Shown: positions 1 to 64,000 of the stretch, piece after piece
Layout: each line of letters begins with the position of its first letter
Position numbering within the stretch: position 1 is the stretch's first letter
DNA from: Gammaproteobacteria bacterium
GTDB taxonomy: Bacteria > Pseudomonadota > Gammaproteobacteria > QZLD01
Assembly (NCBI GenBank): GCA_033852075.1
Contig: JAWSVC010000014.1
Coordinates: 113 to 64,112, forward strand
Direction: 5' to 3'
Length of the DNA: 64,000 bases
Translations under genes and position numbers: made by a program
The notes under the pieces: generated by a model
Told to the model about the DNA's origin: nothing
Database searches by the model: none
Seen by the model: only the letters and a program-made list of their open reading frames with translations

Positions 1-101
1 GTGTAATTTTCTTGTAGCATTTCTGTGACAAACTACCTCGCAAATTAACCATCATGCTTAATTTATACATTTAATTTTTTATTATTAATGAGCGTTAAGA
101 A

Positions 102-2480
102 ATGAGAAACATCCTAAGAAACATTATTTTATCTACATCTATAGTTCTTCTTATATCCTGCGGCGGCAGTGAAGGAAGAAAAGAAAAATACCTGGATCAA
201 GGTATCTCAAAGTTTGAATCCGGAGACTACGAAAAGGCTCGCGTTAGCTTTAAGAATGTTCTGCAAATTGACCCAAAGGATGTTAAAGGCAGGTTTTGGA
301 TTGGCAAAACCATGGAAAAACTTAAGGAGTGGCGCAAAGCTGCAGGATATTACAACTCCACCCTTGATGTTGATCCAAACCATCATGAAGCCACTGTGCG
401 TTTAGGGCGCATAATGTTAATGGCACGAGATGACAAGTCGGCACTGGAAAAGGCAGAAAAACTATTAGCCACTAACCCGCAAGATCCAGACGGCTTAGTA
501 ATCCGTGCCGGAGTTCACTCTATCCGTGGTGATATTACAAACTCTCAAAAAGACGCCGAAGCGGCTCTTAAACAAAATAGCACGCACCTTGATGCCATTG
601 TATTACTAGCATCCATCTATAACCAGCAGGGCAACCAAGATAAAACTTTAGAAATACTTAACCAAGGAATAGCTGCTCATAAAGAAAATATCAGCCTGCG
701 CGCACTTAAGGTCAACATCTTCATTAAACAAAACAAACCAGATGCTGCCATCGCTATCCTAAATGAAATCATAACTATAGAACCTGAAAATCTTGCTCAT
801 AGAGTTAGCTTGGCCAAACTACTTATCTCTCTACAGCAAACAGAAAAGGCCAAGCAAGTACTGGCAAAGGCAATATCTGAAATGCCAGAAGATCTTGAAG
901 CAAAAATAGCTATGGTGGATTTTCTGCAACAAACAGAAGGAGTGCCTGCCGCCGAAGCAAAGCTGCAAGAGATGATTAATCAAAACTCTGAAGAAACAAA
1001 ACTAAAATTTAAGATGGCACACCTGCTTGAAAGCAATAAGAAAGTTGAAGAGGCTAAAGAGGTTTATAACAAGATTATCTCTGATGATGAAACTAGCCCT
1101 AACGCCTTAAAAGCTCGTAATCGCCTTGCGATGATATTGGCTTCAGAAAAAGATATAGATAGCGCTTTACAGCAACTAAGAATCGTACTCGAGGAAAACC
1201 CAAGGGATAACGATGCCCTGATCCTTCGTGGCAACATTGCCATGACTCAAAAGAACGCCATTGATGCAATCGCCGATTACCGTTCAGTTCTACGTGATCA
1301 ACCAGATTCGGCTAAAGTACTAAGCCTTCTTGCGCGTGCACAGGTCGCCAATAAGGAATATGAACTAGCCAAGCAAAACTATCAGCGTGCCCTTGAAGCT
1401 GATCCAATGCTGAAAAGCGTTTATCCTGAACTGGCTCAACTACTGATCGCAAATAAAGAAGCAAATCTAGCGATCAAGGTTCTTGAACAAGGCTTAATGT
1501 TAGATCAAAAACAACTAAATATGCTTGATGCACTAACCAAACTATATATCCAAACTAAGCAGTGGAATGAAGCCAAAAATGCAGCACGTAGACTAGAGTT
1601 CAACTTCCCGGATTCACCGCTTGGCTACTACTACAGTGGCATGATTGCAATGGGTGAGAAGGATTTTGCACAAGCAGAAAAAGATTTCAAACAATCCTTA
1701 TCAATTTCGCCAACTGCAGTTGAGCCATTAAATGGCTTGGTCCGCAGTTTCCTATATCGCCAGCAGCACGATTTAGCTATTGCCTGGTTAGATAGAGTTA
1801 TAGAAAAACATCCTGAACATGCGTTAGCTTATAACTTATTAGGCGAGATCTTGCTTGGACAAAAACAAACAAAAAAGGCAAAGGTAGTTTTTGAGAAGGC
1901 TATATCAATAAAAGAAAACTGGTGGATTCCATATCGTGGTCTTGCAGGTACCTATCTAGCTATGAAGCAAGAAACCAAGGCATTAGAAACTTACCAAAAA
2001 GCCTTGGAAAAAGATTCAAAGGCACTGCGTATCAGATCTGATATGGCCCTTTTGTTGGAGAAGCGCGGTGAATATGAAAAGGCTATAAGCGAATACGAAA
2101 CTATTATGACTCAACAGGAATCTTCTATAGCTGCAAATAATCTGGCAATGATGCTGGTTAGATATCGCAAAGATCAAAAGAGCATAGATCAAGCTTTTGA
2201 GTTAGTTAAAATCTTTGAAGGTAGCGAAAATCCAGCATTAATCGACACTATCGGTTGGGTTAACTACAAAAAAAATAACAATGAAAAAGCAATAGCACTG
2301 CTGGAAAAAGCTGTAGATAAAGCACCACAGGCTGCTGTGATCAGGTATCACTTGGGTATGGCTTATCTGAAAGGAAATCTTAAAGAGATGGCTAAAACCA
2401 ATTTGCAAAAATCTATCGAAGCAGGAATTGATTTTGCCGGAATAGATGAAGCTAAGGATGCCTTAAAAGGAATTAATTAA
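102..2480 (+). CDS. TPR-repeat lipoprotein (792 aa). It has a signal peptide with lipobox LISC|GG and many TPR repeats.
   Basis: Six-frame ORF. N-terminus MRNILRNIILSTSIVLLISCGGSEG is a lipoprotein signal. The sequence is repetitive and helical with TPR-like A/L/Y periodicity throughout. The architecture resembles PEP-CTERM-system TPR lipoproteins (from memory only). Confidence 0.7.
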   Translation: MRNILRNIILSTSIVLLISCGGSEGRKEKYLDQGISKFESGDYEKARVSFKNVLQIDPKDVKGRFWIGKTMEKLKEWRKAAGYYNSTLDVDPNHHEATVRLGRIMLMARDDKSALEKAEKLLATNPQDPDGLVIRAGVHSIRGDITNSQKDAEAALKQNSTHLDAIVLLASIYNQQGNQDKTLEILNQGIAAHKENISLRALKVNIFIKQNKPDAAIAILNEIITIEPENLAHRVSLAKLLISLQQTEKAKQVLAKAISEMPEDLEAKIAMVDFLQQTEGVPAAEAKLQEMINQNSEETKLKFKMAHLLESNKKVEEAKEVYNKIISDDETSPNALKARNRLAMILASEKDIDSALQQLRIVLEENPRDNDALILRGNIAMTQKNAIDAIADYRSVLRDQPDSAKVLSLLARAQVANKEYELAKQNYQRALEADPMLKSVYPELAQLLIANKEANLAIKVLEQGLMLDQKQLNMLDALTKLYIQTKQWNEAKNAARRLEFNFPDSPLGYYYSGMIAMGEKDFAQAEKDFKQSLSISPTAVEPLNGLVRSFLYRQQHDLAIAWLDRVIEKHPEHALAYNLLGEILLGQKQTKKAKVVFEKAISIKENWWIPYRGLAGTYLAMKQETKALETYQKALEKDSKALRIRSDMALLLEKRGEYEKAISEYETIMTQQESSIAANNLAMMLVRYRKDQKSIDQAFELVKIFEGSENPALIDTIGWVNYKKNNNEKAIALLEKAVDKAPQAAVIRYHLGMAYLKGNLKEMAKTNLQKSIEAGIDFAGIDEAKDALKGIN

Positions 2481-2530
2481 CCATAATGGGTTTTTAACCC
2501 CGTGTATTTTGATAACTAGAGGACTATCAT

Positions 2531-4465
2531 ATGAACACAAAGACTGTAATCAATGCGGTTATGGCAGTGGTACTGTTTGTTTACGCTAGTATTGCGTTAG
2601 CTGATTCTGAAATTTTGATTCAAGAAGTAGGGTTTGTTGGTTCCAGTGCCAATGTTGCAACTGGTGAATTTGAACTGACAGAGTCGGGTCGTTATACATT
2701 TTCTATAACAGATCTTTCAACTCAAGATGTTAACAACGAGTTCTTAGAACCATTTGAGGATTTAAATGCTCTTATCATTAAAGATGATCAAGAATATATT
2801 ACAAAATTTAGTAGCGATTTATCGACATCAAATATTCAACTTGAACCGGGTATTTATCAAATAATTATTCACGGAACATCATTACAAACTTCAGGTAAAA
2901 TCAGTCAATACTCTGCTAATGTTATATTGGAAAATCAAGAGACTCCGGTCTATACAAAGGTTGGTTTTATTCCTGAATTATCTAATGAAACTAAAATTGA
3001 AGATGGCTTTATCAATCCTATCGGTATCGAAGAGGATGGGGATTACAAAATATATTTAACCAACTTTGCATTTCCAAAAAGTCTGCAACATCTTCAGCTT
3101 TTAGTTGCTAATAATGCAGACCACAGCTCATCGTTTCAATTAGATGCATCAAACTCTACTCAAGCTATAAGCAGTATATTCTCCGCTACTGCCGGAAATA
3201 CACTAACCATTGCTACAATTGCTGTGGCAGATGAGAGCGTTGGTAAGGGATTATTTGGAATTAAGATGGTTAAGGTTGTTGGAGAATACGAGTTATCTGT
3301 TTTTGAAACCGTAATACCTGTTGGAGAAGAAGATGGAACAACTGATAATGATGTTACCACACTGCACCAAGGGTTTTTCACTGTTCCAGAAAATACTGGC
3401 GGTACTCAAAATTTACAATTTTCCGATTTAAGAAGTGCCACAACTGTATTAGTTGATAATGAAGACTCTTTCATTGAATCCATCGGTTACATAATTCAAG
3501 ATGCTATAACAAACAATGTAATATTAAATACAACAGCAACCGAAGAAACAACTGAGCTTGGGTTACCTTCTGGTGATTACGTGATTCGTTTATTTGTTAA
3601 TAGTTCCATTACCCAAGAAGAGATATTTGGCATTAGAATTAGTGACAAGGCTTCTAACGAAAGGATCTATGATTATACACAAGTTATTGGTAAGGGGTTT
3701 TTACACTCAACACAACTTCCTGCGCTTGCTCAGCAAACTAAACTAATCATTGCTGATCTGTGTGAGCGTGCGCGTTTCTCACAACTTGCGTTAATACTTT
3801 CCAATGGCGTTGATATTATTGATACCGTAAAAATTGAATATTCAGCCAATGATCCCAGTTATTGTTCTAGCCCTGTTGTCGAGGATGTTGAAGTGATTAC
3901 TTCTAGCAGCCTTAGTTACCAGGCTCATATATATGCACTTGCTCCAGAAGAAACTGATCAAGGTACTATTAGACCTGCGTTATTCAATATGCAAATCATA
4001 AATGCAGACTCGGATACATTGATATATGAAAATACTGGGTCTATGCAAGGTGATTACTCATGTATGGGATATGAGTTTGATATTACTTCAGAAGATGGAA
4101 CAGGAACCATTAGCTTGATTGACTATGCGTTCCCTCAAAATTTTGCCGATATCAAATTGGTTATTACCCAAGGTACTGACAAGGTAACTATTTTTACAAC
4201 AAGTGAGGCAGGTTCAAGTTACACCTATGATTCTCTTCAATCTGGTAAATATTTTGCTACGGTCATTGCCGACCTTGCAGATGAATCCGCATTATCAACT
4301 TATGGGATCAAAATGACCTATAAACCTGCTACAAACGTTCCACCGGTAGATAATCAAACCGGAGATGGTGGAAGTGATAGTAGTGGTAGTGGAGGAGGCG
4401 GTAATACGTCTTTACTGCTTGTTTTGATGTTACTACTTGGGGCGAATATCCGTAATAACAAGTAG
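2531..4465 (+). CDS. Secreted repeat-domain protein (644 aa) with a C-terminal GlyGly-CTERM-like sorting signal. The tail is Gly-rich, then a short hydrophobic helix, then basic residues.
   Basis: N-terminal signal peptide MNTKTVINAVMAVVLFVYASIALA. The C-terminus reads ...GDGGSDSSGSGGGGNTSLLLVLMLLLGANIRNNK. There are internal approximately 150-aa repeats (the ...DYAFP... / ...TNFAFP... modules). Only 50 bp separates it from the upstream TPR lipoprotein gene. Confidence 0.6.
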   Translation: MNTKTVINAVMAVVLFVYASIALADSEILIQEVGFVGSSANVATGEFELTESGRYTFSITDLSTQDVNNEFLEPFEDLNALIIKDDQEYITKFSSDLSTSNIQLEPGIYQIIIHGTSLQTSGKISQYSANVILENQETPVYTKVGFIPELSNETKIEDGFINPIGIEEDGDYKIYLTNFAFPKSLQHLQLLVANNADHSSSFQLDASNSTQAISSIFSATAGNTLTIATIAVADESVGKGLFGIKMVKVVGEYELSVFETVIPVGEEDGTTDNDVTTLHQGFFTVPENTGGTQNLQFSDLRSATTVLVDNEDSFIESIGYIIQDAITNNVILNTTATEETTELGLPSGDYVIRLFVNSSITQEEIFGIRISDKASNERIYDYTQVIGKGFLHSTQLPALAQQTKLIIADLCERARFSQLALILSNGVDIIDTVKIEYSANDPSYCSSPVVEDVEVITSSSLSYQAHIYALAPEETDQGTIRPALFNMQIINADSDTLIYENTGSMQGDYSCMGYEFDITSEDGTGTISLIDYAFPQNFADIKLVITQGTDKVTIFTTSEAGSSYTYDSLQSGKYFATVIADLADESALSTYGIKMTYKPATNVPPVDNQTGDGGSDSSGSGGGGNTSLLLVLMLLLGANIRNNK

Positions 4466-4479
4466 CTACCTATACACCA

Positions 4480-4514
4480 GAAGTGCAAGATTAAGACTCT
4501 TGCACTTCTTTCGG
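4480..4514 (+). terminator. Hairpin GAAGTGCAAGA-ttaagac-TCTTGCACTTC followed by TTTC. Likely terminator after the GlyGly-CTERM protein gene.
   Basis: Perfect 11-bp inverted repeat 15 nt after the stop codon, with a short U tract. Confidence 0.4.
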
Positions 4515-4647
4515 ATAGAATTAGAAATCAATTTCATTGCCTAATAAAAACCATCTATTAATAATAATTCTCCATTTCTTTCCTATAATTAAATCCATGG
4601 ATAAATAATTTTCCTTTTGTGCTTTTACCTATCGCTAGGAGTGCAGC

Positions 4648-7137
4648 ATGCGTACCTATAATTTAGCTTTTCGCAGCCATCTAAAAAAAATATTACGACC
4701 ATTAATACTTGTTGTAACAATGGCCTTATGCTGCTTTTCATTTGCTCAAGAAACTTCCGACATTGTTATTACTATAAATGGATCAACAACAGTACACCCA
4801 TTAGCGAATGCTTTTTCTGCTCACTATTCCAAACTACACCCTGAGGTAAGATTTGATATATCTGCAACTGGTAGCGGAGCCGGTGCAAATGCCCTTATAG
4901 AAGGTAAGTGCGACATTGCAAATATGTCTCGCTTTATGAAACAGGCTGAATTCCAAAAGGCTATCGAAAATGGTGTTCTGCCGGTTTTTCATACGGTTGC
5001 CATGGATGCTTTGCTGGTTATTACTCACAAAGACAATCCGATTGATGGGCTTTCCATAAAGCAAGTTCGGCAAATTTATTCCGGCGAAATAACCAATTGG
5101 AAAGAGGTTGGCGGTCGTGATGCTCGAATAACCGTAATTGCTCGGGACTCAAAAAGTGGCACTCAAAAGGTATTCAATGAACTGGTAATGCAGGGACAAT
5201 CAACAAAACCGGAATTTGAGCTAGAACACAATCGCCTGATTCAAACAATGGTGCAAGATGATCCTAATGCTATTGGATATGGAGGTTTGGCCTTTGCAAA
5301 TGGTGTTAAGCCTTTAGCGGTTGATGGCGTTACCCCGGATAGAGAACATATTGCTGCCAGCAAATACCCACTTGCAAGACCTCTTTTTATGGTTACCAAT
5401 GGTTATCCCAAACTTGGTTCTCATATCCAACAGTTTATTAATTTTTATGCTAAGCCGGCTGGACGTCTTGCAGTTGAAGAAGCAGGTTATGTATCCTTAC
5501 AAGGATATGGTGAAGTAACACTTGAAGATGTATTCAAGATTTATTGGCCATGGCTTGCACTGAGCGGATTCCTTATTATGGTTGTATATGCAGCCAGATC
5601 ATATTTATATGCTCGTAATATAAATAAGCATAGAAACAAGCTTAATAATTTACAAAACTACTTATATAACATAATCAATTCCATGCCATCAGTGATAATA
5701 AGTGTTGATAGTAATGGAATTATCAAACAATGGAACGTTCAGGCTGAAAAAATATTTAATTGTTCTTTTGCTGATGCCATAGGATCTAATGCAAGTGAAT
5801 TAATTACTATCAAAAGCCCCATCATAGATAAGCTTTCTGAAAATATTATTTATAACGATGTTTTTTCCGACGTTGAGGTTGAGTCAGTAATAGGTGATGA
5901 AACTCGTTATTTTGATATTACATTATTCCCTTTAAAAGAAGGAGATAGTCAAGGAGCTGTTATTCGTATCGACGATGTAAGTAAAAAGGTTGAGATAGAT
6001 AAAACCCTAAAACAAAGTAGAAAGATGGAAGCAGTTGGACAACTTGCCGGAGGCATTGCACATGACTTTAAAAACATGCTTGGTGCCATTCTAAGCGCTA
6101 GCCAACTATTTCAGTACAGAATGAGCAAGGAAGACCCTAATTTTAAATATGTAGAAATTATAGAAAGCGCATCAGAACAAGCTTCCGATCTTATTAGCAG
6201 ACTTTTAGATTTTTCTCGCAGAAGCAGTATAAGTGCAAAAATTGAGTTGCACAGCGCCATTGAAAATAGCATCAAACTATTAAAGCACAGCCTGCAAAAA
6301 AACATATTAATCGAAACAGATTTTCAGGCAGAAGAGGACACCGTTTTTGGTGATTTTTCGCAACTCCAAAATGTATTTTTAAATCTTGGTATTAATGCTG
6401 GTCATGCAATGCCATCTGGTGGGCACCTTGCATTTAAAACGCGAATTGTTGAACTCACACAGGAGTTTTGTGAACAAAGTTCCTACGCAATAGAACCTGG
6501 AAAATTCTTTCTTGTAGAAGTATCTGATACCGGATCAGGCATCCCCAATAAAATCATAAAAGAAATATTTGATCCTTTTTTCACCACCAAAGATCCTGGC
6601 AAAGGAACTGGGCTTGGCCTTTCTTCTGTAAAGTCAATACTAGAACAACACCATGGAGCTATCAATGTATACAGCGAACTAGGAAAAGGCAGCGTATTCC
6701 ATCTTTACTTCCCATTAGTAGAACCCGAAAAAATAGCCAGTAAGGATATCAAAACACAGTGGATTACTGGTAGTGGAACTATACTTGTAATTGAAGATGA
6801 ACCTATGATTCGTAAGATGACAACATCTATACTTTCAGAGCTTGGTTACAACACCATAACTGCCGTCGATGGTATTGATGGAGTTATCCAGTATGAAAAA
6901 AACGCCTCTTCAATTGATCTTGTTCTGCTAGATCTTGTAATGCCCAAGGCCAGCGGACATGAATGCTTTACACATCTTAAATATATCAATCCAAATGTTA
7001 AGGTAATTGTGTTAACCGGATTCTTACAGCAACAATATCTTGATGAGTTGATTAAAGCCGGCGTATGTGGGTACATCTCAAAACCTTATCGAATCGAAGA
7101 CTTAAGTCAGCTGATTAATCATGTGCTTTCTACTTAG
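4648..7137 (+). CDS. Hybrid sensor histidine kinase (829 aa). Domain order: signal peptide, periplasmic PstS-like phosphate-binding domain, TM, PAS, HisKA, HATPase, C-terminal receiver.
   Basis: The N-terminal domain carries a PBP_like_2/PstS signature (ITINGSTTVHPL...SATGSGAGANALIEGKCDIANMSR). TM helix IYWPWLALSGFLIMVVYAA. H-box GGIAHDFKNMLGAI. G-boxes DTGSGIP...GTGLGLS. REC domain ILVIEDEP...LVLLDLVMP...KPY. Confidence 0.8.
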   Translation: MRTYNLAFRSHLKKILRPLILVVTMALCCFSFAQETSDIVITINGSTTVHPLANAFSAHYSKLHPEVRFDISATGSGAGANALIEGKCDIANMSRFMKQAEFQKAIENGVLPVFHTVAMDALLVITHKDNPIDGLSIKQVRQIYSGEITNWKEVGGRDARITVIARDSKSGTQKVFNELVMQGQSTKPEFELEHNRLIQTMVQDDPNAIGYGGLAFANGVKPLAVDGVTPDREHIAASKYPLARPLFMVTNGYPKLGSHIQQFINFYAKPAGRLAVEEAGYVSLQGYGEVTLEDVFKIYWPWLALSGFLIMVVYAARSYLYARNINKHRNKLNNLQNYLYNIINSMPSVIISVDSNGIIKQWNVQAEKIFNCSFADAIGSNASELITIKSPIIDKLSENIIYNDVFSDVEVESVIGDETRYFDITLFPLKEGDSQGAVIRIDDVSKKVEIDKTLKQSRKMEAVGQLAGGIAHDFKNMLGAILSASQLFQYRMSKEDPNFKYVEIIESASEQASDLISRLLDFSRRSSISAKIELHSAIENSIKLLKHSLQKNILIETDFQAEEDTVFGDFSQLQNVFLNLGINAGHAMPSGGHLAFKTRIVELTQEFCEQSSYAIEPGKFFLVEVSDTGSGIPNKIIKEIFDPFFTTKDPGKGTGLGLSSVKSILEQHHGAINVYSELGKGSVFHLYFPLVEPEKIASKDIKTQWITGSGTILVIEDEPMIRKMTTSILSELGYNTITAVDGIDGVIQYEKNASSIDLVLLDLVMPKASGHECFTHLKYINPNVKVIVLTGFLQQQYLDELIKAGVCGYISKPYRIEDLSQLINHVLST

Positions 7138-7140
7138 ACA
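6952..7140 (+). repeat. Copy 1 of an approximately 188-bp direct repeat. It is the 3' end of the hybrid HK gene and is repeated at 21541-21728.
   Basis: Direct comparison gives about 90% nucleotide identity. Encoded peptide here is ...CFTHLKYINPNVKVIVLTGFLQQQYLDELIKAGVCGYISKPYRIEDLSQLINHVLST. Copy 2 encodes ...CFTHLKYINPNIKVIVLTGFLQQQYLDELIKAGVCGYISKPYRIEDLSKMINHVIST. Confidence 0.85.
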
Positions 7141-7263
7141 CATCGATTTCAGGTTGGACGACATTTGATGAAAGCGGAGAATTATCGTTTGTTAAGAGGC
7201 CGAGCTTTTGATGAATGGAGTAGGGCGAGTTGCGTCCAAAATATAGGTTTGTCAATAACCTGA

Positions 7264-7289
7264 GATGAAACTTTATTCATCCTTTTTTT
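7264..7289 (+). terminator. Hairpin GATGAA-actttat-TTCATC followed by CTTTTTTT.
   Basis: Six-bp stem plus T7 tract, about 130 nt after the HK stop codon. Confidence 0.35.
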
Positions 7290-7342
7290 AATACCAATGC
7301 TAAAAATGGAAAAACTTTTTTAAACAGCAATGAAGCAAAATA

Positions 7343-7708
7343 TTATTTACCTGTTTTTTCAGGAACATAAACCACTTCACCACTGGGTAGCTGATAGGCA
7401 ACACCCAACCGTTGACCGTTGCCACCAATCTCCTCTTCACTAATCTGGTAATGGTCAATTTTCACCCCCTGTTTGGTGATGATCTCCATATTATCCTTGC
7501 CTGGATTTTTTATAATTGTAATATCATCCTTAGATGTTAGTAATTCGGGTACGCTAAGAGCAGTAAACATCGCCAGTATTAATGCCACTGCAAAAACCAT
7601 AGCGACATCAAAAAGGTTAGCAACGGTTGCTAAAGGATCTTCGTCAACAGCTCCAAGCAATTGCTTATACCTTTGACTTTTTGAATTGGGCGTTATTCTA
7701 CCGATCAT
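7343..7708 (-). CDS. Small membrane protein, DUF2149-like (121 aa), with an ExbD/TolR-like single TM. It is the partner of the ExbB-like gene.
   Basis: TM segment DVAMVFAVALILAMF near the N-terminus. The start overlaps the upstream ExbB-like stop by 4 nt. Family assignment is from memory of the conserved ExbB-like/DUF2149/CobN-like neighbourhood. Confidence 0.5.
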   Translation of the reverse strand: MIGRITPNSKSQRYKQLLGAVDEDPLATVANLFDVAMVFAVALILAMFTALSVPELLTSKDDITIIKNPGKDNMEIITKQGVKIDHYQISEEEIGGNGQRLGVAYQLPSGEVVYVPEKTGK

Positions 7709-8394
7709 ACCTGGCGCTTATCTTTATTATAACTAACAGAGGCATTACCGGCAGACACCACTGCATTCTTAACCACACCAATAGGCCCTTGCACAATATA
7801 ACGGGTTAACTGCTCTGTTTGCATCATATCTCTGGCATACCAATATTGCCGGATAATCAGCATTACATAACACAATGCTCCAACTACCAAACCGGCAACG
7901 GTGGTACTAAAGACAATAATAAGTTCCTGAGACATCATCCCCAAATTACCCTGAGAGATGCTCATCAGGGCTGGTCCCATCGGGATCAATGTACCCATTA
8001 GCCCCAACATTGGTCCAATGCGCAATCCGATACGGATACGCGCCAGACGCTTTGCTGCATTAAACTCGATCTCCTGCAACACTTGTTCAAGCAATATTGC
8101 TTCACAGTGAGTTTTTTGCTTTGCCATAATCAATGAAGTTTGCTGCAATAAATACGGAGCGGCAATAGATGAAAGTAATTGGTTAAGGGAAATACGGGAA
8201 GCAGGGGCAGATTTACAAAAATCGCTCAATTGCTGATTCCATATATATCGATTAGTTCGTCGCTCTAACCACTCACGCAAAAACATACCAATTTCATACA
8301 GTGACCATAGCAATGCCAATAAAAGCCCAGTTATAACCGGAACCTTTAATGCTGCGGTGATGGTATAGAGAATAGATGTAACTTGCTCAATCAT
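7705..8394 (-). CDS. MotA/TolQ/ExbB-family proton channel protein (229 aa).
   Basis: Three TM helices with ExbB-like motifs (GPMLGLMGTLIPMGPAL and VFSTTVAGLVVGAL). Overlaps the CobN-like stop. Confidence 0.7.
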   Translation of the reverse strand: MIEQVTSILYTITAALKVPVITGLLLALLWSLYEIGMFLREWLERRTNRYIWNQQLSDFCKSAPASRISLNQLLSSIAAPYLLQQTSLIMAKQKTHCEAILLEQVLQEIEFNAAKRLARIRIGLRIGPMLGLMGTLIPMGPALMSISQGNLGMMSQELIIVFSTTVAGLVVGALCYVMLIIRQYWYARDMMQTEQLTRYIVQGPIGVVKNAVVSAGNASVSYNKDKRQV

Positions 8395-11300
8395 CTGCTA
8401 CATCCTTGATTCGCTGTTTTTTGCCCTGATGGTAGAATCCTACTGCAATCAACAATATGGCAATGATGATAACCACAATCAGAGTCAGGTGGCTCTGAAA
8501 AAAAGAGGAATACTGAACTGGTTTTTCCTGAGGCTGCTGCGCATTTTTCTTTTCCAGCTTTTTACCCTGTATCGGTTCATTAGAAGCCTTTCCAGGAGCG
8601 ATATCGGTAAGTTCAGCAGAGCGCTGTTGATATTGTTCAAGAATTTGGTTTAATTTTGGTGAATTTGGTGCAGAAAGTGTTTTATCAATAAACTGTTCCA
8701 GTTTTTCGTTTCCCCCTTCGCGTACTCCACTAGCGCGACCATGTTTGGCAACCGACTCGGCATAGGCAGCGGCAATCTCAAGACGGGTAGCTTCATCGGC
8801 CTGCCAATAACCTTTGCGTATGGTTTCCAGCATAGTTACAGCCAGTTTTTGAAATGCGTGCGGATTGGTTTTATCAAACCATTCTCTGATATCCAGATTC
8901 TGACTGTCACGCACATAAACATCGGCCACGTTATCCCAGTTGGCATCACTGAATGTCTGTTCACGCATGATTTCCCACCCCATCATGTTGTCGAGATTTT
9001 TAGCCAGGATATTGCCGCCGGCATAACCCTCTTTCATCATCGCCTTAATCCAGTTTGGATTGACCACGCGAATAAGTAAATCCTGCCTTGCAGCGGTAGT
9101 GGAATCAACCAGTTTTGCTTCGTCGGTATTGCGTACATCTACAAACAGCAGTTGCGGTTCGTTACCACTCATCTGCTTGATTGCAAGCGACAGTGTGCCA
9201 TCAACCCACCATGCAAATTTATTGGAAAGAACAAAATCGCGGTTATCGTACCAGCTACGCATAATTGTTTCGGTACCACTAAGAGCCTGGTCAAAAACTT
9301 CAGGTGCATTTTCGCCCCAGATCCCTTCGGTATATACGTGTTTATTGTATTTTAAGAACAGTTCAACAAGTTCCTCGCGACTTTCCCATTCTCCGGAACG
9401 CTCGGTCAGATAAAAAAACCAGTTGTGACTATCGATAATTTCTTCAGGTTTGGCGCCAAACATCCGTGCCTGCGAAAGCGCCAGTGCTCGCTGTTTTGCT
9501 ATACCTTCGGATTCAAGTTGTTTTCTTGTTGCTTCACTATGTTGGTAGACATAGTTATCCGGTTCTTTTTGCGATGCTGCCAGACGAATTGCGCGATCAA
9601 GCAGATGCATCATGGTTGGAAGTTCATCACGATAAACACTACGTGCCGACAAGAATACATCTATACGGGGACGCCCCAGTTCTTCGGCTGGAATCAGTTC
9701 AACATCACGCACCCGGTTCTTAGCATCCCACACCGGACGCACTCCCATCAAGTACAGTATTTGCGATTCAATAATGCCAAAATCACTATAGGTGGCAAAC
9801 GGAATCAGGCTGAACGCGATCTTCTGCGGATATTGGCCTTTGATTTCAAACTCGTCTGCCAGATGTTGATCTATTAACTTTTTCGCCAGATCCCATGATG
9901 CCTTGGATGGCAACTCTTCGGGATTGAGAATATAAAGATTGCGTCCACTTGGCACAACCGCCGGGTTACGTTCCGGACTACCTGATGGCCCCGGCAGAAT
10001 AAACCTACCCTCAAGTGCCGCAAAAACATTATCAATTTCATAATGAGTTTGCTGCAATCCGCTGTTCATCTCAACTGCCACTTCTAGTCCTTCAACAAAG
10101 GCTTCCGGCAATCCAGCAGCAGGAACTTCACCGTCACTTTGTTCCACCGCCTGAGCAAAAGTAAGGTTTTCCTGTAAAACCGATTTCAGAATCTCACGCC
10201 CTTTTTCTTTCAGGAAAAAGATATCCATCTCCTCTTCATCCTCATCATAGAGCTGCTTAAGACTGTTAAGAAAACGTTTTCCAAGACCGGAAACCAGATA
10301 AGGAACCAGTAATTCATCACTTGGAGGTTCTCCCAGAATATGCATTCCGGCCGGAACCTGTGCATTCATCAAGTCATGCAGGTGTAGTGAAAGCTGCTCA
10401 ATCTGCTCTTCCGTCATTAAATCATCCGCCCCTAAAGACAGATTTAAATCTCGATCCATACCGGTTGCAATAGTCTGTTCGGTAACTGCCCTGGCAAAGC
10501 GTTTCTTTAAAAAACCAATACCCAGTTGCTGATAACGATGAATATCTATCTCAAGATTAACCAGTTCATCCGGCAAACCTGCATCCATTAGCGGAGGAGG
10601 AATAAAGCCGATGTGCACAGCATGAGCACGCCGCTTGCTCGGCAATAATTCACTGGTATTGCTGGTCAGCCAGGGATTAATATTGGGCAGATCGCCAAGA
10701 AAAATATCACTCCAATCAGAACGCGACATAACCGCCATTTTCCCTTCATAAAGCCACTCCGAACCATGAGTACCAAAATGAACCAGAGCATCGGCATTAA
10801 AACCGTGTTGTAGCCAGAAATAGGAAGCAAGATAGTGATGCGTGGGAGGCAACAGACTTTCGCGAGTGTCCTGAACCTTCATCGAAGCGGTTAGAGTTTC
10901 ACCTTTAAGCGGCTGAGTAAATAGGATGACATTGCCTAAATCCAGTTTCGGCAAAACCAGATAGCGCTTGCCTTTATCTTCCCATACCATGATTTTTCCC
11001 GGTATCGCCCCCCACTGTTCAAGAACCTGATCCCGACGCCACTGCGGAATATATTCTTCAAACCATTGCTGGTATTGCTCCTCCGGAATAAGTACGGCAT
11101 GACCGCTACGCGCTATCCGGTCGATCTGGGCTGGCTCCCACTCTCCCATCTGTCGACCATGATCCATCATTTGAGTAACCAATTCCTCGGAACTGGATGG
11201 AGCATTATTAATCGTATATCCAGCTTTTTTCATTTCATCAAGAAACTTAATCATACTGCGTGGAGCATTCAGATTATGTGCAGGCCCGCTCATCAGACCG

Positions 11301-12472
11301 GATTTATCAGCTTCCCGGTCATAAATAACCAGTGCTATTTTTTTATTTTTATTAGATTTACGCCGCAGTTGTATCCAGCGTTTTGCGCGCCCGGCAATCC
11401 GGCGAATACGATCTGGGATTGGAATAATCTCTTCCCCGCTATCGTGACCGGTTTCGGTTCCACCAGCCGCCAGCGTTTCAGTGCCACCCTTCATCTCTGC
11501 CGATACAATTTGATGGAACTGCTGCGATTTCGACATGCCGGTCTGGTTGCTTTTGCGCCACTCATCTATTGACTCTTCGGTAAACCACATTGCATGCAGA
11601 CGTGGCACATCCAGTTTTTTCCAAAAATCCGGGCGCTCACGGGTATGTGAGTTCATAATCACCAGATCCGGTTTGAATGTTTCCAGTCGCTCTCGAAACT
11701 TTGGATCATCTGCAATAAAACTAACGGCCAGAATTTTCTGTTCGTGCAACTCATTAATGATTGCTTCTACCACACGAGGCTGATGAAACAGGACATGATG
11801 CCGCCATGTTCCCAATGCCACTCGAGGTGCATCTTGCAGATTCCACCCAGCCTTTTCAGCTTGCTGTAAAAATTGATCGACGGTTTCAAAATCACCATAT
11901 TGAGGGTGCCAGATCCTAACAACCTGTTCAGTAGGCGGAGGATTGATCTCACCCGGACGATTAAACCAGGTAATCAGCGCATAGCGTACCATCTCTTTCA
12001 TTGCTTCTCGTGACAAACCGTAATAGGACGCCATCTGTGGATCGCGCAGCATGTTCTCTGCGCCAATCCATTCCGCCCAGTTATTACATATCGGGCCAGG
12101 ACCAACACAAACCACTTTCAGCTGTGAACGTTTTTTCTTGGCGGTAACTACAGCCTGACGATATTGGTCTTTTAATTGACCTGAAGCAAATGAGGTTATT
12201 ATCAGATCAAATTTAGCCAAATCGGGCAACTTATCACGTCGAAACAGGTCAATCTTAAGTTTTGTAACTGTGACGTTCAGTTCATCCTGATAATCAGCCA
12301 TAGCATCAACCGCGCCACCTGCCATACCGATAACCCCAATGACAATTTTTTTCTCTGCCGGGGAGTTTTTTCTTTCTATCAAAGTATTATCAGCATCTGC
12401 TGCGTGCGCAATCTGAACCACATAGCTCAGCAAAAATATGGCTACTGGAATTAACCGAAAGATTATTTTCAT
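8387..12472 (-). CDS. CobN/Mg-chelatase-family large subunit homolog (1361 aa). It is exported (signal peptide) and has a C-terminal TM anchor. It resembles the HmuS type of TonB-receptor-associated (de)chelatases.
   Basis: Size is typical of CobN/ChlH. The conserved CobN motif ADALVHFGTHGSEWLYEGK is present. N-terminal signal MKIIFRLIPVAIFLLSYVVQIAHAADA. C-terminal TM LTLIVVIIIAILLIAVGFY. Confidence 0.75.
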   Translation of the reverse strand: MKIIFRLIPVAIFLLSYVVQIAHAADADNTLIERKNSPAEKKIVIGVIGMAGGAVDAMADYQDELNVTVTKLKIDLFRRDKLPDLAKFDLIITSFASGQLKDQYRQAVVTAKKKRSQLKVVCVGPGPICNNWAEWIGAENMLRDPQMASYYGLSREAMKEMVRYALITWFNRPGEINPPPTEQVVRIWHPQYGDFETVDQFLQQAEKAGWNLQDAPRVALGTWRHHVLFHQPRVVEAIINELHEQKILAVSFIADDPKFRERLETFKPDLVIMNSHTRERPDFWKKLDVPRLHAMWFTEESIDEWRKSNQTGMSKSQQFHQIVSAEMKGGTETLAAGGTETGHDSGEEIIPIPDRIRRIAGRAKRWIQLRRKSNKNKKIALVIYDREADKSGLMSGPAHNLNAPRSMIKFLDEMKKAGYTINNAPSSSEELVTQMMDHGRQMGEWEPAQIDRIARSGHAVLIPEEQYQQWFEEYIPQWRRDQVLEQWGAIPGKIMVWEDKGKRYLVLPKLDLGNVILFTQPLKGETLTASMKVQDTRESLLPPTHHYLASYFWLQHGFNADALVHFGTHGSEWLYEGKMAVMSRSDWSDIFLGDLPNINPWLTSNTSELLPSKRRAHAVHIGFIPPPLMDAGLPDELVNLEIDIHRYQQLGIGFLKKRFARAVTEQTIATGMDRDLNLSLGADDLMTEEQIEQLSLHLHDLMNAQVPAGMHILGEPPSDELLVPYLVSGLGKRFLNSLKQLYDEDEEEMDIFFLKEKGREILKSVLQENLTFAQAVEQSDGEVPAAGLPEAFVEGLEVAVEMNSGLQQTHYEIDNVFAALEGRFILPGPSGSPERNPAVVPSGRNLYILNPEELPSKASWDLAKKLIDQHLADEFEIKGQYPQKIAFSLIPFATYSDFGIIESQILYLMGVRPVWDAKNRVRDVELIPAEELGRPRIDVFLSARSVYRDELPTMMHLLDRAIRLAASQKEPDNYVYQHSEATRKQLESEGIAKQRALALSQARMFGAKPEEIIDSHNWFFYLTERSGEWESREELVELFLKYNKHVYTEGIWGENAPEVFDQALSGTETIMRSWYDNRDFVLSNKFAWWVDGTLSLAIKQMSGNEPQLLFVDVRNTDEAKLVDSTTAARQDLLIRVVNPNWIKAMMKEGYAGGNILAKNLDNMMGWEIMREQTFSDANWDNVADVYVRDSQNLDIREWFDKTNPHAFQKLAVTMLETIRKGYWQADEATRLEIAAAYAESVAKHGRASGVREGGNEKLEQFIDKTLSAPNSPKLNQILEQYQQRSAELTDIAPGKASNEPIQGKKLEKKNAQQPQEKPVQYSSFFQSHLTLIVVIIIAILLIAVGFYHQGKKQRIKDVADD

Positions 12473-12497
12473 CAGATCCCTTTATGTCACGATTAGA

Positions 12498-14525
12498 TTA
12501 AAGTTTGAAACTAATTGAACTATTAACCAATAACCCTGGCGCCTCTGCCGGAACCGGAGGTACACTGTAGATGTCATAGTTATCATCAAGCAGGTTTTCA
12601 AAACTTAGTGTCCAGGATGATGATGAATTAATATCACCGGAAAATGCTAAATCCAGAGAAATATACTCATCCCTGACTCCTGCCTCATCGTTATCATAAT
12701 CATCATAACGGTCACCTTCATAACGGGCATTCAAATCAATAACTATCCAATCAAACGCCTGAACATTGATTCCAATATTTGCCTTATGTTTTGGAACAAA
12801 CGGTAAATAATTACCAACTATGCCGCTGTCGGTATCATCTTCAGTCACAGTTGAACGATTGTAAGTATAACTTGTACGCAGCTCCCAACCAGGAACAAAT
12901 TCCCAGATTAATTCCGCATCAGTACCATACACCTTAACCCCGGTAATATTGTCAGCCTGACTTTCAAAGGCTGACAAAGTACGATATCCAATAAAATCTT
13001 CACTACGCGTATAATATGTGGCTGCCCGCACCATTAGATCTTTTGTGAAAAAGTGATCTACACCAATTTCTGTAGACCATGCCTTTTCAGGTTCAAGATT
13101 TGGATTACCGTAAAGCAAAGATGGGCCGCGCGAGAATACGGTATAAAGTTGAAATAATGTCGGCGCAGCAAATGATCTACCAATCGATGCACGCAAGGTA
13201 GTTTTTTCCCCCCAGCGATCAACCAGTGAAAGTTTTGGGTTTACTGCAGACCAGGAGCGATCTTCATACTCAATATCCACAGCCGGTCTTCCCATCCCCG
13301 GATTGGTATCGATACTTTTACCATCACTGCTCTGAGAGTAATCGATTCTAAAACCAGGTGTAAAAATCAGCTTATGGTTGGCATAGGCATAGCTCATCTC
13401 ATCCTGTGCAAACAATGAAACTAACAGCTGTTTACCTTCCGCAGTAGCATCACGATCTGCAACATAATCGTTATCCTTATTCATGTAGGTGATACTGGAA
13501 TCAAAGCCTACTGACAACAGATGATTCCTTCCTAACTCAGTATTAAGCTGGAAAAGTTGTCCATATTTTGTTGCATCATCATTTTCCGTATGATCATGAG
13601 TATCATATGTTGGTCTGGCGGAAAGAATAACCTCTCGCTGCAGCGAATTTATATACCCCAATAGAGATATATCCATGCTGTCATTAAGCCATCTTTCATA
13701 GGAAGCGGTTAACAGCGTTGTGCGATTAATCTGGTCGGTAAGTAAAATACCACGGCTATAATCTTCATTTACGTAGTTAAAACCAAGTGAGAATGAGGAA
13801 TCATCATCGATATCTACAGTATATTTACCAAGCATACTGGCATCGGAACGTTCATTTGCAACGTAATAGGGTTGCTCTTCAATAGCCTGAACATAGCCCC
13901 CGGTTTTGTATGCCTTTCCTCCAAGAACATAACCATGCTTTCCAGATTGCGCACCGCTATAAGCAGAAGTTGTAAAGGTATTTAAACTACCATAACCCAG
14001 TTTGAAAATACCGCCATTAATCTTATCAGGACTTTTGGTTATAATATTAATCACCCCTCCCATAGCGCCAGAACCATAAAGGGCTGACATTGGCCCACGC
14101 ACAATCTCGATGCGATCCACCATCTCTTTTGGAATCATTGACCAGTTAACCGATCCTCCCTGACCATCATTAAATGGTATACCATCAACCAATACCAAGG
14201 TTCTGCTTTGATCTTGAATGCCACGCAAGGTAATATCTCGCCCCGGCCCGCACTCGGCAATATGAGTTCTGGAATGGGAAACACTGGAAATACGCTTTAA
14301 ATAATCGTCAATAGTAACTTCTGCTGCCTGTTCCAAATCTTCACCAGACACCACAGTCACCATAGCCGGAGCTTCTACCCAGGCAGACTCCCTTCTGTTG
14401 GCAGTAACCACAACACCACCAATCTCGTCATATGAATCTGTTGCAAAACTAGCAGAGGGGATTGGAAGAAGAGTAATAGATGCCAGGAACAAGGCACACT
14501 TATGATTAAAAGAGAGGAAACACAT
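12498..14525 (-). CDS. TonB-dependent outer-membrane receptor (675 aa).
   Basis: Signal peptide. TonB-box-like DEIGGVVVTANR. Plug-domain motifs (RGPMSALYGSGAMGGVINIITK). C-terminal residue F (..SISFKL). Confidence 0.85.
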   Translation of the reverse strand: MCFLSFNHKCALFLASITLLPIPSASFATDSYDEIGGVVVTANRRESAWVEAPAMVTVVSGEDLEQAAEVTIDDYLKRISSVSHSRTHIAECGPGRDITLRGIQDQSRTLVLVDGIPFNDGQGGSVNWSMIPKEMVDRIEIVRGPMSALYGSGAMGGVINIITKSPDKINGGIFKLGYGSLNTFTTSAYSGAQSGKHGYVLGGKAYKTGGYVQAIEEQPYYVANERSDASMLGKYTVDIDDDSSFSLGFNYVNEDYSRGILLTDQINRTTLLTASYERWLNDSMDISLLGYINSLQREVILSARPTYDTHDHTENDDATKYGQLFQLNTELGRNHLLSVGFDSSITYMNKDNDYVADRDATAEGKQLLVSLFAQDEMSYAYANHKLIFTPGFRIDYSQSSDGKSIDTNPGMGRPAVDIEYEDRSWSAVNPKLSLVDRWGEKTTLRASIGRSFAAPTLFQLYTVFSRGPSLLYGNPNLEPEKAWSTEIGVDHFFTKDLMVRAATYYTRSEDFIGYRTLSAFESQADNITGVKVYGTDAELIWEFVPGWELRTSYTYNRSTVTEDDTDSGIVGNYLPFVPKHKANIGINVQAFDWIVIDLNARYEGDRYDDYDNDEAGVRDEYISLDLAFSGDINSSSSWTLSFENLLDDNYDIYSVPPVPAEAPGLLVNSSISFKL

Positions 14526-14612
14526 ATTTTTTCCTTAATAAAAACAAAACAACGTGTAATACAAAACAAGAGCGGCATATTAATGAAAAAACATGACACT
14601 ATTATTAAGCGC

Positions 14613-16223
14613 TTACATATCGTTAGATTTGATCGGATAATCAACCCATATATGACTTATTCCAAAGGCCCTTACAATAAAATAAATCAGTATTATCCCA
14701 ACCGTTATAATTATCGGCCAATTTGGAAATCTAGCCCATAAAGTAGGGCGATATGACCGCAAATTGATTACCCCTTTAATGATTGATTTGCTTTCGATAT
14801 CTGATTTTTTTACTACCCGCGCATTATCGATAATGGCTGCAACTCCGTAACCGGTTGATCGAATTGCCGGCAAGCCATATTCGGCACTTCTAAGAATAAG
14901 CATATCGAGCTGTTGCTCGGATTCGGAGCTATTACCAAACCATGCATCGTTAGATATATTTACAATCAGACTGCTTTGTTGCGAGATAATATCGTGTGAT
15001 AGTTTTGGCATACCAATTTCATAACAGATCATTGTAGCCAGTGAAATATCCCTACCTATATCCCGAAAGGTAATCGGCAGAGCATTCTCACCTTTATGGT
15101 AAAACTGGCTCTGTTGATATCCACCCAATGAAAATAATGCATATTTACGCTCAGCAAATGGCAATAGAAAATTTTTATCATAACGTCCTGCTGCTTCACC
15201 ATCCGGTGAATATAAAAATGCGGAATTATATATCCTTCTGCTCTCCCCCTTTCCGATAAAAGCAGGGGAACCGGTAAGAAGCCATGCCCCTGTCTTTTGG
15301 GTTATCTCCCTAATTACTTTTTTTGCTAATACAGAATTCTCTACGCCAGAAGTTATAGCGGTTTCCGGCCAAATGATAAGACGGGTATTCTCCGAATCAC
15401 CATCATCAAATGCCAGCAATGACATCTGCCGATAAATAGCCAATGTCTGTTGGTTAAATTCACTATTCCAACGCTGCTTTTGATTGATAACAGGATGAAT
15501 CAATGCAATTTCAATTTCATTTCCGCTTGATCCCTTATTATTAGGCAAGCTCATTACCCCAATCACGAATGTAAGAATGATTATAAAAAATGCCACAGTT
15601 GCCGCTTTAAAAAAGATAGGAATATTCTTAATGCCCCAAAAAAAGATCAGGCAACATAAAATAACTACAAAATGCAATCCAACACCACCGATGTATCCAG
15701 CAAGACCGTGCAAACCGGGAATATTTACAAGAGCAGCAGGGAAAAAACCCCAGCTATTTTCAGGGGAAATATTAATTCTTAACCATTCTATGGTTGTAAA
15801 TATTGATGCAGTTAATGCCGAAAAAAACACAGCTATTATGATGTTTTTCGTATTCACCAATAATGTAATTGGGTATTTGGCAATCTTTACCACCAACCCC
15901 ATCCAGATACCATGAGGAACTACTACCACCGATAAAAATAATAACCACGCAAGTAGCAAATAAAGCTGATAATGATTAGTCAGGGTTTCCAACAACCAAA
16001 AACTAATGGTTATTGCTTTTGTACAACCATAAATAAAACCGCAAATAAATGGATATTTAGATCTCTCTACCGCATAGAAAAAGATTAAAAATGCCGGAAT
16101 AACAATAATAAAACAATGGTATGGAGCAAAAACTAACCGCATAGCTATACCAGAAATCACACACAGCATCAGATAGTTCATTTCCCGGTGTCTTGTTTTT
16201 ATATCAATTAATTTTTGTAACAT
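14613..16223 (-). CDS. lnt: Apolipoprotein N-acyltransferase (Lnt) paralog. It has a polytopic N-terminal domain, a CN-hydrolase domain and a C-terminal TM. The start codon is uncertain (alternatives 16277, 16223 or 16181).
   Basis: Lnt catalytic-triad motifs are present: IWPETA, RYDKNFLLPFAE (E. coli YDKHHLVPFGEF) and MICYEI (E. coli ICYEI). N-terminal match LVFAPYHCF to Lnt LAFSPYDVW. The gene sits in an accessory island rather than the usual ybeX-lnt context. Confidence 0.75.
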   Translation of the reverse strand: MLQKLIDIKTRHREMNYLMLCVISGIAMRLVFAPYHCFIIVIPAFLIFFYAVERSKYPFICGFIYGCTKAITISFWLLETLTNHYQLYLLLAWLLFLSVVVVPHGIWMGLVVKIAKYPITLLVNTKNIIIAVFFSALTASIFTTIEWLRINISPENSWGFFPAALVNIPGLHGLAGYIGGVGLHFVVILCCLIFFWGIKNIPIFFKAATVAFFIIILTFVIGVMSLPNNKGSSGNEIEIALIHPVINQKQRWNSEFNQQTLAIYRQMSLLAFDDGDSENTRLIIWPETAITSGVENSVLAKKVIREITQKTGAWLLTGSPAFIGKGESRRIYNSAFLYSPDGEAAGRYDKNFLLPFAERKYALFSLGGYQQSQFYHKGENALPITFRDIGRDISLATMICYEIGMPKLSHDIISQQSSLIVNISNDAWFGNSSESEQQLDMLILRSAEYGLPAIRSTGYGVAAIIDNARVVKKSDIESKSIIKGVINLRSYRPTLWARFPNWPIIITVGIILIYFIVRAFGISHIWVDYPIKSNDM

Positions 16224-16290
16224 ATGATTAATAATGTAGATGTAACATGTCGGTAAATTTACATTCAGCAGACACATTCAGAAAATAAAT

Positions 16291-16527
16291 ATGCCTAAAG
16301 GAAAGATCCTAAAATACAAGAGCGGTTATAATCCTAACTCCAGCTCGATTGGTACCAACCTTACGCCATTATTAATTGGCGGAGCCGTTATATCATTATG
16401 CATTCCAATTATTTCAATTTTTGTAGCACGCAGAATCAAAAGAAAGAATAAGGCATCTGTTGATATTGATTCTAGTAATAATGATTCTGATAATATTGAA
16501 ACTGAAGATTTAACCGAGAAAGAATAA
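16291..16527 (+). CDS. Hypothetical small membrane protein (78 aa) with one TM and an acidic tail. It is divergent from the lnt paralog. Coding status is uncertain.
   Basis: ORF with TM LTPLLIGGAVISLCIPIISIFVA followed by RRIKRKNK. There is no convincing SD sequence. Confidence 0.25.
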   Translation: MPKGKILKYKSGYNPNSSSIGTNLTPLLIGGAVISLCIPIISIFVARRIKRKNKASVDIDSSNNDSDNIETEDLTEKE

Positions 16528-16552
16528 TCAATAATCTTATTTGCAACAAAAA

Positions 16553-17737
16553 CTACAAATACCCACGAACTACAAACGGGCATTCCGGATCAGGATCTGA
16601 TAACGAACCACTAACAAAACGGCTTACGGCATGACATCCACCTTTGCAGATATTTAGATAATTGCATTTGCTACAGATCGTATCATTACAATCATCCCAG
16701 TTTCTGAATGCAGAAAAGGTATCTGTTTTATTCCAGTTCTCAGCTAGTTGTTCGAGCGGCACATTTTCATTCTCAATAAAGCTACAAGGAGAAGCCAAAC
16801 CATTGGCATTAACTCCTATCAGCCAATTTCCTGCATCACATCCCATAATTGCGAAGTATTCCAGAATTTCACGAGGAGGATTATGAAAACAAATAAATGG
16901 AGTAAATGAGCAATCAAGTTTAAGACTTACCCGATATTTTCTAGCCAGCTTTTTTAACCTGGGATAAAGGTCAATAACCTGCTCGGGTTCTAACTTCATT
17001 TGATCGTAGATATCTTTACCACGCCCTGATGGTTTAAAGCGTAAGAATTCTATATCAACTATCTTTCTCTTTTTGGCATAGGCAATTATTGCCTCTAACG
17101 ATTCATAGTTTTTCCGAGAAATAACACAGTTGATACCAACCCTGATATCGTTTTGTTGCAGCAGTCCAATAGCTTGGTCGGCAAGCTGAAAATGCTCTTC
17201 CGGCCTGCTGGTTTCCAGTTTATTATCGACGCTATCCAGACTTACATTTACCTGTCCAAATACCCTACATTTTTCTGCCAACTCAGGAGTTATAAGATGG
17301 CCGTTTGTTGTTACGTTTGGAACAATATTGTATTGCCGAAAACATTCAGCAAGTTCAAAAAACCACGGAATGGAAAAGGACTCGCCGCCCCCCAGTGCAA
17401 CATGAAATATCTTCATTTCGGCAAGTTTATTGGCAACCGAAATGGCTTTTTGCAGATCTTCTTCTTTATCGTTTAGTTTTTCAATATCATTGCTGGAAGC
17501 CATGTAGCAACCGCTGCAACCTAGAGAGCAATAATCGGTAATGGCATAATGCGCCTCTATCGGCCCGGATAGTATTCCGTTATCTGGTTGATTCCATATA
17601 TCATCATCTTTGCGGCTTAATTCTTTAATATAATTTTTATCCACGAAGGTCAGTGCCGGAGGATTATTGGTGGCAATTATTCCGCCAAATGTTTCGTAAC
17701 GAAGAAGAAAGTCGTCTTGCATTATATTGTTCACCAA
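16553..17737 (-). CDS. Radical SAM enzyme with a C-terminal SPASM domain (394 aa). It is a probable peptide/cofactor-modifying maturase.
   Basis: CX3CX2C motif (CSLGCSGCYM) at about residue 70. C-terminal auxiliary-cluster cysteines (CDAGNW...SPCSF...CSKCNYLNICKGGCHAVS). Confidence 0.8.
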   Translation of the reverse strand: MVNNIMQDDFLLRYETFGGIIATNNPPALTFVDKNYIKELSRKDDDIWNQPDNGILSGPIEAHYAITDYCSLGCSGCYMASSNDIEKLNDKEEDLQKAISVANKLAEMKIFHVALGGGESFSIPWFFELAECFRQYNIVPNVTTNGHLITPELAEKCRVFGQVNVSLDSVDNKLETSRPEEHFQLADQAIGLLQQNDIRVGINCVISRKNYESLEAIIAYAKKRKIVDIEFLRFKPSGRGKDIYDQMKLEPEQVIDLYPRLKKLARKYRVSLKLDCSFTPFICFHNPPREILEYFAIMGCDAGNWLIGVNANGLASPCSFIENENVPLEQLAENWNKTDTFSAFRNWDDCNDTICSKCNYLNICKGGCHAVSRFVSGSLSDPDPECPFVVRGYL

Positions 17738-17771
17738 CTATTCATAGGCGCATTGCCGTCCAAAATAAGTT

Positions 17772-18809
17772 TTACGGCAGATATACCTGCCCCTGAGTCC
17801 CAATTTGAGATAACCGAAGATTAATATCCCAACGGACTTTAGCCCCTTTCATAAAGCCTGCCTGGTAAGTACCGCTGCCGCTTAATTTAGCAGAGGTAAG
17901 TACATTATCTTCAATTCTGGCAGTTACAGTGCCGTTTAGACTATGGAGCTTTATCTTCTGGTTTTTTTCATCAATATCTTCGCGTTTTGCGATATTCCAG
18001 GTAGCTGTATCTCCTGTTTCACTTACCAACTCAAGATCTATTACCGGCTCAATATCTCTGATTATCTCAACCCATTTTTTTCTAACCAGCGGCTCTCCGT
18101 GTGCTTTATCCAGCATCTCATTAACTAAAGCTAACTTGTCATTTTGGAATTGGTTTCCACTGGAATCGTAATATTCAGTTTCACCATCTACAAAATAATA
18201 ATCTCCGTTATAGATTGGCGCAGAAAAAACCTCTTGTTTACTGTTACTTTTACTTGTCTGATATAGCGCAAAATCGCCTTCATCATCCTTTAATAATTTG
18301 AATTTGCTTTTTACGATATAGCTTTCCCCGTCGAAATTATCGCGTCGATTGGTAAAGCTTGGCACCTCAAGTTCCATCTCCCCCGTATAGGCAAAGGAAG
18401 GGAAAAATATCATAAGATTTTTCACCGGCATGGCAAATTGCCGCAATTTTGAAACTGTTTCAAGCCGTTGCGGATCTTTGAAAAGGGACTCCTCCGGATC
18501 ATCGACTACCACGCTGGCAATCGTAATATTCTTTAACTTTGGATCGATTTTACTATCCTGGGAATACTGACTTTGCGCAATAGATTTATTGCCTGCATCC
18601 TTGTCTACTGAATGAGTGGTTTCAGTAATCTGCGGTTTGGGTTGCGACTCACTAATTTGTTTATCAGCTCGCATTACAGAATGCGCAATAGAACCAGATT
18701 TATTTTCTACTTGATTTGCTTCAGCTCTACCCCAATCTTTTGCAATATATAAAAACAGTGCAATAAAACATACCAGCGCAGAAACAACTGCAACTATCCT
18801 GTTCTTCAT
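17772..18809 (-). CDS. Hypothetical exported/membrane-anchored protein (345 aa).
   Basis: N-terminal hydrophobic anchor MKNRIVAVVSALVCFIALFLYIA. No recognisable motifs. Its start overlaps the stop of the upstream gene by 4 nt. Confidence 0.5.
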   Translation of the reverse strand: MKNRIVAVVSALVCFIALFLYIAKDWGRAEANQVENKSGSIAHSVMRADKQISESQPKPQITETTHSVDKDAGNKSIAQSQYSQDSKIDPKLKNITIASVVVDDPEESLFKDPQRLETVSKLRQFAMPVKNLMIFFPSFAYTGEMELEVPSFTNRRDNFDGESYIVKSKFKLLKDDEGDFALYQTSKSNSKQEVFSAPIYNGDYYFVDGETEYYDSSGNQFQNDKLALVNEMLDKAHGEPLVRKKWVEIIRDIEPVIDLELVSETGDTATWNIAKREDIDEKNQKIKLHSLNGTVTARIEDNVLTSAKLSGSGTYQAGFMKGAKVRWDINLRLSQIGTQGQVYLP

Positions 18810-20011
18810 ATAAAGAGCCTTTCGATATAAGTCATCAAACCCAATGAATAAAACAATATATATGTGATACTTAAATGTAATACCATCAAAGATGGAAGAT
18901 AAAACTTCATCTTTATTTCCAATCTTGAATCAAGCTCCATAATCAGACCGTTAGCAACAATAAAGAACAAAGTAACTACCATAATCAATATCATTAACCA
19001 AGGTTCCATTCCTGTCATATTGTTATGTTTTGCATCGGTTAGATAGAATATTACAACCGGCAATATTATTGCTGCGGGAATAAATAACATCGAATGAAAT
19101 AATCCGGTTTTCAGCCCGGAGGCAAGATTAATTTTTTTTATTGGAATAACCTTGTATATCGCGACTAAAGCACCAACCAAAGCTATGAGTGCAATTATAA
19201 ATCCTTTATAACGATTAGAATTAATATTAGCGCGCATCATATCATTTCCAATAAGCCTGCTGGCAAACCCACCTCCCTGTTGTTTAACCAAATTGTAGTA
19301 ACTTTGCGCCTTTCCGAAATTTTTTAATAAATAGTGGCAATCACCTATATTTTTCAAAACTACTACTTTGTGCGGCGAATTTGGATATTCATCTAATATC
19401 CGGTTATAGATTGGTATGGCTTTTCTTATGCTGGAAAATTCCTCTTCATTTTGTGGAATTCTTTGACGCCCCCGATATTCATTTGCCAACCAGAATAAGG
19501 CATCATCTAAAGCCTTATAGTCTGGATAATCCTTCACAAATCTTTCCAGCCTTTGGATAAATACCGCATTTTCTCCGGGACGATAGCTGTTGAGAATAGT
19601 TTGAAACTCTTTATAAGTTACAAGATTTATATCCTTATACCTTTTCAAGGCATTAATTCTTATTTCTGCCCTACGGGAATGCCTTCCATTATATATTTCT
19701 ATATATTCCTGATAGATCTCTAACGCCTCAGATGGTAAAAAAAGTTTTTCGTCGAGTATTACCGCCTTTTTAAAAAGCGATTCTTCTGCATACAACTGAT
19801 CGCCATATTTCGCATAAATCTCTTCATATGCACTTATTGCAACCTGATAGTTATTATAATTTTCATATGACTGAGCTTTTTTAAAAAGCATACGGGCTTC
19901 ATTTTGCCGGTCATCTGTTGTTGATTGTTGCTGTGCGTATAAAGAAAATGAGTAACAAAAACTTATTATAACTAATAAGGTATAAATAAGGGGTCGATGC
20001 ATTGGTTTCAT
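18806..20011 (-). CDS. Membrane protein with an N-terminal signal, a TPR-like periplasmic region and four C-terminal TM helices (401 aa).
   Basis: Signal MKPMHRPLIYTLLVIISFCYSFSLYAQ. TPR-like helical repeats. Four C-terminal hydrophobic helices. Confidence 0.5.
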   Translation of the reverse strand: MKPMHRPLIYTLLVIISFCYSFSLYAQQQSTTDDRQNEARMLFKKAQSYENYNNYQVAISAYEEIYAKYGDQLYAEESLFKKAVILDEKLFLPSEALEIYQEYIEIYNGRHSRRAEIRINALKRYKDINLVTYKEFQTILNSYRPGENAVFIQRLERFVKDYPDYKALDDALFWLANEYRGRQRIPQNEEEFSSIRKAIPIYNRILDEYPNSPHKVVVLKNIGDCHYLLKNFGKAQSYYNLVKQQGGGFASRLIGNDMMRANINSNRYKGFIIALIALVGALVAIYKVIPIKKINLASGLKTGLFHSMLFIPAAIILPVVIFYLTDAKHNNMTGMEPWLMILIMVVTLFFIVANGLIMELDSRLEIKMKFYLPSLMVLHLSITYILFYSLGLMTYIERLFI

Positions 20012-20043
20012 GTTTTTTACGAACTGGTCTAAGATGCAATGCA

Positions 20044-20066
20044 GGTAGATAAATCAATTATCTACC
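20044..20066. promoter_or_regulatory. Perfect 9-bp inverted repeat GGTAGATAA-atcaa-TTATCTACC. Candidate operator with a Fur-like GATAA...TTATC core, upstream of the minus-strand island operon.
   Basis: Read directly from the sequence. It lies in the 75-bp gap between the phosphoesterase stop and the start of the 401-aa gene. Confidence 0.3.
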
Positions 20067-20086
20067 TACTGCAACAGGAAAAATTA

Positions 20087-21322
20087 CTAAAGAACGATAC
20101 GCTCAAGCAATGAGGATGAACTGTTTCCTTGCCCTTGTACCTTATAGGTTTCCATAACCAAAGATGAATCATTAACATCAACTATTACATAGTTCAATAC
20201 ATCTTCATATTTGTGAATTGTGGCGTTCGAAGAAATATCTTCTATCTGAATAATCGGGCTACCACCACCACCGCTTAATATGTAATGGATACCATTCATT
20301 TCCAGATGCTGATAATCATGATCGTGCCCTTCAAAAACAGCTTTTACACCATATTGTTCAAACAAAGGACGAAGATTATTTACCAGAACCGGATTATCAC
20401 CCCAGGAAGAAGCTGAATGAACAGGTACATGCAGTGAAACAAAGATATGATCTATATCAATGTCTGCTGCGGCATTTTGCAGGTCAGACTGAATAAAGTT
20501 ATATTGCGACGTTCCCGGTAACAGTAAATCATAGCTGTCATTGTTACTGGTGTATTTTCCGGTGTTTATCACCAAGATATGCACGTTGCCATAATTGTAT
20601 GAATAATAAGCAAAGTCACCGCTATTACCAGAACTCATAAGGTAACTGTCAAAATAGGTATTTCCAGTACCATTGCCATCTGAAAATTCATGATTCCCAT
20701 AAGTAGGCACAAGAGGATGATTACGTAAAAGATCCTTTTCAACATCGAAAAAGTTAATTACGTCATCCATATCTGTTCCATCAAGTGCAAAATCACCAAC
20801 ATGCAAAACAAAATCAGGAGATTTAGAGGCCATGCTCTGGCATACAGGAAGATGATCGTCATTATCACCATAAGCAGCTACAATATCCTCATACCATGCG
20901 GCTTCACGGGTATCCCCGTAAACAGCAAAACGGAAAGGAAGACGACTTCCCTTTGGAAGCGCAGTTACAAATGAGCCAACCGGACTGGTTGTTCCATCGG
21001 ACGTAACCGTATAGTAATACCGGGTATTGGTACTTAAACCGGAAAGTGTCATCTTTCTGATCTTACCGGAAGAGATCTGATGAGTAACATAATTACTCAT
21101 ATTTGAATTTAAAGAAACCTTAAGGGTTGCAGAATCAGAATTGTACGTTTCAAATGCTATTCCAACAGAATCCGATGTTAATTGCTGCAATAGCGGATAA
21201 ACACGAAATCCAGTTTCCGGGTCATCCCCCCCTGCAAATGCTGAAGATGAAATAATAAAAAAAAAGGGTAGTAAAGAATATTTTAGAAAACGATTGAGAT
21301 TTGGCATTACCTTCAACTCCAT
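20087..21322 (-). CDS. Secreted calcineurin-like metallophosphoesterase of the purple-acid-phosphatase type (411 aa).
   Basis: Signal peptide. Metallophosphatase motifs GDTRE, HVGDFALDG, GNHEF and GHDHDYQH. Confidence 0.7.
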   Translation of the reverse strand: MELKVMPNLNRFLKYSLLPFFFIISSSAFAGGDDPETGFRVYPLLQQLTSDSVGIAFETYNSDSATLKVSLNSNMSNYVTHQISSGKIRKMTLSGLSTNTRYYYTVTSDGTTSPVGSFVTALPKGSRLPFRFAVYGDTREAAWYEDIVAAYGDNDDHLPVCQSMASKSPDFVLHVGDFALDGTDMDDVINFFDVEKDLLRNHPLVPTYGNHEFSDGNGTGNTYFDSYLMSSGNSGDFAYYSYNYGNVHILVINTGKYTSNNDSYDLLLPGTSQYNFIQSDLQNAAADIDIDHIFVSLHVPVHSASSWGDNPVLVNNLRPLFEQYGVKAVFEGHDHDYQHLEMNGIHYILSGGGGSPIIQIEDISSNATIHKYEDVLNYVIVDVNDSSLVMETYKVQGQGNSSSSLLERIVL

Positions 21323-21540
21323 GATTAATTAACCATAACCAGATATCTACTTAACTTGTTCTCAGAAAAAACAAAATTATGAAATAAATAACATGGCAAA
21401 TAGTAATAATTAATTATGAATCTAATGTTACACAAAAATTAAATAATACAATTAGCTAAAAAACCGCAAGCATCTATTGATACAATCAACAGCCATTGCT
21501 CGCAATACCCTAACCCCAGTAAAAATGTACCGGTCAAGTC

Positions 21541-21728
21541 TAACCGGACATAAATGCTTTACACACCTAAAATACATCAATCCAAATATTAAGGTAATTG
21601 TGTTAACCGGATTCTTACAGCAACAATATCTTGATGAGTTGATTAAAGCCGGAGTATGTGGGTACATCTCAAAACCTTATCGAATTGAAGATCTGAGCAA
21701 AATGATTAATCATGTTATTTCTACTTAG
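21541..21728 (+). pseudogene. Orphan 3'-terminal fragment of a hybrid-HK gene homologous to the 4648-7137 gene (copy 2 of the direct repeat). It has no upstream gene body.
   Basis: Encodes only the last ~60 residues of the receiver domain. The upstream sequence is AT-rich non-coding. Differences from copy 1 are mostly synonymous or conservative. Confidence 0.7.
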
Positions 21729-22671
21729 CCGGATCGATTATTCTTATTTCATTGAGTTTTTTGCTTAGGCGTTTGATAAACTGATAATACTGTTGCTTTT
21801 GTAGTAAGGTATTATCCGATTTGATAGATTGTAATTGTGCAAGAAAACGGGATGCTTCACCTTGGGCGCGTGAGATTTGTTGGTGTTTGTAGGAGCTGGC
21901 TTCCTGTTGGATATTATTAGCGTACTCCCTGGCTTCCGGAATCGCCCGGTTTTTAAAGGCATGAGCTATATTTAGAGCCTTTTTGCGCTCCTGCCTTGCC
22001 TGGATGACATCGTCAAAATAGCGTTGCGTTTGTTTAGGTGGTGCAATTTCGCGTATCTCTACAAAGGCTATTCTTATGCCTGAATCAAACTGGTTTAGCT
22101 TTTGTTGCAGTAGTTGCTTTACCCCATCCTCTATTCTTTTTTTACCTGTGGTTAAAACATCGTCAACATTGGTTTTTGATATTAATTTCAGTACACTTGA
22201 AGCGGTAAAACCTTTTATTAGCAACTCAGTATCGCGGGTTGAAATCAGGTATTTATCCGGGCTGATGACATTGTATTTAATCAGCAGGTTGGCATTTACG
22301 ATATTGTTGTCGCCAGTAATGCAGTATGTTGTTAGGTTGGATGACTTGATGTAATTATGTGCGCGGGAGCCAAATTCCCATCCTGAACTGGCAAAGTCGT
22401 CGACTATGATAGAGCGGACGTTTTTGGAGTCGATTCTGGTAACCTGGTCAGTAGGTGTTGGTAGGGCATAATGTAAGCCGGGTTGTACATTAGGATCAAT
22501 TATTTTACCGAATCGTTGCTGTACGCCGATTTGACTTGGGTCTATGTAGTAAAATCCGGTGGCAAAATAGATAACTATCAATACACAAATTACTAGACCT
22601 GCATAATGCACCAGCTGTTTTTGTAACGATTTAAGATTTGCAGGGTTATCATTTGGGGTATTACGACTCAT
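21721..22671 (-). CDS. SPFH/band-7 protein, HflK-like (316 aa).
   Basis: N-terminal TM, then SPFH core YYIDPSQIGVQQRFGKI...GLHYALP. The C-terminal coiled coil resembles HflK. One-nt overlap (ATGA) with the upstream gene. Confidence 0.7.
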   Translation of the reverse strand: MSRNTPNDNPANLKSLQKQLVHYAGLVICVLIVIYFATGFYYIDPSQIGVQQRFGKIIDPNVQPGLHYALPTPTDQVTRIDSKNVRSIIVDDFASSGWEFGSRAHNYIKSSNLTTYCITGDNNIVNANLLIKYNVISPDKYLISTRDTELLIKGFTASSVLKLISKTNVDDVLTTGKKRIEDGVKQLLQQKLNQFDSGIRIAFVEIREIAPPKQTQRYFDDVIQARQERKKALNIAHAFKNRAIPEAREYANNIQQEASSYKHQQISRAQGEASRFLAQLQSIKSDNTLLQKQQYYQFIKRLSKKLNEIRIIDPAK

Positions 22672-23570
22672 TATTGATTACCATTTTTATTCGATTTTTC
22701 CAGGTCGTTGGTCAGGTATTTCATCAAGTCGGATTCAGTAGATAGCAATAATGTTGATTTTTCATCAAAGATCGATTCATATGCCTCTAATGAGCGGATA
22801 AATTCAAAGTAGTCCTGGTCCTGGCTATATGCCTGAGCGTATATCTTTAGTGCTTCCTTATCAGCCTCTCCCTTGATAATCAGAGATTGCTTTTCCGCAG
22901 TCGCTTTGATTTCCTGTGCCTGTCTTTTGGCTTCAGCTACAATTTTACCGGCGTCTTCTCTCCCTTCTGCGCGTATTTTTTCTGCTTCCATCTCTCGTTC
23001 TGCCTTCATGCGCTCATAAACCGATTTCATAACTACGGCAGGATAGGAGAGACGGATAATGCCAATGTGTTCGATGCTAACGCCGTATTTTGTTACGGCG
23101 CTTTGGTTTGATGTTGCTATTAGTTCTTGTTCAATCATATCTATCTTAACTTGTGACGGATCGCTGTTGATGATTTGATGGATGGAGTAATCGCTGAAAA
23201 CAATTCCAAGTTGGGAATTAATCATGTCGCTGATTTTTTGTCTGCCATTATCGATGTTTTGTAGTGATTGAAAAAATACGACAGGATCTTTGATCTTCCA
23301 GGCGATAAAACAGCTGGTTATTATTGGATTTTTATCCCCCAAAAGAAGCTGGATTGGTTGGGTATCGATCTGTTGCAGACGTTTGTCAAAACGGTTTACC
23401 TTATTTATAAAACCAGGCATCTTAAAGTGCAATCCAGGCTGGTCAATGGTGCGAACCGACTTTCCGAACTGGGTTACAATTCCCCATTCCCGCTCATCTA
23501 TTGAGAATGTTGAAGTTACTGATAAACTTGCTGTTAGCAGAATTAAGATGCTAATCACGAATAGGCGCAC
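22671..23570 (-). CDS. SPFH/band-7 protein, HflC-like (299 aa).
   Basis: The C-terminal region YERMKAEREMEAEKIRAEGRE...DYFEFIRSLEAYESIF aligns closely with E. coli HflC (YNRMRAEREAVARRHRSQGQE...DFYAFIRSLRAYENSF). Confidence 0.75.
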   Translation of the reverse strand: MRLFVISILILLTASLSVTSTFSIDEREWGIVTQFGKSVRTIDQPGLHFKMPGFINKVNRFDKRLQQIDTQPIQLLLGDKNPIITSCFIAWKIKDPVVFFQSLQNIDNGRQKISDMINSQLGIVFSDYSIHQIINSDPSQVKIDMIEQELIATSNQSAVTKYGVSIEHIGIIRLSYPAVVMKSVYERMKAEREMEAEKIRAEGREDAGKIVAEAKRQAQEIKATAEKQSLIIKGEADKEALKIYAQAYSQDQDYFEFIRSLEAYESIFDEKSTLLLSTESDLMKYLTNDLEKSNKNGNQ

Positions 23571-25347
23571 GGCGTTTTACCTCTTTTGGTTCTGGGCTTA
23601 CTTCTGGAAGTTTTTGCTCTTGTTGTTGTTTGTTTATTTGCCGGTACAGGAAACGTTCCTTATATAGCAGGTATGTGGATATACCGGAACTTGGCTCGTA
23701 AATGATCTTTTCGCCTTCGCTGATGGATTTAACCTGAGCAGTGAGCTGCATATGCTTAGTGATTATTTGGGGATATTGCCGGTATGAGTCAAGTTGGAGC
23801 AAATAATTCTGGGATTCTCCCTGGGCAAGCTGAATCTTGCTGTTACTTTCTGATTGCGCCTGTGATATCAGTTGCGATGAGTTTAATTTTGCATCGGGTA
23901 TCATCACATTGTGTTTTACCTTGGCCTGATTAATCATGGTTTCTCTGGTTTGAGTAGCTGCGACAAGTTGTTCAAATGATATTGCTACATTTGCAGGAGG
24001 GTGAAAATCTTTTAGATCCAGCCTTACAATCTCCAGTCCGCTTTTTAATTGATCTAACTGTGATTGAATATTTGTGGTTACCTGGTCTACCCACTTTTTG
24101 CGTTTATACAGTGCAAGATCATAAAACTCATTGCGCGTAAAAGTAGCTATTAGTTCTTGCATGCATATCTGAGATGCAAGCTGTTCGGGATTGGTGGTGT
24201 TTAAGAAAAAGTTTTCTACGTCATTAATCCGGTAATGTAATGAGATATAAGGTTGGAAGAAGTTATTATCGGCAGACATAAATTCAAGTTTGTCTCCGTG
24301 TGATTTTCCCCAGATCAGGGCGATGTTTTTATCGCTGATATTTCCAACCTCTATGGTTTTTACCTGACCACTGTTGATCTTATTTGCTTTATCTATAGGC
24401 CATGGCCACTTGAAATATAACCCCGGAGATAATGTGGTCCCAGGATTAATAATGCGGCCAAACCTGGTAATAACAGCTTGTTGATTAATCTCAATCTGTA
24501 CCAGCGAGGTAGAAAGCCAAAATACCACTGCAGCAGTTGTTGCAAGAGCCAAGCCTGCTTTAAGTATTTTTCTGGAAGTGTTTACGATGGATGCCAAGTC
24601 GTTTCTTTTATCAGGATGTAGATCAAAGATATCGCAAAACCATGTGCCGACTTTATTGCCAAGATGGCGATCGAATAGGGAGAAAAGCATGGTGGTGATT
24701 CGATATTCTGTCAAATAGCCATGTTTATGTTTTGTCATAGAAAGCAGCGTGTTTATGCCTGTCTCTACGGCGAAGAGTAATATCATTAGTCCAATTACAC
24801 CACCGATGTATTTATCAACATTGATTCCGAAGTTGTAGATAATCAGCGAAAAACCGGTAAGTAGTGATATCACCATATCGGTGCGGTTGTGCTGGCTATC
24901 AGCCTTTAGTGCAGCTGAGTTTTCTGTTTCTGCGGTTATTGCCTCGAATCGGTAGATGAAAAATGAACCAAAGGAAAGCAGGATAAAGATCATCCCGGTT
25001 ATAAGAGGGTTATCAACAGTTACCGGTTCGCTGGAGAGGATACGTAAAAATATTGATAGCGCGATGATGAAAAGCCAAATACTTATGAGCATGGCGATTA
25101 TCAGCTCAGGGTCTTTCCAGTTATGACGGGGGTTATGAGATGTGTTGTTAGAGTATTCTGTACTACGTCGGTTGCTTAGCCAGATTGTAAATACAACCAA
25201 TGCGGTAGTGGTGATATCGGAGAAGCTATGCCAAGCCTCGGAGAAAACTGCAAGGCTTCCAGAAAGCCAGTAAGCAAAAAACTTAATGACTGTTAGCAGG
25301 GTAATTATTGCAAGGCTTATTATTCCAGCCCTAAGTTTATTTGGCAT
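23551..25347 (-). CDS. Fusion protein (598 aa). An N-terminal cation-diffusion-facilitator-like 6-TM domain is followed by an extra TM and an HflK-like SPFH domain with a long coiled-coil tail.
   Basis: CDF TM2-type motif YWLSGSLAVFSEAWHSFSDI and TM5-type SQHNRTDMV. SPFH core EINQQAVITRFGRIINPGTTLSPGLYFKWPWP. Overlaps the downstream HflC-like gene by 20 nt. Confidence 0.6.
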   Translation of the reverse strand: MPNKLRAGIISLAIITLLTVIKFFAYWLSGSLAVFSEAWHSFSDITTTALVVFTIWLSNRRSTEYSNNTSHNPRHNWKDPELIIAMLISIWLFIIALSIFLRILSSEPVTVDNPLITGMIFILLSFGSFFIYRFEAITAETENSAALKADSQHNRTDMVISLLTGFSLIIYNFGINVDKYIGGVIGLMILLFAVETGINTLLSMTKHKHGYLTEYRITTMLFSLFDRHLGNKVGTWFCDIFDLHPDKRNDLASIVNTSRKILKAGLALATTAAVVFWLSTSLVQIEINQQAVITRFGRIINPGTTLSPGLYFKWPWPIDKANKINSGQVKTIEVGNISDKNIALIWGKSHGDKLEFMSADNNFFQPYISLHYRINDVENFFLNTTNPEQLASQICMQELIATFTRNEFYDLALYKRKKWVDQVTTNIQSQLDQLKSGLEIVRLDLKDFHPPANVAISFEQLVAATQTRETMINQAKVKHNVMIPDAKLNSSQLISQAQSESNSKIQLAQGESQNYLLQLDSYRQYPQIITKHMQLTAQVKSISEGEKIIYEPSSGISTYLLYKERFLYRQINKQQQEQKLPEVSPEPKEVKRRAPIRD

Positions 25348-25666
25348 ATGTTTGCATCGAAGTAAAAAACAAAAATAGGTATAACCTTTTTTCTTTGTTC
25401 AAGAAAAATTGAAAGTTATGCAACTATCTTATCTAAAGAAATAATTTCAACAGAAAAACATTACAAACAGGTGACAATAACGCAAAGTAATAAAATTATG
25501 ATAAAGCGTTTCATGATTATTTAATAAAGATTTAACCAGATTGTAACGATCTGTTATCAAAATCCTTTGCTTGAAACTTGTAGCTTTAATATTTATTTGG
25601 TTCGTCTTTATTAATTATTGTTGCAGGTTAATCCCCTTTTTGAGGCTTAATTTTTAGGAGAGTAAT

Positions 25667-27376
25667 ATGAGACGTTTAATTTCTGTATGCGCTATTACAG
25701 CCGCTGCTATGATTGCATCGCCTGTAGTGAGCGCTGCTAATAGTGATAGTTTAAGACAGAGCAAGAAGGTTAAGAATGTAATCTTTATGATACCTGATGG
25801 ATGCGATGCCAGTGTTCAGACTTTGGCGCGTTGGATGAAAGGTGAGTCACTACAGCTTGATAGCATGAACAATGGTATGGTTCGTACCGAAATGGCTAAT
25901 TCTGTTATCACCGGTTCTGCTGCTGCTTCAACTGCTTTCGCAACAGGCGAGAAAACAACTGTGCGTTTCCTTGGCGTTGCTCCTCGCACAGAAGATATGC
26001 TTTCAACTTATATCCCTCCAGTAGATAAAGAGCCATATGAGCCTATGGCGAGTATTCTTGAAGGAGCCAAACAAAAAGGTAAGGCTACCGGTTTGGTTGC
26101 AACCAGTCGTATTACTCATGCTACTCCAGCTGGTTTTGCTGTGCATATTCATGATCGAGGTATGGATAATGAGATCATGGAACATATGGTTTATCAGGAT
26201 ATCGATGTGGTATTCGGTGGTGGTAAGCGTCATCTATTGCCAAAAAGCGAAGGCGGAAAGCGTACAGATGGTGAAAACCTAGTAAATGTACTTGTTGATC
26301 GTGGTTATCAATTTGTTGAAACCAAAGATCAGCTTGAAGATCTGGAAGAAGGTAAGGCTTGGGGTATGTTCGCATCCAGTCATATGCAGGCAGATATTGA
26401 TCGTGCTGAATTTGCTCCAGAAGAGCCTTCTATTGCAGAAATGACAGCAAAGGCGATCGATCTTCTTTCTCAGGATAAAGACGGTTTCTTCCTAATGGTT
26501 GAAGGTAGTCAGGTTGATTGGGCTGGTCACGCAAATGATCCAAAATATATGTTTACTGATTTCATCGCTTTTGATGAGGCGGTAAAAGTGGCTGTTGATT
26601 TTGCTAAGATGGATGGAAACACCGTTGTTGTTGCTTTCCCGGATCACAATACAGGTGCTTTGAGTATCGGTAATGTTAATACTGATAAGACATATACTAC
26701 ATTAAGTGTTGAAGACATGATGGGACCATTGCAAGGCATGCGCATTACCGGTACTGGTTTGCAGATGAAGATTGGTAACGATCTTTCTCCTGAGAATATC
26801 ATTGCAAACATTCAAGAGTGGTGGGGAATTTCAGCCACAATGGAGGATGCTGCCGAGATTTTAGCTCATATGAATAAAGGCTGGTCTGTAGGTTATGCTA
26901 TTGGTTATGTAATCAGCAAAAACCACACAGTATTCGGTTGGACTACACATGGACACAACGCTGAAGACGTTCAGGTTTGGACTTATGGTATCAACTATCC
27001 TCTAGGTACTATCGATAATACAGATCTTGCAAAAATGGCTGCAGACATGATGCGTTTTGACCTAAAAGACATAGATGCAGAACTGTTTATTGAAGTAAGT
27101 GAAGCTTTCAGTGCGGATGAGTGGGAGCTGGATGCAATCACAGATCCGGAAAACCCTGTTCTTCACATCAAGGACGCAGTTCTTCCTGTATCAAAAGACT
27201 TAGTTATTCAGGGCGATAAAACCACAGAGATGGAAGGTATAGTTGTATATTCTCCAATGAGCGATAAGGTTTATATCCCTAAAGAGGCTGTTGATATAAT
27301 CAATGGTGAAGATGATGATAATGATGATTGCCAATGGCCATGGCCTTGGCTTTGTAAGATTGCTGCAAATGATTAG
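25667..27376 (+). CDS. phoA: Secreted alkaline phosphatase of the PhoA family (569 aa).
   Basis: Blocks align with E. coli PhoA: MIPDGCDAS (GDGMGDS), VITGSAAASTAFATGEKT (VTDSAASATAWSTGVKT), FFLMVEGSQVDWAGHANDP (FFLQVEGASIDKQDHAANP) and AFPDHNTG (TADHAHAS). Signal peptide present. Confidence 0.8.
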   Translation: MRRLISVCAITAAAMIASPVVSAANSDSLRQSKKVKNVIFMIPDGCDASVQTLARWMKGESLQLDSMNNGMVRTEMANSVITGSAAASTAFATGEKTTVRFLGVAPRTEDMLSTYIPPVDKEPYEPMASILEGAKQKGKATGLVATSRITHATPAGFAVHIHDRGMDNEIMEHMVYQDIDVVFGGGKRHLLPKSEGGKRTDGENLVNVLVDRGYQFVETKDQLEDLEEGKAWGMFASSHMQADIDRAEFAPEEPSIAEMTAKAIDLLSQDKDGFFLMVEGSQVDWAGHANDPKYMFTDFIAFDEAVKVAVDFAKMDGNTVVVAFPDHNTGALSIGNVNTDKTYTTLSVEDMMGPLQGMRITGTGLQMKIGNDLSPENIIANIQEWWGISATMEDAAEILAHMNKGWSVGYAIGYVISKNHTVFGWTTHGHNAEDVQVWTYGINYPLGTIDNTDLAKMAADMMRFDLKDIDAELFIEVSEAFSADEWELDAITDPENPVLHIKDAVLPVSKDLVIQGDKTTEMEGIVVYSPMSDKVYIPKEAVDIINGEDDDNDDCQWPWPWLCKIAAND

Positions 27377-27409
27377 TAGTTGATATCAATAATTAGTAGT
27401 TAATGTTTT

Positions 27410-27440
27410 AAGCCACTCCAAACGGAGTGGCTTATTTAAT
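27410..27440 (+). terminator. Hairpin AAGCCACTCC-aaac-GGAGTGGCTT followed by ATTTAAT. Likely phoA terminator.
   Basis: Ten-bp perfect stem 34 nt after the phoA stop codon. Confidence 0.55.
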
Positions 27441-27636
27441 AAATGAACGGCAGCGTTATATAATTAACCGTATGTTTGAGGATGACTTCAAAGGATTTAT
27501 GAATACCTCAAAATACGCCAAACTAGCAAAATGCTCGAATGATACAGCGTTAAGGGATATTCAGGATCTTAAGGCCAAGTCAATATTTATCCAAAACCCT
27601 GGTGGTGGCAGAAGTACCAGTTATCGTATTAAATAA
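27427..27636 (+). pseudogene. C-terminal remnant (about 65 aa, winged-helix tail) of a Fic/Doc-family gene. There is no N-terminal Fic domain upstream.
   Basis: The peptide ...INERQRYIINRMF...SKYAKLAKCSNDTALRDIQDLKAKSIFIQNPGGGRSTSYRIK matches the typical C-terminal wHTH of Fic proteins (…TATRDLKDLVEKGIL..GKGRSTYY). The ORF has only a GTG start and begins inside the phoA terminator. Confidence 0.5.
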
Positions 27637-27702
27637 CCATTTTTTAATCATAGGGTACGAGCTTATATTTTATTATTAATACGGTAAGGAATATATATAG
27701 AT

Positions 27703-28509
27703 ATGTTGAAATCTAAAGATGGGACAAATATACATGTACTTACTAAAGGTTTAGGGAAACCTTTACTATTTTTAAATGGATTAAGGTCAACATTGGGGTG
27801 TTGGAAAAGACAGGTTAATCTACTAAGTAATCGTTATCAATGCGTTTGCTATGATCATCGAGGTGTTGGTAAAAGCGATAAGCCAAGTGTGGTTTATTCC
27901 TTCCAAAATCACATGGATGATATTGAAGCTATAATTAACCATTATTCAATGCAATTTCCTATTTTAATCGGTCACTCAATGGGAGTTATACGCGCTTTGC
28001 AATATGCATTATCAAATCAAGCTAACTTAAAAGGTTTGGTTCTTATTAATGGCGCGGCTCATATCAATATGAGTCTAAAGTTGATGATGCGTACAACACT
28101 AAAAGCTATAGAAAATAATAATAAAGAATTGCTTGATGCCATGAATGAAATTGGCTTGGCAATTACGTTCGGAGAAAAAAGTCTGTTAGATTTAGAACCA
28201 AGATTTAATGATTTTGTTGATTCAGCATTTGCTGGTGTAACGTTGGAGTCTGCGAAAAATTTATATGCAGGAATTTTAGAAGAAGAAATTGATTTGCGAG
28301 AAAGGCTTTCTGAAATAAAAATACCAGTATTGATTGTTGCTGGTGATGAAGATCTTCAATTTCCAAGTAAATATGCTCAAGATATGAGTGAGTTGTTACC
28401 AAATGCTGAATATAGAATGCTAAAAGGGTGCGGTCACTTTGCGCTTAGTGAAAAGCCGGATGAACTAAATGAAATACTGGATGAATTTTTAGAAAGGATA
28501 GGTAAGTAA
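27703..28509 (+). CDS. Alpha/beta-fold hydrolase (268 aa).
   Basis: Nucleophile elbow GHSMG. Conserved HGxG-like region (LFLNGLRSTL...CYDHRGVGKS). C-terminal His motif GCGHF. Confidence 0.75.
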   Translation: MLKSKDGTNIHVLTKGLGKPLLFLNGLRSTLGCWKRQVNLLSNRYQCVCYDHRGVGKSDKPSVVYSFQNHMDDIEAIINHYSMQFPILIGHSMGVIRALQYALSNQANLKGLVLINGAAHINMSLKLMMRTTLKAIENNNKELLDAMNEIGLAITFGEKSLLDLEPRFNDFVDSAFAGVTLESAKNLYAGILEEEIDLRERLSEIKIPVLIVAGDEDLQFPSKYAQDMSELLPNAEYRMLKGCGHFALSEKPDELNEILDEFLERIGK

Positions 28510-28999
28510 AAAAATGGAGCTAGGGATTCGATAATTATAGATAACATATTGAAATATAATGATATGGATGCCGAAAAATCTATCCGGTGTTACTAAAATT
28601 AAATGTCACGCTTTATATTTAGCGTGAATATTTAAATAAACTCCAAAGCCCATGTTGTCCATAAATTCTTATACTGGTTTTCTAATTCAAGCAGCTTATT
28701 TCTTTCTGTATTGAAGGTATTTCAGCGCATCCATTTTGGTTTAGGCGGATACTCTGAATTTCCATATAAATCATCAAGATATAAATGTTGCCCCCCCTCA
28801 AACATTTCTTTACGCTTTTTTCGTATCCTATAATGGCACAGGATTTGGGGACAGATAATGGAATACAATAAAGAAATTCAATCTAAAAATGACGAGAAAT
28901 GACGAGTGGACTAAAGAAAAGAGTGTATGTTTTTCCTATAATCCTTAGATAGTTGTGTCATTTTACTCTAAAAAACAATGAAAAAAGGAGAATCTTCTG

Positions 29000-31900
29000 T
29001 TGCAATTTCAGGGATATAGTGTTGATGGCATTGTAGACAGCAGTGACAGTACTATTGTCTATAGAGCCAGAAGCGGTGACGGGGATGAAAAAATTATCAT
29101 CAAAGTGACTGCAAAGGAGTATCCTTCAGAATCTGAACTTTCAAGATACAGACATGAATATGAGGTGCTCAAATCAGTAAGTATTGACGGAGTTGTTGAT
29201 ATTGTTGATCTGAAAAGCAGCAATAAGGGACTTGCTCTTTTTTTTAAGGATTTTGGTGGAACATCACTATCCACATTGATAAAGACAGACACCTTTCCTC
29301 TTATGGAAAAACTATCAATAATGAGGAAAGTTACTGATATTGTCGGAAGAATTCATGAAAACAAAATAATTCACAAGGATATAAATCCATCAAACATAAT
29401 ATACAACCGCAAGGACTCTATTCTTAAAATTATCGATTTTGGTATCGCTGATAAGTTAACTTCATCTCAGGATGCATCAATTTCAAGCAGCAGCTTTGAA
29501 GGAACTCTTGCCTATATGGCTCCTGAACAGACCGGAAGAATAAACAGAAAAACTGATTACAGATCAGACCTCTATTCTTTAGGTGCGACTTTTTATGAAA
29601 TACTTACCGGAAATCCACCATTTGTTTCAGATGATCCAATGGAGTTTATCCATTCACATATTGCCAAAACGCCTATTCCCCCTGTGAAATTCAACGAGGA
29701 TATTCCAGACGTTGTATCTGCTATTGTAATGAAGCTTTTGTCAAAGGATCCTGAAGACAGATATCAGAGTGCTGCAGGACTTTCTTTAGATTTTCAGAAT
29801 GTAATTAAAGCACTGGAAGAGAATGGGGCAGCAGATTTCTTTACTCTGGCTGAGAGAGATATTTCTACAGTTTTAAATATTCCTTCAAAGTTATATGGCA
29901 GAGAAAAACAGATTTCTTTGTTAATGAATGTGTTTGAAAGAGTATCAGAAGGACGAAGTGAAATAGTTCTTGTAAATGGATATGCCGGTGTTGGTAAAAG
30001 TTCACTGGTAATGGAGATTCACAAACCGGTAGTTAAGCACAGAGGCTATTTTATACAGGGTAAATTTGATCAGTATAAAAGAGATGTTCCATACTCTTCA
30101 TTTATTTCTGCTTTCAAGGAAATGATCAGACTCATTATGGTGGAGAGTGAGGAGAATATTGATTTCTGGAAAGAGAAAATTCTATCTGCAGTTGGAGTGA
30201 ATGGAAAGGTTATTCTTGAGGTTATTCCTGAACTGGAAAGTATAATAGGGCTTCAGCCGGAAATTCCTGACCTTCCACCTGAAGAATCAAAGAACAGATT
30301 TAAGTACACTTTCAAAAATTTTGTAAAGGCTATTTCAACAAAGGAGCACCCTCTTGTCATATTTTTTGATGATCTGCAGTGGGCTGATTCTGCTTCTCTG
30401 GAACTTATTCATCTTCTTACAACGGATAGCGATCTGGGGTATGCTTTAATTATAGGAGCATCAAGAGAAGAAGATCTGAATAGATCAGAAAGTACTAATA
30501 CCCTGAAGGAAATAGCTAAAGATGGTGGGGTAATTACAGAGATAAAACTGACTCCTCTTGAAATAAGGGATGTTGTAAATCTGCTGTCTGATACTGTTCA
30601 ATGTGATAAAAAAAATGTTACTGACCTTGCTGAACTTTGTTATAAAAAAACCGCAGGTAATCCGTTTTTTCTGAATCAATTCATAAATATGCTTTATGAA
30701 GAAGATCTGATCCACCTTAATATATCTCTGAGAGAATGGAAATGGAATCTGAAAAACATTATGTCCGCCAACTTTACGGACAATGTTATAGATTTCATGA
30801 TTCAGAAAATCGGGAAGGTTGATTCTGAGGCTCAGGAAATGCTTAAAAAGGCAGCTTGTATAAGTAGTGAATTTGATCTGAAAATGCTCTCTATTGTGGC
30901 TGAAAAGTCTGAAATTGATGTGGCAGAAAGCTTATGGCAATGTATGTCAGAAGGGCTGATCCTTCCTGTTAGGGGTGTTTTTACAATATCAGCTCTTCAG
31001 AATATTGATATTAATTTTGAAAATGCACCTGTCTACAAGTTTGTACATGACAGGGTGATGCAGGCAGCATATTCAATGATTGCTGAAGAAAAGAGAAAAG
31101 AGCTGCATCTTAAAATTTTCAGATTAATGAATGAACGTATTTCAACAGATGTATTTGATGAAAAACTTTTTGATATAGTAAATCAGTTGAATTACTGCAG
31201 AGAACTAATTGATGAAGATGATGAAAGATACTTATCTGCATCAATCTACCTTAAAGCCGGAATCAAAGCAAAAAGTTCAGCTGCCTATAATACAGCCAGA
31301 AACTGTTTTACATCTGCTGTTTCTTTATTAAATAAAAAAGACTGGGAACAGAAATATGAACTTACCAGAGATGTCTATCTGGCGGCGGCAGAAGCAGAGT
31401 ATCTCTGCACAGACCTTGAGAGTATGGAAAATCTGGTAAGTACCTTTCTTGAAAATGCAAAAACAAAGATGGATATAGTTAAGATCTATGAAGTCAGAGT
31501 AAGAGGCAAGATTGCATCCGGAGACAGGATGGATGCTATAAAAGATGGCATAGATATTTTAAAAAAACTTGGTGTTAAACTGAAACTTCATCCTACAAAG
31601 CTTGATGTTCTTTTTGCACTGATTAAAACAAGAATAAGTTTTATGTTATCAGGTAAAAGTCTTGAGAATCCAATTGAAATGACAGATTCCGATAAACTGG
31701 CAACTATGAAATTCTTCTCTCTTGTAGGGCCTTCAGCATATGTTGTTGAACCAAACTTAACGCCATTAATCATTCTTAAGCTGGCTGAATTTTCTGTAAG
31801 ATATGGGCAGTCCAGATTTTCAGCTTTTGCTCATGTGACTTATGGTTATCTTTTAACAGCATATATTGGTGACTTGGAAAATGGGTACAAGGAAGGCGTA

Positions 31901-34051
31901 AGAGGTCTTGAGGTTGCGGATAAGTATGATGTAAAAGGAATGTTTGCAAAATCAAGAATGCTTTTCGGTTGTTACATCCAGCACTACAGACACCATGCGA
32001 AAGATGCAATTCCTATTCTCTTTGAAGGATATTATAAAGGATTGGATGCAGGTGATTTTGAGTTTGCTGCATACGATATTCTTATCTATCTGTTTAATAG
32101 TTTTGTAACTGGAAAAAACCTAGATGAACTCAGGGCAGAAATTAATAAATATGAAAAGGAAGTTTACCAGATAAAGCAGACTGTTCAGCTCAGATGGATA
32201 AGAATTTATCACCAGATGTCTATTTATCTTATTGATGGTCCTCATAAAAGCGGAAATTTTGAAGGGAGCGTTTTTAAAGAGAGTGAAATGCTTCCTGATA
32301 CTAATGAAGATAAGGATAAAACTGCAGTTTTTAATCTTCTTTCAAGTAAAATGATAGTAAATTTTATTTATGATAAATTGGAAATTGCCCAGCAAAACGG
32401 AGAAGAAGCAGAAAAAAATCTTCATTATGTAATCGGTTCTTTTGATTATCTTCTGTTTCCATTTAACTATTCCTATGTACTACTGGGGATGTATGAATCT
32501 GTTGACGATAAAAGGAAGAAAGAAATTTTAAGAAAAGTTAAAAAATATCAGAAGAAGGCAAAACCAATTATAAAAAGTGCACCTGAAAACTATCTTCATA
32601 AATACAGGCTTGTTGAAGCGCTTCTTGCTGATATTTCAGGAGATATTTTAAAAGCTATAAATCTTTTTGATGAAGCGATAAAACTGGCTGGGGAAAATGG
32701 ATTTATCATGGATGAGGCTGTTGCCAACGAGTTTGCTGCCAAATTCTATGTAAAAAGAGGAAAAGAAAAAACTGCTAAAATATATTTTACAGATGCATTT
32801 TATCTATACAGAACCTGGGGAGCTGTTGCCAAGTCGGAAAAAATAATAAGAGATCATAAGGATTTTATACTTTTGGATATGCCGTCTTCCTTCTCAAATT
32901 CATACAGAACAACTATAACTCACTTTTGCGCAGATACAACAATACCAGATGCTTCAGCAACTCTTGATTTCAAGTCTCTTTTAAAAGCTTCCATGACTGT
33001 TTCCATGGAGATTGTTCTGGATAAACTTCTCGAGAATCTTATGAGAATTATTGTTGAAAATGCAGGAGCACAGAATGGGGTTCTCATTTTAAAAAATGGT
33101 AAAAAATTTCTAGTGGAATCTGAATGGGGCTTCGAGGATAATTCTGTAAAAGTTCTTAGATCTATTCATCTGGATGAATATCAAAATATTCCCAAAAGTA
33201 TAGTTAACTATGTAATAAGATCAAAAGAATCTGTTGTCCTTGATAACGCTGCTGAACATAACAAATATTCTAATGATGAATACATTAAAAAGTATTCGCC
33301 AAAATCAGTTGTATGTGCACCTTTAATTAAAAAGGGCGAAATTACAGGTGTTTATTATCTGGAAAATAATGCTGTAGCTAATAGTTTTACTCAGGATAGG
33401 CTGGAAGTTTTAAATATACTTAGTTCTCAGGCTGCAATTTCAATTGAAAATGCCTATCTTTATCATTCTCTGGAAGATACAAATAAAAATCTGGAACAGA
33501 AAGTAAAAGAGAGGACAATGGAGCTTTCTGATGCATATGAAAAAATCAAGCATCTTGCAATGGTTGATTCTCTTACAGGACTTCCCAACAGAAGAAATAT
33601 TCTCGAGAAAATAGAACATGAAAAAGTTCGCGGTCAAAGATCCCAAAAGCCATTCTCAGTTATTATTGGAGATATTGACTTCTTCAAAAAATTCAATGAT
33701 ACCTATGGTCATGACTGCGGAGATTTTGTTCTTAAAAAAGTTGCAGATACTATTAAGAAATCTCTTAGAAAACAGGATTATGTAGCTAGATGGGGTGGAG
33801 AAGAGTTTCTTTTAATTCTTCCTGAAACCGATGGCTCAGGCTCTGTAGTTGCTGCTGAACAGGTTAGAAAAAGTGTTGAAGAGAGCAATTTAATCTATAA
33901 GGATGTTCCTCTTAATATCACAATGACATTCGGAACTTCCACTTTTAACTTTGGTGATGATTTTGAAGAGAAGCTAAAAGCTGCAGACGAAGCTCTTTAT
34001 GAAGGAAAAGAGAGCGGCAGAAACAGAGTTGTCCTTAGTTCTTCTAATTAG
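29000..34051 (+). CDS. Giant multidomain signalling protein (1683 aa). Domain order: Ser/Thr protein kinase, AAA_16-type NTPase, TPR-like helical array, GAF, GGDEF diguanylate cyclase. A TTG start follows a strong SD (AAGGAG 9 nt upstream).
   Basis: Kinase motifs HKDINPSNII, DFGIA and APEQ. Walker A GYAGVGKSS. GGDEF motif RWGGEEF with DHD in ...DTYGHDCGDF. Arg codons are predominantly AGA/AGG, whereas core genes here use CGT/CGC. Confidence 0.8.
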   Translation: MQFQGYSVDGIVDSSDSTIVYRARSGDGDEKIIIKVTAKEYPSESELSRYRHEYEVLKSVSIDGVVDIVDLKSSNKGLALFFKDFGGTSLSTLIKTDTFPLMEKLSIMRKVTDIVGRIHENKIIHKDINPSNIIYNRKDSILKIIDFGIADKLTSSQDASISSSSFEGTLAYMAPEQTGRINRKTDYRSDLYSLGATFYEILTGNPPFVSDDPMEFIHSHIAKTPIPPVKFNEDIPDVVSAIVMKLLSKDPEDRYQSAAGLSLDFQNVIKALEENGAADFFTLAERDISTVLNIPSKLYGREKQISLLMNVFERVSEGRSEIVLVNGYAGVGKSSLVMEIHKPVVKHRGYFIQGKFDQYKRDVPYSSFISAFKEMIRLIMVESEENIDFWKEKILSAVGVNGKVILEVIPELESIIGLQPEIPDLPPEESKNRFKYTFKNFVKAISTKEHPLVIFFDDLQWADSASLELIHLLTTDSDLGYALIIGASREEDLNRSESTNTLKEIAKDGGVITEIKLTPLEIRDVVNLLSDTVQCDKKNVTDLAELCYKKTAGNPFFLNQFINMLYEEDLIHLNISLREWKWNLKNIMSANFTDNVIDFMIQKIGKVDSEAQEMLKKAACISSEFDLKMLSIVAEKSEIDVAESLWQCMSEGLILPVRGVFTISALQNIDINFENAPVYKFVHDRVMQAAYSMIAEEKRKELHLKIFRLMNERISTDVFDEKLFDIVNQLNYCRELIDEDDERYLSASIYLKAGIKAKSSAAYNTARNCFTSAVSLLNKKDWEQKYELTRDVYLAAAEAEYLCTDLESMENLVSTFLENAKTKMDIVKIYEVRVRGKIASGDRMDAIKDGIDILKKLGVKLKLHPTKLDVLFALIKTRISFMLSGKSLENPIEMTDSDKLATMKFFSLVGPSAYVVEPNLTPLIILKLAEFSVRYGQSRFSAFAHVTYGYLLTAYIGDLENGYKEGVRGLEVADKYDVKGMFAKSRMLFGCYIQHYRHHAKDAIPILFEGYYKGLDAGDFEFAAYDILIYLFNSFVTGKNLDELRAEINKYEKEVYQIKQTVQLRWIRIYHQMSIYLIDGPHKSGNFEGSVFKESEMLPDTNEDKDKTAVFNLLSSKMIVNFIYDKLEIAQQNGEEAEKNLHYVIGSFDYLLFPFNYSYVLLGMYESVDDKRKKEILRKVKKYQKKAKPIIKSAPENYLHKYRLVEALLADISGDILKAINLFDEAIKLAGENGFIMDEAVANEFAAKFYVKRGKEKTAKIYFTDAFYLYRTWGAVAKSEKIIRDHKDFILLDMPSSFSNSYRTTITHFCADTTIPDASATLDFKSLLKASMTVSMEIVLDKLLENLMRIIVENAGAQNGVLILKNGKKFLVESEWGFEDNSVKVLRSIHLDEYQNIPKSIVNYVIRSKESVVLDNAAEHNKYSNDEYIKKYSPKSVVCAPLIKKGEITGVYYLENNAVANSFTQDRLEVLNILSSQAAISIENAYLYHSLEDTNKNLEQKVKERTMELSDAYEKIKHLAMVDSLTGLPNRRNILEKIEHEKVRGQRSQKPFSVIIGDIDFFKKFNDTYGHDCGDFVLKKVADTIKKSLRKQDYVARWGGEEFLLILPETDGSGSVVAAEQVRKSVEESNLIYKDVPLNITMTFGTSTFNFGDDFEEKLKAADEALYEGKESGRNRVVLSSSN

Positions 34052-34060
34052 TCTTCCCTG

Positions 34061-34082
34061 AAAAAGTGCTTTCCTGCACTTT
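34061..34082 (+). terminator. Hairpin AAAAGTGC-tttcct-GCACTTTT, a weak terminator after the giant gene.
   Basis: Eight-bp stem about 10 nt after the stop codon. The U-tract is part of the stem. Confidence 0.3.
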
Positions 34083-34294
34083 TCCAGTAGTCGCTGCAAA
34101 AATGCTAACGCAAAACGTGGTTGTGCTTGAATTTTCTTGCTCGCATTTGCCTCAACGGCAAATGACGGGCTGTCCATGGCCCGCTCGTCGACCAGAAAAA
34201 ACGATTTTAGAGTAGATTCCTAGTCGAAATGATCATATGTTTTTTGAGTCGAAGCCTTGTGCTTCGGGTTCTCATCCTAATTTTCAAGCTATCA

Positions 34295-34343
34295 AATAAA
34301 AAAACCTTGTCCAGACGCGCTTCGCTTAAAGTCTTGACAAGGG
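34295..34343 (-). terminator. Rho-independent terminator downstream of tRNA-Ser. The stem is CCTTGTCAAGAC/GTCTGGACAAGG-like, followed by a T7 run on the minus strand.
   Basis: Twelve-bp stem with one mismatch, then TTTTTTT (minus strand), 12 nt after the tRNA 3' end. Confidence 0.6.
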
Positions 34344-34355
34344 TTTTGAATTCGA

Positions 34356-34445
34356 TGGCGGAGAGCGAGGGATTCGAACCCTCGATAGAGTTACCCCTAT
34401 ACACCCTTAGCAGGGGTGCGCCTTCAGCCACTCGGCCAGCTCTCC
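34356..34445 (-). tRNA. serV: tRNA-Ser (anticodon GCU), 90 nt, with a long variable arm.
   Basis: Reverse complement reads GGAGAGCTGGCCGAGTGG...CCCCTGCTAAGGGTG...GAGGGTTCGAATCCCTCGCTCTCCGCCA. The anticodon loop is CT-GCT-AA. Position downstream of csrA mirrors the E. coli arrangement. Confidence 0.85.
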
Positions 34446-34548
34446 GGGATGCAGCTCTGCATGGGATGCAGAGCTGTATTTAATGATGCGTAGAATACGT
34501 AAATTTAACGAAAAGGTAAAGTCAAAAAATAGATTTTTTTCTAATTTA

Positions 34549-34752
34549 TTATTGATTACCGAAGTTGTCGTCCATACCGTCGGTTTCTTTTTCTCTTCTG
34601 ATTCTTTCGTAAATTTCTTCACGGTGTACAGATACTTCTTTAGGTGCGTTAACACCAATACGTACCTGGTTTCCTTTAACACCTAATACGGTAACAGTTA
34701 CATCGTCACCAATCATTAATGTTTCGCCTACTCTTCGTGTAAGTATAAGCAC
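34549..34752 (-). CDS. csrA: Carbon storage regulator CsrA (67 aa).
   Basis: [51 protein letters not shown] is near-identical to E. coli CsrA. Confidence 0.95.
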
Positions 34753-34923
34753 GACTTTCTCCTTGTTCTTTCAAAATCTGCAAGATATTAATTAATATCC
34801 CGTTTCCATTGGGTTTCTTCCCTGCAATTCTTCTTTTACACTAAGCATAGTAAAATAAATGAAATTTTGCAGAATTTTAGGCAGTTTTTTATTTAAACTG
34901 CCAACCCTTTATCACTATATTGG

Positions 34924-36156
34924 CTATTCCTGAATTGCTTCTTCAGCATCCAGGCCAAAAGCACTGTGTAACGCTCTAACTCCAAGTTCAAGATACTTCT
35001 CATTCACAACGGCAGAGATCTTAATTTCAGAGGTAGCAATCATATTAATATTGATGCCTTCATTTGAAAGCGTTTCAAACATCTTGGTTGCTACTCCTGC
35101 ATGTGAACGCATGCCTACACCAACAATTGAGATCTTAACGATCTTATCATCACCTGATACTGATTCAGCTCCCATGGCTTTTGTTGTTTCTTTCAGAATC
35201 TCCATGGTTTTTTCAAAGTCACGTTTGTGAACCGTAAATGTAAAGTCAGTATGTCCATCAATGCCAGTGTTCTGAATGATCATATCGACTTCGATATTTG
35301 CATCAGATACTGGGCCAAGGATCTTAAATGCTATTCCTGGTGTGTCTGGTACTCGAGTAACAGTTATTTTGGCTTCGTCACGGTTAAATGCAATTCCGGA
35401 TACTATTGGTTCTTCCACGTCAGATTCCTCAAATGTGATCAGTGTTCCTGGACCTTCTTTAAACGAAGAAAGCACTCTAAGCGGAACTTTGTATTTGCCT
35501 GCAAATTCTACAGATCTAATCTGTAATACCTTTGAGCCCAGACTGGCCATTTCCAGCATCTCTTCAAAGGTGATCTTTTCAAGTCTTTTGGCTTTAGATA
35601 CAACCCTTGGGTCAGTAGTATATACTCCGTCAACATCTGTATAAATTTGGCATTCGTCAGCCTTTAGGGCTGCTGCTAATGCTACTGCTGTCGTATCTGA
35701 TCCGCCGCGACCAAGGGTGGTTATGCAACCATTTTCGGTGACGCCCTGAAATCCAGCGACAATTATTACCTTGCCTTCATCAAGATCTTTTCGAATTTTT
35801 TGTCCGTCTATCTCTTTGATTCTGGCTTTGGTGTGTTCTTCGTCGGTAAGAATCCTAACCTGTGTGCCTGTATATGATTTGGCAGGACAGCCAATTTCAT
35901 GTAGTGCCATGGTTAAAAGAGAGATGGTAACCTGTTCACCGGTTGAAAGAAGAACATCCATTTCTCTTGGATTAGGACGTGCCTGCATTTGGCTGGCTAG
36001 GTCAGTAAGTCTGTTGGTTTCTCCGCTCATTGCAGATACAACAACTATAAGCTGGTCACCACCTTCGATAGCGGCCTTTACTTTCTTGGCAACATTTTTG
36101 ATTCTGTCAGGGTCACCGACGGATGTGCCGCCATACTTTTGAACAATTAATGCCAT
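34924..36156 (-). CDS. lysC: Aspartate kinase (410 aa, monofunctional, with ACT domains).
   Basis: N-terminal MALIVQKYGGTSVGD...VVVSAMSGETN. C-terminal tandem ACT domains. It sits upstream of csrA as in vibrios. Confidence 0.85.
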   Translation of the reverse strand: MALIVQKYGGTSVGDPDRIKNVAKKVKAAIEGGDQLIVVVSAMSGETNRLTDLASQMQARPNPREMDVLLSTGEQVTISLLTMALHEIGCPAKSYTGTQVRILTDEEHTKARIKEIDGQKIRKDLDEGKVIIVAGFQGVTENGCITTLGRGGSDTTAVALAAALKADECQIYTDVDGVYTTDPRVVSKAKRLEKITFEEMLEMASLGSKVLQIRSVEFAGKYKVPLRVLSSFKEGPGTLITFEESDVEEPIVSGIAFNRDEAKITVTRVPDTPGIAFKILGPVSDANIEVDMIIQNTGIDGHTDFTFTVHKRDFEKTMEILKETTKAMGAESVSGDDKIVKISIVGVGMRSHAGVATKMFETLSNEGININMIATSEIKISAVVNEKYLELGVRALHSAFGLDAEEAIQE

Positions 36157-36426
36157 AAATCTGCCTAAATTGTGTTAGAAAGATATTAAAATTTGTACTG
36201 AATGCCTAACAGGAAAAACACCACAACCAACCGTTTATTTGTATGGCATCCTGCCGTTCGCAATTTGTGTCATTAATTCAATGACATGCGATTATAATAT
36301 GGTTTTGTTTTAATAATACTTGATAGAGGCTATCAGATAATTCGCGTAACGCCGTTATATTTAACACTAAATTGCTAATTAAATAAACCGAAATTATGTG
36401 TATTTGGTCATAAATATTAGAATAAA

Positions 36427-36945
36427 TTATAAAACCAGCCCCATAACAAGGTCATCTTCTCTGGTTTCATCTAAATTCTGAACCCTTTTACGTAATCTTC
36501 CTTCAATTTCAAAGCCAAGCGATTTGTAAAGATTAATTCCTTTGGTATTACTCTCACGAGCAAAAAGCTCAATTCTGGTTATATTAGATTTGTTGTTTTT
36601 TATGTGGGATATAAAATCAGAGAATAATCTCTTTCCGATACCGTTACCTTGGAAATTAGGTGATATCGCAATAGTTATGTTGCCAATTACATGCTGAAAA
36701 CATTTTATTCCTGGTGATTGACCGTGAATAACTCCGGTTATCTTATCGGTTTGCATATCAATGGCTATCAGGCAGACTCCGTTATCTAATGCAGAGCATA
36801 TATTAGTTTCTATGTAAGTAAGATCAATTTCCTCTTCAAGCCTAGCCAAATAACCAGGTATCGAGGCTACTTCTTTATATAGATCGAAGATCTTTGGAAT
36901 ATCATTTTTAGTCGCTGGTTTAATGATCATAGGTTGAAAACACAA
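36427..36945 (-). CDS. GNAT-family N-acetyltransferase (172 aa).
   Basis: Acetyl-CoA binding motif QGNGIGKRLFSDFI (Q/RxxGxG/A). Confidence 0.7.
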   Translation of the reverse strand: MCFQPMIIKPATKNDIPKIFDLYKEVASIPGYLARLEEEIDLTYIETNICSALDNGVCLIAIDMQTDKITGVIHGQSPGIKCFQHVIGNITIAISPNFQGNGIGKRLFSDFISHIKNNKSNITRIELFARESNTKGINLYKSLGFEIEGRLRKRVQNLDETREDDLVMGLVL

Positions 36946-36994
36946 AAAATTGTTAATTGTAGATTTAGTGTATAATGACCAAATTGATTATGCC

Positions 36995-39900
36995 ATGGAT
37001 GGATCTTTTGTGCTGAAACTTTATCAGAGCAATAAATTGGAAATTCTACTGGAATACCTGAATGACTCGCTGGCAACAGGTAGAACTAATCCTTTGATAC
37101 CTGAACGTATAATTGTTCAAAATAGTGGAGTAGGACAATGGGTTGCGCAGCAATTGGCCTCCAAAATCGGTATTTTTGCTAACTTTAGTTTTGAACTACC
37201 AACCAGTTTTGCCTGGGATATTATTCGCAAATTTATTGATGCCCCTTTACGCGCTGATTTAGAAAAGGATGAATTGGTTTGGCAGATATTTGCTCAAATT
37301 TATTCACAATCGCAGGATTTGGAAGAAGTGCAGGTCTATTTGGGGAATAAAACTAGCGCTGATTTTGATAACAAATTATTTAATCTTTCTTATCAGTTAG
37401 CTGATATTTACGATCAATATCAGGTTTATCGTCAGGACTGGGTTTTATGTTGGGATAAAAGAAATGGTTGGGATAAAGAAGGCAGTTGTGGAAAATGTGA
37501 GGTAGATAGTAACCACTGGCAGGTGCGTCTTTGGCAAAAAATATCTCAAACCGGATCAGAAAATCACCGTGCTGCTTTGATGAATGAATTTTTTGAATTG
37601 TTTCAAAGTGGAAACTTTAGTTCTGAACAAATAATTAAAAATCTTCCGCAAAGAATATCGATATTTGGCATTGATACCCTAGCTCCGATCTATCTGCAGT
37701 TTTTTGCAGTGTTATCTGAATACATAGATGTAACTATTTATAGCTTTAATGCATGTATGGAGTATTGGGGCGATATTGCCTCAGAAAAGCAACTTGCGAG
37801 CAGGCGCCTGCGGGGTGAAGCCTCAGATATGGTTGAATATATCGAAACAGGTAATAATCTACTTTCGTCTATGGGCAAGGTAGGTCGAGCTTATCATGAG
37901 CTATTGCTAAACCATGATATTCAGGAATTTGATTGCTTTGATAAGTTTGGTGTTGAGGAATTTGAAGGCACGTTCGGCCTTTTGCAAAATGTTCAGAATG
38001 ATATCCTGACATTGCAGAATGGTTCTGGGAATTGCGATGTTCCCGATGGATCAATTCAGGTACATGACTGCCATACTTCACTTAGAGAATTAGAGGTGTT
38101 GCATGATCAATTATTGAATATGTTTGATAATGATGATCAGCTGAAACCTAGCGATATTGTGGTTATGACTCCAGATATCAATAAGTACGCACCGTCTATT
38201 GAGGCAGTTTTTGGAAGCAAGTTATCAGTTGATAACCAATATGGGTCTGACCTGTATATCCCTTGGTCAATTGCAGATAGAACAACTGTTGTCGAAAGTC
38301 CCGTTATTCAAGCACTGTTACAGCTTGTAGGTATCTCCAAATCCAGAATGACTGCTAGTGAGGTAATTGAGGTTTTAAAGGTTCCCGCTGTTACTTCACG
38401 TTTTGGTTTAACAGAAAAAGATCTGAATAATATTTTGCAGTGGATTGATGCTAGCGGCATTCGTTGGGGGCTTGATTCTCATTTTCGTAAAAGATTTGGC
38501 TTGCCTGAAACTGAACTGAATAGCTGGCAGTTTGGGTTGGAACGGATGTTATTGGGATACGCTCTGGGTGGTGATTCTCAGATTTGTTTTGATAGATGTG
38601 GTTATGAGCAGATAGAGGGGAGTAATGCTGAGACTCTTGGAAGGTTAACGCAGTTTATTTATAAAATAGGATTATTTATAGATCAGTTTTCATCGAAGCA
38701 TAGTGCTTTGGATTGGCAACTTATCTTAAATAGTTTGGTGGATACTTTCTTTAATGAAGACGAAGAGAGTGAGGCCGTGTTACAGCAGGTAAGAAGCTAT
38801 ATTGATGATATGGTGAATATCTGTGAGAAGACCCCGCTGTTTGAGCAAGATGTTTTAGATATTGATGTTATTCAGGAATATCTTACCCAAGGATTAACTA
38901 ATCAGGTCAGCGGGGGGGCATTTATAGCAGGTAAGGTAACATTTTGTACTTTACAACCAATGCGTGCAATTCCATTCAAGGTGGTTTGCCTGCTTGGGAT
39001 GAATGATGGCGAGTTTCCTCGGCAGTCTAAACGTTCATCCTTAGATTTGATTGCTCATAACAGGCCAAGGTTGGGCGATAGAAACAGAAGGGATGATGAT
39101 AGATATCTGTTTTTGCAATCTTTGCTTTCGGCTAGAGATAAACTTTATATTAGCTATAGCGGTCGTAGTGTAATTGATAATTCATATAAGATGCCGTCAA
39201 CTTTGGTTTGTGAATTATTTGATTATTTTGAAAGATATTACTCGATAGAGCAAAAAGATCTGGTAACCATACATCCGTTACAGCCTTTCGATAAAGAATA
39301 CTTTGGCTCTGATTCAGGGAACAGTTTTCTTCAAAACTCAAGGCTGTTTAGCTATGCCAAACATTGGTTAAAAGCATCTGATTCTAAGGATATAAATCAA
39401 CAATTAGGTATTTTTATTGATCAGGATTTGCCGGATCCAGAAGAAGAGTTTCGAACTATTACTATTGATGATCTTCTACGATTCTTTAAAAATCCTGCAG
39501 CATTTTTATTAAAGAATAGATTGAGTATTAATCTAGATATCCCAGATATTCAATTGCACGACGATGAGCCATTCGCGCTTGGTTATCTTGAAAACTATAA
39601 TATCAGTGATCAACTTCTGCATGGATTTTTACACGGACAGGAACGGGATAATTTATATCTGCAAAGCAGTTTGTCCGGTGATTTGCCTTATGGTTACCTT
39701 GGTAAAAAGAATTTTAATGTTGTTGCCGATGGTATTGAAGAATTGGCAGAAAAGATCAAACCATTTATCGAATTACCTTTGCTGCGAGTTAGTGGTGAGA
39801 TTGAATTGCAGAATATTCATTTATCAGGAGTGATTGACGATCTATTTGATGAAGGATTGATTCTGTATAGAGCAGGGAAACTACGTCCGATCGATAGAAT

Positions 39901-40294
39901 TGAATTAAATATAAAGCACTTGTTTTTGCAGTTGGTTGCAAACTTTAATAAGCCCGCATATTTCTTTGCGGTTGACGATGAACTTATTCTTAATCCTGTT
40001 ACAGACCCAGTAGCTGAATTATCTAAAATTCTGAATTTTTATTGGCAAGGGTTGTATTCACCATTTCCATTTTTCGCTAATACCTCATTTGCATACGCGC
40101 AAACAGTTATTGAGAAGAATGATGCAGAAAAGGCAATGGAAGAGGCTCGCAAAGTCTGGAATGGTTATATGTTTTCCGGTGAGGCTCAGGAACCATATAA
40201 TTGGGTAATCTATAAAGGTTATTTTCCGGAACATGATAAGTTCGTAGATACTGCTGTTGATGTATTTGATCAGCGATTACTGGGGGAATGCTAA
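36995..40294 (+). CDS. recC: Exodeoxyribonuclease V gamma subunit RecC. The likely ATG is at 36995; the ORF tracker's TTG at 36950 is unlikely. A TATAAT hexamer lies at 36971-36976.
   Basis: Long collinear similarity to E. coli RecC: LYQSNKLEILLEYL (VYHSNRLDVLEALM), IPFKVVCLLGMNDGEFPRQ and RRDDDRYLFLQSLLSARDKLYISYSGRS. Confidence 0.9.
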   Translation: MDGSFVLKLYQSNKLEILLEYLNDSLATGRTNPLIPERIIVQNSGVGQWVAQQLASKIGIFANFSFELPTSFAWDIIRKFIDAPLRADLEKDELVWQIFAQIYSQSQDLEEVQVYLGNKTSADFDNKLFNLSYQLADIYDQYQVYRQDWVLCWDKRNGWDKEGSCGKCEVDSNHWQVRLWQKISQTGSENHRAALMNEFFELFQSGNFSSEQIIKNLPQRISIFGIDTLAPIYLQFFAVLSEYIDVTIYSFNACMEYWGDIASEKQLASRRLRGEASDMVEYIETGNNLLSSMGKVGRAYHELLLNHDIQEFDCFDKFGVEEFEGTFGLLQNVQNDILTLQNGSGNCDVPDGSIQVHDCHTSLRELEVLHDQLLNMFDNDDQLKPSDIVVMTPDINKYAPSIEAVFGSKLSVDNQYGSDLYIPWSIADRTTVVESPVIQALLQLVGISKSRMTASEVIEVLKVPAVTSRFGLTEKDLNNILQWIDASGIRWGLDSHFRKRFGLPETELNSWQFGLERMLLGYALGGDSQICFDRCGYEQIEGSNAETLGRLTQFIYKIGLFIDQFSSKHSALDWQLILNSLVDTFFNEDEESEAVLQQVRSYIDDMVNICEKTPLFEQDVLDIDVIQEYLTQGLTNQVSGGAFIAGKVTFCTLQPMRAIPFKVVCLLGMNDGEFPRQSKRSSLDLIAHNRPRLGDRNRRDDDRYLFLQSLLSARDKLYISYSGRSVIDNSYKMPSTLVCELFDYFERYYSIEQKDLVTIHPLQPFDKEYFGSDSGNSFLQNSRLFSYAKHWLKASDSKDINQQLGIFIDQDLPDPEEEFRTITIDDLLRFFKNPAAFLLKNRLSINLDIPDIQLHDDEPFALGYLENYNISDQLLHGFLHGQERDNLYLQSSLSGDLPYGYLGKKNFNVVADGIEELAEKIKPFIELPLLRVSGEIELQNIHLSGVIDDLFDEGLILYRAGKLRPIDRIELNIKHLFLQLVANFNKPAYFFAVDDELILNPVTDPVAELSKILNFYWQGLYSPFPFFANTSFAYAQTVIEKNDAEKAMEEARKVWNGYMFSGEAQEPYNWVIYKGYFPEHDKFVDTAVDVFDQRLLGEC

Positions 40295-43200
40295 TGAATC
40301 GACTTGATCTATTAACATTTCCTCTTACTGGTCGAAGCCTGATCGAAGCAAGTGCAGGGACAGGCAAGACCTATACCATAGCTGCATTATACCTGCGAGC
40401 AATAATTGAACATCAATACCAGCCGCAACAGATACTGGTGGTTACCTTTACTAAGGCCGCTACTCAGGAGTTAAGGGAGCGGATTAGAAGTTTGATTAAA
40501 GATGCGCTAAATTTTTTACGCTATCAAACTGATAAACAATATGATCCAGTTGTTCAGCAGATACTTGAAAAATATCCTAAAGATAATTGGGATGAAATTA
40601 AGCAACACCTTAATGATTGTTTGGTAACGATGGACGAATCAGCGATTTTTACCATTCATGGTTTTGTGCATAGGGTTTTATCAGAAAGTGCTTTTGAAAC
40701 CGGTAATGTTTTCGAGATGCAATTAGTTGATAGTGATGATGATCTTTTGGAAATAGCCTGTAATGATTTTTGGCGTCTTTGTATTACCCGAATGGGAAGT
40801 ACCGAATTAGAGATACTTGATGCAGTGTTTTCCAGTCCGTATTGGATAAAAAAAGATCTAAGGCAGCTTTTGCGTAGTAAAGATATAAAGTTAATTCCTA
40901 ATCAGGAATCATCACAAATCACAACTGATGACTATATCCATATCTATAAGCAAGCCAAGGATTTATGGCTTGATAGTTATGAAGAGATAATTTCCCTGAT
41001 ATTAGAAGCAACCGAGAAAAAATACCTGCACGGAGGAAGCTATAAAGAGTATCTGATTAATAATGCAATTGAACTAATAAACGGGTTTTTTGTTGCATCC
41101 GGCGTTAATATCAATGTGTCTGATAAAACCAAATATTTTTGTCAGAATCATATTGTTTCAAAAAAGAAGAAGGGGCTTGATGATAAAATTCCTTATCACC
41201 GTTTTTTTGAATTATGGGAACAGATTTTTGAGACATCCAAGCCGCTTTCGATCCAGTTCAAATTAAAGGTATTGAAAGATGCTGTTGCCTACTGCGGTAA
41301 TAGATTGATGCAGCTGAAACTGCGTAATAAGGTGATGGCGCATGATGATGTTTTGGACTTATTAGACCAGGCCTTGCAGAGTCAGTTTGGCAGTAAATTA
41401 TCTGCGTCAATTCGCCAAAAGTATCCTTTGGCTATGATAGATGAATTTCAGGATACAGATAATATTCAGTATCAGATTTTCTCTATGATCTATCCCGATA
41501 ATTCCAACCTGATAATGATTGGTGATCCCAAACAGGCTATATATAGCTTTAGGGGAGGAGATATCTTTACCTATCTTCAGGCGCAACAGGAAACCAATGC
41601 AACTAATAGATTTACGCTTGATACTAATTGGCGTTCTACATCTGGCCTAATTAAGGCGGTTAATAGTATTTTTTCCAATAAAGAAGAACCTTTTATCTAT
41701 TCGGGGATAGAGTTTGTAGATGTTAAGGCCAGCGGCAAACATGATGATTTTCAATTTGCTATTAATAGCAAGGTAGTAGAGCCATTAACAATCTGGCATA
41801 TCCCGGTTACTGAAGAAAACCAGGGGTACAGTCCCAAAGGCTATATCAAAAAGGATATTGCTAAGGAACTGGTGGCGTACTCAACAGCCGGAGAGGTCGT
41901 TAGACTACTTGAACCGAAAACTAAGGCAATGGTTGATGGAAGGTTGGTAAACCCGACAGATATTACTGTATTGGTACGTAACGCTAAACAGGCATATCTT
42001 ATTATTGAAGCCTTGCGATCCAGAGGAATCTCCTGTGCTTATCAGGGGAATGATAGCGTATTTGCAGCCAATCAGGCGCTGGAACTTAATACAATTTTGC
42101 ATGCATTAGCCTTTCCAGAGAACGAATCCTATCTATTATCATCACTAGCAACTGGATTGATTGGTAAGACATCATCGCAGATTCTGTTAATGCAGCAGGA
42201 TGAGAAGGGGTGGGATGAACTATCAAGGCAAGTTATTAGGTTGCACCAGCAATGGCACAAAGGACATTTTATCCAGACCATTTATCAGTTCTTACACTTG
42301 ATGGATATTCCTGCAAATTGTTTGCAGCAAGAAAATGGTGAACGGGCATTAACTAATCTTCTGCATCTTATTGAACTATTACAACAGGCGACAAAAACTA
42401 CGCATGGAATTAATGGGTTATTAGCTTGGTATAAGCAGCAACTTGGTGATGAAACTGTCGTTGAAGAAAAACAGTTACGCCTGGAAAGTGATAGTGATCT
42501 GATTAATGTAGTAACTATCCATAAAAGTAAGGGATTGGAATATTCAATTGTGTTTGCACCATTTTTATGGGATGTATCGCCTAATAGAAGTAGTACAGCA
42601 AAGTTTCATGATATCGATACTGATGGTATAGCAACTACCGTTATCGATTTTGGATCTGATGAGTTGAAAGAGCATAAGGAGTTGGCAACAAAAGAAGAAT
42701 TATCTGAAGAGATCAGGTTGATGTATGTGGCTCTAACCAGAGCTAAACACAAGTGCTATATAAGTTGGGGTAAAATTGCTTATATAGAAAAGTCGCCTAT
42801 AGGATTCTTGTTAGATCGTGATTCTGAAATTAAAAACTTGGATGATGATCAAATCTGTGAAAATTTATCACGGCTTGTTGCTAAAAGTGATAATACAATC
42901 GAGTTAATTAAGTTGCCAGAATATAGCGAAAGAGTTAAACAACGTGCAGATGTTGAAGTTAAGCTAAGTGCCATGGAATTTACGGGGGGAATCGAAGATT
43001 ATTATCGGATATCAAGTTTTACCTCGTTATCATCAACAGTAGAGCATAATCACGATGTTGGTGTTTATGGGAGTGAATCATCACAAATTCAATATCAGGA
43101 ACTGGCACGAGAACTGGTAGAAGAACACAAGGAAATTTCGGGGGAACAACTAACGATTTTTGATTTTCCCAAAGGTGCCAGGGCGGGGGTATTTTTTCAT

Positions 43201-43848
43201 CATATTTTGGAAAATATCGATTTTCAAGATGCTGATTCCGAGCACTCTGATCAACTAATAGAAAAATCGCTGCGTAAGTTTGGCTTTGATCAACAATGGT
43301 ATGAAATTGTAAAGAATAATATCCTTGCAGTAATTGATTGTAGCCTTGGTGATTCAAATGTTAGCTTGTCCAAAATTGCAGGTACCAATAGAGTAAATGA
43401 GATGGAATTCATGCTAAGTCATGGAAGGGTCTCAAATAGCCAGATTAATTTTATTCTGAATAAATATGAAAAATATAATCGTATAGATAGACCTCTTGAA
43501 TTTGGTCAAATTGAGGGTTTATTGAAAGGGTTTATCGATCTGACTTTTGAATATCAAGGTAAATACTACATAGTTGACTATAAAACTAATTATCTGGGGA
43601 ATGACTATTCTTTTTATAACGTCGAAGGTTTGCAGGAATCTATAATTGATCATGATTATGATTTGCAATACATAATCTATAGCGCAGCTTTGCATCGTTA
43701 TCTTACTGAAATTCTTCCTGAATATACGTATAAAGATAATTTTGGCGGTGTTTATTATTTGTATTTGCGTGGAATTAGCGAATATGGGGAAGGCGGTGTT
43801 TATTATGACAAACCACCGCAGAAGCTGCTTGAAGAGATATTTATATAA
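40288..43848 (+). CDS. recB: Exodeoxyribonuclease V beta subunit RecB (1186 aa).
   Basis: LIEASAGTGKTYTIAALYLR Walker A. UvrD-helicase motifs (DEFQDTD, GDPKQAIYSFRGGDIF, TIHKSKGLEY). Nuclease domain GFIDLTFEYQGKYYIVDYKTN. Overlaps the recC stop. Confidence 0.9.
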   Translation: MLMNRLDLLTFPLTGRSLIEASAGTGKTYTIAALYLRAIIEHQYQPQQILVVTFTKAATQELRERIRSLIKDALNFLRYQTDKQYDPVVQQILEKYPKDNWDEIKQHLNDCLVTMDESAIFTIHGFVHRVLSESAFETGNVFEMQLVDSDDDLLEIACNDFWRLCITRMGSTELEILDAVFSSPYWIKKDLRQLLRSKDIKLIPNQESSQITTDDYIHIYKQAKDLWLDSYEEIISLILEATEKKYLHGGSYKEYLINNAIELINGFFVASGVNINVSDKTKYFCQNHIVSKKKKGLDDKIPYHRFFELWEQIFETSKPLSIQFKLKVLKDAVAYCGNRLMQLKLRNKVMAHDDVLDLLDQALQSQFGSKLSASIRQKYPLAMIDEFQDTDNIQYQIFSMIYPDNSNLIMIGDPKQAIYSFRGGDIFTYLQAQQETNATNRFTLDTNWRSTSGLIKAVNSIFSNKEEPFIYSGIEFVDVKASGKHDDFQFAINSKVVEPLTIWHIPVTEENQGYSPKGYIKKDIAKELVAYSTAGEVVRLLEPKTKAMVDGRLVNPTDITVLVRNAKQAYLIIEALRSRGISCAYQGNDSVFAANQALELNTILHALAFPENESYLLSSLATGLIGKTSSQILLMQQDEKGWDELSRQVIRLHQQWHKGHFIQTIYQFLHLMDIPANCLQQENGERALTNLLHLIELLQQATKTTHGINGLLAWYKQQLGDETVVEEKQLRLESDSDLINVVTIHKSKGLEYSIVFAPFLWDVSPNRSSTAKFHDIDTDGIATTVIDFGSDELKEHKELATKEELSEEIRLMYVALTRAKHKCYISWGKIAYIEKSPIGFLLDRDSEIKNLDDDQICENLSRLVAKSDNTIELIKLPEYSERVKQRADVEVKLSAMEFTGGIEDYYRISSFTSLSSTVEHNHDVGVYGSESSQIQYQELARELVEEHKEISGEQLTIFDFPKGARAGVFFHHILENIDFQDADSEHSDQLIEKSLRKFGFDQQWYEIVKNNILAVIDCSLGDSNVSLSKIAGTNRVNEMEFMLSHGRVSNSQINFILNKYEKYNRIDRPLEFGQIEGLLKGFIDLTFEYQGKYYIVDYKTNYLGNDYSFYNVEGLQESIIDHDYDLQYIIYSAALHRYLTEILPEYTYKDNFGGVYYLYLRGISEYGEGGVYYDKPPQKLLEEIFI

Positions 43849-44117
43849 TTAAATATATTTGAATTGCCTAGATTTCTTCGAGAAATATAAATTTTAGAAA
43901 AAAGCTAATGGTTCAAAGCATTTATATTGGTATTGTGATAACTTTTAAAGTCTGGACTATAATTAAGTTATATTACTTTGCCTATAAGTAAGGTATATGG
44001 GTCTGTTTGTTTAAAGATTGATGTTTGGTTTTATAAAAAGCGCATTAAACAGTGGGTGAAAGCTGTTAATGGTGTACATAGATATACGCTTTTAGGAATT
44101 TTTGATTTTTAATAGAC

Positions 44118-47100
44118 ATGAATGAAAAAAGAACCATAAAAAAAGATATCTCTAGACTATTTATTATTATTGCAATTTCGATTTCAGTAACTGCATCCTT
44201 ATTTACTATAACATCAGTTAAAAGAATGGTTGAAAGCCATATTAGTGAAAATCTTTTAGCAGTCGCTCAATTAAAGATGGATGCTATAGAGACAAGGTTT
44301 AAGCACGGAATATCCTTGGCAGATCAAATATCATTAGATATTGATGTGCGTAATAATTTTATGGATGCGGTTGTAAGAGATGGAAATTCTGAGCAAATCA
44401 CTAAGTCAAAGCAACAACTAAGAACCATATTAGAAGAGAAGCTTGGGGTATCAACAGATATAATTTGGGCAGACCTATATGATGTAAATTATAAATTGGT
44501 TGCCAAAATCGGGAATGAAAATGTAATTGATAGTGAGTCAGTGTATAAACATGATGACGATATAAACAGTATTAGAGAGTCAAGAATTGGTGACTTTTAT
44601 GCTATTGGTGAAGATATTTATCACAACATTATCATGCCAATTTTTCATCCGCTTAGAACATATGACGTAATCGGTTATATGGTAATTAGTCATCATTGCC
44701 CATACCAGTTTAATAATTTTAATAATTTTAATAAATTTACAATGTTTGGCAAAACCGGTGAATTTATTGTTGCCCAAAAACAAAATAATGAAATAGTTAT
44801 AATTAGCAAATTAAGGCATAAACAAAGCTTACCTTTAACCGAAAAATATTCTTTGGGTTCAGACTTGCAAAATATACTTGCAAGCGCATTTTCTGGAGTT
44901 GGTGGGCATATTAGAGGTTTGGATTATAGAGGAAAAGAGGTGGTTTCCTCTTATCTGTATTTGGAAAATGAAAAAATTGCTGTAATTGCAAAGATTGATA
45001 GTGACGAGGTTTTTGAAGATGTTGAATGGCTGTGTGCCGGATTATTTCTGATTCTATTAGCAGCAGTAATAATAACCTATTTTTTCGTATCTAAAAAACT
45101 TGAGCGGGCATTAGAGCCAGTAGCAGAGCTTGAACATGGAGCAAGAATATTTGCGCAAGGGGATCTTGGTTACCGTATTCCAATTATTGGTAGTAACGAG
45201 CTTAGTCGCTTAACCAGGATTTTTAACGGCATGGCTGAGAAGCTAGAAAAAGTTACAGCATCTAAAGAAGAATTAAATAATCAGATCGAAAAACAGCGAG
45301 AAGTTGAACGGCAACTGTATGAAGAAAGAGCAAAACTAGAGGCAATATTTGAATCAAATAACGATAGTATTGTGGTATGGGATAAAGATTATTACCACAT
45401 ATATGTAAATCGTGCAGCAGCTAAGAAAATTAGTAGAACTAAACGCAGAATTATTGGGAAAAACGTTAAAGAAGTGTTTGCAGATCGTCCTGATATTGCA
45501 GAGTTCTGGATGAGTAAAGTTAAACAAGTGTTCACTGATGGTGAGCCTTTGGAATCAAGTCAAGAATTTAATCTTTACGGTAAACACTTTTATGCTGAAT
45601 TTACGATATCTCCAATTGTAAGTGAAGGTGATGAAATTATTGCCGTAGGCATGATCCTTCGAGATATAACCAAACGTAAACTTGCTGAGGATTCCGCTAG
45701 AGAATCAAGACAAATGTTACATAATGTTATTAATAGTATCCCGGTAAGTGTTTTTTGGAAAGATGTTGATAGTAGATTCCTTGGTGCAAATATGAACTTA
45801 GCTAAAATGCTAGGATTTAATTCACCTGAAGAATTAATAGGTAAAACTGATTTTGATATAAATAGTAAGGAGTTTGCAGAAGATTATAGAAAAGATGATC
45901 TAGAGGTTATGGAGAGTAAACAGCCAAAGCTTAATTATGAGGAAAACTTTATTGATGAGAATGGAAATAAAATAGTTATTAATACTTCTAAGGTTCCATT
46001 GTTACGCAATGATGGCACAGTATATAGTGTCCTTGGGTGTTTTGTAGATGTTACCGAACGTTTTAATTTTATTGAAAGGCTCAAAGAAGCACAACGTGAA
46101 GCTGATCTTGCTAATAAATCTAAAAGTGACTTTTTGGCCTCTATGAGCCATGAGATTCGTACCCCAATAAATGCCATAATTGGAATGGCAGATGTTCTGG
46201 AACAAAGTGGCATTAACTCTAGTCAAAGCGAATATATCAAAATATTAAAGGCTGCCGGTGAAAACTTATCCCATCTTGTTAATAATATTCTGGATTATAC
46301 CAAGATAGAAACGGGTGATATTGAGTTACATGACGAAGAATTTTCTTTAGGGGATGCATTAAATGATTCAGTAAATCTAATTATGTTGAAGACACATGAA
46401 AAGAATATTTATCTGAATATGAATGTTGATGCAGAGGTACAGTTACGATTATACGGTGATCTAGGTAAATTAAGACAGATATTATTAAATTTATTGAATA
46501 ATGCAGCAAAATTTACCAATAGTGGCGGTATAGATCTAAATGTATCTGAATGGCAGCATGCAACGCCAGGTAAATATATGCTCCTTTTCGAGATAGTTGA
46601 TACGGGATCTGGAATACCTGCCGCTAAGATAGAAACCATTTTTGAAAGATTCATCAGGCTTGATGATTCTGATTCTCAAGGCGGTGCGGGATTAGGTTTG
46701 TCTATATGCAAAGAATTAGTGTCGGCACTTGGTGGTGAAATATGGGTGGAAAGCGAAGAAGGTAAAGGTAGTAAATTTAGCTTTACTGCGTCGTTTAAAC
46801 CGCTGGATATGATGAAGATGGTAAAACATCAAAATTCTGGAAAACTCTCATTAAGAGGTACGGTTGCTAATGTATGTTGTAATAGTCTGGATTTATCTGA
46901 GCAAATGATAAAGACATTAGAAGAGTGGAAGATTAGGGTTAAGCATACAACAGAGCCAACAGAAAAATGCATTGCTGAAAAATCTGATTTTATAATTTTA
47001 ATGCCAGATGAAAAAATGCTGGATGCCATGGTTGAGAGGTATAAAAAAGAGGATCTGGAAAAAGTTGCGGATAAGGTAATAATTATTCCGCAAAATCCGG

Positions 47101-47645
47101 ATGTATTAGAGTCTGAAAAATTGAATAAGCTGGGTTTAAAAATATATTTGAATCAGCCTATAGTTAGAAAAGAACTGTATGACCAATTGGATCGAATCCA
47201 TAAACAGCGCGATAAAAATTCAGGATCTCCTGTATCATCTGATGGTAAATTCAAATGGTATGATCCTGCCAGGGTTCGTGTATTGATTGCAGATGATGAT
47301 CCGATAACAAAAAAAGTTATGCGCCTGGCATTTGAAAATCTTGGTTATTGTATTGATATTGCCAGTAATGGTAACGAAGTATTGGAATTTATGAAAAAAG
47401 ATTTCTATGACATCGTATTTATGGATACCGATATGCCGGAGATGGATGGTAATGAAACAACCAGACAAATAAGAGAACTGGAAAAAGATAGCGAAACAAG
47501 GGTTCCTATTGTCGCAGTTACCGCTAAGGTGTTTGATGAAGATCGTAAAAAGGCATTTGATTCAGGAATTGATTGGTTTTTGTCTAAACCGATAATTGTA
47601 GAGCAGATGGTGGAGGCTATAAATAAGCTGGTCAAATTGAATTAA
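44118..47645 (+). CDS. Hybrid sensor histidine kinase (1175 aa). Domain order: TM, periplasmic Cache-like domain, TM, HAMP, two PAS domains, HisKA, HATPase, a degenerate middle region, and a C-terminal receiver.
   Basis: H-box FLASMSHEIRTPINAI. G-boxes VDTGSGIP...GGAGLGLSI. REC domain VLIADDDP...DIVFMDTDMPEMDG...SKP. The coding sequence contains a 9-bp tandem repeat (FNNFNNFNKF). Confidence 0.8.
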   Translation: MNEKRTIKKDISRLFIIIAISISVTASLFTITSVKRMVESHISENLLAVAQLKMDAIETRFKHGISLADQISLDIDVRNNFMDAVVRDGNSEQITKSKQQLRTILEEKLGVSTDIIWADLYDVNYKLVAKIGNENVIDSESVYKHDDDINSIRESRIGDFYAIGEDIYHNIIMPIFHPLRTYDVIGYMVISHHCPYQFNNFNNFNKFTMFGKTGEFIVAQKQNNEIVIISKLRHKQSLPLTEKYSLGSDLQNILASAFSGVGGHIRGLDYRGKEVVSSYLYLENEKIAVIAKIDSDEVFEDVEWLCAGLFLILLAAVIITYFFVSKKLERALEPVAELEHGARIFAQGDLGYRIPIIGSNELSRLTRIFNGMAEKLEKVTASKEELNNQIEKQREVERQLYEERAKLEAIFESNNDSIVVWDKDYYHIYVNRAAAKKISRTKRRIIGKNVKEVFADRPDIAEFWMSKVKQVFTDGEPLESSQEFNLYGKHFYAEFTISPIVSEGDEIIAVGMILRDITKRKLAEDSARESRQMLHNVINSIPVSVFWKDVDSRFLGANMNLAKMLGFNSPEELIGKTDFDINSKEFAEDYRKDDLEVMESKQPKLNYEENFIDENGNKIVINTSKVPLLRNDGTVYSVLGCFVDVTERFNFIERLKEAQREADLANKSKSDFLASMSHEIRTPINAIIGMADVLEQSGINSSQSEYIKILKAAGENLSHLVNNILDYTKIETGDIELHDEEFSLGDALNDSVNLIMLKTHEKNIYLNMNVDAEVQLRLYGDLGKLRQILLNLLNNAAKFTNSGGIDLNVSEWQHATPGKYMLLFEIVDTGSGIPAAKIETIFERFIRLDDSDSQGGAGLGLSICKELVSALGGEIWVESEEGKGSKFSFTASFKPLDMMKMVKHQNSGKLSLRGTVANVCCNSLDLSEQMIKTLEEWKIRVKHTTEPTEKCIAEKSDFIILMPDEKMLDAMVERYKKEDLEKVADKVIIIPQNPDVLESEKLNKLGLKIYLNQPIVRKELYDQLDRIHKQRDKNSGSPVSSDGKFKWYDPARVRVLIADDDPITKKVMRLAFENLGYCIDIASNGNEVLEFMKKDFYDIVFMDTDMPEMDGNETTRQIRELEKDSETRVPIVAVTAKVFDEDRKKAFDSGIDWFLSKPIIVEQMVEAINKLVKLN

Positions 47646-47679
47646 ATTCTGGCTTATTTTTCCTAATACTGCGTTATAA

Positions 47680-47747
47680 CTGCAGGCTTTTTTCATCACA
47701 TATTATTTATATGCATCCTCAAAAAGGCTTCGCTATGCCTTGTCTTA
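47680..47747. repeat. Copy A of an approximately 68-bp intergenic repeat element. Copy B is at 51274-51340 at about 85% identity. Each copy ends in a small hairpin (CAAGGC-N8-GCCTTG type).
   Basis: Direct alignment of caggcttttttcatcacatattatttatatgcatcctcaaaaaggcttcgctatgccttgtctta with caggcttttttcgtcacatattttatatatgcttcctcgcaaggcttcgatatgccttgtcttta. Confidence 0.65.
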
Positions 47748-47803
47748 GAAAAAATATTCCCAGAATTAACTATGCGCATGAATAAAAATGAAATTCCACA
47801 AAT

Positions 47804-49474
47804 CTAATATTCAACTCTATTACGACCATTCTCTTTAGCCTTATAAAGCATACTATCGGCATTAGAAATACAGGCTCTGGAATTTTGTGAGCAGTTACAT
47901 GCGGCGCAGCCAATACTAATCGTTATGGTTATTTCATTGTCATCAATTATTACTGGTGTAGCTTCGATTTTAGACCTAACCCTTTCTGCAAAAAGTGCAG
48001 CCCCATCAATTGGGCAATCAGGAAGAATTACCACAAATTCTTCGCCACCATAGCGACAAACAACATCGGCAGATCGAGCCAAGTCACTGATTGTATCTGC
48101 AACCTGTTTAAGAGCAATGTTCCCAGCTTCGTGACCATGGGTGTCATTGAAATCTTTAAAATGATCGATATCGGCCATAACTAAACATATGGATTCATAT
48201 TTCTTGGTTCGACGATTATTTTTTTCCAGCATATTGGCTAGAGCATTTTGGAAATATCCAAAATTATATAATCCAGTTAAATAATCATGAGTGGCAATTT
48301 GTTGAAGTTTTTTTACCTTAATGTTTAAGCGTCGATTGAGGTCCTCAATTTGTTGTTTTTGATTTTCAATCTCTTCATACATTCGAGCATTTTCCATGGC
48401 AATTCCCAAATATGAAGCAACGGCTTCAAGCATTTCTCTATCGCTGAAGTTTAGAATTGTCGTCTTAGAGAGTGTTCCCATCCAGAAAACTCCGATTGCC
48501 TTTTCATTTTGTCTGATAGGGATAAATACAGTGCTTTTAATCTCTTTTATTTGATTGAGGGCATTGCGATCGTGTTCTGCCATCGGTAGGGAAATGACTT
48601 TATCTATATCTGGTATATAGATTAATGAATCATTTTCAAAGCAGGAGGACATGGCTCCGTCATTGGAAGATAAACTGCACAAATTATGGTTAGACCATAC
48701 CTTAAGTTGGGAAATCTTTTCTTCGTATTCGGGACTAAGTGTTTTCCAGTGTTGAGGTATCAGAAAACCGTTTTCGTTGGTGAAAATGCTTCCAAAATGG
48801 AAACCATAGTGGGTGATCAGTCCAGAAAGAACGGTTTCAAATAATTCTGTAAAGCAACTAATCCCTCCAATGCTGTTAATTAATCCTATTATTTGTTGAT
48901 GCTTATCTCCGGATTCCTCAATGTTGTCATTCTGACGCACAAATACCTCATATTTATAACAAGAGTATATGTACGGAGTTATTACCTCTAGCATATTGTT
49001 AATATTTTCAATTTGCTCATCAGAGAAAGAATTACTATGAGAGATTGCCTGGAATGTACCAATAGTGTCATCATTAAAAATAAGTGGGAACACAATAAAT
49101 TCAGTTATAGACCAAGCATCGAAAACGGTGCTTATATGGTCATCATAACGGCTTATATTGTCCTTATTTAGAAGTATGTGGTGTTTGCTTTTAATCGCCT
49201 CAATATCAGGAATATTTTTATTAACATCAATGTGATAGCCAAGAAGTGATCCCTCTAAGGCTTTGAGTTGATCTATTAAGTGAATTGATTCAACATTTAG
49301 ATATTCTTTATTGAAGTCTAAACAGTAGAATATACAGCTGTCGATATCAGTATTTTCGAATAAAAAAGATGCAGCAGAATCCAAACATTGTTTTAGATCA
49401 ATTTTTCCTGCAAGTAGCTGATAAATTTTCTTTTCTAAATCATTTATATTCATTTTTATAAAAATATTGTCCAT
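47804..49474 (-). CDS. GAF-domain diguanylate cyclase (556 aa, GGDEF).
   Basis: GGDEF motif RYGGEEF with upstream DHFKDFNDTHGHEAGN. N-terminal GAF-like regions. Confidence 0.8.
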   Translation of the reverse strand: MDNIFIKMNINDLEKKIYQLLAGKIDLKQCLDSAASFLFENTDIDSCIFYCLDFNKEYLNVESIHLIDQLKALEGSLLGYHIDVNKNIPDIEAIKSKHHILLNKDNISRYDDHISTVFDAWSITEFIVFPLIFNDDTIGTFQAISHSNSFSDEQIENINNMLEVITPYIYSCYKYEVFVRQNDNIEESGDKHQQIIGLINSIGGISCFTELFETVLSGLITHYGFHFGSIFTNENGFLIPQHWKTLSPEYEEKISQLKVWSNHNLCSLSSNDGAMSSCFENDSLIYIPDIDKVISLPMAEHDRNALNQIKEIKSTVFIPIRQNEKAIGVFWMGTLSKTTILNFSDREMLEAVASYLGIAMENARMYEEIENQKQQIEDLNRRLNIKVKKLQQIATHDYLTGLYNFGYFQNALANMLEKNNRRTKKYESICLVMADIDHFKDFNDTHGHEAGNIALKQVADTISDLARSADVVCRYGGEEFVVILPDCPIDGAALFAERVRSKIEATPVIIDDNEITITISIGCAACNCSQNSRACISNADSMLYKAKENGRNRVEY

Positions 49475-49715
49475 TAATTATTATTATATTTATAAGATAC
49501 AATAATGCCTGTTTTATTAAAAAAATCAAACTATAAGGTCACAAAATAAATTTTTGTAAGAACACCTAAAAAGGGAGTGGTAAAAAGCTAACAACGCTCT
49601 GAACTTGATAAAAACCAAATTAGTTAGTAAACGGTAATCAAGGCATTTGAATTTTTGTGTTAACTATGAAATATTCAGCGTCAGTAAAAATGATTATGTA
49701 ATCTAAGGAGTAAAG

Positions 49716-51113
49716 ATGGGCTACATACAGTTACAGCAGATCGTAAAAGAAAGCGTAAAAGTAGGCGATCAGATTTCTGTGCAGGGTTGGGTAAGAACCA
49801 GAAGAGATTCCAAGGCAGGACTTTCTTTTATAGCTCTGCATGATGGCTCATGTTTTGATACCGTGCAGATAATTGCGCTGGATACTCTGGAAAATTATGA
49901 AGAGATTAAACGTCTGACAGCAGGTTGCTCAATTCAGATTCATGGAGTTATTAAAGAATCAGAAGGAGGGGGGCAGAAGTACGAAATTCATGCAGATAAC
50001 ATCGAAGTAATCGGATGGGTGGAAAATCCGGATACATACCCAGTATCCGCTAAACGTCATACCCTTGAATACTTGCGTGAATATGCCCACTTGCGTCCAA
50101 GAACCAATGTTATCGGCGCAGTTACCAGAATAAGGCATTGTCTATCACAGGCAATCCACAATTTTTTCCACGAAAACGGTTTCTACTGGATTCATACCCC
50201 AATCGTTACCGCCAGTGACTGTGAAGGGGCTGGGGAGATGTTTCGCGTAAGTACGTTGGATATGAATAATTTACCACGAACTGAAGCTGATCATGTTGAT
50301 TATAGTCAGGATTTTTTTGGCAAAGAATCATTTCTAACAGTATCAGGTCAGCTAAATGTTGAAACCTACTGTTGTGCAATGTCCAAGGTCTATACCTTTG
50401 GCCCAACCTTTAGAGCTGAAAATTCTAATACCAGTCGTCACCTGTCAGAATTCTGGATGATAGAGCCTGAAGTGGCGTTTGCCGATCTGAACCATGTAGC
50501 AAAATTAGCAGAGCAGATGCTTAAATACATAGTCAAAAGAGTGCTTGATGAGCGTAGAGACGACATGGAGTTCTTTGCTCAACGTATAGATAAAGAAGCA
50601 ATAACCAGATTGGAAAAATTACTGAATTCCGAATTTATTGAGATCAACTATTGTCAGGCGATTGATATTCTTGAACAGTCAGGAGAAAAATTTGAATTTC
50701 CGGTTAAATGGGGAATCGATCTGCAATCGGAGCATGAACGATACTTATGTGAAAAACACTTTGATGCACCGGTCATCATTAAAAACTATCCCCGTGATAT
50801 AAAGGCTTTCTATATGCGCCAGAATGATGATGGCAAAACCGTAGCTGCAATGGATGTAATTGCACCAGGAATTGGAGAAATCATAGGTGGTAGTCAGCGC
50901 GAAGAAAGATTAGATAAATTTGATGCCAGACTTGATGAAATGGGGCTGAGTAAAGAAGATTATTGGTGGTATCGTGATTTACGTAGGTATGGAACAGTAC
51001 CGCATGCAGGGTTTGGATTGGGGTTTGAGAGGCTCATTTCATATGTGACCGGAATGAAGAATGTTAGAGATGTTATTCCATTTCCTAGAACCCCAGGCCA
51101 CGCGCAATTCTAA
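49716..51113 (+). CDS. asnS: Asparagine--tRNA ligase (465 aa).
   Basis: Near-collinear identity with E. coli AsnS ([15 protein letters not shown]..., [43 protein letters not shown]). The RBS AAGGAG lies 8 nt upstream. Confidence 0.95.
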
Positions 51114-51137
51114 AAAAACTATTACGCTCACTTATGC

Positions 51138-51206
51138 TGTGTTAAAAAGTGCATTAAAACTGCTCACATACCTGTATGTATGCTCCGCGTATTTAAAGCA
51201 CTTTTT
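51138..51206 (+). terminator. Nested stem-loop downstream of asnS. The outer stem is AAAAAGTGC...GCACTTTTT and the inner palindrome is ACATAC-ct-GTATGT. Possible terminator or structured element.
   Basis: Nine-bp outer inverted repeat separated by 51 nt containing a 6-bp palindrome. A T-run lies at the 3' side. Confidence 0.3.
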
Positions 51207-51273
51207 GCCTTGCCTAAGTTTCGCTCATAACGTTTTTTTCATTCGTATTTATTATCTAAATATGGCGTCATTG

Positions 51274-51340
51274 CTCCAGGCTTTTTTCGTCACATATTTT
51301 ATATATGCTTCCTCGCAAGGCTTCGATATGCCTTGTCTTT
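51274..51340. repeat. Copy B of the approximately 68-bp repeat element (see 47680-47747).
   Basis: See copy A. Confidence 0.65.
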
Positions 51341-51427
51341 AAGTAAATATTTTGCAAATCGCGCCTCGATCTTGGAAAAATATACTTAGAATTCTTTTAA
51401 AAATATCGATTGGAACATTCCCACTCG

Positions 51428-51561
51428 TTCCCAACGTCCCCGTTGGGAATGCATACACTCTAGAAAATAAGCGCTCCCAAACTGGAGTTTGGGAGCGAGG
51501 AAGAAATCTTGAAATTGAAGCAAATCAAAAAAATTACGTCATTCCCAACTCGATTGGGAAT
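51428..51561. repeat. Cluster of three REP-like palindromes sharing a TCCCAA...TTGGGA core. They are TTCCCAACG-tcc-CCGTTGGGAA (51428-51449), CGCTCCCAAACT-gg-AGTTTGGGAGCG (51472-51497) and ATTCCCAA-ctcga-TTGGGAAT (51541-51561).
   Basis: Read directly from the sequence. They lie in a 750-bp noncoding tract between asnS and the next gene. The overlapping 86-aa ORF (51352-51612) is judged spurious. Confidence 0.55.
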
Positions 51562-51867
51562 CTCGAAATGCTTGCACTAAACCCCCAGAATGAACGGGAT
51601 TTTGAGTTTTAAATACTTTTCACCCCTTAATAACATTACCCAATAACGCTTTGCAGCAAATAGCAACATTTTCCCCGGACAGTAGTGGGCTTGACCGGGC
51701 AATCCAGAAATCTTTTGGTATTTTAGTGTAATACAAGCATCATAAATCGGTGTTATTCTAATAAAAGATTGGATAAGTCGTTGATAATTTAATAAACTAT
51801 GCGCGGACCATTATGAATGGACGGCGTAATTTAAAGAAAATACGCTATTTACTCACGGGGAATCAAA

Positions 51868-54465
51868 ATGAAAAAATTAGTACTTGCCTCATTATTAAGT
51901 GCAAGCTTATCTACTGCGGTTGCTGCACCGTTTGTTTCAACAGGAAATGATGTTTCATCAGTTGCAGGGATTGATGCATCTCAATATGAAAGTTTTGATG
52001 ATATTGTTATGCAATATATGGAATACCAAGAAGCCACTAGTGGTACCGTCGGTGTTGTAAAAGACGGGCGTTTGGTATTAGCGCGTAGCTACGGTATAGC
52101 AAAACAAGCAGAAAATCTGCAAACCCATCCGGATAATATTTTTCGCGTTGCTAGCTTAGGTAAAACACTATCAGCAATTGCCATAACCAAATTAGCGCAA
52201 GACGGTTTATTGGACTTAGATGGCCAGGTATTTGGAGCCGGTGGGATTTTAGAGAACGTTGTTATTCCAGACGGAGGGAGCTTTGATAACAGTGGTTATG
52301 ATAGTGTTATCAAAGAACAAGCTCTTTACGAAGACATTACAGTTCGTGACATTCTTCAACACAGATCAGGTATGTCACATAGCTATGATCCTATGTTTGA
52401 TCACAATCGTATCCGTGCAGAGTTAGGATTGGATCATCCGCCAAGTTGTAATGAGATGGCGAACTACTATACAGGGCGTTATCCGCTAAATGCAGTGTCT
52501 GGACGTACGAGTGCCTATTCCAATATTGGTTATTGTGTTGCACATTTAATTGTCGAAGAAGTTAGTGGTCAAGCTTACGATACCTATTTACAGGAAAATA
52601 TTTTTCAGGAGAACTCTGTAGCTGCGCTAAGTCGTTCACTACCAGAGGATCGCGTTGACCATGAAGTGGATTATATCAGTACTTATAGTACCAAGTCAGT
52701 TTTCGATCCTAGTGTTTATGTGCCAGTAGCCGATGGAGGCTTTTATTCTGAAGGTGGTGGCGGTATGGCGACATCCGCAAAAGATTTTTTACACCTTATT
52801 GCAACTATTCTTGGTCCGGTAAATGATCAATCGTTATTGACAGATGCTTCTGTAGCGGAACTGTTAAGTGTCCCAGAGCAAAGTAAAAAAGAGGATGGGT
52901 GTTTTGATATTGAAGCGACTAACGACGAACATGTTGCTGCAGGCCGTGCTACTTTTGAAACTGTGCAAGAATGCACCGGTTACTGGTTCTGGCAAACATG
53001 CACAGATGTGAATACTTATGTCGCAAAAGGCTCAAACGATGACCTTGGTTCCAGTGGGTCAACATTAACAACATTAAATACCACAGATTCTGGAAGCTCG
53101 TTTAACGATAGCGCATGCCCTGTTGTTAACCCGTATCAATGGAGTGGTTTGGGTGTTGGTGTTGCTAGAAACGATGATAATGATGAGAAAGTTGTTTGGA
53201 ACATTGGTGGTGTTCCTGGCACGCAAGCGCAGTTTGTACGTTGGATTGAAGACGATTTGATGTGGTTCATGGCGTTTAATATTGAAACACGCTTTGATAC
53301 TGATGATTGTAGACTTGAAAATGGCGGTAGTTTTAATGGAGATACATTCCTGGGTACTGATTTTGATAATGATGCAGATCATTCTTGGATATGCCATCAA
53401 GACCCTATGATGCAAAAGGCTCGTCGTCAAATCGATGTAACTAACTATCCAACATATGATCTTTTTGATAAAGATATCAATGCGCAAGCACCGGGAATTG
53501 AGTTTTCCACTATTACAAATGGTAATTGTGACAACATAGTTGGCCAGGTAACAGATGATCGTTGGGTAAAACAGCTAGAGATTTTTGTATCTGGACAATG
53601 GGAACCGGTGCATTTAGAACTTAGCCAATTTACAACAGAGCAATGTGTTGATCAGGGTGATAGCACGGTTTATCTACGTGCTACAGATGATCATGGCTTG
53701 CAAACAGAGGTTCAGGTCTATACTGGCCCGATAGATTACAGGCCTGTTGTAACTATTGATAATACATCTACAAATGTTGATTGTATCTATCTTGAAGGAA
53801 CTGCCAGCGATGACGATACATTGGTTAGTGTAGAGTATGTGCTGGATGGAGTTACCTATCCGGTAGATAGTTTGATAGGAGATCAATGGACTGCTAGTCA
53901 ATGTGGTTTGTCGGATAGAAACTATCCGGTTAGTGCACGTGCAACTGATAATGCGGAACAAAGCTCAGAAACAGAAACGCAGGTTGTTAGGCTATCAAAT
54001 CAAGGTCCGGATGTCTTAGAATTCAATGTAGTTGTTGATGGTGACTGTATTAACGTGAGTGGCAGTATGTATGACGTTAATGGTATTGCCAAGGTTCAGG
54101 TAGCGATTGATGGTAATTATCAGAATGCAGTAAAAAATGCTAATTTATTCGAATACGAAGAATGTGGCTTTGGTGTTGGTACATATGGAACCAGTGTAAA
54201 GGTTACTGATTATGCTAATGATGAGAATGAAGTATATGGTCCAAACGCCGTAGTTGAAACTGTAACACCGGTATGTGTAACTGCAGATAACCTTGCTCAT
54301 ATTAGTGAAGGTAGAGCTGTAGCCTGCACCATTTATTATTCACCTCATGCTTGTGCAGAAGGTTCTGGTACGGATTTAGGCTTCGCTGCTAGTTACTATA
54401 GTCAAACTTCAACATTACTAGAAACCTCTCCTGGGTATTGGGAAAAGGTTAGTAGCTGTCCTTAA
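51868..54465 (+). CDS. Secreted serine hydrolase of the beta-lactamase/PBP4-esterase family with a large C-terminal extension containing repeated Ig-like modules (865 aa).
   Basis: Signal peptide. SxxK motif (FRVASLGKTL) and YxN motif (YSNIGY). The C-terminal about 450 aa has three similar modules, each with paired Cys (DCI...ECG / QCG). Confidence 0.7.
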   Translation: MKKLVLASLLSASLSTAVAAPFVSTGNDVSSVAGIDASQYESFDDIVMQYMEYQEATSGTVGVVKDGRLVLARSYGIAKQAENLQTHPDNIFRVASLGKTLSAIAITKLAQDGLLDLDGQVFGAGGILENVVIPDGGSFDNSGYDSVIKEQALYEDITVRDILQHRSGMSHSYDPMFDHNRIRAELGLDHPPSCNEMANYYTGRYPLNAVSGRTSAYSNIGYCVAHLIVEEVSGQAYDTYLQENIFQENSVAALSRSLPEDRVDHEVDYISTYSTKSVFDPSVYVPVADGGFYSEGGGGMATSAKDFLHLIATILGPVNDQSLLTDASVAELLSVPEQSKKEDGCFDIEATNDEHVAAGRATFETVQECTGYWFWQTCTDVNTYVAKGSNDDLGSSGSTLTTLNTTDSGSSFNDSACPVVNPYQWSGLGVGVARNDDNDEKVVWNIGGVPGTQAQFVRWIEDDLMWFMAFNIETRFDTDDCRLENGGSFNGDTFLGTDFDNDADHSWICHQDPMMQKARRQIDVTNYPTYDLFDKDINAQAPGIEFSTITNGNCDNIVGQVTDDRWVKQLEIFVSGQWEPVHLELSQFTTEQCVDQGDSTVYLRATDDHGLQTEVQVYTGPIDYRPVVTIDNTSTNVDCIYLEGTASDDDTLVSVEYVLDGVTYPVDSLIGDQWTASQCGLSDRNYPVSARATDNAEQSSETETQVVRLSNQGPDVLEFNVVVDGDCINVSGSMYDVNGIAKVQVAIDGNYQNAVKNANLFEYEECGFGVGTYGTSVKVTDYANDENEVYGPNAVVETVTPVCVTADNLAHISEGRAVACTIYYSPHACAEGSGTDLGFAASYYSQTSTLLETSPGYWEKVSSCP

Positions 54466-54486
54466 TTAGTTTTTGTTATAAATTAA

Positions 54487-54518
54487 AAAGCCTCGACCTT
54501 TGGTTGGGGCTTTTTTTT
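54487..54518 (+). terminator. GC-rich hairpin followed by T8 (…GGTTGGGGCTTTTTTTTG).
   Basis: About 20 nt after the hydrolase stop codon. Confidence 0.55.
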
Positions 54519-54669
54519 GCCCAAAAATAGCGCGCTTCCCCAAAGCTAAAATCTATATGCCCCAAGAAAGAACGTGCCATAATATTATGGTGCACTAGCT
54601 GCGCCAAGTTTGGGCGTTGGCTTTGATTTTGTTGTTTGTAAGTTGTTGTTTTATATGTAATCCCTGTTT

Positions 54670-54685
54670 TGGCACACTTTCTGCT
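54670..54685 (+). promoter_or_regulatory. Sigma-54 (-24/-12) promoter candidate TGGCAC-actttc-TGCT for glnK-amtB. A near-palindromic NtrC-like site GTGCCATAATATTATGGTGCAC lies at 54571-54592.
   Basis: GG and GC dinucleotides are at the canonical 10-bp spacing, about 83 nt upstream of the glnK ATG. The upstream 14-bp perfect palindrome CCATAATATTATGG is flanked by TGGTGCA-type half sites. Confidence 0.5.
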
Positions 54686-54707
54686 CTATAAGCACCAATA
54701 CAAATAG

Positions 54708-55106
<399 letters not shown>

Positions 55107-55146
55107 CTGAATTATATATAAAGCAAGAAAATTGAAGGATATACAA

Positions 55147-56439
55147 ATGAAACGATTGTTACGTCTAGTACCGTTACTATTAACTGCAGTGCCGAGTATC
55201 GCTTTGGCTGCTGATGAGCTAAGTTCAGGTGATACCGCCTGGATTATTACCGCATGTGCGTTGGTTCTATTTATGACCATTCCTGGTCTTTCTCTATTTT
55301 ATGCAGGTATGGCGCGCGCTAAAAATGCCTTGTCAATTATGATGCAGTGTTTAACGATTACAGGCATCGCAACTATTTTATGGGTTATTTGTGTATACAG
55401 TATTGCCTTTGGTGATGGCGGTAGTGCTAATGCTTTCTGGGGTGGTCTTGATAATTTGTTTTTAAAGAATTTGAGTGTTGATGCACTTTCCGGTTCTATT
55501 CCTGAAAGTGTATTTTCAATGTTTCAGCTTACCTTTGCAATTATTACTCCTTCACTGATTATTGGTGCCTTTGCTGAACGTATTAAATTCTCAGCGATGC
55601 TTCTTTTTGTAACAGTATGGATCCTATTGGTTTATGGGCCTGTATGTCACTGGGTATGGGGCGGTGGCTTCCTTGGTGATCATGGTGTTATCGATTTTGC
55701 TGGTGGTACTGTTGTTCATATTAATGCAGGTATCGCTGGTCTGGTTGCAGCTATTGTAATCGGTAAACGTAAAGGTTATCCAAACACAGCAATGCCTCCA
55801 CACAGCCTGGTACTTACCTGTGTTGGTACTGGTATGCTTTGGGTAGGTTGGTTTGGTTTTAATGCTGGTAGTGCTCTTGCTGCTGATGGTGCTGCGGGTA
55901 TGGCAATGTTTACTACTCAAATTGCAACAGCAACAGCAGCTATTACCTGGTTGGTGATTGAATGGGTTCTACACAAAAAACCTAGTGCTTTGGGCGCGGC
56001 TTCTGGTGCAATTGCTGGTCTGGTTGCTATTACTCCAGCTTGCGGAAACGTAGGTCCAGCTGGTGCGATGATTATGGGCTTTATTTCAGCTATCGGTTGT
56101 TTTCTTGGTGCTACCAAAATCAAACACTATTTTGGTTATGATGATTCTTTGGATGCGTTTGGTGTTCATGGTATTGGTGGAACCATTGGTGCAATTCTAG
56201 CTGGTGTTTTTTGTGCTCCAGAATTGGGTGGCCTTGGTTTTGGTGGAGAAAACACAGGGATAGGTCAGCAACTTTATGCGCAGATTATAGGTGTTGTTGT
56301 GACTTATGCTTATTCCGGCATATTAAGTTATATCCTGTTAAAGATTATCGACAAGGTTATTGGACTTCGTGTTAGCCTTGAAGAAGAAACCGAAGGTCTT
56401 GATATTGCGAGCCATGGTGAAAAGGGATATAACCTATAA
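55147..56439 (+). CDS. amtB: Ammonium transporter AmtB (signal peptide plus 11 TM helices).
   Basis: Conserved Amt motifs (DFAGGTVVHINAG, GFNAGSA, HGIGGTIGAIL). Immediately downstream of glnK. The ATG at 55147 follows SD GAAGGA. Confidence 0.9.
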   Translation: MKRLLRLVPLLLTAVPSIALAADELSSGDTAWIITACALVLFMTIPGLSLFYAGMARAKNALSIMMQCLTITGIATILWVICVYSIAFGDGGSANAFWGGLDNLFLKNLSVDALSGSIPESVFSMFQLTFAIITPSLIIGAFAERIKFSAMLLFVTVWILLVYGPVCHWVWGGGFLGDHGVIDFAGGTVVHINAGIAGLVAAIVIGKRKGYPNTAMPPHSLVLTCVGTGMLWVGWFGFNAGSALAADGAAGMAMFTTQIATATAAITWLVIEWVLHKKPSALGAASGAIAGLVAITPACGNVGPAGAMIMGFISAIGCFLGATKIKHYFGYDDSLDAFGVHGIGGTIGAILAGVFCAPELGGLGFGGENTGIGQQLYAQIIGVVVTYAYSGILSYILLKIIDKVIGLRVSLEEETEGLDIASHGEKGYNL

Positions 56440-56461
56440 ACTAAAAATATAGTTAAATTTA

Positions 56462-56497
56462 AAAGGCATCTTTCGAAGGTGCCTTTTTATTTTTTGG
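56462..56497 (+). terminator. Hairpin AAAGGCATC-tttcgaa-GGTGCCTTT followed by a TTATTTTTTGG U-tract.
   Basis: About 20 nt after the amtB stop codon. Confidence 0.6.
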
Positions 56498-56711
56498 TAT
56501 TAATTAATGTGACAATTTACACAATCTTGTCATGTACTATTACTTAAAAGTGACAAAAATCGTAACTAGTGCTTTAGCAGCCGTGATAATTGGTAACCAT
56601 GACCGGACAAACGGCAAAATTTCTAGTAACGTTATTGGCATGTATATTGATTATTTATTAACCACTAAGGTGTGTTTTTCAGATGATAACTACTAAAGTG
56701 GGGTTAAGAAT

Positions 56712-57161
56712 ATGAATAACAGTGATAACAGCGTACAAAATAGAGATCAAAAAAAACTAGAGGCTGATTACCATCAGGCCTGCTGTTATCAATATGGGAT
56801 TGATGGCAATGTAGATTACGATAAAGCATTTTTCTATTATCGCAAATGCGCTATGCGTGGTTATGCTCCTGCACAAAACGCTTTAGGTTTTATGTATCTT
56901 TCCGGTGAAGGGATAAATAAAGACGATTCTTTGGCATTTAAATGGTTAAGATCTGCGGCAGATCAGGATTATGCGCCTGCTTTATTAAATATCAGCTATT
57001 TATATATAGATGGGATTGGAACAGAAATAGATGTACAAAAAGGACTCAACTGCATCTATTCAGCTGCGAAAAAAGGGTGTGATGATGCAAGATTTACTCT
57101 TGAAAGCAGAATAGCTGAGTGTATGGATATAGATGTAGCTTCAATTTTTGGAGTTAAATAA
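56712..57161 (+). CDS. Sel1-repeat protein (149 aa), apparently cytoplasmic.
   Basis: Tandem Sel1 motifs (GYAPAQNALGFMYLSGEGINKDDSLAFKWLRSAADQDYAPA...). Confidence 0.7.
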   Translation: MNNSDNSVQNRDQKKLEADYHQACCYQYGIDGNVDYDKAFFYYRKCAMRGYAPAQNALGFMYLSGEGINKDDSLAFKWLRSAADQDYAPALLNISYLYIDGIGTEIDVQKGLNCIYSAAKKGCDDARFTLESRIAECMDIDVASIFGVK

Positions 57162-57309
57162 TAAGAGTTAATTCACTGGAATAAGCTTGGTAGATTATTA
57201 TATAATTCCTGACCATAATTCATTTCTATGAATAAGTAGTAATGTTTTTACATTGATCTGTCATATTTACAGATTATCAAAGTTTAAATTATTGTTTGCA
57301 GGCTAGTTA

Positions 57310-58059
57310 ATGCTTGATTTATATATTAAAGATTGGTCGGTATGGATTCCAGGGCTTGAATCAGAATCTGATTTGACATTATGGGCTAATGGGGAAAAAA
57401 CTATCGATGATGACGGTTCTGCTCCTAAGGTTGCTTTAGTGCCTCCAGCTATGCGTCGTAGATTGGGGCGTCTTGGTAAAATTTCCCTAAATGTTGCTGG
57501 TGAACTTATCGAAAGAAATGGTTATATGCCATCAATTTTTTGTTCAAGACATGGTGAGATCCAAACGACTATACAAATGTTAAAAGATTTGATTTGGAAT
57601 AATGATATATCACCAACCAAATTCAGTCTTTCTGTACATAACGCCATAAGTGGTATTTTTACTATTGCTAACAAGGATGACTTGTCAACAACTGCAATAA
57701 CAGCAGCTCAACAAGATTTAATTAACTGTTTTTACGAAGCATACGGACAGCTTAAAACAGGTGAATGTAGCCAGGTTTTATGTGTTATATATGATGAGCC
57801 AATTCCAGAAGAATATCAGCGATATTGTCCGTTACCGCCATATTCATATGCTGTAGGTTTTGTTTTTAGTCTTGAGGATGGAATTAAGTGCTCTTTTTCA
57901 CAACCGCAAGCATGTGATGAAACTGATAACAAAGCTGATACTGGAGTATTAGCGCTAGAGTTTATTAAATCCATCTTTTTAAAAAAGGATGTTGCAAAGT
58001 TAACTTTTGATAATTATCAAGGTAAACGAGTTTGGATGATTGGCCTTGAAAACTATTAA
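57310..58059 (+). CDS. Beta-ketoacyl-synthase-related small protein (249 aa). It is the first gene of the APE-type cluster and may be a KS-like/chain-length-factor-like accessory protein.
   Basis: Position and size match the leading small KS-like gene of aryl-polyene clusters. Its own sequence motifs are weak. It overlaps the next gene by 20 nt. Confidence 0.4.
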   Translation: MLDLYIKDWSVWIPGLESESDLTLWANGEKTIDDDGSAPKVALVPPAMRRRLGRLGKISLNVAGELIERNGYMPSIFCSRHGEIQTTIQMLKDLIWNNDISPTKFSLSVHNAISGIFTIANKDDLSTTAITAAQQDLINCFYEAYGQLKTGECSQVLCVIYDEPIPEEYQRYCPLPPYSYAVGFVFSLEDGIKCSFSQPQACDETDNKADTGVLALEFIKSIFLKKDVAKLTFDNYQGKRVWMIGLENY

Positions 58060-58819
58060 TTTTTATTGGCGTTTGTTTGCTACTGCATTTTGTTTTTTTG
58101 TTTTTGGAGTGGGTGGAGTCTTAATTGCTCTGGTTGTTGCACCACTGATTATATTAGTGTTTAGGAATAAAGAAACGAGGCATATTAAAGGGAAGCTTTT
58201 TATTCATTATAGCTTTCGATTATTTATCGAATTAATGCGGTTTGTTGGTGTCCTTTCATACACAGTTGAAGGTGTGGAAAAGTTTAAAGAACCTGGGCAG
58301 CTGTTTTTGGCTAATCATCCATCTCTTATTGATGTAGTGTTTATGATTGCATTTATTCCTAAAACTGACTGTGTAGTTAAAGATAAACTAATTAAAAACC
58401 CATTTACCTATGGCCCAGTCAAGGCTGCCGGATATATAATGAATGCCGATCCAGATAAGGTATTACAAAAATCAATTGAATCAATTAAATCTGGAAATTC
58501 ACTTATTATCTTTCCAGAAGGTACTCGTACAACTCCAGGAGAGACAATAAAGTTTAAAAGAGGTGCTGCAAATGTTGCTCTTCGGGGATGTGTAGATATT
58601 ACGCCAGTGGTAATAGGCTGCGTTCCAACTACTTTAACCAAGTCTGATAAGTGGTATCATATACCGTCGAAAAAGCTTCATTTTACGATGGTGGCTAGAG
58701 AGAAAATTAGTATTGCGAGATTCATGGAAGAAAAAAGCACAAATATTGCTGCTCGTTCCCTGACTAAATCGCTAGAAGATTATTTTAAACAGGAGATTAG
58801 TAACTTATGTCTGAATTAG
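58040..58819 (+). CDS. PlsC-family (lysophospholipid) acyltransferase (259 aa).
   Basis: HX4D motif NHPSLIDV. PEGTRT motif (FPEGTRTTPGE). N-terminal TM. Confidence 0.7.
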   Translation: MALKTINFYWRLFATAFCFFVFGVGGVLIALVVAPLIILVFRNKETRHIKGKLFIHYSFRLFIELMRFVGVLSYTVEGVEKFKEPGQLFLANHPSLIDVVFMIAFIPKTDCVVKDKLIKNPFTYGPVKAAGYIMNADPDKVLQKSIESIKSGNSLIIFPEGTRTTPGETIKFKRGAANVALRGCVDITPVVIGCVPTTLTKSDKWYHIPSKKLHFTMVAREKISIARFMEEKSTNIAARSLTKSLEDYFKQEISNLCLN

Positions 58820-59067
58820 CCCTAGAGCTTAAAGAACTTATTATTGAAACACTTAATTTAGAAGATGTTTCTGTTGATGATATTGAAGATGAGGCTCCAT
58901 TGTTTGGTGATGGTCTTGGTCTTGATTCAATTGATGCGTTAGAGCTAGGTGTAGCTTTACAGAAAAGATATGCGGTTAAAGTAAAATCTGATGCAGAAGA
59001 GAATAGGGAGCACTTTTATAGTATTAAAACACTTGAAAAGTTCATTTCTGAGTCAGCAAAGGCATAG
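58807..59067 (+). CDS. Acyl carrier protein (86 aa).
   Basis: Phosphopantetheine-attachment motif GLDSIDALEL. Confidence 0.75.
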   Translation: MSELALELKELIIETLNLEDVSVDDIEDEAPLFGDGLGLDSIDALELGVALQKRYAVKVKSDAEENREHFYSIKTLEKFISESAKA

Positions 59068-59083
59068 TTGGAGGCTGGGTTTT

Positions 59084-59332
59084 ATGCAAACTAAAGAAGA
59101 AATTTTTGCGATGGTTGCGGATTTATTGGAAGAACTATTTGAGGTAGATAAATCTTCTATCACGATGGAAACCAACTTATATGAAGATCTTGATATAGAC
59201 AGTATCGATGCAGTTGATCTAGTAGTTAAGCTAAAAACTGTTACTGGAAAGAAAATACAACCAGATGAGTTTAAGGCCGTAAGAACTATGGAAAATGTGG
59301 TCGATGTTGTAAGTGGGTTGGTAAATTCATAA
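59084..59332 (+). CDS. Second acyl carrier protein (83 aa). The start is at the ATG after SD GGAGG.
   Basis: Motif DLDIDSIDAVDL. The tandem ACP pair is typical of APE clusters. Confidence 0.7.
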   Translation: MQTKEEIFAMVADLLEELFEVDKSSITMETNLYEDLDIDSIDAVDLVVKLKTVTGKKIQPDEFKAVRTMENVVDVVSGLVNS

Positions 59333-59402
59333 TTTCTGAAGTTAAATGGCTGGTTGATTTTTATCGGTTTGCTGGCAGTGTTGTCGTTAAATAGCGTTAA
59401 TT

Positions 59403-59987
59403 ATGAAAAAGCTTTTAAATATACTTCTGACAATATCAATCATCCTTTATCCGGTGCTTGTTTATTTAGGATTACAGCACTTTGATGTCAGAGTAGTGGC
59501 AGTTCTGATTCTTATAATTCTTGCTATTAGATATTGGCTAAGCAGAAAAAGTGATAATTCAGGGCGTGGGCTACCGCAATTCAGGATTGTGTTAATTTTT
59601 GGAATTCTGCTGATTATTGGTGCATTAGCCACAAATAACGAATATGGGATAAAGTTATATCCTGCTATTGTTAATTTGGGGATGTTGGTGATTTTTGCCT
59701 CCAGTCTTTATTGGCCGCCACCTATTATTGAAAGATTTGCCCGGATTATGGATAAAAACTTTCCTGATGAGGCTATGCCATATGCCAGAAAAGTAACCAT
59801 AGCCTGGAGTCTATTTTTTTTATTAAATGGTTTGGCTGCTGTTTGGACAACATTCTTTGCCAGTCAAAAAGTTTGGGCAGCGTATAATGGCTTTATCTCA
59901 TATCTTTTGATTGGTTTGATGTTTGCTGGTGAGTTTATTGTTCGCAAAATAGTAATGCGTAAGATTGAGCAGGAACGTAAGGCATAG
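59403..59987 (+). CDS. Integral membrane protein (194 aa, about 5 TM helices). Belongs to the APE cluster.
   Basis: Hydrophobic helices throughout. Conserved position between the ACPs and the ligase gene. Confidence 0.5.
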   Translation: MKKLLNILLTISIILYPVLVYLGLQHFDVRVVAVLILIILAIRYWLSRKSDNSGRGLPQFRIVLIFGILLIIGALATNNEYGIKLYPAIVNLGMLVIFASSLYWPPPIIERFARIMDKNFPDEAMPYARKVTIAWSLFFLLNGLAAVWTTFFASQKVWAAYNGFISYLLIGLMFAGEFIVRKIVMRKIEQERKA

Positions 59988-60027
59988 ATAATCCAAGACA
60001 GAATGAACTAATTATTGGGAAATTAAA

Positions 60028-61797
60028 TTGAATAGTTTGAGTATTAGTAACTCTCTAAAGAATAAAAAAGAGCTACCCGTAGCCATCTTAAGTGATGGTA
60101 AGACGGTATTGTGGCAACAATTTATATCCCATATCTCAGCTTATCAATCAGATATCGAAAATGAATTTGGTTGTGGAGCAGAGAATAAACTAGCCATTTA
60201 TTTTGAAGACAGTTATCAATTTTTAACAACTTTCTGTGCAATCCTTATCTCCGGTAACAGTGTTGTAATGCCGGGAAATAATCTTAAAGGCACATGTGCA
60301 AATTTAACCGATTATGTGGATGGCTTTATTGGTGATTTTGATAATGAAATAGTTTCAGAATTGAAAGTAAAGCATATAAAACCGATTTCCATAGCTAATG
60401 TTGAGTTGCTATCAGATGAATTCGTCGTCCCTGTTATATCATCAGATAAACCATTGGTATCATTGTTTACTTCGGGTTCGTCTGGTGCTCCTAAACTTAT
60501 AGAAAAGTCTCTGCGTCAGTTAGAGGTTGAGGTCAATTCTTTAGATCAGCTTTGGGGGGATAAAATCAGCGATAGTATTATTGTTGGCAGTGTTTCTCAT
60601 CAGCATATATATGGCTTGTTATTCCGTATTCTTTGGCCATTGTTATCTGGACGTACTCTTTATGCTGAAATTTTGACTTATCCTGAAGAGATGCATGGGG
60701 TTCTAAAAAGCTTTGAATCCAGTATCTTGGTTTCTAGCCCTACACAACTATCCAGATTACCTGATTCAATTGAATGGAATCTTTTGCGAGGAAAGATTAA
60801 GGCGGTGTTTTCATCTGGAGCTCCTTTGGAAAAGCAAAGCAGTTTGCACGCTCGTGATAGTTTTGGTGTTGGAGTAATAGAAGTGCTTGGCAGCACTGAA
60901 ACAGGTGGAATTGCTTATAAGTGTGAGGATGGTGTTAATCCTGCATCCTGGACAGCATTTCCGGAAGTAGTTGTAAGTCGTGATGAAACTACCGGGGCAA
61001 TGCAACTAATATCACCACGATTACCGGATAATGAACTGTATACAACTACAGATAAAATAAAATTTACTGAAGATGAAAAAGGTTTTGTTCTATTAGGTAG
61101 AACCGACAGAATTGTAAAGATTGAAGGTAAGAGATTGTCGCTTGATGAAATGGAAGCTGTACTTTTAGAACATCCATTTATTAATTCGTGTCGAATTATT
61201 ACTTTTACTGAGGCAAGGCAGGTTATTGCTGTAGCAGCCACTTTAACCTCAAAAGGGAAAGACTACTTTGTAGATAAAGGGAAATTTAAACTCAACAGAG
61301 AGCTGGTTTCATTTTTGCGCGGTAGCTTTGAGAATGTATTGATGCCAAGAAAGTGGCGTTATATCGATGAGATTCCAGTTAATGCTCAAGGAAAGTTAGA
61401 GCATGAAAAAATAAGAGAGCTGTTTATTGATGTAGAGAAGCCAAAGTTTCCAGAGGTTATTGGTGCAAATGTTGATGCTGATAACGCCTCTTTGCAGATT
61501 TATGTTCCTGATAATATCTATTATTTTGCCGGACATTTCCCGGGAACATCAATACTTGCAGGGGTTGTGCAGTTAACTTGGGCAGCACATTATGCAAAAC
61601 AATATTTTGATATCGAGATAAACTCAAAACAGTTAGATGCAATTAAGTTTCAAAATGTAATAACTCCTGGGGCCAATATAACACTGGATTTAAAATATAA
61701 CCGCGATAAATCTAATGTAGCTTTTAAGTACTATTCCAAAGAAAAACAGTCTGAAGAAATTCAGTATTCCAGTGGAAGAATAAAGTTGGAATTATAA
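60028..61797 (+). CDS. Bifunctional protein (589 aa). An AMP-dependent adenylating ligase domain is fused to a C-terminal FabA/FabZ-like hotdog dehydratase.
   Basis: AMP-binding motif LFTSGSSGAPKLIEKS. C-terminal FAGHFPGTSILAGVVQLTWAAHYA (FabZ-type HFPG motif). Confidence 0.65.
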   Translation: MNSLSISNSLKNKKELPVAILSDGKTVLWQQFISHISAYQSDIENEFGCGAENKLAIYFEDSYQFLTTFCAILISGNSVVMPGNNLKGTCANLTDYVDGFIGDFDNEIVSELKVKHIKPISIANVELLSDEFVVPVISSDKPLVSLFTSGSSGAPKLIEKSLRQLEVEVNSLDQLWGDKISDSIIVGSVSHQHIYGLLFRILWPLLSGRTLYAEILTYPEEMHGVLKSFESSILVSSPTQLSRLPDSIEWNLLRGKIKAVFSSGAPLEKQSSLHARDSFGVGVIEVLGSTETGGIAYKCEDGVNPASWTAFPEVVVSRDETTGAMQLISPRLPDNELYTTTDKIKFTEDEKGFVLLGRTDRIVKIEGKRLSLDEMEAVLLEHPFINSCRIITFTEARQVIAVAATLTSKGKDYFVDKGKFKLNRELVSFLRGSFENVLMPRKWRYIDEIPVNAQGKLEHEKIRELFIDVEKPKFPEVIGANVDADNASLQIYVPDNIYYFAGHFPGTSILAGVVQLTWAAHYAKQYFDIEINSKQLDAIKFQNVITPGANITLDLKYNRDKSNVAFKYYSKEKQSEEIQYSSGRIKLEL

Positions 61798-62550
61798 ATG
61801 AGTGAACTTCAACAAAGCCAATATTGTGTAGTTATACCAATCTATAATCATGAAAAATTTATTGAATCTACCTTAAATAGAATTTTCCCATTTAAACTAC
61901 CGATTATTATTGTTAATGATGGTAGTAGAGATGAATGTACCCAGATATTGAATCAGCTTCAGGAACGTTATGATTCTGTCGATGTGCTTCACCTTCCTCA
62001 AAATGGAGGTAAAGGTGCTGCTGTAATAGCTGGTCTGAATAAGGCATATGCAGATGGTTATAAATATGCCGTACAGATAGACGCCGATGGCCAGCATGAT
62101 ATTGAAAAACTAAATGAGTTGCTGGCTGTATCAAAGGCAAGCCCCGAAGCATTGGTGACAGCTGTACCTGTATATGATGAATCGGTACCCAAAGGACGCC
62201 TGATAGCTCGTTATATCACCCATATTTGGGTTTGGATAAATACGCTTTCCTTTAATATTAAAGATTCCATGTGTGGTTATAGAGTTTATCCATTGCAAGC
62301 CACCTGTAATTTATTGCAGCGAGTAAGCCTTGGGCTGCGTATGGACTTTGATATTGAGATATTGGTAAGGCTTTTTTGGGATGGTGTTGATATCAAAAAC
62401 TTCCCGATTAAGGTTATTTATCATGATGATGGGATATCTCATTTTGATGCTGTACAAGATAATATTCTGATTTCCAAGATGCATGCAAGGTTGTTTTTCG
62501 GGATGCTGATTCGCCTTCCTAAACTATTACTTAGAAAGGTTCTTCCTTAA
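61798..62550 (+). CDS. Family-2 glycosyltransferase (250 aa).
   Basis: IIVNDGSRDE and DADGQHD (DxD) motifs. Confidence 0.7.
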   Translation: MSELQQSQYCVVIPIYNHEKFIESTLNRIFPFKLPIIIVNDGSRDECTQILNQLQERYDSVDVLHLPQNGGKGAAVIAGLNKAYADGYKYAVQIDADGQHDIEKLNELLAVSKASPEALVTAVPVYDESVPKGRLIARYITHIWVWINTLSFNIKDSMCGYRVYPLQATCNLLQRVSLGLRMDFDIEILVRLFWDGVDIKNFPIKVIYHDDGISHFDAVQDNILISKMHARLFFGMLIRLPKLLLRKVLP

Positions 62551-63503
62551 TGGCTAACTCAGATATTAGTAATGAAAAACACTGGGCAGATGTAAAAGAA
62601 GCCGGTGCCAGTATTGGCATGAAGGTTCTTTACTATATTTTGGTTATCTTTGGTGCAATCCCTGTTTATATAGCTCTTTACCCTGTAATTTTATATTTCT
62701 ACTTATTTAAGTCAGAAGCCAGAAAGGCATCGCGTGAATACCTGGGTAATCTTGCTACCTGCTATCCTGAACTTAAGTTAAAATCATCGCCATTAATTGG
62801 TTTTAAGCATTTCCTACAGTTCGCCAATCTGATCGTAGATAAGGTGCAGGTATGGATGGGTAGGTTAAATATTGAAGATTTGGAATTTGTAGACAGACAA
62901 ATAATTACTGATTACATGAATAATGGAACCGGTGCACTACTTGTTGGCTCTCACCATGGAAATTTAGAGGTGTGTCGCGGATTATCACGCCAGGTGCCAG
63001 GCGTAAAGGTTAATGTTTTAGTCCATACCAAGCATGCAATGAAATTTAATTCATTACTGTCAGATGTTGATGCATCAAATAGAATGAATCTGATTCAGGT
63101 AAGCGAAATTGATCCGGCAACTATTATTTTTCTAAAGGAAAAAATTGATAATGGTGAGTTTGTGGTTATTGTTGGTGATAGAATCCCAATATCAAGCGAT
63201 AGTACTCAGCAGGCTGAATTTTTAGGAAAGCAGGCAGATTTTCCGATTGGTCCATATGTATTAGCCATGTTATTAGGTTGTCCAATTGTGCTTATTTTCT
63301 GCTTGAAGCACTCTGGAAAATACAAGATGTATTTTGAAAAATTTGTAGATAGGGTTAAACGGGTCAGGAAAGATCGTGATTCGGTGTTTGCAGATTTAGT
63401 ACAGCAATATGCAAAACGTTTGGAACATTATTGTAAATTAGCTCCACTGCAATGGGGTAACTTCTTCCCATTCTGGTCTCAAAAAGGTAATCAGAAATCA
63501 TGA
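62550..63503 (+). CDS. LpxL/HtrB-family lipid A biosynthesis (lauroyl/myristoyl) acyltransferase homolog (317 aa).
   Basis: N-terminal TM. HHGN-E motif (VGSHHGNLEV). Its stop overlaps the next gene's start (ATGA). Confidence 0.6.
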   Translation: MANSDISNEKHWADVKEAGASIGMKVLYYILVIFGAIPVYIALYPVILYFYLFKSEARKASREYLGNLATCYPELKLKSSPLIGFKHFLQFANLIVDKVQVWMGRLNIEDLEFVDRQIITDYMNNGTGALLVGSHHGNLEVCRGLSRQVPGVKVNVLVHTKHAMKFNSLLSDVDASNRMNLIQVSEIDPATIIFLKEKIDNGEFVVIVGDRIPISSDSTQQAEFLGKQADFPIGPYVLAMLLGCPIVLIFCLKHSGKYKMYFEKFVDRVKRVRKDRDSVFADLVQQYAKRLEHYCKLAPLQWGNFFPFWSQKGNQKS

Positions 63504-64000
63504 GTGAAAATATTATTAAGGTTGATAACTCATCTTTAACTATTGAACAGGTTTGTGCTGTAGCCAAAAGAAAGCAGCAACTAACCCTGAGTAAAGATGA
63601 TTCGTTTCGTTCTTTTATTGAAAAAGGAACTGAGTTTTTAGATAAACTCTTAGAGAAAGATGGTGCTATTTACGGGGTTACAACCGGCTATGGGGATTCT
63701 TGTACAGTTAAGGTTCCTCTGGAATTAGTTAATGATCTTCCAATCCATCTGTATACGTTTCATGGGTGTGGTCTGGGGGAATTTTTTGATGATGAAACCG
63801 GAAGAGCGGTGTTAATGACCCGTCTTGCTTCTCTGACCAAGGGATTTTCTGGAGTTAGTTATAATCTTCTGGCACAACTGGCGTTATTGATTGAAAAAGG
63901 CATTACTCCAATTATTCCTCAAGAAGGCTCTGTAGGGGCAAGTGGTGACCTAACGCCTTTATCATATGTTGCTGCATCATTGTGTGGAAAACGTAAAGTT
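63500..64000 (+). CDS. Aromatic amino-acid ammonia-lyase (HAL/TAL/PAL family, MIO-dependent). The N-terminal 167 codons are present; the ORF continues past the window end.
   Basis: Translated manually: MSENIIKVDNSSLTIEQV...GVTTGYGDS...GSVGASGDLTPLSYVAAS. The Ala-Ser-Gly MIO-forming triad lies within the conserved GxxGASGDLxPL block. No stop codon occurs before position 64000. Confidence 0.8.
   Translation, partial: MSENIIKVDNSSLTIEQVCAVAKRKQQLTLSKDDSFRSFIEKGTEFLDKLLEKDGAIYGVTTGYGDSCTVKVPLELVNDLPIHLYTFHGCGLGEFFDDETGRAVLMTRLASLTKGFSGVSYNLLAQLALLIEKGITPIIPQEGSVGASGDLTPLSYVAASLCGKRKV

Follow-up and report, generated by a model that had tools for sequence, protein, structure and literature searches.

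Downstream of an intact hybrid sensor histidine kinase gene, at a distance of 14.6 kb, lies a leftover of the last 60 codons of the same kind of gene. Because the block in between consists of two ordinary operons of the clade and has no mobility genes, we read this leftover as a recombination scar rather than as the edge of a mobile island. The window, i.e. the whole stretch of DNA analyzed here, comprises 64 kb of a single metagenome-derived gammaproteobacterial contig. Our tentatively preferred explanation, with a probability of about 0.45, is that DNA was displaced or inserted with no integrase, through recombination with a diverged allele in which one joint, at 21544/21545, was illegitimate. 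An earlier sequence-only reading of this DNA had kept capture by homologous recombination from a related strain as a fallback, and this is thereby the mechanism that we favor; the mobile insertion put forward first in that reading holds for the repeat and its selection signature, but not for a foreign or self-mobile island.

The two kinase tails form the sole long direct repeat within the window (195 nt, 90% identity, offset of 14,591 nt), which the sequence-only reading had located correctly; the coordinates of all features are collected in Table 1. In both copies homology continues 11 nt beyond the stop codon. On the 5' side it stops sharply at 21545, upstream of which the frame of copy B is riddled with stop codons. 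Copy B, annotated by NCBI as an 83-aa ORF (21477-21728), aligns with positions 55-111 only of the Pfam receiver model and lacks the phospho-acceptor Asp, so the earlier description of a tail with no gene body is borne out. The Band7 operon is convergent to this tail, and the stop and last codons of its first listed gene overlap the tail's end. For the spacer behind copy A neither a match elsewhere nor a terminator was detected.

Table 1. Features of the kinase locus and of the bracketed block (positions in the window)
Feature	Position	Strand	Remarks
Intact hybrid sensor histidine kinase	4648-7137	+	829 aa; Pfam: PBP_like_2, PAS, HisKA, HATPase_c, C-terminal Response_reg
Repeat copy A	6954-7148	+	final 60 codons, stop and 11 nt 3' of intact kinase
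Near-identical repeat core, copy A	6998-7094	+	identical stretches of 64 and 32 nt, one SNP between them; counterpart in copy B 21589-21685
Spacer	7149-7342		copy A end to DUF2149 stop
Module 1, Hmu-like	7343-14525	-	four genes, Pfam and NCBIfam
DUF2149	7343-7708	-	module 1
ExbB-like	7705-8394	-	module 1
CobN-like	8387-12472	-	module 1; 1361 aa; below every NCBIfam equivalog cutoff
TonB-dependent receptor	12498-14525	-	module 1; best NCBIfam match TonB-hemin subfamily
Module 2	14613-21322	-	Lnt-like, rSAM/SPASM-like, unknown, TPR, PAP
Lnt-like	14613-16277	-	module 2
Conserved single-pass membrane protein	16291-16527	+	78 aa; opposite strand to neighbors
rSAM/SPASM-like	16553-17737	-	module 2
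Unknown protein	17772-18809	-	module 2; 345 aa
TPR protein	18806-20011	-	module 2; 401 aa
Purple-acid-phosphatase-like metallophosphoesterase (PAP)	20087-21322	-	module 2
19-nt motif	21413-21431	-	GTAAyATTAkATTCATAAT (gene strand); ~90-110 nt upstream of PAP
Unassigned 113 nt	21432-21544		PAP upstream region to orphan tail; ends at non-homologous joint 21544/21545
Terminator-like hairpin and T-run	21530-21547	-	spans homology boundary; downstream of Band7 operon
Repeat copy B, orphan tail	21545-21739	+	60 codons, stop and 11 nt; pseudogene fragment
Right flank	21721-25347	-	operon of Band7a (21721-22671), Band7b and CDF-Band7

Over 183 coding nt, made up of 180 nt in sense codons and the stop codon, the copies differ at 16 nucleotides, distributed over codon positions 1/2/3 as 6/0/10. 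Nine codon changes are synonymous and five are conservative (E/K, V/I, Q/K, L/M, L/I), in agreement with the sequence-only reading, and the dN/dS alignment proposed there as a check gave a ratio of 0.10 (dS 0.364, dN 0.036). The orphan has no stop, indel or second-position change inside the tail, and all its replacements are conservative. Neutral decay of the orphan was rejected by simulation, with p=0.0005 when 12 substitutions are placed on the orphan lineage and p=0.015 when 8 are. Taken together, the low ratio, the lack of second-position changes and the simulation imply that two functional alleles existed. By its substitution pattern, then, the orphan would descend from a once-functional homolog that diverged under purifying selection, as had been supposed, and not from a simple duplication followed by neutral decay. 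Derived residues found in both copies and absent from all orthologs (CFTHLKY, FLQQQ, VCGYI and a short ..ST* end) place the origin of the second allele within this lineage rather than in a distant donor.

The divergence is unevenly spread along the repeat. Third-position identity between copies A and B rises from 0.79 at the 5' edge to 0.97 in the core and then falls to 0.45 at the 3' edge, compared with 0.44, 0.41 and 0.62 among orthologs; at the 3' edge, the copies have diverged synonymously as far as distant orthologs have from one another. An identical run of at least 64 nt between the copies has p=0.006. Since orthologs lack such a mosaic of diverged edges and a near-identical core, the pattern indicates that the core was probably homogenized by recombination or gene conversion.

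The periplasmic domain of the kinase is PstS-like, and orthologs of the kinase are 71-73% and 51% identical; no relative above 73% was found in the genomes and metagenomes searched. In the 71-73% relatives the kinase is followed by TerB-DnaJ and YjbQ, with neither Band7 nor the block, and hence two separate non-ancestral contexts must be assumed for the kinase 3' end.

According to the explanation that we prefer, two diverged alleles of one PstS-domain hybrid histidine kinase would once have met at this locus. One of them would be today's intact gene, and the other would have been cut by the non-homologous joint, so that only its last 60 codons survive beside the convergent Band7 operon. Donor, direction and mechanism of this event are inferred as follows. 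The most likely source would be DNA of a related lineage, acquired with no integrase: a homologous crossover inside the kinase gene or on its left side would have formed one end and an illegitimate joint the other (homology-facilitated illegitimate recombination, HFIR, or 'displacement'), so that the incoming kinase allele and its two attached operons came to stand before the resident tail. Integration of a circularized, tail-carrying copy by a Campbell-type single crossover could have led to the same product. The central 64 and 32 nt may have been made identical by later gene conversion between the co-resident copies, or by the crossover itself.

A model in which HFIR-type displacement leaves orphaned 3' fragments behind has been documented (PMC5361080; PMC3240628). 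Rhs, CdiA and Vibrio T6SS effector-immunity arrays resemble our locus in having an intact gene followed downstream by the orphan 3' fragment of a diverged, once-functional allele, in the abruptness of the non-homologous joint and in the lack of a dedicated recombinase; the mechanism proposed for them combines a homologous anchor with an illegitimate end (PMC5361080; PMC3240628). The scar at the kinase locus shows the same marks: its orphan fragment lies downstream of the intact homolog in the same orientation, has an abrupt non-homologous 5' joint and derives from a diverged allele under purifying selection. In contrast, those cases concern polymorphic toxins with variable C-termini and immediately adjacent orphans, whereas here a signaling kinase with a conserved C-terminus is separated from the orphan by 14.4 kb of unrelated operons. 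Several observations count against displacement: HFIR is rare in experiments (PMC5361080), the integrase-mediated e14/icd anatomy is nearly equal to that of the locus, and neither a donor allele nor an empty site was found in the collections searched, where the nearest kinases are 71-73% identical. The two non-ancestral contexts required for the kinase 3' end weigh against it as well.

The content of the block bears on whether it is foreign or mobile. No integrase, transposase, phage or conjugation gene was detected among its ORFs by Pfam, NCBIfam and PHROGs scans, no recombinase or other mobile-element gene elsewhere in the 64-kb window, and no tRNA at either junction, in agreement with the lack of an integrase or transposase noted from the sequence; the intergenic gaps in the block are too short for a decayed integrase. 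No difference in codon usage was seen between the block and the remaining window (p=0.41). The median GC3 of the block is slightly higher (0.344 vs 0.301, p=0.02), which counts against displacement, yet its GC3 stays inside the window range, and the highest GC3 in the window belongs to the Band7 operon, outside the bracket. The GC content of the CobN-like gene, 45.7% here and 39.7% in the same-clade relative L062, likewise counts against displacement. Every block gene has a same-clade ortholog at 52-90% identity (in L062 and L066), a range to be set beside the 51-73% of the kinase to its own orthologs. Module 1 orthologs in L062 are 58-82% identical, while the module 2 operon is conserved in both relatives at 52-90% and occurs also in distant high-GC metagenome contigs. 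In L062 the two operons are adjacent in a circularly permuted order, with DUF2149 followed directly by PAP, in a chromosomal setting with no kinase tails or flanking repeats near them. Relatives carrying the block with no tail duplication had been named beforehand as a case that would speak against an insertion, and L062 represents this case in part. Judged by these comparisons, the block consists of two ordinary chromosomal operons of an uncultivated gammaproteobacterial clade, and insofar as the term implies foreign origin or self-mobility, its designation as an accessory insertion is not upheld.

An unlikely alternative is site-specific integration of the e14/icd type, in which a 14.6-kb element would have supplied a surrogate kinase 3' end by means of a tyrosine recombinase since lost or encoded elsewhere (trans-mobilized, CIME-like), with copy B as the displaced native tail. 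Cryptic prophage e14 (and phage 21) sits in the 3' end of E. coli icd, so that, as at our locus, the insert lies between the 3' end of a functional gene and an orphan copy, the icdC pseudogene (PMC13626634). The anatomy of this control is close to ours, in line with the replacement 3' end recognized in the sequence-only reading: a repeat of ~165-170 nt with 91-92% identity, codon positions 2/0/13 and a spacing of 15.1 kb in icd-icdC, against 183-184 coding nt plus 11 nt, 90%, 6/0/10 and 14.6 kb here. Both thus have an element-sized insert and a near-synonymous repeat (~165-195 nt at ~90%, mainly synonymous differences) with a sharp 5' homology boundary, and in the control, too, weak homology is seen just beyond the stop. 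Furthermore, a single carried fragment would account for both homology ends (offsets 1 and 195), and circularization of the block would bring DUF2149 and PAP, its inner-end genes, side by side as they are in L062. On the other hand, e14 encodes intE, xisE, pinE and phage genes and excises on SOS induction, whereas the block has no site-specific recombinase or excisionase, no phage, plasmid or conjugation cargo and no foreign composition, and carries two clade-native metabolic operons that are chromosomal in L062. The longest identity also lies centrally in our repeat but at the 5' boundary in e14.

A trans-mobilized form of this alternative would recall CIMEs, which are cis-mobilizable, att-flanked segments with no integrase of their own that derive from decayed ICEs or islands and rely on the integrase of a resident ICE. 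Like our locus, CIMEs have direct repeats around a segment devoid of recombination genes; unlike CIMEs, the locus gives no sign of an ICE, nor did an integrase turn up in the block or the 64-kb window.

Equally doubtful is an origin by deletion with no insertion at all. Here the genome would once have had two full-length diverged kinase paralogs or xenologs in the same orientation, the first pointing towards module 1 and the second towards Band7, until a deletion took away the second gene's body together with everything up to the PAP promoter. Gene fragments arise most commonly by deletion, and such a history would account for the selection signature on both copies, the sharp joint, the native composition, the gene conversion and the lack of mobility genes. 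Nevertheless, no second kinase paralog was found among 5.8 billion proteins, and the relatives show one ortholog type in the single conserved context before TerB-DnaJ. A pair of 2.5-kb direct repeats would also be unstable, and an earlier event would still be required to place the second copy exactly against Band7.

The junctions themselves are not artefacts of one assembly. Two independent Logan contigs are exact substrings of the window, L070 (three samples) at 7065-21618 and L082 at 21656-32671, and they reproduce exactly the two inner junctions as well as the right outer one, with L082 also backing the right flank. Exact-protein look-ups returned matches only to contigs of the same assembly graph. 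Phasing across the identical 64-nt and 32-nt stretches comes from the NCBI assembly alone, and the assembly graph is symmetric across them. It is conceivable, though improbable, that the chromosome runs from the kinase straight into Band7 (A5'-core-B3') and that a 14.59-kb block (B5'-core-A3') is circular or otherwise linked, or that both forms coexist in a mixed population. The k=31 Logan contigs break within the repeats, where the graph must break at shared k-mers, and cannot phase the copies; L070, at 14,554 nt, spans about one repeat period, and the source is one metagenomic contig. Against this, the 73-kb NCBI contig runs through both copies, ordinary 100-150-nt reads can do the phasing since no more than 65 nt separate the distinguishing SNPs, and a 14.6-kb circle lacking any replication or recombination gene is an implausible candidate for a stable replicon. 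The 5' joint of the orphan is present whichever phasing holds.

An old in-place, target-site-like or tandem duplication, in which the 195 nt were copied inside a single genome and the unused copy then decayed neutrally, would explain the lineage-specific residues and the 11 nt past the stop common to both copies, but is hardly credible given the intact orphan frame, the dN/dS ratio, the simulation and the ortholog-deep synonymous divergence at the 3' edge.

As to the gene content of the block, the genes listed in the sequence-only reading were confirmed, apart from their placement all on the minus strand. The minus-strand 'orf85' (16326-16583) is spurious, and the conserved small gene at this position is on the plus strand. 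Module 1 combines the TonB-dependent receptor, CobN-like, ExbB-like and DUF2149 genes in one operon whose order agrees with hmuR-S-(T)-U-V (PMC11681262). It shares this order with the Hmu haem-acquisition operon (hmuY-R-S-T-U-V) of Porphyromonas and Bacteroides, but has no HmuT, no HmuY hemophore (no HmuY-like gene was found in the block) and a gammaproteobacterial host (PMC11681262). By analogy, module 1 may be an Hmu-like TonB/CobN-like uptake module with haem as its putative substrate. The 19-nt motif upstream of PAP is also present in L062 and scores 28, compared with a maximum of 23 in shuffled sequences; it appears to mark the native upstream region of module 2.

A 195-nt stretch at the 3' end of the intact hybrid kinase gene (copy A) recurs as an orphan tail (copy B) in a gap-free direct repeat with 90% identity and a spacing of 14,591 nt, which is the sole long direct repeat of the 64-kb window. 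The repeat reported in the sequence-only reading is therefore real. As that reading also stated, the orphan has no gene body upstream: the same frame is packed with stop codons, and nucleotide similarity ends sharply at 21545. The match of copy B to the receiver model is limited to its second half, and the phospho-acceptor aspartate is missing, so that copy B cannot function as a receiver. NCBI annotates it as an 83-aa protein; we flag this entry of the public annotation as a pseudogene fragment. Beyond the stop codon the homology extends for another 11 nt, with ATCGATT common to both copies, and in copy B these 11 nt provide the codons for the last residues of Band7a, a gene of the convergent Band7 operon. 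A terminator-like hairpin (CCGGTTAGACTTGACCGG followed by a T-run) spans the precise edge of the kinase-tail homology, and transcripts of the Band7 operon would thus cross the orphan tail antisense before terminating.

Features of the kinase-tail repeat, the bracketed block and the neighboring DNA (window coordinates)
Feature	Position	Strand	Content or remark
Intact hybrid histidine kinase, 829 aa	4648-7137		PstS-like PBP_like_2, PAS, HisKA, HATPase_c, C-terminal receiver
Repeat copy A	6954-7148		3' end of the intact kinase gene
Module 1 (Hmu-like)	7343-14525		TonB-dependent receptor, CobN-like, ExbB-like, DUF2149
CobN-like gene	8387-12472		in module 1
Module 2	14613-21322		PAP-like phosphoesterase, TPR, unknown protein, rSAM/SPASM-like, small membrane protein, Lnt-like acyltransferase
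Single-pass membrane protein, 78 aa (MPKGKILKYKSGYNPNSSSIGTNLTPLL...)	16291-16527	+	between rSAM and Lnt; strand opposite to the rest of the block
PAP-like enzyme	20087-21322		block edge
19-nt motif	21413-21431		~90-110 nt before the start of PAP
Terminator-like hairpin	21530-21547	-	
Repeat copy B	21545-21739		orphan tail
Band7 operon	21721-25347	-	convergent on the orphan tail
Alkaline phosphatase	25667-27376		just past the Band7 operon
63-nt direct repeat	47658-47720 and 51252-51314		79% identity

This anatomy almost equals that of e14 in E. coli K-12, our positive control (PMC13626634), in which the icd 3' end and the pseudogene icdC form a repeat of ~165-170 nt with 91-92% identity and a spacing of 15.1 kb. 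The e14 repeat also has a sharp 5' boundary, weak similarity just beyond the stop and a comparable pattern of differences by codon position (2/0/13). Given this near-identity, the earlier recognition of the signature, a gene invaded at its 3' end and supplied with a replacement end, was sound.

The 16 coding differences between copies A and B are distributed over the codon positions as 6/0/10. Most of the changes are synonymous (nine codons) or conservative (five codons), as the sequence-only reading described, and the dN/dS alignment proposed with it gave a dS of 0.364, a dN of 0.036 and a ratio of 0.10. We simulated neutral drift of the orphan after a simple duplication and scored outcomes with no stop, no second-position change and at most five replacements. 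Such outcomes were rare, with p=0.0005 when 12 of the 16 substitutions were placed on the orphan lineage and p=0.015 when eight were, and simple duplication followed by neutral decay was rejected. Both copies therefore evolved within functional genes, and in comparison with their divergence the truncation is recent; the codon-position pattern and the simulation together support the earlier proposal that the orphan derives from a once-functional homolog. Copies A and B have residues in common that are absent from every ortholog, so the second allele arose within this lineage, its source being either a sister strain or species or a lineage-specific paralog. Ortholog states at the differing sites are balanced and uninformative as to which tail is native.

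The differences are concentrated at both edges of the repeat, and its center consists of 64 identical nt, one SNP and 32 identical nt; if differences were scattered uniformly, the 64-nt run would have p=0.006. At third codon positions the two copies have an identity of 0.79 (5' edge), 0.97 (core) and 0.45 (3' edge), as compared to 0.44, 0.41 and 0.62 for the same segments among four orthologs. Intrinsic sequence constraint was rejected as a cause, since the orthologs show no such conservation, and the core identity therefore reflects recombination, whether it was produced by the crossover itself or by gene conversion at a later time. The overall 90% understates how far the alleles have diverged outside the core. 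The e14 repeat has its identical core at the 5' edge, whereas that of the kinase-tail repeat is central.

Orthologs of the kinase are few (73, 71, 71, 71 and 51% identity). They were recovered from metagenomes of marine sediment and biofilm and belong to an uncultivated gammaproteobacterial group of ~40% GC (PMC6566015). In all four contexts at 70-73% identity, the kinase is followed by a same-strand gene for 273-275 aa, which encodes TerB and DnaJ domains in two contigs (L055 and L059, where YjbQ comes next), has no recorded domains in L061 and is an ORF of that length in L001. Neither the block nor a Band7 operon follows the kinase in any of the four, and the TerB-DnaJ gene and YjbQ pair is absent from the 64 kb of the window. 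The adjacencies of the kinase to module 1 and of the orphan tail to the Band7 operon are therefore specific to this lineage. A kinase scan of genome contigs, a full-length protein search and exact-protein look-ups of flanking genes returned no relative with a kinase more than 73% identical. A protein search with the tail only, for which the word index is insensitive at 60 aa, returned the tail itself alone, and JGI metagenomes, scanned at the DNA level with degenerate codons for the lineage-specific core peptide, yielded nothing.

We tentatively favor an integrase-independent recombination scar, to which we assign a probability of about 0.45. A diverged kinase allele would have come in together with attached DNA through homologous recombination, either within the kinase gene or to its left, and the other end would have been closed by an illegitimate joint at 21544/21545. 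Such a joint falls 184 nt ahead of the stop of the resident gene, and the resident tail would therefore be left behind; the center of the repeat would have been homogenized by later conversion. A circular copy entering by a Campbell-type single crossover would yield the same product; it would also explain why DUF2149 and PAP, which adjoin each other in the related contig L062, now lie at opposite inner ends of the block. Homology-facilitated illegitimate recombination in its "displacement" form is the model applied to the orphan 3' fragments of Rhs, CdiA and T6SS loci (PMC5361080, PMC3240628), and the structure is a fresh example of a genomic scar of a known, well-documented but ordinary type.

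An e14-type integration, with the integrase since lost or acting in trans, appears unlikely, even though the anatomy of the repeat resembles that of e14 so closely. e14 carries intE, xisE, pinE and phage genes, whereas the block has none of these. Pfam, NCBIfam and PHROGs searches, which included the unknown block ORFs, detected no integrase, transposase, excisionase, phage or conjugation domains in the block or the 64 kb, and the sequence-only reading had seen neither integrase nor transposase in the block; no tRNA was found at the junctions, and the intergenic gaps are too short to conceal a decayed recombinase. The further claim of an accessory mobile insertion is unsupported. Block proteins have clade orthologs at 52-90% identity (51-73% for the kinase), and block codon usage does not differ from that of the other window genes (p=0.41). 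GC3 of the block is slightly raised (0.344 vs 0.301, p=0.02) but inside the range of the window, the top value of which belongs to the Band7 operon outside the bracket. In the GC and tetranucleotide comparison proposed earlier, sliding deviation peaks within the block over the CobN-like and receptor genes only and is equalled elsewhere in the window, and composition was rejected as evidence of import. A replacement-gene-end signature can thus arise or persist around ordinary chromosomal operons without an integrase, and rules that call islands from duplicated gene ends should therefore also require mobility genes or an empty site.

The truncation by deletion of a second full-length kinase paralog, with nothing inserted, deserves similarly limited credence. 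A lineage-specific paralog is among the possible sources of the second allele, and this route would also explain the native-like codon usage.

A more doubtful proposal treats the block as a moving cassette that lacks a recombinase of its own: the kinase-tail repeats would let it loop out as a 14.6-kb circle, and it would enter genomes again through recombination at the kinase 3' end. Purifying selection would maintain the surrogate tail that it carries, since this tail completes the kinase in the integrated state. This proposal is compatible with the e14-like selection pattern, the identical central core and the gene order in L062, a 40-kb contig of a related gammaproteobacterium with the same genes on one strand. 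There, CobN, ExbB and DUF2149 (module 1 part, positions 1-4675) come first, PAP through Lnt begin 132 nt farther on, and housekeeping-type genes lie beyond. The order in the window, PAP through Lnt and then receptor through DUF2149, is a circular permutation of this arrangement. L062 has no kinase-tail sequence and no flanking repeats around the block genes. If the block does cycle through a circle, it would be an unusual cassette, in which host recombination drives mobility on the scale of operons.

The assembly leaves little room for an alternative phasing, or for a circle coexisting with an empty site. The protein collection contains the source genome a single time, on a 73-kb NCBI contig, and independent Logan assemblies gave identical contigs across three samples. 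Two of these, L070 (14,554 nt) and L082, are exact substrings of the window at 7065-21618 and 21656-32671, respectively; therefore the three joints between PAP-upstream DNA and tail B, DUF2149-downstream DNA and tail A, and tail B and Band7 are real molecules. Logan contigs end at repeat offset 112 of copy A and offsets 74 and 112 of copy B, where a k=31 graph must break because of the identical 64-nt and 32-nt runs. Logan data do not phase across the identical core and yield the same graph from the integrated structure as from a circle plus intact site; however, copy-specific SNPs are at most 65 nt apart, within phasing reach of ordinary reads, and such a phasing is therefore kept as a minor and very improbable rival. 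In-place duplication followed by neutral decay is rejected by the substitution pattern and has hardly any probability left.

Module 2 is conserved as an operon in L066 and L067 (66-90% identity) and in L062 (52-84%), and also occurs on distant high-GC metagenome contigs (57-65% GC), with one copy next to a TonB-dependent receptor. The genes for PAP, TPR, the unknown protein and rSAM/SPASM form its conserved set (window, L062, L066 and L072-L076), which is joined in close relatives by the small membrane protein and the Lnt-like acyltransferase. In the window, L062 and L072, module 2 adjoins genes for TonB-dependent uptake. In L066 and L068, Lnt has yet another neighbor downstream. The Hmu-like TonB/CobN-like module and the PAP-rSAM-Lnt-like operon thus travel together, in varying order, in a poorly sampled marine gammaproteobacterial clade.

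The block genes are as listed in the sequence-only reading, except for the minus-strand "orf85" (16326-16583), which is spurious; the conserved overlapping gene lies on the plus strand, so that the block is not all minus-strand as had been claimed. Its 78-aa product is strongly conserved in L062, L066 and L068. The gene order of module 1 is that of hmuR-S-(T)-U-V in Porphyromonas (PMC11681262); in module 1 this order of the hmuR-hmuS-hmuU-hmuV haem system occurs in a gammaproteobacterium, and a hemophore is lacking. The CobN-like protein falls far short of all CobN/BchH equivalog cutoffs of NCBIfam and is therefore probably not a cobalt or magnesium chelatase. Its gene has 45.7% GC in the window vs 39.7% in L062, though the protein is 82% identical, and the GC3 of the gene (0.417) equals that of the Band7 operon, which lies outside the bracket.

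Local alignment revealed a 19-nt motif, GTAAyATTAkATTCATAAT, upstream of PAP in both the window and L062 (4680-4698), within a spacer that is otherwise unalignable. The motif may be an operator or promoter element, and it marks the native edge of module 2. The 113 nt between motif and joint include the terminator-like hairpin on the Band7 strand. Neither the 113-nt nor the 205-nt junction spacer had a BLAST match in the window or in any fetched locus. A phosphate theme was noted in the PstS-like kinase sensor, the PAP-like enzyme and the alkaline phosphatase, and may be a functional reason for their linkage. The second, 63-nt direct repeat of the window lies downstream of a 1175-aa hybrid kinase and of an aminoacyl-tRNA synthetase, and includes a CTGCAGGCTTTTTT-type terminator-like segment.

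Follow-up and report, generated by a model that had tools for sequence, protein, structure and literature searches.

In the hmuYRSTUV haem-uptake operon of Bacteroidota, the membrane-anchored HmuS de-chelates haem (PMC12583661; localisation, PMC13227078), with His-538 being indispensable and a face of domain V proposed for porphyrin binding and a second acid/base dyad (PMC12583661). A Prevotella hmu locus runs in the order HmuY, TonB-dependent receptor (TBDR), CobN (HmuS), hypothetical protein, MotA/ExbB and DUF2149, and HmuV of the operon is DUF2149 itself. Members of the BtuS family are predicted to be exported, membrane-attached and TBDR-linked and are proposed to function in metalloporphyrin salvage; Bacteroides fragilis lacking both BtuS paralogues still de-chelates haem, which counts against a de-metallation reading (PMC6460266). 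The PA1922-PA1925 genes of Pseudomonas aeruginosa, of which PA1925 encodes DUF2149 (PMC9431628), are patchily distributed and lie outside cobalamin synthesis (PMC10393844), and they are induced 44-147-fold in a zinc-starved znuA mutant from a promoter that binds Zur (PMC4542158, PMC8531726). Metal-scavenging machinery of this type is known yet mechanistically poorly understood, and the copy described here is a divergent form without the haem-stripping hallmarks of HmuS.

The 64-kb stretch of DNA analysed here (the window) contains a module of four co-directional open reading frames on the minus strand, with the coordinates given in an earlier note on this DNA:

12498..14525, minus strand: TonB-dependent outer-membrane transporter (TBDR), 675 aa, with a signal peptide and the TonB box GGVVVTA
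8387..12472, minus strand: CobN-like protein, 1361 aa, a 'BtuS-type' class-I-chelatase fold of the CobN/ChlH/HmuS superfamily, predicted to be exported and C-terminally anchored
7705..8394, minus strand: MotA/TolQ/ExbB-family proton-channel protein (ExbB-like), 229 aa, three transmembrane (TM) helices
7343..7708, minus strand: DUF2149 protein, 121 aa, with a predicted single TM helix and small beta-rich periplasmic domain

Pfam matches for all four products uphold the domain calls of that note, and the profile searches it had proposed (CobN PF02514, DUF2149 and MotA_ExbB) each returned a match. The CobN-like protein matches CobN-Mg_chel (PF02514) over residues 154-1229 (E 1.2e-253), the TBDR matches Plug (E 2.4e-25) and TonB_dep_Rec_b-barrel (E 7e-45), the ExbB-like protein matches MotA_ExbB (PF01618; E 1.3e-07, 31.8 bits, cut-off 22.9), and the DUF2149 protein matches DUF2149 (E 1.7e-31, 108.8 bits). 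The genes form the tight operon claimed earlier, with 25 nt between TBDR and CobN-like and start/stop overlaps of 8 nt between CobN-like and ExbB-like and of 4 nt between ExbB-like and DUF2149, all on one strand. The proposed resemblance to hmuYRSTUV is confirmed by the gene content of the Prevotella locus and by the DUF2149 protein, which is 45% identical to Prevotella HmuV. Of the links to hmu, the one through the motor proteins is conserved best. The earlier note had missed PA1922-PA1925 of the Zur regulon in P. aeruginosa (PMC4542158, PMC9431628), the nearest precedent among proteobacteria. The layout is already known and matches PA1922-PA1925 and hmuR-S-U-V, and with this shared parts list the module is perhaps best described as a BtuS/HmuS-type envelope module.

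The CobN-like protein carries the CobN signature reported earlier (VHFGTHGSEWL, residues 564-574) together with the following features:

12401..12472, minus strand: putative signal sequence, residues 1-24 (...IAHA/AD), read from sequence
10763..10780, minus strand: HFGTHG catalytic loop, residues 565-570, from an alignment of 89 superfamily members
8420..8488, minus strand: C-terminal transmembrane anchor, residues ~1329-1351, from hydropathy

The protein falls under every cut-off of the NCBIfam CobN/BchH equivalog models (best, NF004644, 698.6 bits against 1248; BchH, 507 against 829), and in a phmmer search of the PDB it matches HmuS (412 bits), ChlH (340) and CobN (331). The structural comparison with HmuS that had been suggested, made with Foldseek on an AF2 model of pLDDT 89.8, confirms a six-domain class-I chelatase fold (HmuS 9d26, TM 0.84/0.80, E 1.4e-77; CobN 7c6o, 0.79/0.81; ChlH, ~0.72), and the protein is nearest to HmuS in both sequence and fold. 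VHFGTHGS (residues 564-571) is conserved throughout the clade of the window protein, the loop being superfamily-wide rather than HmuS-specific, and His-569 aligns with HmuS His-538. Directly after the loop, the alignment of 89 superfamily members has a clade-specific one-residue deletion (HGSEW vs HGSLEF). The domain-III catalytic residues HFG[TSA]HG, Glu-572 and Glu-608, the last being the equivalent of ChlH E660 and HmuS E577, are invariant in 59/59 clade members, and domain V has the clade's own motifs SLxPFATY, FLSAxSxYRD, RSWxDxR and LxNKxxWW. A role as a CobN/ChlH biosynthetic subunit was rejected on the basis of the failed equivalog cut-offs, the lack of CobS/T or ChlI/D, and the presence of a signal sequence and C-terminal anchor; the absence of ChlI/ChlD partners stated earlier extends to the entire 64-kb window, in which no ChlI/ChlD- or CobS/T-type gene was found.

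The N-terminus MKIIFRLIPVAIFLLSYVVQIAHA/ADAD appears to show the tripartite layout of a signal peptide (n-region, h-region and AxA c-region), and the C-terminal hydrophobic helix LTLIVVIIIAILLIAVGFY (mean Kyte-Doolittle 3.09) is followed by KKQRIK and preceded by a tether motif, P-[IV]-x-G-[KR]-[KR]-[LM]-E (EPIQGKKLEK), conserved in a C-terminal alignment of 59 clade members. These regions agree with the exported, anchored topology proposed earlier, from which we infer probable cleavage and a periplasmic site. A neighbour-joining (NJ) tree separates the CobN-like proteins that are exported and anchored, comprising the window clade, HmuS, the Pseudoalteromonas type and the Cupriavidus/Pseudoduganella types, from cytoplasmic CobN/ChlH; all members of this group have hydrophobic N and C termini, and the hydrophobic N-terminus is kept in all exported-type homologues. 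Some 20 cluster representatives make up the small, deep clade of the window protein; they come from Myxococcota, Planctomycetota, Hydrogenedentes and, in a few cases, MAGs of gammaproteobacteria. A different exported CobN-like subfamily, with an identity of only 28% to the window protein, is common in marine gammaproteobacteria, and with the Pseudoalteromonas-type protein as query the best 120 matches listed are from marine genera only.

The reading favoured here, tentatively and at somewhat less than an even chance, is that the module unites an outer-membrane importer, an extracytoplasmic chelatase-like protein and its own proton-driven motor, and was acquired horizontally. The TonB-dependent transporter would carry a metal-bearing ligand, most likely a metallo-macrocycle or other tight metal chelate, into the periplasm, where the ~150-kDa class-I-chelatase-fold protein, secreted and then fixed to the inner membrane through the C-terminal helix, would accept the ligand and strip (or exchange) its metal via the conserved domain-III loop (His-569, Glu-572, Glu-608) in the central cavity. 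The MotA/ExbB-family and DUF2149 pair would function as a proton-driven stator giving mechanical work to the chelatase-like protein, standing in for the AAA+ partners (ChlI/ChlD, CobS/CobT) of cytoplasmic chelatases, where ATP exists, and may also energise the receptor via the TonB of the host. The released metal would then be taken in by the host's own inner-membrane transporters.

The ExbB-like protein has the family motifs GPMLGLMGTLIPMGPAL and FSTTVAGL, and its TM2/TM3 motifs are conserved in an alignment with HmuU and six other module copies. The DUF2149 protein has a conserved Asp in its TM helix (NLFDVAMVF), as in ExbD/TolR/MotB, and a C-terminal end of the form GxRLGxAYxLxxGExVYVPE. 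It does not match the ExbD Pfam model (PF02472) even at E<=10, and a weak single-sequence AF2 model (pLDDT 65) gives no ExbD/TolR fold match. Of the 'ExbD-like' pair described in the earlier note, the MotA_ExbB partner and the topology hold, and an ExbD Pfam match for DUF2149 does not; the label draws only on predicted topology, the TM Asp and operon position. Given the normal TonB box of the TBDR, the simplest reading of the adjacent ExbB-like pair is an ordinary Ton-system paralogue: a dedicated stator energising the receptor via the host TonB, next to a CobN-like protein that needs no energy. The canonical box and the published hmu and PA1922-25 models, which give the pair a receptor-energising role (PMC12583661, PMC4542158, PMC8456098), make this alternative credible though doubtful, since the CobN-like gene keeps the pair beside it in loci without a receptor gene (L005, L017, L018, L019), no TonB gene occurs in the 64-kb window or in any module examined, and DUF2149 is not recognisably ExbD. 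The earlier term 'self-energised' describes the module incompletely: the TBDR carries a TonB box, but the window has no TonB gene. The CobN-like gene and those of the ExbB-like and DUF2149 proteins lie side by side and point the same way in the window and in another 15 loci of the clade, which represent at least five phyla and whose flanks are unrelated, and the triad is retained in Planctomycetota and Hydrogenedentes loci without a TBDR, where a DUF1559/prepilin-type binding protein, once fused to the CobN-like protein, occupies the place of the TBDR. This retention in relatives without a receptor gene suggests that the motor serves the chelatase-like protein.

The module sits in a 14.6-kb GC-shifted segment between direct repeats and is accompanied by a second group of genes, block B, assigned by Pfam/NCBIfam:

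6954..7148, strand not assigned: direct repeat, left copy, the functional 3' end of a hybrid histidine-kinase gene (4648-7137)
21545..21739, strand not assigned: direct repeat, right copy, an orphan 3' fragment of a receiver domain
14613..21322, minus strand: block B, co-travelling in the repeat-bounded segment
14613-16277, minus strand: Lnt-like protein
16553-17737, minus strand: radical-SAM/SPASM protein
17772-18809, minus strand: hypothetical protein
18806-20011, minus strand: TPR protein
20087-21322, minus strand: exported purple-acid-phosphatase-like protein

The repeats are 195 nt long, 14,591 bp apart and 90% identical by pairwise alignment, and GC content across the module (three 2-kb windows) is 41-46% compared with 33-41% in the remaining DNA. 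Together with nearest homologues in other phyla, the repeats and GC shift substantiate the accessory island proposed earlier, and the assignment of the uncultured host to the gammaproteobacteria is supported by an AsnS 92% identical to that of a Gammaproteobacteria MAG and 75% identical to that of Alteromonas. Block-B genes also adjoin the module in loci L010 and L020, although there the order is module then block B, and they are absent from the Myxococcota, Planctomycetota and Bacteroidota loci examined. Linkage of block B to the module is confined to the gammaproteobacterial lineage, and the block is an unproven candidate for membership of the system.

For the regulation of the module, one element is found upstream of the receptor gene:

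14575..14610, minus strand: conserved ~34-nt element directly 5' of the TBDR gene, core AAT.GTGTCAT.TT.TTT.A.TA.TAT

The element is common to the window and locus L020, whose CobN-like protein is 78% identical, despite different upstream genes, and is a candidate promoter or operator. B12/Ni/Co control gained no support, and the search for Fur, Zur or B12-riboswitch signals suggested earlier was negative: no riboswitch, including the cobalamin type, was detected in the window or six related loci, and candidate boxes for Fur, Zur, NikR and Pho stay at background level. For Zur this covers the region 5' of the TBDR in nine loci and the island intergenic regions, searched with the gammaproteobacterial and the Pseudomonas consensus, from which the motif of the host may differ. 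With these signals absent, the limiting nutrient is not named by regulation.

The four-gene content shared with Zur-regulated PA1922-25 (PMC4542158, PMC9431628, PMC8531726) raises the alternative of divalent-metal (Zn/Co) uptake, in which the receptor would import free or loosely bound metal and the CobN-like protein would be a periplasmic metal-binding or hand-off protein rather than a tetrapyrrole enzyme. At the domain-IV site of the HmuS Met-rich insertion, inserts rich in His (as many as 10) occur in Planctomycetota homologues and the corresponding stretch of the window protein reads YDEDEEEMD, which points to a putative metal-handling loop tuned by lineage. The Planctomycetota members also have His/Cys-rich head-neck loops (GLHGG, QH, TCHS), and the plug motif AECGPGR and loop motif [DE]H[TS]E, conserved in the TBDR clade (alignment with eight syntenic orthologues), could bind a metal ion through the Cys of the former and through the latter. 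The neighbourhood further includes a CDF-Band7 fusion, two more Band7/SPFH genes and a Zn-dependent PhoA-type phosphatase, but all of these lie outside the repeat-bounded segment. Uptake of this kind is unlikely in the window, where the protein has neither a His-rich insert nor the His/Cys set, no Zur-like site precedes the TBDR in the nine loci searched, and the full chelatase cavity and catalytic loop are kept, both of them superfluous to a simple metal shuttle.

A true HmuS-type system, with haem imported by the receptor and Fe(II) stripped by the CobN-like protein to leave protoporphyrin IX, is improbable even though HmuS is the top match (412 bits, TM 0.84) and the motor genes are common to both loci. 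The TBDR scores highest on the haem/haemoglobin receptor model TonB-hemin (TIGR01785), although its 222.7 bits fall under the cut-off of 316.85, and no His lies between its FRAP (here FAAP) and NPNL boxes (FAAPTLFQLYTVFSRGPSLLYGNPNL). The equivalent of HmuS His-254 is His-276 (NSHTR), conserved clade-wide as NSHTR/TCHS, and the Met-79 position is Ala/Ser (TSFASG); Met-50 of the adjacent beta1-alpha1 head loop (GMAGG), a Met found in the closest subclade, might replace Met-79. The Met-rich insertion is absent, the aligned window segment having 101 residues with 2 Met vs 256 residues with 31 Met in Prevotella HmuS. In domain V, LSLDHxxEFMGG (Asp-1208/His-1209/Glu-1212) is replaced by LSNKFAWWVDGT (clade consensus SNK[FY]xW[WY]), the window protein has F, R, Y, D, D, K, F and W in place of HmuS S1014, S1067, Q1198, S1199, W1202, D1208, H1209 and E1212, and 0/5 predicted porphyrin-propionate-holding residues are kept. 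As this face is wholly unlike that of HmuS, HmuS-type catalysis is not assured. No HmuY or HmuT homologue occurs at the module, which has only R, S, U and V equivalents, and no Fur box was found. The label 'HmuS-type' goes too far in view of the insertion, the Met-79 position, the Asp-1208/His-1209/Glu-1212 motif, the propionate residues, hmuY and hmuT, and the CobN-like protein does not qualify as a bona fide HmuS specific for haem.

Corrinoid (B12-type) salvage or remodelling, as the old name BtuS suggests, is very improbable: TonB-B12 is the second family match of the TBDR (181.9 bits), its PDB matches, through the plug domain only, include BtuB beside CirA and PhuR, and it was comparative genomics of B12 metabolism and its regulation that first drew attention to the BtuS family (Rodionov 2003, as cited in PMC6460266), but the score is far under the BtuB cut-off of 599.7, no cobalamin riboswitch was found in the window or six related loci, and btuCDF and cob genes are absent nearby.

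The favoured module of importer, chelatase-like protein and motor resembles hmuYRSTUV in its TBDR, anchored extracytoplasmic class-I-chelatase-fold protein, MotA/ExbB protein (HmuU) and DUF2149 (HmuV). HmuS (PDB 9D26) is the best structural match, with the HFGTHG loop and the Glu-577 and His-254 equivalents kept, but the window protein is ~23-28% identical to it, and HmuS retains an N-terminal anchor where the window N-terminus resembles a cleavable signal peptide. PA1922-PA1925 has the same TBDR, CobN-like, ExbB/ExbD-family and DUF2149 genes, with order and operon as per published annotation (PMC4542158, PMC9431628), and the window module is patchily distributed too; PA1922-25, likened here by gene content and order, differs in being Zur-bound and zinc-starvation-induced, whereas the window has no Zur-like box. 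The BtuS family is a third branch of the CobN/ChlH superfamily, with whose exported forms the window clade groups in the tree, although this clade is a separate deep branch from B. fragilis BtuS1/BtuS2, mostly of Myxococcota and Planctomycetota and with its own domain-V motifs. CobN-CobST and ChlH-ChlID have in common with the window protein a fold of six domains and a catalytic loop in domain III that contains the counterpart of ChlH E660, a Glu, but are cytoplasmic, biosynthetic and ATP-driven via AAA+ partners, whereas the window protein is predicted to be exported, has no AAA+ partner, falls under all equivalog cut-offs and is paired with a proton-channel stator. As in ExbB-ExbD, TolQ-TolR and MotA-MotB, a three-TM MotA_ExbB protein is followed by a translationally coupled small single-TM protein with a helix Asp; the small subunit of the window differs in being DUF2149, which neither Pfam nor the weak model identifies as ExbD/TolR, and the window has no TonB/TolA-type third component. 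To our knowledge, no stator of the ExbB-ExbD, TolQ-TolR or MotA-MotB type has been described as a conserved partner of a chelatase-fold protein.

The module consists of four co-oriented genes at 7343-14525, where ORF calls and Pfam domains bear out the gene set described in the earlier note:

12498-14525, minus strand, TonB-dependent transporter (TBDR): Plug E 2.4e-25, barrel E 7e-45 (Pfam)
8387-12472, minus strand, CobN-like protein of 1361 aa: CobN-Mg_chel E 1.2e-253 over residues 154-1229 (Pfam)
7705-8394, minus strand, MotA/ExbB-family protein: MotA_ExbB 31.8 bits against a cut-off of 22.9 (Pfam)
7343-7708, minus strand, DUF2149 protein: E 1.7e-31 (Pfam)

The Pfam evidence is strong for the TBDR, the CobN-like protein and the DUF2149 protein and adequate for the MotA/ExbB-like protein. 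The claimed CobN signature, VHFGTHGSEWL, is located at residues 564-574 of the CobN-like protein, and the claimed signal peptide and C-terminal anchor are both readable in its sequence: the N-terminus, MKIIFRLIPVAIFLLSYVVQIAHA/AD, is built like a signal peptide, and the C-terminus is a single strongly hydrophobic helix followed by basic residues. Because of these two termini, most of the protein is predicted to sit in the periplasm, with which localisation work on HmuS (PMC13227078) and predictions for BtuS1/2 (PMC6460266) agree. The overlaps noted around the proposed ExbB/ExbD-like pair are real, at 8 nt between the CobN-like and ExbB-like genes and 4 nt between the ExbB-like and DUF2149 genes; the DUF2149 protein, however, can be called ExbD-like only by analogy, through its single TM helix, conserved Asp and operon position. 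A direct assignment to ExbD found no support, as no Pfam match was obtained at E<=10 and Foldseek returned nothing at E<=0.001 with a weak single-sequence AF2 model (pLDDT 65).

Among solved structures, the best sequence match of the CobN-like protein is HmuS (PDB 9d26; 412 bits), the haem de-chelatase of the Bacteroidota hmuYRSTUV operon, with ChlH (340) and M. tuberculosis CobN (331) behind it. Residues 30-1229 were also modelled with AF2 at high confidence (pLDDT 89.8, pTM 0.89), and this model superposes best on HmuS (TM 0.84/0.80), then on CobN (0.79/0.81) and ChlH (about 0.72). The profile searches proposed in the earlier note matched CobN-Mg_chel, DUF2149 and MotA_ExbB. The protein reaches none of the NCBIfam CobN/BchH equivalog cut-offs. 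An NJ tree built from 32 members of the superfamily separates forms whose N- and C-termini are hydrophobic from cytoplasmic CobN and ChlH; the exported side comprises the window clade, Prevotella HmuS, a Pseudoalteromonas type and two betaproteobacterial types, and matches the 'BtuS family', which according to the account in PMC6460266 was split from CobN and ChlH by Rodionov et al. (2003) and proposed to function in metalloporphyrin salvage. An exhaustive HMMER search of 1.84 billion cluster representatives with residues 30-1229 as query brought up 3,892 members of the superfamily (E<=1e-3). Of the full-length ones, no more than about 20 share 35% identity or more with the window protein, whose own subclade is reduced to a single representative. 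The window clade is small and deep.

Other arrangements of the exported form are also seen. The Pseudoalteromonas-type subfamily is widespread in cultured marine gammaproteobacteria, where it is annotated merely as 'cobaltochelatase subunit CobN', and on chromosome 2 of Pseudoalteromonas piscicida (L012, 2300-11900) the order is a TBDR on the opposite strand, ExbB-like, DUF2149, CobN-like and a second TBDR. On a Cupriavidus campinensis chromid (L013, 5407-14471), the gene for an exported CobN-like protein with signal sequence and C-terminal helix stands ahead of those for a CobW/COG0523 GTPase and a cytoplasmic CobN; neither an ExbB-like nor a DUF2149 gene was detected at this locus, which thus represents a different arrangement.

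In the window and at 15 other loci of the clade, the CobN-like, ExbB-like and DUF2149 genes (the triad) lie side by side on one strand amid unrelated flanking genes, and a TBDR gene directly precedes them in 11 loci. Two comparison loci, L005 (Hydrogenedentes; 8951-9910) and L018 (Planctomycetota; 7009-7998), carry in place of the TBDR a DUF1559/SBP_bac_10 gene encoding a prepilin-type N-terminus with N-methylation motif; at L017 (8001-13154) a single 1717-aa protein carries this domain N-terminally to its CobN-like part, and at L019 neither gene stands before the triad. No TBDR gene is present at these four loci, so the triad is the invariant unit, and what captures the ligand differs between envelope types. 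That the triad persists without a receptor argues more than anything else for a proton-channel pair that serves the chelatase-fold protein, rather than the receptor alone. Cytoplasmic class I chelatases need AAA+ ATPases and the periplasm has no ATP, and a proton-motive-force stator is a plausible substitute in a periplasmic homologue. Candidate contact points for the stator are the motif P-[IV]-x-G-[KR]-[KR]-[LM]-E, a conserved tether about 25 residues ahead of the C-terminal helix, and a conserved G[FY] at the cytoplasmic end of that helix, both of which are present in the Pseudoalteromonas type too (EQVTGQKLEQ). A stator pair that serves the receptor only, energising the TBDR through the TonB of the host, is possible but on balance doubtful: the TBDR has a canonical TonB box (GGVVVTA) and published models assume this arrangement, yet the triad is kept in loci that have no TBDR gene. 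The reading preferred here, tentatively, is an uptake-and-de-metallation module of the hmuRSUV/PA1922-25 type that belongs to a divergent clade and whose stator is probably coupled to the chelatase-fold protein.

HmuS is defined by five features, among them a Met-rich insertion in domain IV, the HmuS-specific motif LSLDHxxEFMGG with Asp-1208, His-1209 and Glu-1212, and a conserved domain-V face made up of Ser-1014, Ser-1067, Gln-1198, Ser-1199 and Trp-1202 (Nath et al., PMC12583661). The window protein keeps the HFGTHG loop, followed by a clade-specific one-residue deletion (HGSEW versus HGSLEF), together with the equivalents of HmuS His-254 and of the Glu at HmuS E577/ChlH E660. The position of LSLDHxxEFMGG reads LSNKFAWWVDGT (clade-wide SNK[FY]xW[WY]), and the five domain-V pocket residues align with F, R, Y, D and D. 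Met-79 corresponds to Ala/Ser in a MAFFT alignment with a single HmuS sequence, with Met-50 (GMAGG) lying in the adjacent loop, and the segment of the Met-rich insertion has 101 residues with 2 Met, compared with 256 residues and 31 Met in Prevotella HmuS. The N-terminal head domain gave no sequence match in the PDB, and neither hmuY nor hmuT is found at the window locus. With the insertion, the specific motif, the pocket residues and hmuY/hmuT all missing, the 'HmuS-type' label of the earlier note is not supported. The clade has strongly conserved domain-V motifs of its own (SLxPFATY, FLSAxSxYRD, RSWxDxR and LxNKxxWW), which suggests that the cavity is under selection for different chemistry or a different ligand. 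Judged from these residues, the window protein would work like an HmuS/BtuS-type protein, yet outside the HmuS family.

Several features of the module bear on its ligand and metal. Nine Planctomycetota homologues (P0042-P0044, P0047, P0048, P0050, P0052, P0053 and P0056) have His-rich low-complexity inserts with up to 10 His, e.g., QHGHQHEASIDHGHDHHHHHA, exactly at the site of the HmuS Met-rich insertion in domain IV (about 735-765 in window protein numbering), where the window protein has the acidic run YDEDEEEMD and its nearest relative YDEEEKDMD. The head and neck loops form a His/Cys-rich set in a distant subclade (GLHGG, QH, TCHS) and read GMAGG and TSHTR in the window subclade, and an RHHxxFHQP motif is conserved in the neck. 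Conserved in the TBDR clade are a Cys of the plug (AECGPGR) and a loop reading [DE]H[TS]E; the clade has no His between the FRAP-like and NPNL boxes, a residue that marks haem receptors. Its best family scores, 222.7 bits for haem and 181.9 bits for B12, are both below cut-off, and matches to solved structures run via the plug domain only and do not discriminate between substrates. As a side observation from a single case, a TspO/MBR (tetrapyrrole-binding) gene (13946-14404) adjoins the triad at L019, a Planctomycetota-type locus.

The proposed check for B12-riboswitch, Fur or Zur control turned up no such element: at Rfam gathering thresholds the window contains only a tRNA and six related loci contain no riboswitch, cobalamin or other, and no Fur, Zur, Pho or NikR box lies upstream of the TBDR in nine loci or stands above background in the island's intergenic regions, the Zur consensus being that of gammaproteobacteria and Pseudomonas, which may not be that of the host. 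A Fur-like cluster at 16462-16500 was dismissed, as its 5-mismatch match is one of 21 in the window, mostly in coding sequence. Ahead of the TBDR start (14575-14610, minus strand) is an element of about 34 nt, with GTGTCAT as its core, that is shared with the related locus L020 (about 555-590) despite different upstream genes; it has no convincing fit to the Fur, Zur, Pho or NikR consensus. Together, the loop, receptor and regulatory hints point to metal handling with a lineage-specific metal preference. Zinc or cobalt uptake with a non-enzymatic CobN-like protein is unlikely, with His-rich inserts in the Planctomycetota homologues on one side and the conserved chelatase cavity and catalytic loop on the other. 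A true haem de-chelatase system is less likely still, with HmuS as the nearest structure in its favour and the replacement of the HmuS-specific motif and pocket residues against it. Corrinoid salvage, with a B12 receptor score below cut-off and no cobalamin riboswitch in the window, is highly improbable. Beyond the preferred reading of a coupled uptake-and-de-metallation module, a more complete mechanism, put forward as a speculative proposal, would make the triad a proton-motive-force-driven chelatase machine outside the cytoplasm: the stator would engage the C-terminal helix and the P-[IV]-x-G-K-K-L-E tether in place of AAA+ ATPases, metal and ligand would be set for each clade by the remodelled domain-V pocket and by the domain-IV loop, which varies from Met-rich in HmuS through His-rich in Planctomycetota to acidic in the window protein, and the window clade would act on a substrate other than haem b.

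The host is an uncultured gammaproteobacterium near Alteromonadales: the AsnS encoded in the window shares 92% identity with a MAG protein labelled 'Gammaproteobacteria bacterium' and 75% with those of Alteromonas, Saliniradius and Aestuariibacter. The window is chromosomal, since it encodes RecB/RecC, AsnS and aspartokinase. Direct repeats of 195 nt (6954-7148 and 21545-21739; 90% identical and 14,591 bp apart) bracket a 14.6-kb segment and comprise the last ~183 nt and stop codon of a hybrid histidine-kinase gene (4648-7137). GC content reaches 41-46% in the three 2-kb windows over the module (8-14 kb), the highest in the window, and is about 36-40% in the remaining segment, similar to the 33-41% outside it. 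Beyond two gammaproteobacterial MAG contigs, the closest CobN-like homologues are from Myxococcota, 'Deltaproteobacteria', Hydrogenedentes, Planctomycetota and a Bacteroidota-like genome, and cultured marine gammaproteobacteria (Pseudoalteromonas, Thalassotalea, Colwellia, Shewanella, Microbulbifer) carry another exported subfamily only 28% identical to the window protein. Among cultured organisms, Engelhardtia mirabilis carries a homologue (P0039). Taken together, repeats, GC peak and homologue distribution give good support to the accessory, horizontally acquired status of the module. No integrase or transposase was found in the nine-gene segment, and a metagenome scan for an empty site with the flanking histidine kinase returned no relative above 37% identity.

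The duplication of the kinase 3′ end by the repeats resembles Campbell-type integration of circular DNA carrying a homologous kinase fragment. Beside the module, five envelope genes (14613-21322, minus strand) encode an Lnt-like protein that passes the lnt equivalog cut-off, a radical-SAM/SPASM protein, a hypothetical protein, a TPR protein and an exported purple-acid-phosphatase-like protein; an 85-aa ORF at 16326-16583 was rejected as a radical-SAM precursor peptide, as its translation looks non-genic. This block travels with the module in gammaproteobacterial MAG relatives (L010, 1-6253; L020, 627-12361), where the module comes first, whereas in the window the block comes first, a circular permutation; its genes are absent from the loci of other phyla. 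The island is flanked by the hybrid histidine kinase, which has an N-terminal PstS-type phosphate-binding domain (4648-7137), and by a PhoA-type alkaline phosphatase (25667-27376), which with the island's own phosphatase give the region a phosphate-scavenging flavour. Just outside it (21721-25347), three Band7/SPFH genes follow one another, one of which includes a fused cation-diffusion-facilitator domain; the HflC/K-like genes PA2437-39 belong to the P. aeruginosa Zur regulon, a parallel that may be coincidence. Elsewhere the window encodes a 1683-aa protein with Ser/Thr kinase, AAA_16, GAF and GGDEF domains (29000-34051), with a tRNA gene just downstream (34359-34445, minus strand), and an aryl-polyene-like lipid cluster (57310-63503) with Ketoacyl-synt_2, acyltransferase, ACP, AMP-binding plus ApeI dehydratase, GT2 and LpxL-like acyltransferase.

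Overall, what the earlier note observed is confirmed and its interpretation is supported in part. The resemblance to hmuYRSTUV that it claimed is borne out by the hmu locus of Prevotella nigrescens, annotated as HmuY, TBDR, CobN (1469 aa), hypothetical, MotA/TolQ/ExbB and DUF2149, an order that identifies HmuV as DUF2149. The window DUF2149 protein is 45% identical to Prevotella HmuV (E 2e-30), and the ExbB-like protein is 52% identical to the MotA/TolQ/ExbB protein across the channel core. The P. aeruginosa operon PA1922-PA1925 encodes a TBDR, a CobN-like protein, an ExbB/ExbD-family protein and DUF2149 (PMC9431628), a likeness in gene content according to published annotation. Neither the plasmid collection nor the 120 best matches of a search seeded with the Pseudoalteromonas-type protein included P. 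aeruginosa. The PA1922-PA1925 operon is upregulated 44-147-fold in a zinc-starved znuA mutant (PMC4542158), its promoter is bound by Zur (PMC8531726), its proteins are present only under zinc depletion (PMC11761036), and the system is missing from most other Pseudomonas species (PMC10393844). As both loci have the same parts, the four-gene layout is already described, with experimental footing in two settings, haem iron in Bacteroidota and starvation for zinc/cobalt in Pseudomonas; testable leads come from the changed pocket, from the loop that is Met-rich, His-rich or acidic by clade, and from the triad's independence of a receptor. HmuS was established as the first biological haem de-chelatase only in 2025 (PMC12583661), and PA1922-PA1925 is among the most strongly zinc-starvation-induced operons of P. 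aeruginosa. Since the proton-channel pair stays with the chelatase-fold protein at loci that have no receptor gene, it may power metal extraction in an ATP-free compartment; if so, the role of HmuU/HmuV and PA1924/PA1925 would be explained and the Ton/Tol/Mot stator family would gain a new client, and if not, the module would be an ordinary, though rare, accessory metal-uptake operon. The comparison indicates that hmu and PA1922-PA1925 both belong to one wider TBDR/CobN-like/ExbB-like/DUF2149 family, which includes deep clades with different active-site chemistry.

Follow-up and report, generated by a model that had tools for sequence, protein, structure and literature searches.

A putative envelope-associated system combining a radical SAM/SPASM enzyme, a small NPNSSS membrane protein and, in one branch, an Lnt-family acyltransferase

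MftC, PqqE, SuiB, SkfB and anSME are the described proteins with the best sequence and fold matches to a radical SAM (rSAM) enzyme encoded in the DNA analysed here, a stretch of 64,000 nucleotides referred to as the window. One of them, anSME, matures sulfatases. As in MftC/MftA, PqqE/PqqA, SuiB/SuiA, SkfB and anSME, a CxxxCxxC motif and the full SPASM cysteine set are found in the enzyme of the window. Moreover, a small motif-bearing protein is encoded beside it, as in peptide maturase systems, and the motif is invariant across phyla, as in PqqA and MftA. Unlike the MftC and PqqE systems, the enzyme scores under all curated cut-offs and has no separate PqqD/MftB-type partner. The small protein differs from peptide maturase substrates in its N-terminal, cysteine-free motif and its retained membrane helix. 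Unlike peptide maturase clusters, the locus has no conserved protease or exporter, the partners being a TPR-containing transmembrane (TPR-TM) protein and a secreted phosphoesterase.

The locus also carries a member of the apolipoprotein N-acyltransferase (Lnt) family. Like the Lnt proteins of E. coli and P. aeruginosa (5n6h, 5n6m), it has the two-domain architecture, the E/K/C triad and the SNDAWFG motif, and it exceeds the TIGR00546 cut-off. Unlike them, it belongs to a separate clade linked to the cassette described below, and no lipoprotein was seen by eye in the cluster. We know of no link between the extra Lnt copies of Actinobacteria and an rSAM or small-protein cassette. Genomes with several Lnt-family genes have a precedent in Actinobacteria such as mycobacteria and Streptomyces, and excerpts of the two sources discuss these copies in the context of lipoprotein acylation (PMC3850990, PMC4941574).

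Two further systems invite comparison. Judged by genes alone, the neighbouring genes have the composition of the Bacteroidota hmu operon, namely a TonB-dependent receptor, then a CobN-family protein, and small inner-membrane energising proteins; unlike in that operon, no HmuY hemophore was noticed by these genes, and the host does not belong to Bacteroidota. In HmuS, the heme ligands are Met-79 and His-254. The hmu operon comprises HmuY-R-S-T-U-V, of which HmuS is a CobN-like de-chelatase (PMC12583661). The phosphoesterase of the window, unlike MslH, possesses a signal peptide and a purple-acid-phosphatase-type N-domain. To our knowledge, MslH is not known as a secreted enzyme. In excerpts of its source, MslH is described as an epimerase of calcineurin-like fold whose substrate is a lasso-peptide precursor (PMC10406935); so described, it serves as a precedent for a metallophosphoesterase-fold protein acting on a ribosomal peptide.

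Layout of the locus

The genes are arranged in the window as follows.

7343-7708 (-): DUF2149-like gene; DUF2149 is annotated on the 81%-identical homologue in locus L092
7705-8394 (-): MotA/ExbB-like gene (PF01618), neighbouring unit
8387-12472 (-): CobN/HmuS-like large chelatase-family protein (PF02514, 845 bits), neighbouring unit
12498-14525 (-): TonB-dependent receptor, belonging to the adjacent hmu-like unit and not conserved with the cassette
14613-16223 (-): Lnt-family acyltransferase, transcribed away from the small gene; longest ORF up to 16277
16291-16527 (+): small membrane protein of 78 aa, motif GKILKYKSGYNPNSSSIG followed by one hydrophobic helix
16553-17737 (-): rSAM/SPASM enzyme of an unclassified family; start of gene callers, 17722
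17772-18809 (-): u345, membrane-anchored protein of 345 aa, fold unassigned, specific to the window's cassette type
18806-20011 (-): TPR-TM protein with signal peptide, TPR and C-terminal multi-TM part; start of gene callers, 20002
20087-21322 (-): secreted metallophosphoesterase (Pfam Pur_ac_phosph_N and Metallophos), a cassette member beyond the span 14613-20011

The original prediction placed an island-borne Lnt, co-operonic with the rSAM enzyme and two envelope proteins, at 14613-20011. The genes it reported there all exist, and several of its assignments are confirmed: TPR matches and C-terminal TM helices mark the signal/TPR/TM protein, u345 has no match in Pfam or NCBIfam, and the TonB receptor and CobN-like genes do lie downstream on the same strand. 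The limits are too short, as the metallophosphoesterase at 20087-21322 belongs to the cassette. Furthermore, the region does not look like an island. No integrase or flanking tRNA was seen around it in the 64-kb window, its G+C content of 0.36-0.39 lies within the 0.32-0.46 of the whole window, and it is surrounded by typical chromosomal genes (RecC, a UvrD/RecB-type helicase, a class II aaRS and aspartate kinase). The stop of the TPR-TM gene overlaps the start of u345 by 4 bp. The small gene is convergent with the rSAM gene at a distance of 25 bp and divergent from lnt at 67 bp; since this conserved opposite-strand gene separates the two, a simple shared operon is doubtful.

The conserved cassette

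The assignment of a SPASM-domain rSAM enzyme holds. Together with a PF04055 match, the cluster motif CxxxCxxC (C70/C74/C77) is invariant in 28 aligned sequences, and so are C276, C300, G313, C318, C355, C358, C364, C368 and C386 across 28 relatives, comprising all eight SPASM cysteines (pattern C-x13-G-x4-C, C-x2-C-x5-C-x3-C, final C). HMM classification leaves the enzyme in an unclassified family, under the curated cut-off of every named SPASM family (MftC, GeoRSP, NirJ1/2, AhbD/AhbC, PqqE, ScmE/F and others). The best model, MftC, gives 134.3 bits against a cut-off of 265, and PqqE gives 61.4 against 381; the tetrapyrrole models lie at 78-100 bits against 500-650 (NirJ1 99.9/650, NirJ2 93.1/500, AhbD 84.9/500). 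The family has more than 1100 relatives at about 45% identity in Planctomycetota, Desulfobacterota, Nitrospirota, Myxococcota and others, and the best match among GTDB representatives reaches 53%. The closest solved folds, SuiB (E 1e-17, TM 0.70), SkfB, PqqE and anSME, all modify peptides or proteins; as we know of no NirJ/AhbD structure in the PDB, the fold match alone cannot exclude that lineage. In the predicted model (pLDDT 89.9), three beta strands (residues 10-33) and two short helices precede the rSAM core, and no separate PqqD-like gene was seen by the rSAM gene. These strands are shorter than a full, canonical RRE domain, which counts against the main reading given below.

The 78-aa ORF in the gap between the rSAM and lnt genes had been noticed and set aside, with the statement that no obvious precursor peptide was present. 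The ORF is real and its dismissal was mistaken: the small protein represents a widespread, undescribed family and is the most conserved partner of the rSAM family. Its motif ORF, 16291-16527 (+) in the window, is present in 76 of 88 non-redundant loci, with 1 spurious match over all six frames, and lies mostly about 190 bp to about 1.7 kb upstream of the rSAM gene, adjoining that gene or the TPR-TM gene. Public gene callers also predict it. Additionally, the sense frame is open in 95 of 95 motif segments and the antisense frames in 36, 32 and 4. A profile search of 1.84 billion proteins yielded 313 cluster representatives; the 150 listed are 51-255 aa long, nearly all of them under 150 aa. Pfam and NCBIfam hold no model for the family, and a literature search on the motif gave no match.

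The near-invariant family motif reads G[KR]IL.[VI]K.G.NPNSSS.G. Conservation in 153 representatives is 100% for NPNSSS and G-2, 98% for G+7, 97% for L-7 and 94% for K-4, and a cysteine occurs within 12 residues of NPNSSS in only 2 of them. The residue preceding NPNSSS is variable (Y in 66%), Tyr being dispensable, and thus no obvious radical target stands out. Invariance of NPNSSS across phyla fits a site of recognition or reaction, and the small protein is probably a substrate or partner of the rSAM enzyme. An N-terminal motif with a retained membrane helix is unlike typical RiPP precursors and counts against the main reading. So does the charge pattern of the hydrophobic segment, whose C-flank is positive in 130 of 153 representatives; with both flanks basic, the topology is ambiguous.

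Co-occurrence was counted over the 43 loci whose flanks extend at least 6 kb in each direction. Of these, 38 contain the small protein, 35 the TPR-TM protein, 30 a phosphoesterase homologue within 10 kb of the rSAM gene, and 28 all three. Lnt lies near the rSAM gene in one of these loci of the wider family, and the pair is therefore not the defining unit that it was taken for. The cassette core consists of the rSAM enzyme, the small protein, the TPR-TM protein and the phosphoesterase, and Lnt is an add-on of one branch. The phosphoesterase of the window begins with what looks like a signal peptide, and in close relatives the phosphoesterase adjoins the rSAM gene. By hhalign (probability 97-100%), the TPR-TM protein of the window is homologous to those of the other two cassette types and to half of a longer type A protein. 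In many type A loci, the small gene and the TPR-TM gene are each present twice. The longer type A protein, of about 680 aa, joins a C-terminal half homologous to the TPR-TM protein of the window to an N-terminus with weak, faint Pur_ac_phosph_N matches, a hint that phosphoesterase-like and TPR-TM parts act together. Homologues of u345 occupy the same position in L001, L088-L090, L092 and L095-L097; no relation to accessory proteins of the other cassette types was detectable, and in its single-sequence AlphaFold model (pLDDT 36) an N-terminal helix is the sole confident part. No leader protease or exporter family was found among the recurrent neighbour clusters. Furthermore, u345, the small gene, Lnt and either the phosphoesterase or the TPR-TM protein are retained in L095 and L097 with no rSAM gene nearby, and the periplasmic parts are therefore not strictly dependent on a locally encoded rSAM enzyme.

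The Lnt-family protein and the neighbouring uptake genes

As first described, the Lnt has an intact E/K/C triad. Its reading frame, 14613-16277 (-) at its longest and 536 aa from the gene callers' start at 16223, contains PF20154 LNT_N (42.3 bits, cut-off 27.1) followed by PF00795 CN_hydrolase (75.9 bits, cut-off 23.2), and scores 195.6 bits against the TIGR00546 equivalog cut-off of 132.9. The motifs WPETA, YDKNFLLPF and ICYE, and also SNDAWFG, align to P. aeruginosa 5n6m, and E287, K350 and C400 are invariant in the clade alignment. By these sequence features it is a bona fide family member and a predicted acyltransferase. It scores only 86 bits to P. aeruginosa Lnt, and its best generic matches are deltaproteobacterial at about 27%. 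In a neighbour-joining tree without bootstrap, its clade stands apart from about 60 generic Lnts.

The claimed association of Lnt with these genes stands in its own sub-type and fails as a general partnership with the rSAM family (1 of 43 loci). Of 11 readable contexts of the clade, 10 show Lnt linked to parts of the cassette, with Lnt identity down to 30% and rearrangements included, whereas cassette parts were found near none of about 77 generic Lnt loci. Lnt is usually divergent from the small gene in this sub-type, and in L095, L097 and L176 it stays with the cassette with no rSAM gene between or beside them. L094, from a Desulfobacterales MAG, counts against the linkage, as no cassette lies within 10 kb of its clade member. 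The 10 linked contexts and the cassette-free generic loci support the view that Lnt is not a chance neighbour of the cassette. No further lnt is visible in the 64-kb window. By eye, no lipobox was found in the cassette or neighbouring exported proteins, which speaks against the proposed acylation of island-encoded lipoproteins.

The TonB, CobN, ExbB and DUF2149 genes resemble an hmu-like unit for metalloporphyrin uptake, which seems separate from the cassette and adjoins it by chance in this lineage. The best NCBIfam match of the receptor is a heme/hemoglobin receptor subfamily, under its cut-off, and the CobN-like protein is under the cut-off of every CobN and BchH equivalog model. CobN lies next to the cassette only in the window and in one close relative, L092, where it is rearranged.

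Proposed function and alternative explanations

The reading we favour, at a probability of roughly 0.55, is that the region is one instance of an undescribed but widespread envelope-associated system in which the rSAM enzyme acts on the small protein. The small protein would dock by its basic G[KR]IL.[VI]K strand on the three-stranded N-terminal element of the enzyme, analogous to the docking of leader peptides by RiPP maturases, and the enzyme would abstract a hydrogen within or beside N-P-N-S-S-S. As this motif lacks cysteine, a thioether is not expected; the reaction would instead leave a residue that is oxidised, epimerised or cross-linked by a C-C or C-O bond. The modified, membrane-held protein may then work with the TPR-TM protein and the periplasmic phosphoesterase. 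In the sub-type of the window, u345 and the divergent Lnt-family acyltransferase would be added to this core, and Lnt may acylate an amine of a component or product of the system, with a phospholipid as the source of the acyl chain. Among the three earlier readings, only that of a lipidated RiPP-like product is still compatible with the data. Adjacency of the rSAM and small genes alone is no proof of a substrate relationship, and the modification is inferred from sequence. The cytoplasmic rSAM enzyme and the periplasmic parts lie on opposite sides of the membrane, which counts against the favoured reading.

Lnt might instead be the housekeeping apolipoprotein N-acyltransferase of the lineage, with the cassette beside it by ancestry and no functional link. 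Its complete catalytic residues and equivalog score, the lack of a second lnt in the 64-kb window, the cassette-free L094 and the joint fall of Lnt and rSAM identities between loci, as vertical co-inheritance predicts, all agree with this. However, the linkage persists at 30-37% Lnt identity and survives rearrangement: u345 and the small gene have the rSAM gene between them in some loci and not in others, and Lnt directly follows the TPR gene in L176. In L006 an unrelated Lnt lies beside a cassette in another orientation. Moreover, the relatives are labelled Gammaproteobacteria, yet the similarity to P. aeruginosa Lnt is low and the best generic matches are deltaproteobacterial. We regard a purely housekeeping role as rather unlikely, though less so than the alternatives below.

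The other alternatives concern the target of the rSAM enzyme. It could be the secreted metallophosphoesterase, modified before export in an anSME-like manner, or else a small molecule or a lipid of the membrane; the small protein would then be only a membrane tether or regulator. In favour of this, the phosphoesterase ranks second or third in frequency among neighbours of the rSAM gene, the closest folds include anSME, genes related to lipids lie nearby in the sub-type (Lnt, the GDSL lipase of L092 and the AMP-binding enzyme of L095), and the small protein keeps its membrane helix with no protease or exporter partner. We nevertheless think such a target unlikely, given that the small gene is commoner (38 against 30 of 43) and usually nearer to the rSAM gene, that its motif is invariant across phyla and that L095 and L097 keep the other parts with no rSAM gene nearby. 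Tailoring of a tetrapyrrole together with the TonB receptor and CobN-like genes, also raised in the original prediction, is very improbable. Weak sub-threshold similarity to NirJ1, NirJ2 and AhbD and the adjacent CobN-like unit, rearranged in L092, are outweighed by scores far under those cut-offs and below that of MftC, by CobN adjacency in two loci only and by a CobN homologue in 0 of 80 genome loci; L088 and L090 carry other genes after Lnt, and the TonB receptors of type B are not close to that of the window.

A bolder extension of the favoured reading, offered as a tentative and rather doubtful idea, is that the cassette defines a new class of membrane-held, rSAM-modified small proteins, in which the NPNSSS-derived residue would be an anchor or cofactor of a trans-envelope complex of TPR-TM protein and metallophosphoesterase, with Lnt recruited in one branch for acylation of something other than lipoproteins. 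If this is true, the NPNSSS peptide would give rise to a new cross-linked or oxidised residue serving as a cofactor or anchor.

Gene content of the locus

In the ORF calls, closely spaced genes follow one another on the minus strand from 7.3 to 21.3 kb. ORF calls, Pfam, NCBIfam and motif alignments confirm the genes of the original prediction, in which an Lnt paralog was described as co-operonic with a radical SAM/SPASM enzyme (rSAM) and two envelope proteins. That observation is sound yet incomplete, and its interpretation is partly right. The term "island" used for the locus has been dropped, as no island hallmark is present there.

Genes of the locus, with source of assignment
20087-21322, minus: metallophosphoesterase (Pfam/NCBIfam)
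18806-20011 (public gene callers: start 20002), minus: TPR protein with C-terminal membrane helices, TPR-TM (Pfam/NCBIfam)
17772-18809, minus: u345, 345 aa, no family match
16553-17737 (public gene callers: start 17722), minus: rSAM (Pfam/NCBIfam)
16291-16527, plus: 78-aa small gene between rSAM and Lnt, called by public gene callers too
14613-16277 (public gene callers: start 16223), minus: Lnt (Pfam/NCBIfam)
12498-14525, minus: TonB-dependent receptor (Pfam/NCBIfam)
8387-12472, minus: CobN-family protein (Pfam/NCBIfam)
7705-8394, minus: MotA/ExbB-like protein (Pfam/NCBIfam)
7343-7708, minus: 121-aa DUF2149-like protein

The TPR-TM and u345 genes overlap by 4 bp. The small gene is convergent with rSAM (stop codons 25 bp apart) and divergent from Lnt (start 16223) at a distance of 67 bp; one transcript covering both rSAM and Lnt would necessarily cross it antisense. 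Scans for consensus promoters (22 sites, fewer than the 28.5 in shuffles) and for terminators (weak sites) are uninformative on operon structure. The single-sequence AlphaFold model of u345 is unusable (pLDDT 36).

On either side of the cluster with its secreted phosphoesterase lie a hybrid histidine kinase whose N-terminal domain is of the PstS phosphate-binding type (4648-7137, plus) and a PhoA-like alkaline phosphatase (25667-27376, plus), which could be a phosphate theme or coincidence. The region 21721-25347 (minus) encodes HflK-like and HflC-like proteins, preceded by a 598-aa protein in which a cation-diffusion-facilitator transporter is fused with an SPFH/Band-7 domain. A 1683-aa protein (29000-34051, plus) combines Ser/Thr kinase, AAA_16, GAF and GGDEF domains. 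A group of genes at 60028-63503 (plus) resembles part of an aryl-polyene-type lipid cluster; it encodes an AMP-binding/ApeI-dehydratase fusion, a glycosyltransferase of family 2 and a lipid A-type acyltransferase.

A four-part cassette and its small membrane protein

Metallophosphoesterases, TPR plus multi-TM proteins and proteins of about 70 aa are the recurrent neighbours of rSAM homologues, and the last form a recurrent cluster when ORFs are called and clustered in all loci. Together with rSAM they are referred to here as the cassette.

Genes near rSAM, counted in the 43 loci that extend 6 kb or more to each side of it
Small gene: 38/43
TPR-TM gene: 35/43
Phosphoesterase: 30/43
Small gene, TPR-TM and phosphoesterase together: 28/43
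Lnt: 1/43

Gene order in the three layouts
Type A (Planctomycetota and others): ~680-aa TPR-TM, unknown 275-aa protein, small gene, thioredoxin-fold protein, ~765-aa phosphoesterase, second small gene, ~425-aa TPR-TM, rSAM, ~210-aa protein
Type B (Geobacter, Nitrospirota): phosphoesterase, PEP-CTERM protein, TPR-TM, small gene, rSAM, HupE/UreJ-type proteins; often a TonB-dependent receptor
Type C (window and relatives): phosphoesterase, TPR-TM, u345, rSAM, small gene (opposite strand), Lnt

In profile-profile comparison, TPR-TM proteins proved homologous across types A, B and C, and the window's member matched the C-terminal half of the type A protein of ~680 aa (E 1e-52), which has weak Pur_ac_phosph_N matches at its N-terminus. 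The same comparison detected no mutual relation among u345 and the accessory clusters c9, c5 and short c6, and Pfam/NCBIfam scans of clusters c5, c9 and c7 gave nothing informative. Many type A loci (for example L086 2558-11814 and L004 2651-11859) hold a pair of small genes and a pair of TPR-TM paralogs, suggestive of one-to-one pairing, and a thioredoxin/AhpC-fold gene precedes their phosphoesterase. In type B (for example L083 6365-9049 and L060 13085-15505), rSAM is followed by proteins with a common secreted domain of ~200 aa, one of them fused to HupE/UreJ_2; a pentapeptide-repeat protein accompanies the PEP-CTERM protein and the frequent receptor. Additionally, the system is present in Geomesophilobacter sediminis Red875 (L029), recorded as a strain, not a MAG. 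Literature searches returned nothing on SPASM with metallophosphoesterase and TPR, nor on SPASM with calcineurin-like proteins.

All small proteins carry the pattern [KR]G[KR][IV]L.[VI]K.G.NPNSSS.G and, after it, a single hydrophobic helix, and the window member, encoded on the strand opposite to rSAM, reads MPKGKILKYKSGYNPNSSSIGTNLTPLL.... A six-frame scan located the motif in 76 of 88 non-redundant loci, with one spurious match. The earlier statement that no obvious precursor peptide is present is not supported, as the plus-strand ORF at 16291-16527 belongs to this conserved family. In most loci the gene precedes rSAM by ~190 bp to ~1.7 kb, adjoining rSAM or a TPR-TM gene. A word-index protein search gave 8 close relatives only; a profile of eight close relatives gave 313 matches (E <= 0.001) among 1.84 billion representative proteins, and the 150 matches listed measure 51-255 aa, nearly all <150. 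Across 153 sequences, comprising the motif carriers among those 150 and the eight close relatives, NPNSSS is 100% conserved, cysteine is essentially absent around it, and basic residues on both flanks of the helix leave the topology ambiguous. The Pirellulales variant is NANSGS. Scans of Pfam and NCBIfam found no model for the family, and a full-text literature search found no paper on the NPNSSS motif.

The motif frame is open in 95 of 95 segments, and the antisense frames in 36, 32 and 4. Codon-position substitution counts ([2,1,21] and [5,1,24]) cannot split the sense frame from the antisense frame with common third positions, so the reality of the gene rests on frame openness in the 95 members and on family conservation. 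An 85-aa ORF antisense to the small gene (16326-16583, minus), with third codon positions in common and open in close relatives only, is best read as a shadow ORF.

The radical SAM enzyme, the uptake genes and Lnt

The CxxxCxxC motif and the eight SPASM cysteines of rSAM do not vary among 28 aligned relatives, and no curated SPASM family claims the enzyme at NCBIfam cut-offs. The best model, mycofactocin maturase MftC, scores 134 bits against a cut-off of 265, and those of NirJ1, NirJ2 and AhbD score 78-100 bits against 500-650. Protein searches found >1100 relatives in many phyla, mostly at ~45% identity; a scan of GTDB species genomes, the window's own genome not among them, yielded 80 loci with a best match of 53%. 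The AlphaFold model from the family alignment (pLDDT 89.9) places three beta strands and two short helices before the core. Its nearest solved structures are SuiB (E 1e-17, TM 0.70), then SkfB, PqqE and anSME, whose substrates are peptides or proteins. No NirJ/AhbD structure is known in the PDB, so the fold ranking alone cannot rule out the tetrapyrrole lineage. Tetrapyrrole tailoring, as originally suggested, is rejected on the NirJ/AhbD scores, far under the cut-offs, and on the absence of a CobN homologue from all 80 genome loci. One homologue, from a Desulfobacterales MAG, has an annotated RRXRR-domain extension of 120 aa at its N-terminus, which may be a gene-call fusion.

The TonB-dependent receptor, CobN/HmuS-like, MotA/ExbB-like and DUF2149-like genes (7343-14525, minus) resemble the hmu heme-uptake operon, here outside Bacteroidota; in that operon the CobN-like HmuS takes iron out of heme (PMC12583661). 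The same unit of four genes lies upstream of the cassette in the related locus L092, not downstream as in the window, and other genes follow Lnt in L088 and L090. The hmu-like genes are treated as a separate unit adjoining the cassette in this lineage. A different TonB-dependent receptor occurs in 11 of 81 loci, mostly type B, which also carry HupE/UreJ proteins; the cassette may therefore be loosely linked to metal or nutrient uptake.

Lnt clears the TIGR00546 equivalog cut-off (195.6 vs 132.9 bits) and keeps WPETA, YDKNFLLPF, ICYE and SNDAWFG in alignment to Pseudomonas aeruginosa Lnt. A search gave about a dozen cluster representatives at 249-793 bits, all others scoring <=166 bits at ~27% identity. 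The high-scoring sequences and three locus-derived ones form one clade apart from ~60 generic Lnts in a neighbour-joining tree without support values.

Contexts of clade Lnts
Window, L088, L090, L092, L096: full type C order, Lnt divergent from small gene
L089: type C order, Lnt beginning at contig end
L095, L097: TPR-TM, u345, small gene, Lnt; no rSAM between
L176: phosphoesterase, 680-aa TPR protein and Lnt, all co-directional; small-gene motif absent
L177: small gene and Lnt divergent, at contig start
L094: no cassette within 10 kb

Cassette parts are absent from all ~77 generic Lnt loci from metagenomes. Because of these contexts and the cassette-free generic loci, Lnt is regarded as a tightly linked, lineage-restricted addition to the cassette, tied most closely to the small gene and envelope proteins, not to rSAM. 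The proposed rSAM-Lnt pairing is supported insofar as the clade is linked to the cassette, but not as the unit that defines the system, given the single co-occurrence among 43 loci and the rSAM-free order of L095 and L097. In L006, an unrelated Lnt adjoins the cassette in a different orientation. Further lipid-handling genes come after the cassette Lnt in two relatives: one for an AMP-binding (acyl-activating) enzyme in L095 (5114-8717) and one for a GDSL lipase in L092 (10001-12242). Dedicated acylation of lipoproteins, another early suggestion, is rejected, as no lipobox was seen by eye in the exported proteins of the cassette and its neighbours. A literature search found nothing relevant on Lnt with radical SAM.

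Proposed mechanism and its meaning

Gene content, conservation and fold class are shown; beyond these, we infer a mechanism. In the most economical reading, the small protein would be recognised by rSAM through its basic strand and modified in its NPNSSS segment. Still held in the membrane, the modified protein would afterwards work together with the TPR-TM protein and the secreted phosphoesterase, and in type C, Lnt may put an acyl chain on some amine in the system. Against modification of the small protein by rSAM stand the N-terminal position of the core motif, the retained membrane helix with its ambiguous basic flanks, the lack of an accompanying protease or exporter in these loci, and the fact that no residue stands out as radical target. 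Of the two main rival readings, one has the phosphoesterase or a lipid as the target of rSAM and the small protein as its tether; it is improbable. The other, rather unlikely, is that Lnt is a mere housekeeping copy kept by synteny. Proteins 56-90% identical to the window's carry the label Gammaproteobacteria, yet Lnt reaches no more than 86 bits against Lnt of P. aeruginosa, which favours a specialised copy.

The main interest lies in the small protein family and the four-part system, and less in the rSAM-Lnt pair. This large family is spread over many phyla, its motif is unusually rigid, and neither Pfam nor NCBIfam nor the literature searched describes it. Radical SAM/SPASM enzymes with small conserved peptides have repeatedly yielded new cofactors and natural products, including PQQ, mycofactocin, streptide and darobactin. 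Here the partners (a membrane TPR protein, a secreted phosphoesterase and, in some loci, Lnt) suggest a role in the envelope and not a diffusible antibiotic. If Geomesophilobacter sediminis Red875 can be obtained, the hypothesis would be directly testable. Furthermore, if Lnt acts on a non-lipoprotein substrate, this would widen the scope of a family usually treated as single-function.
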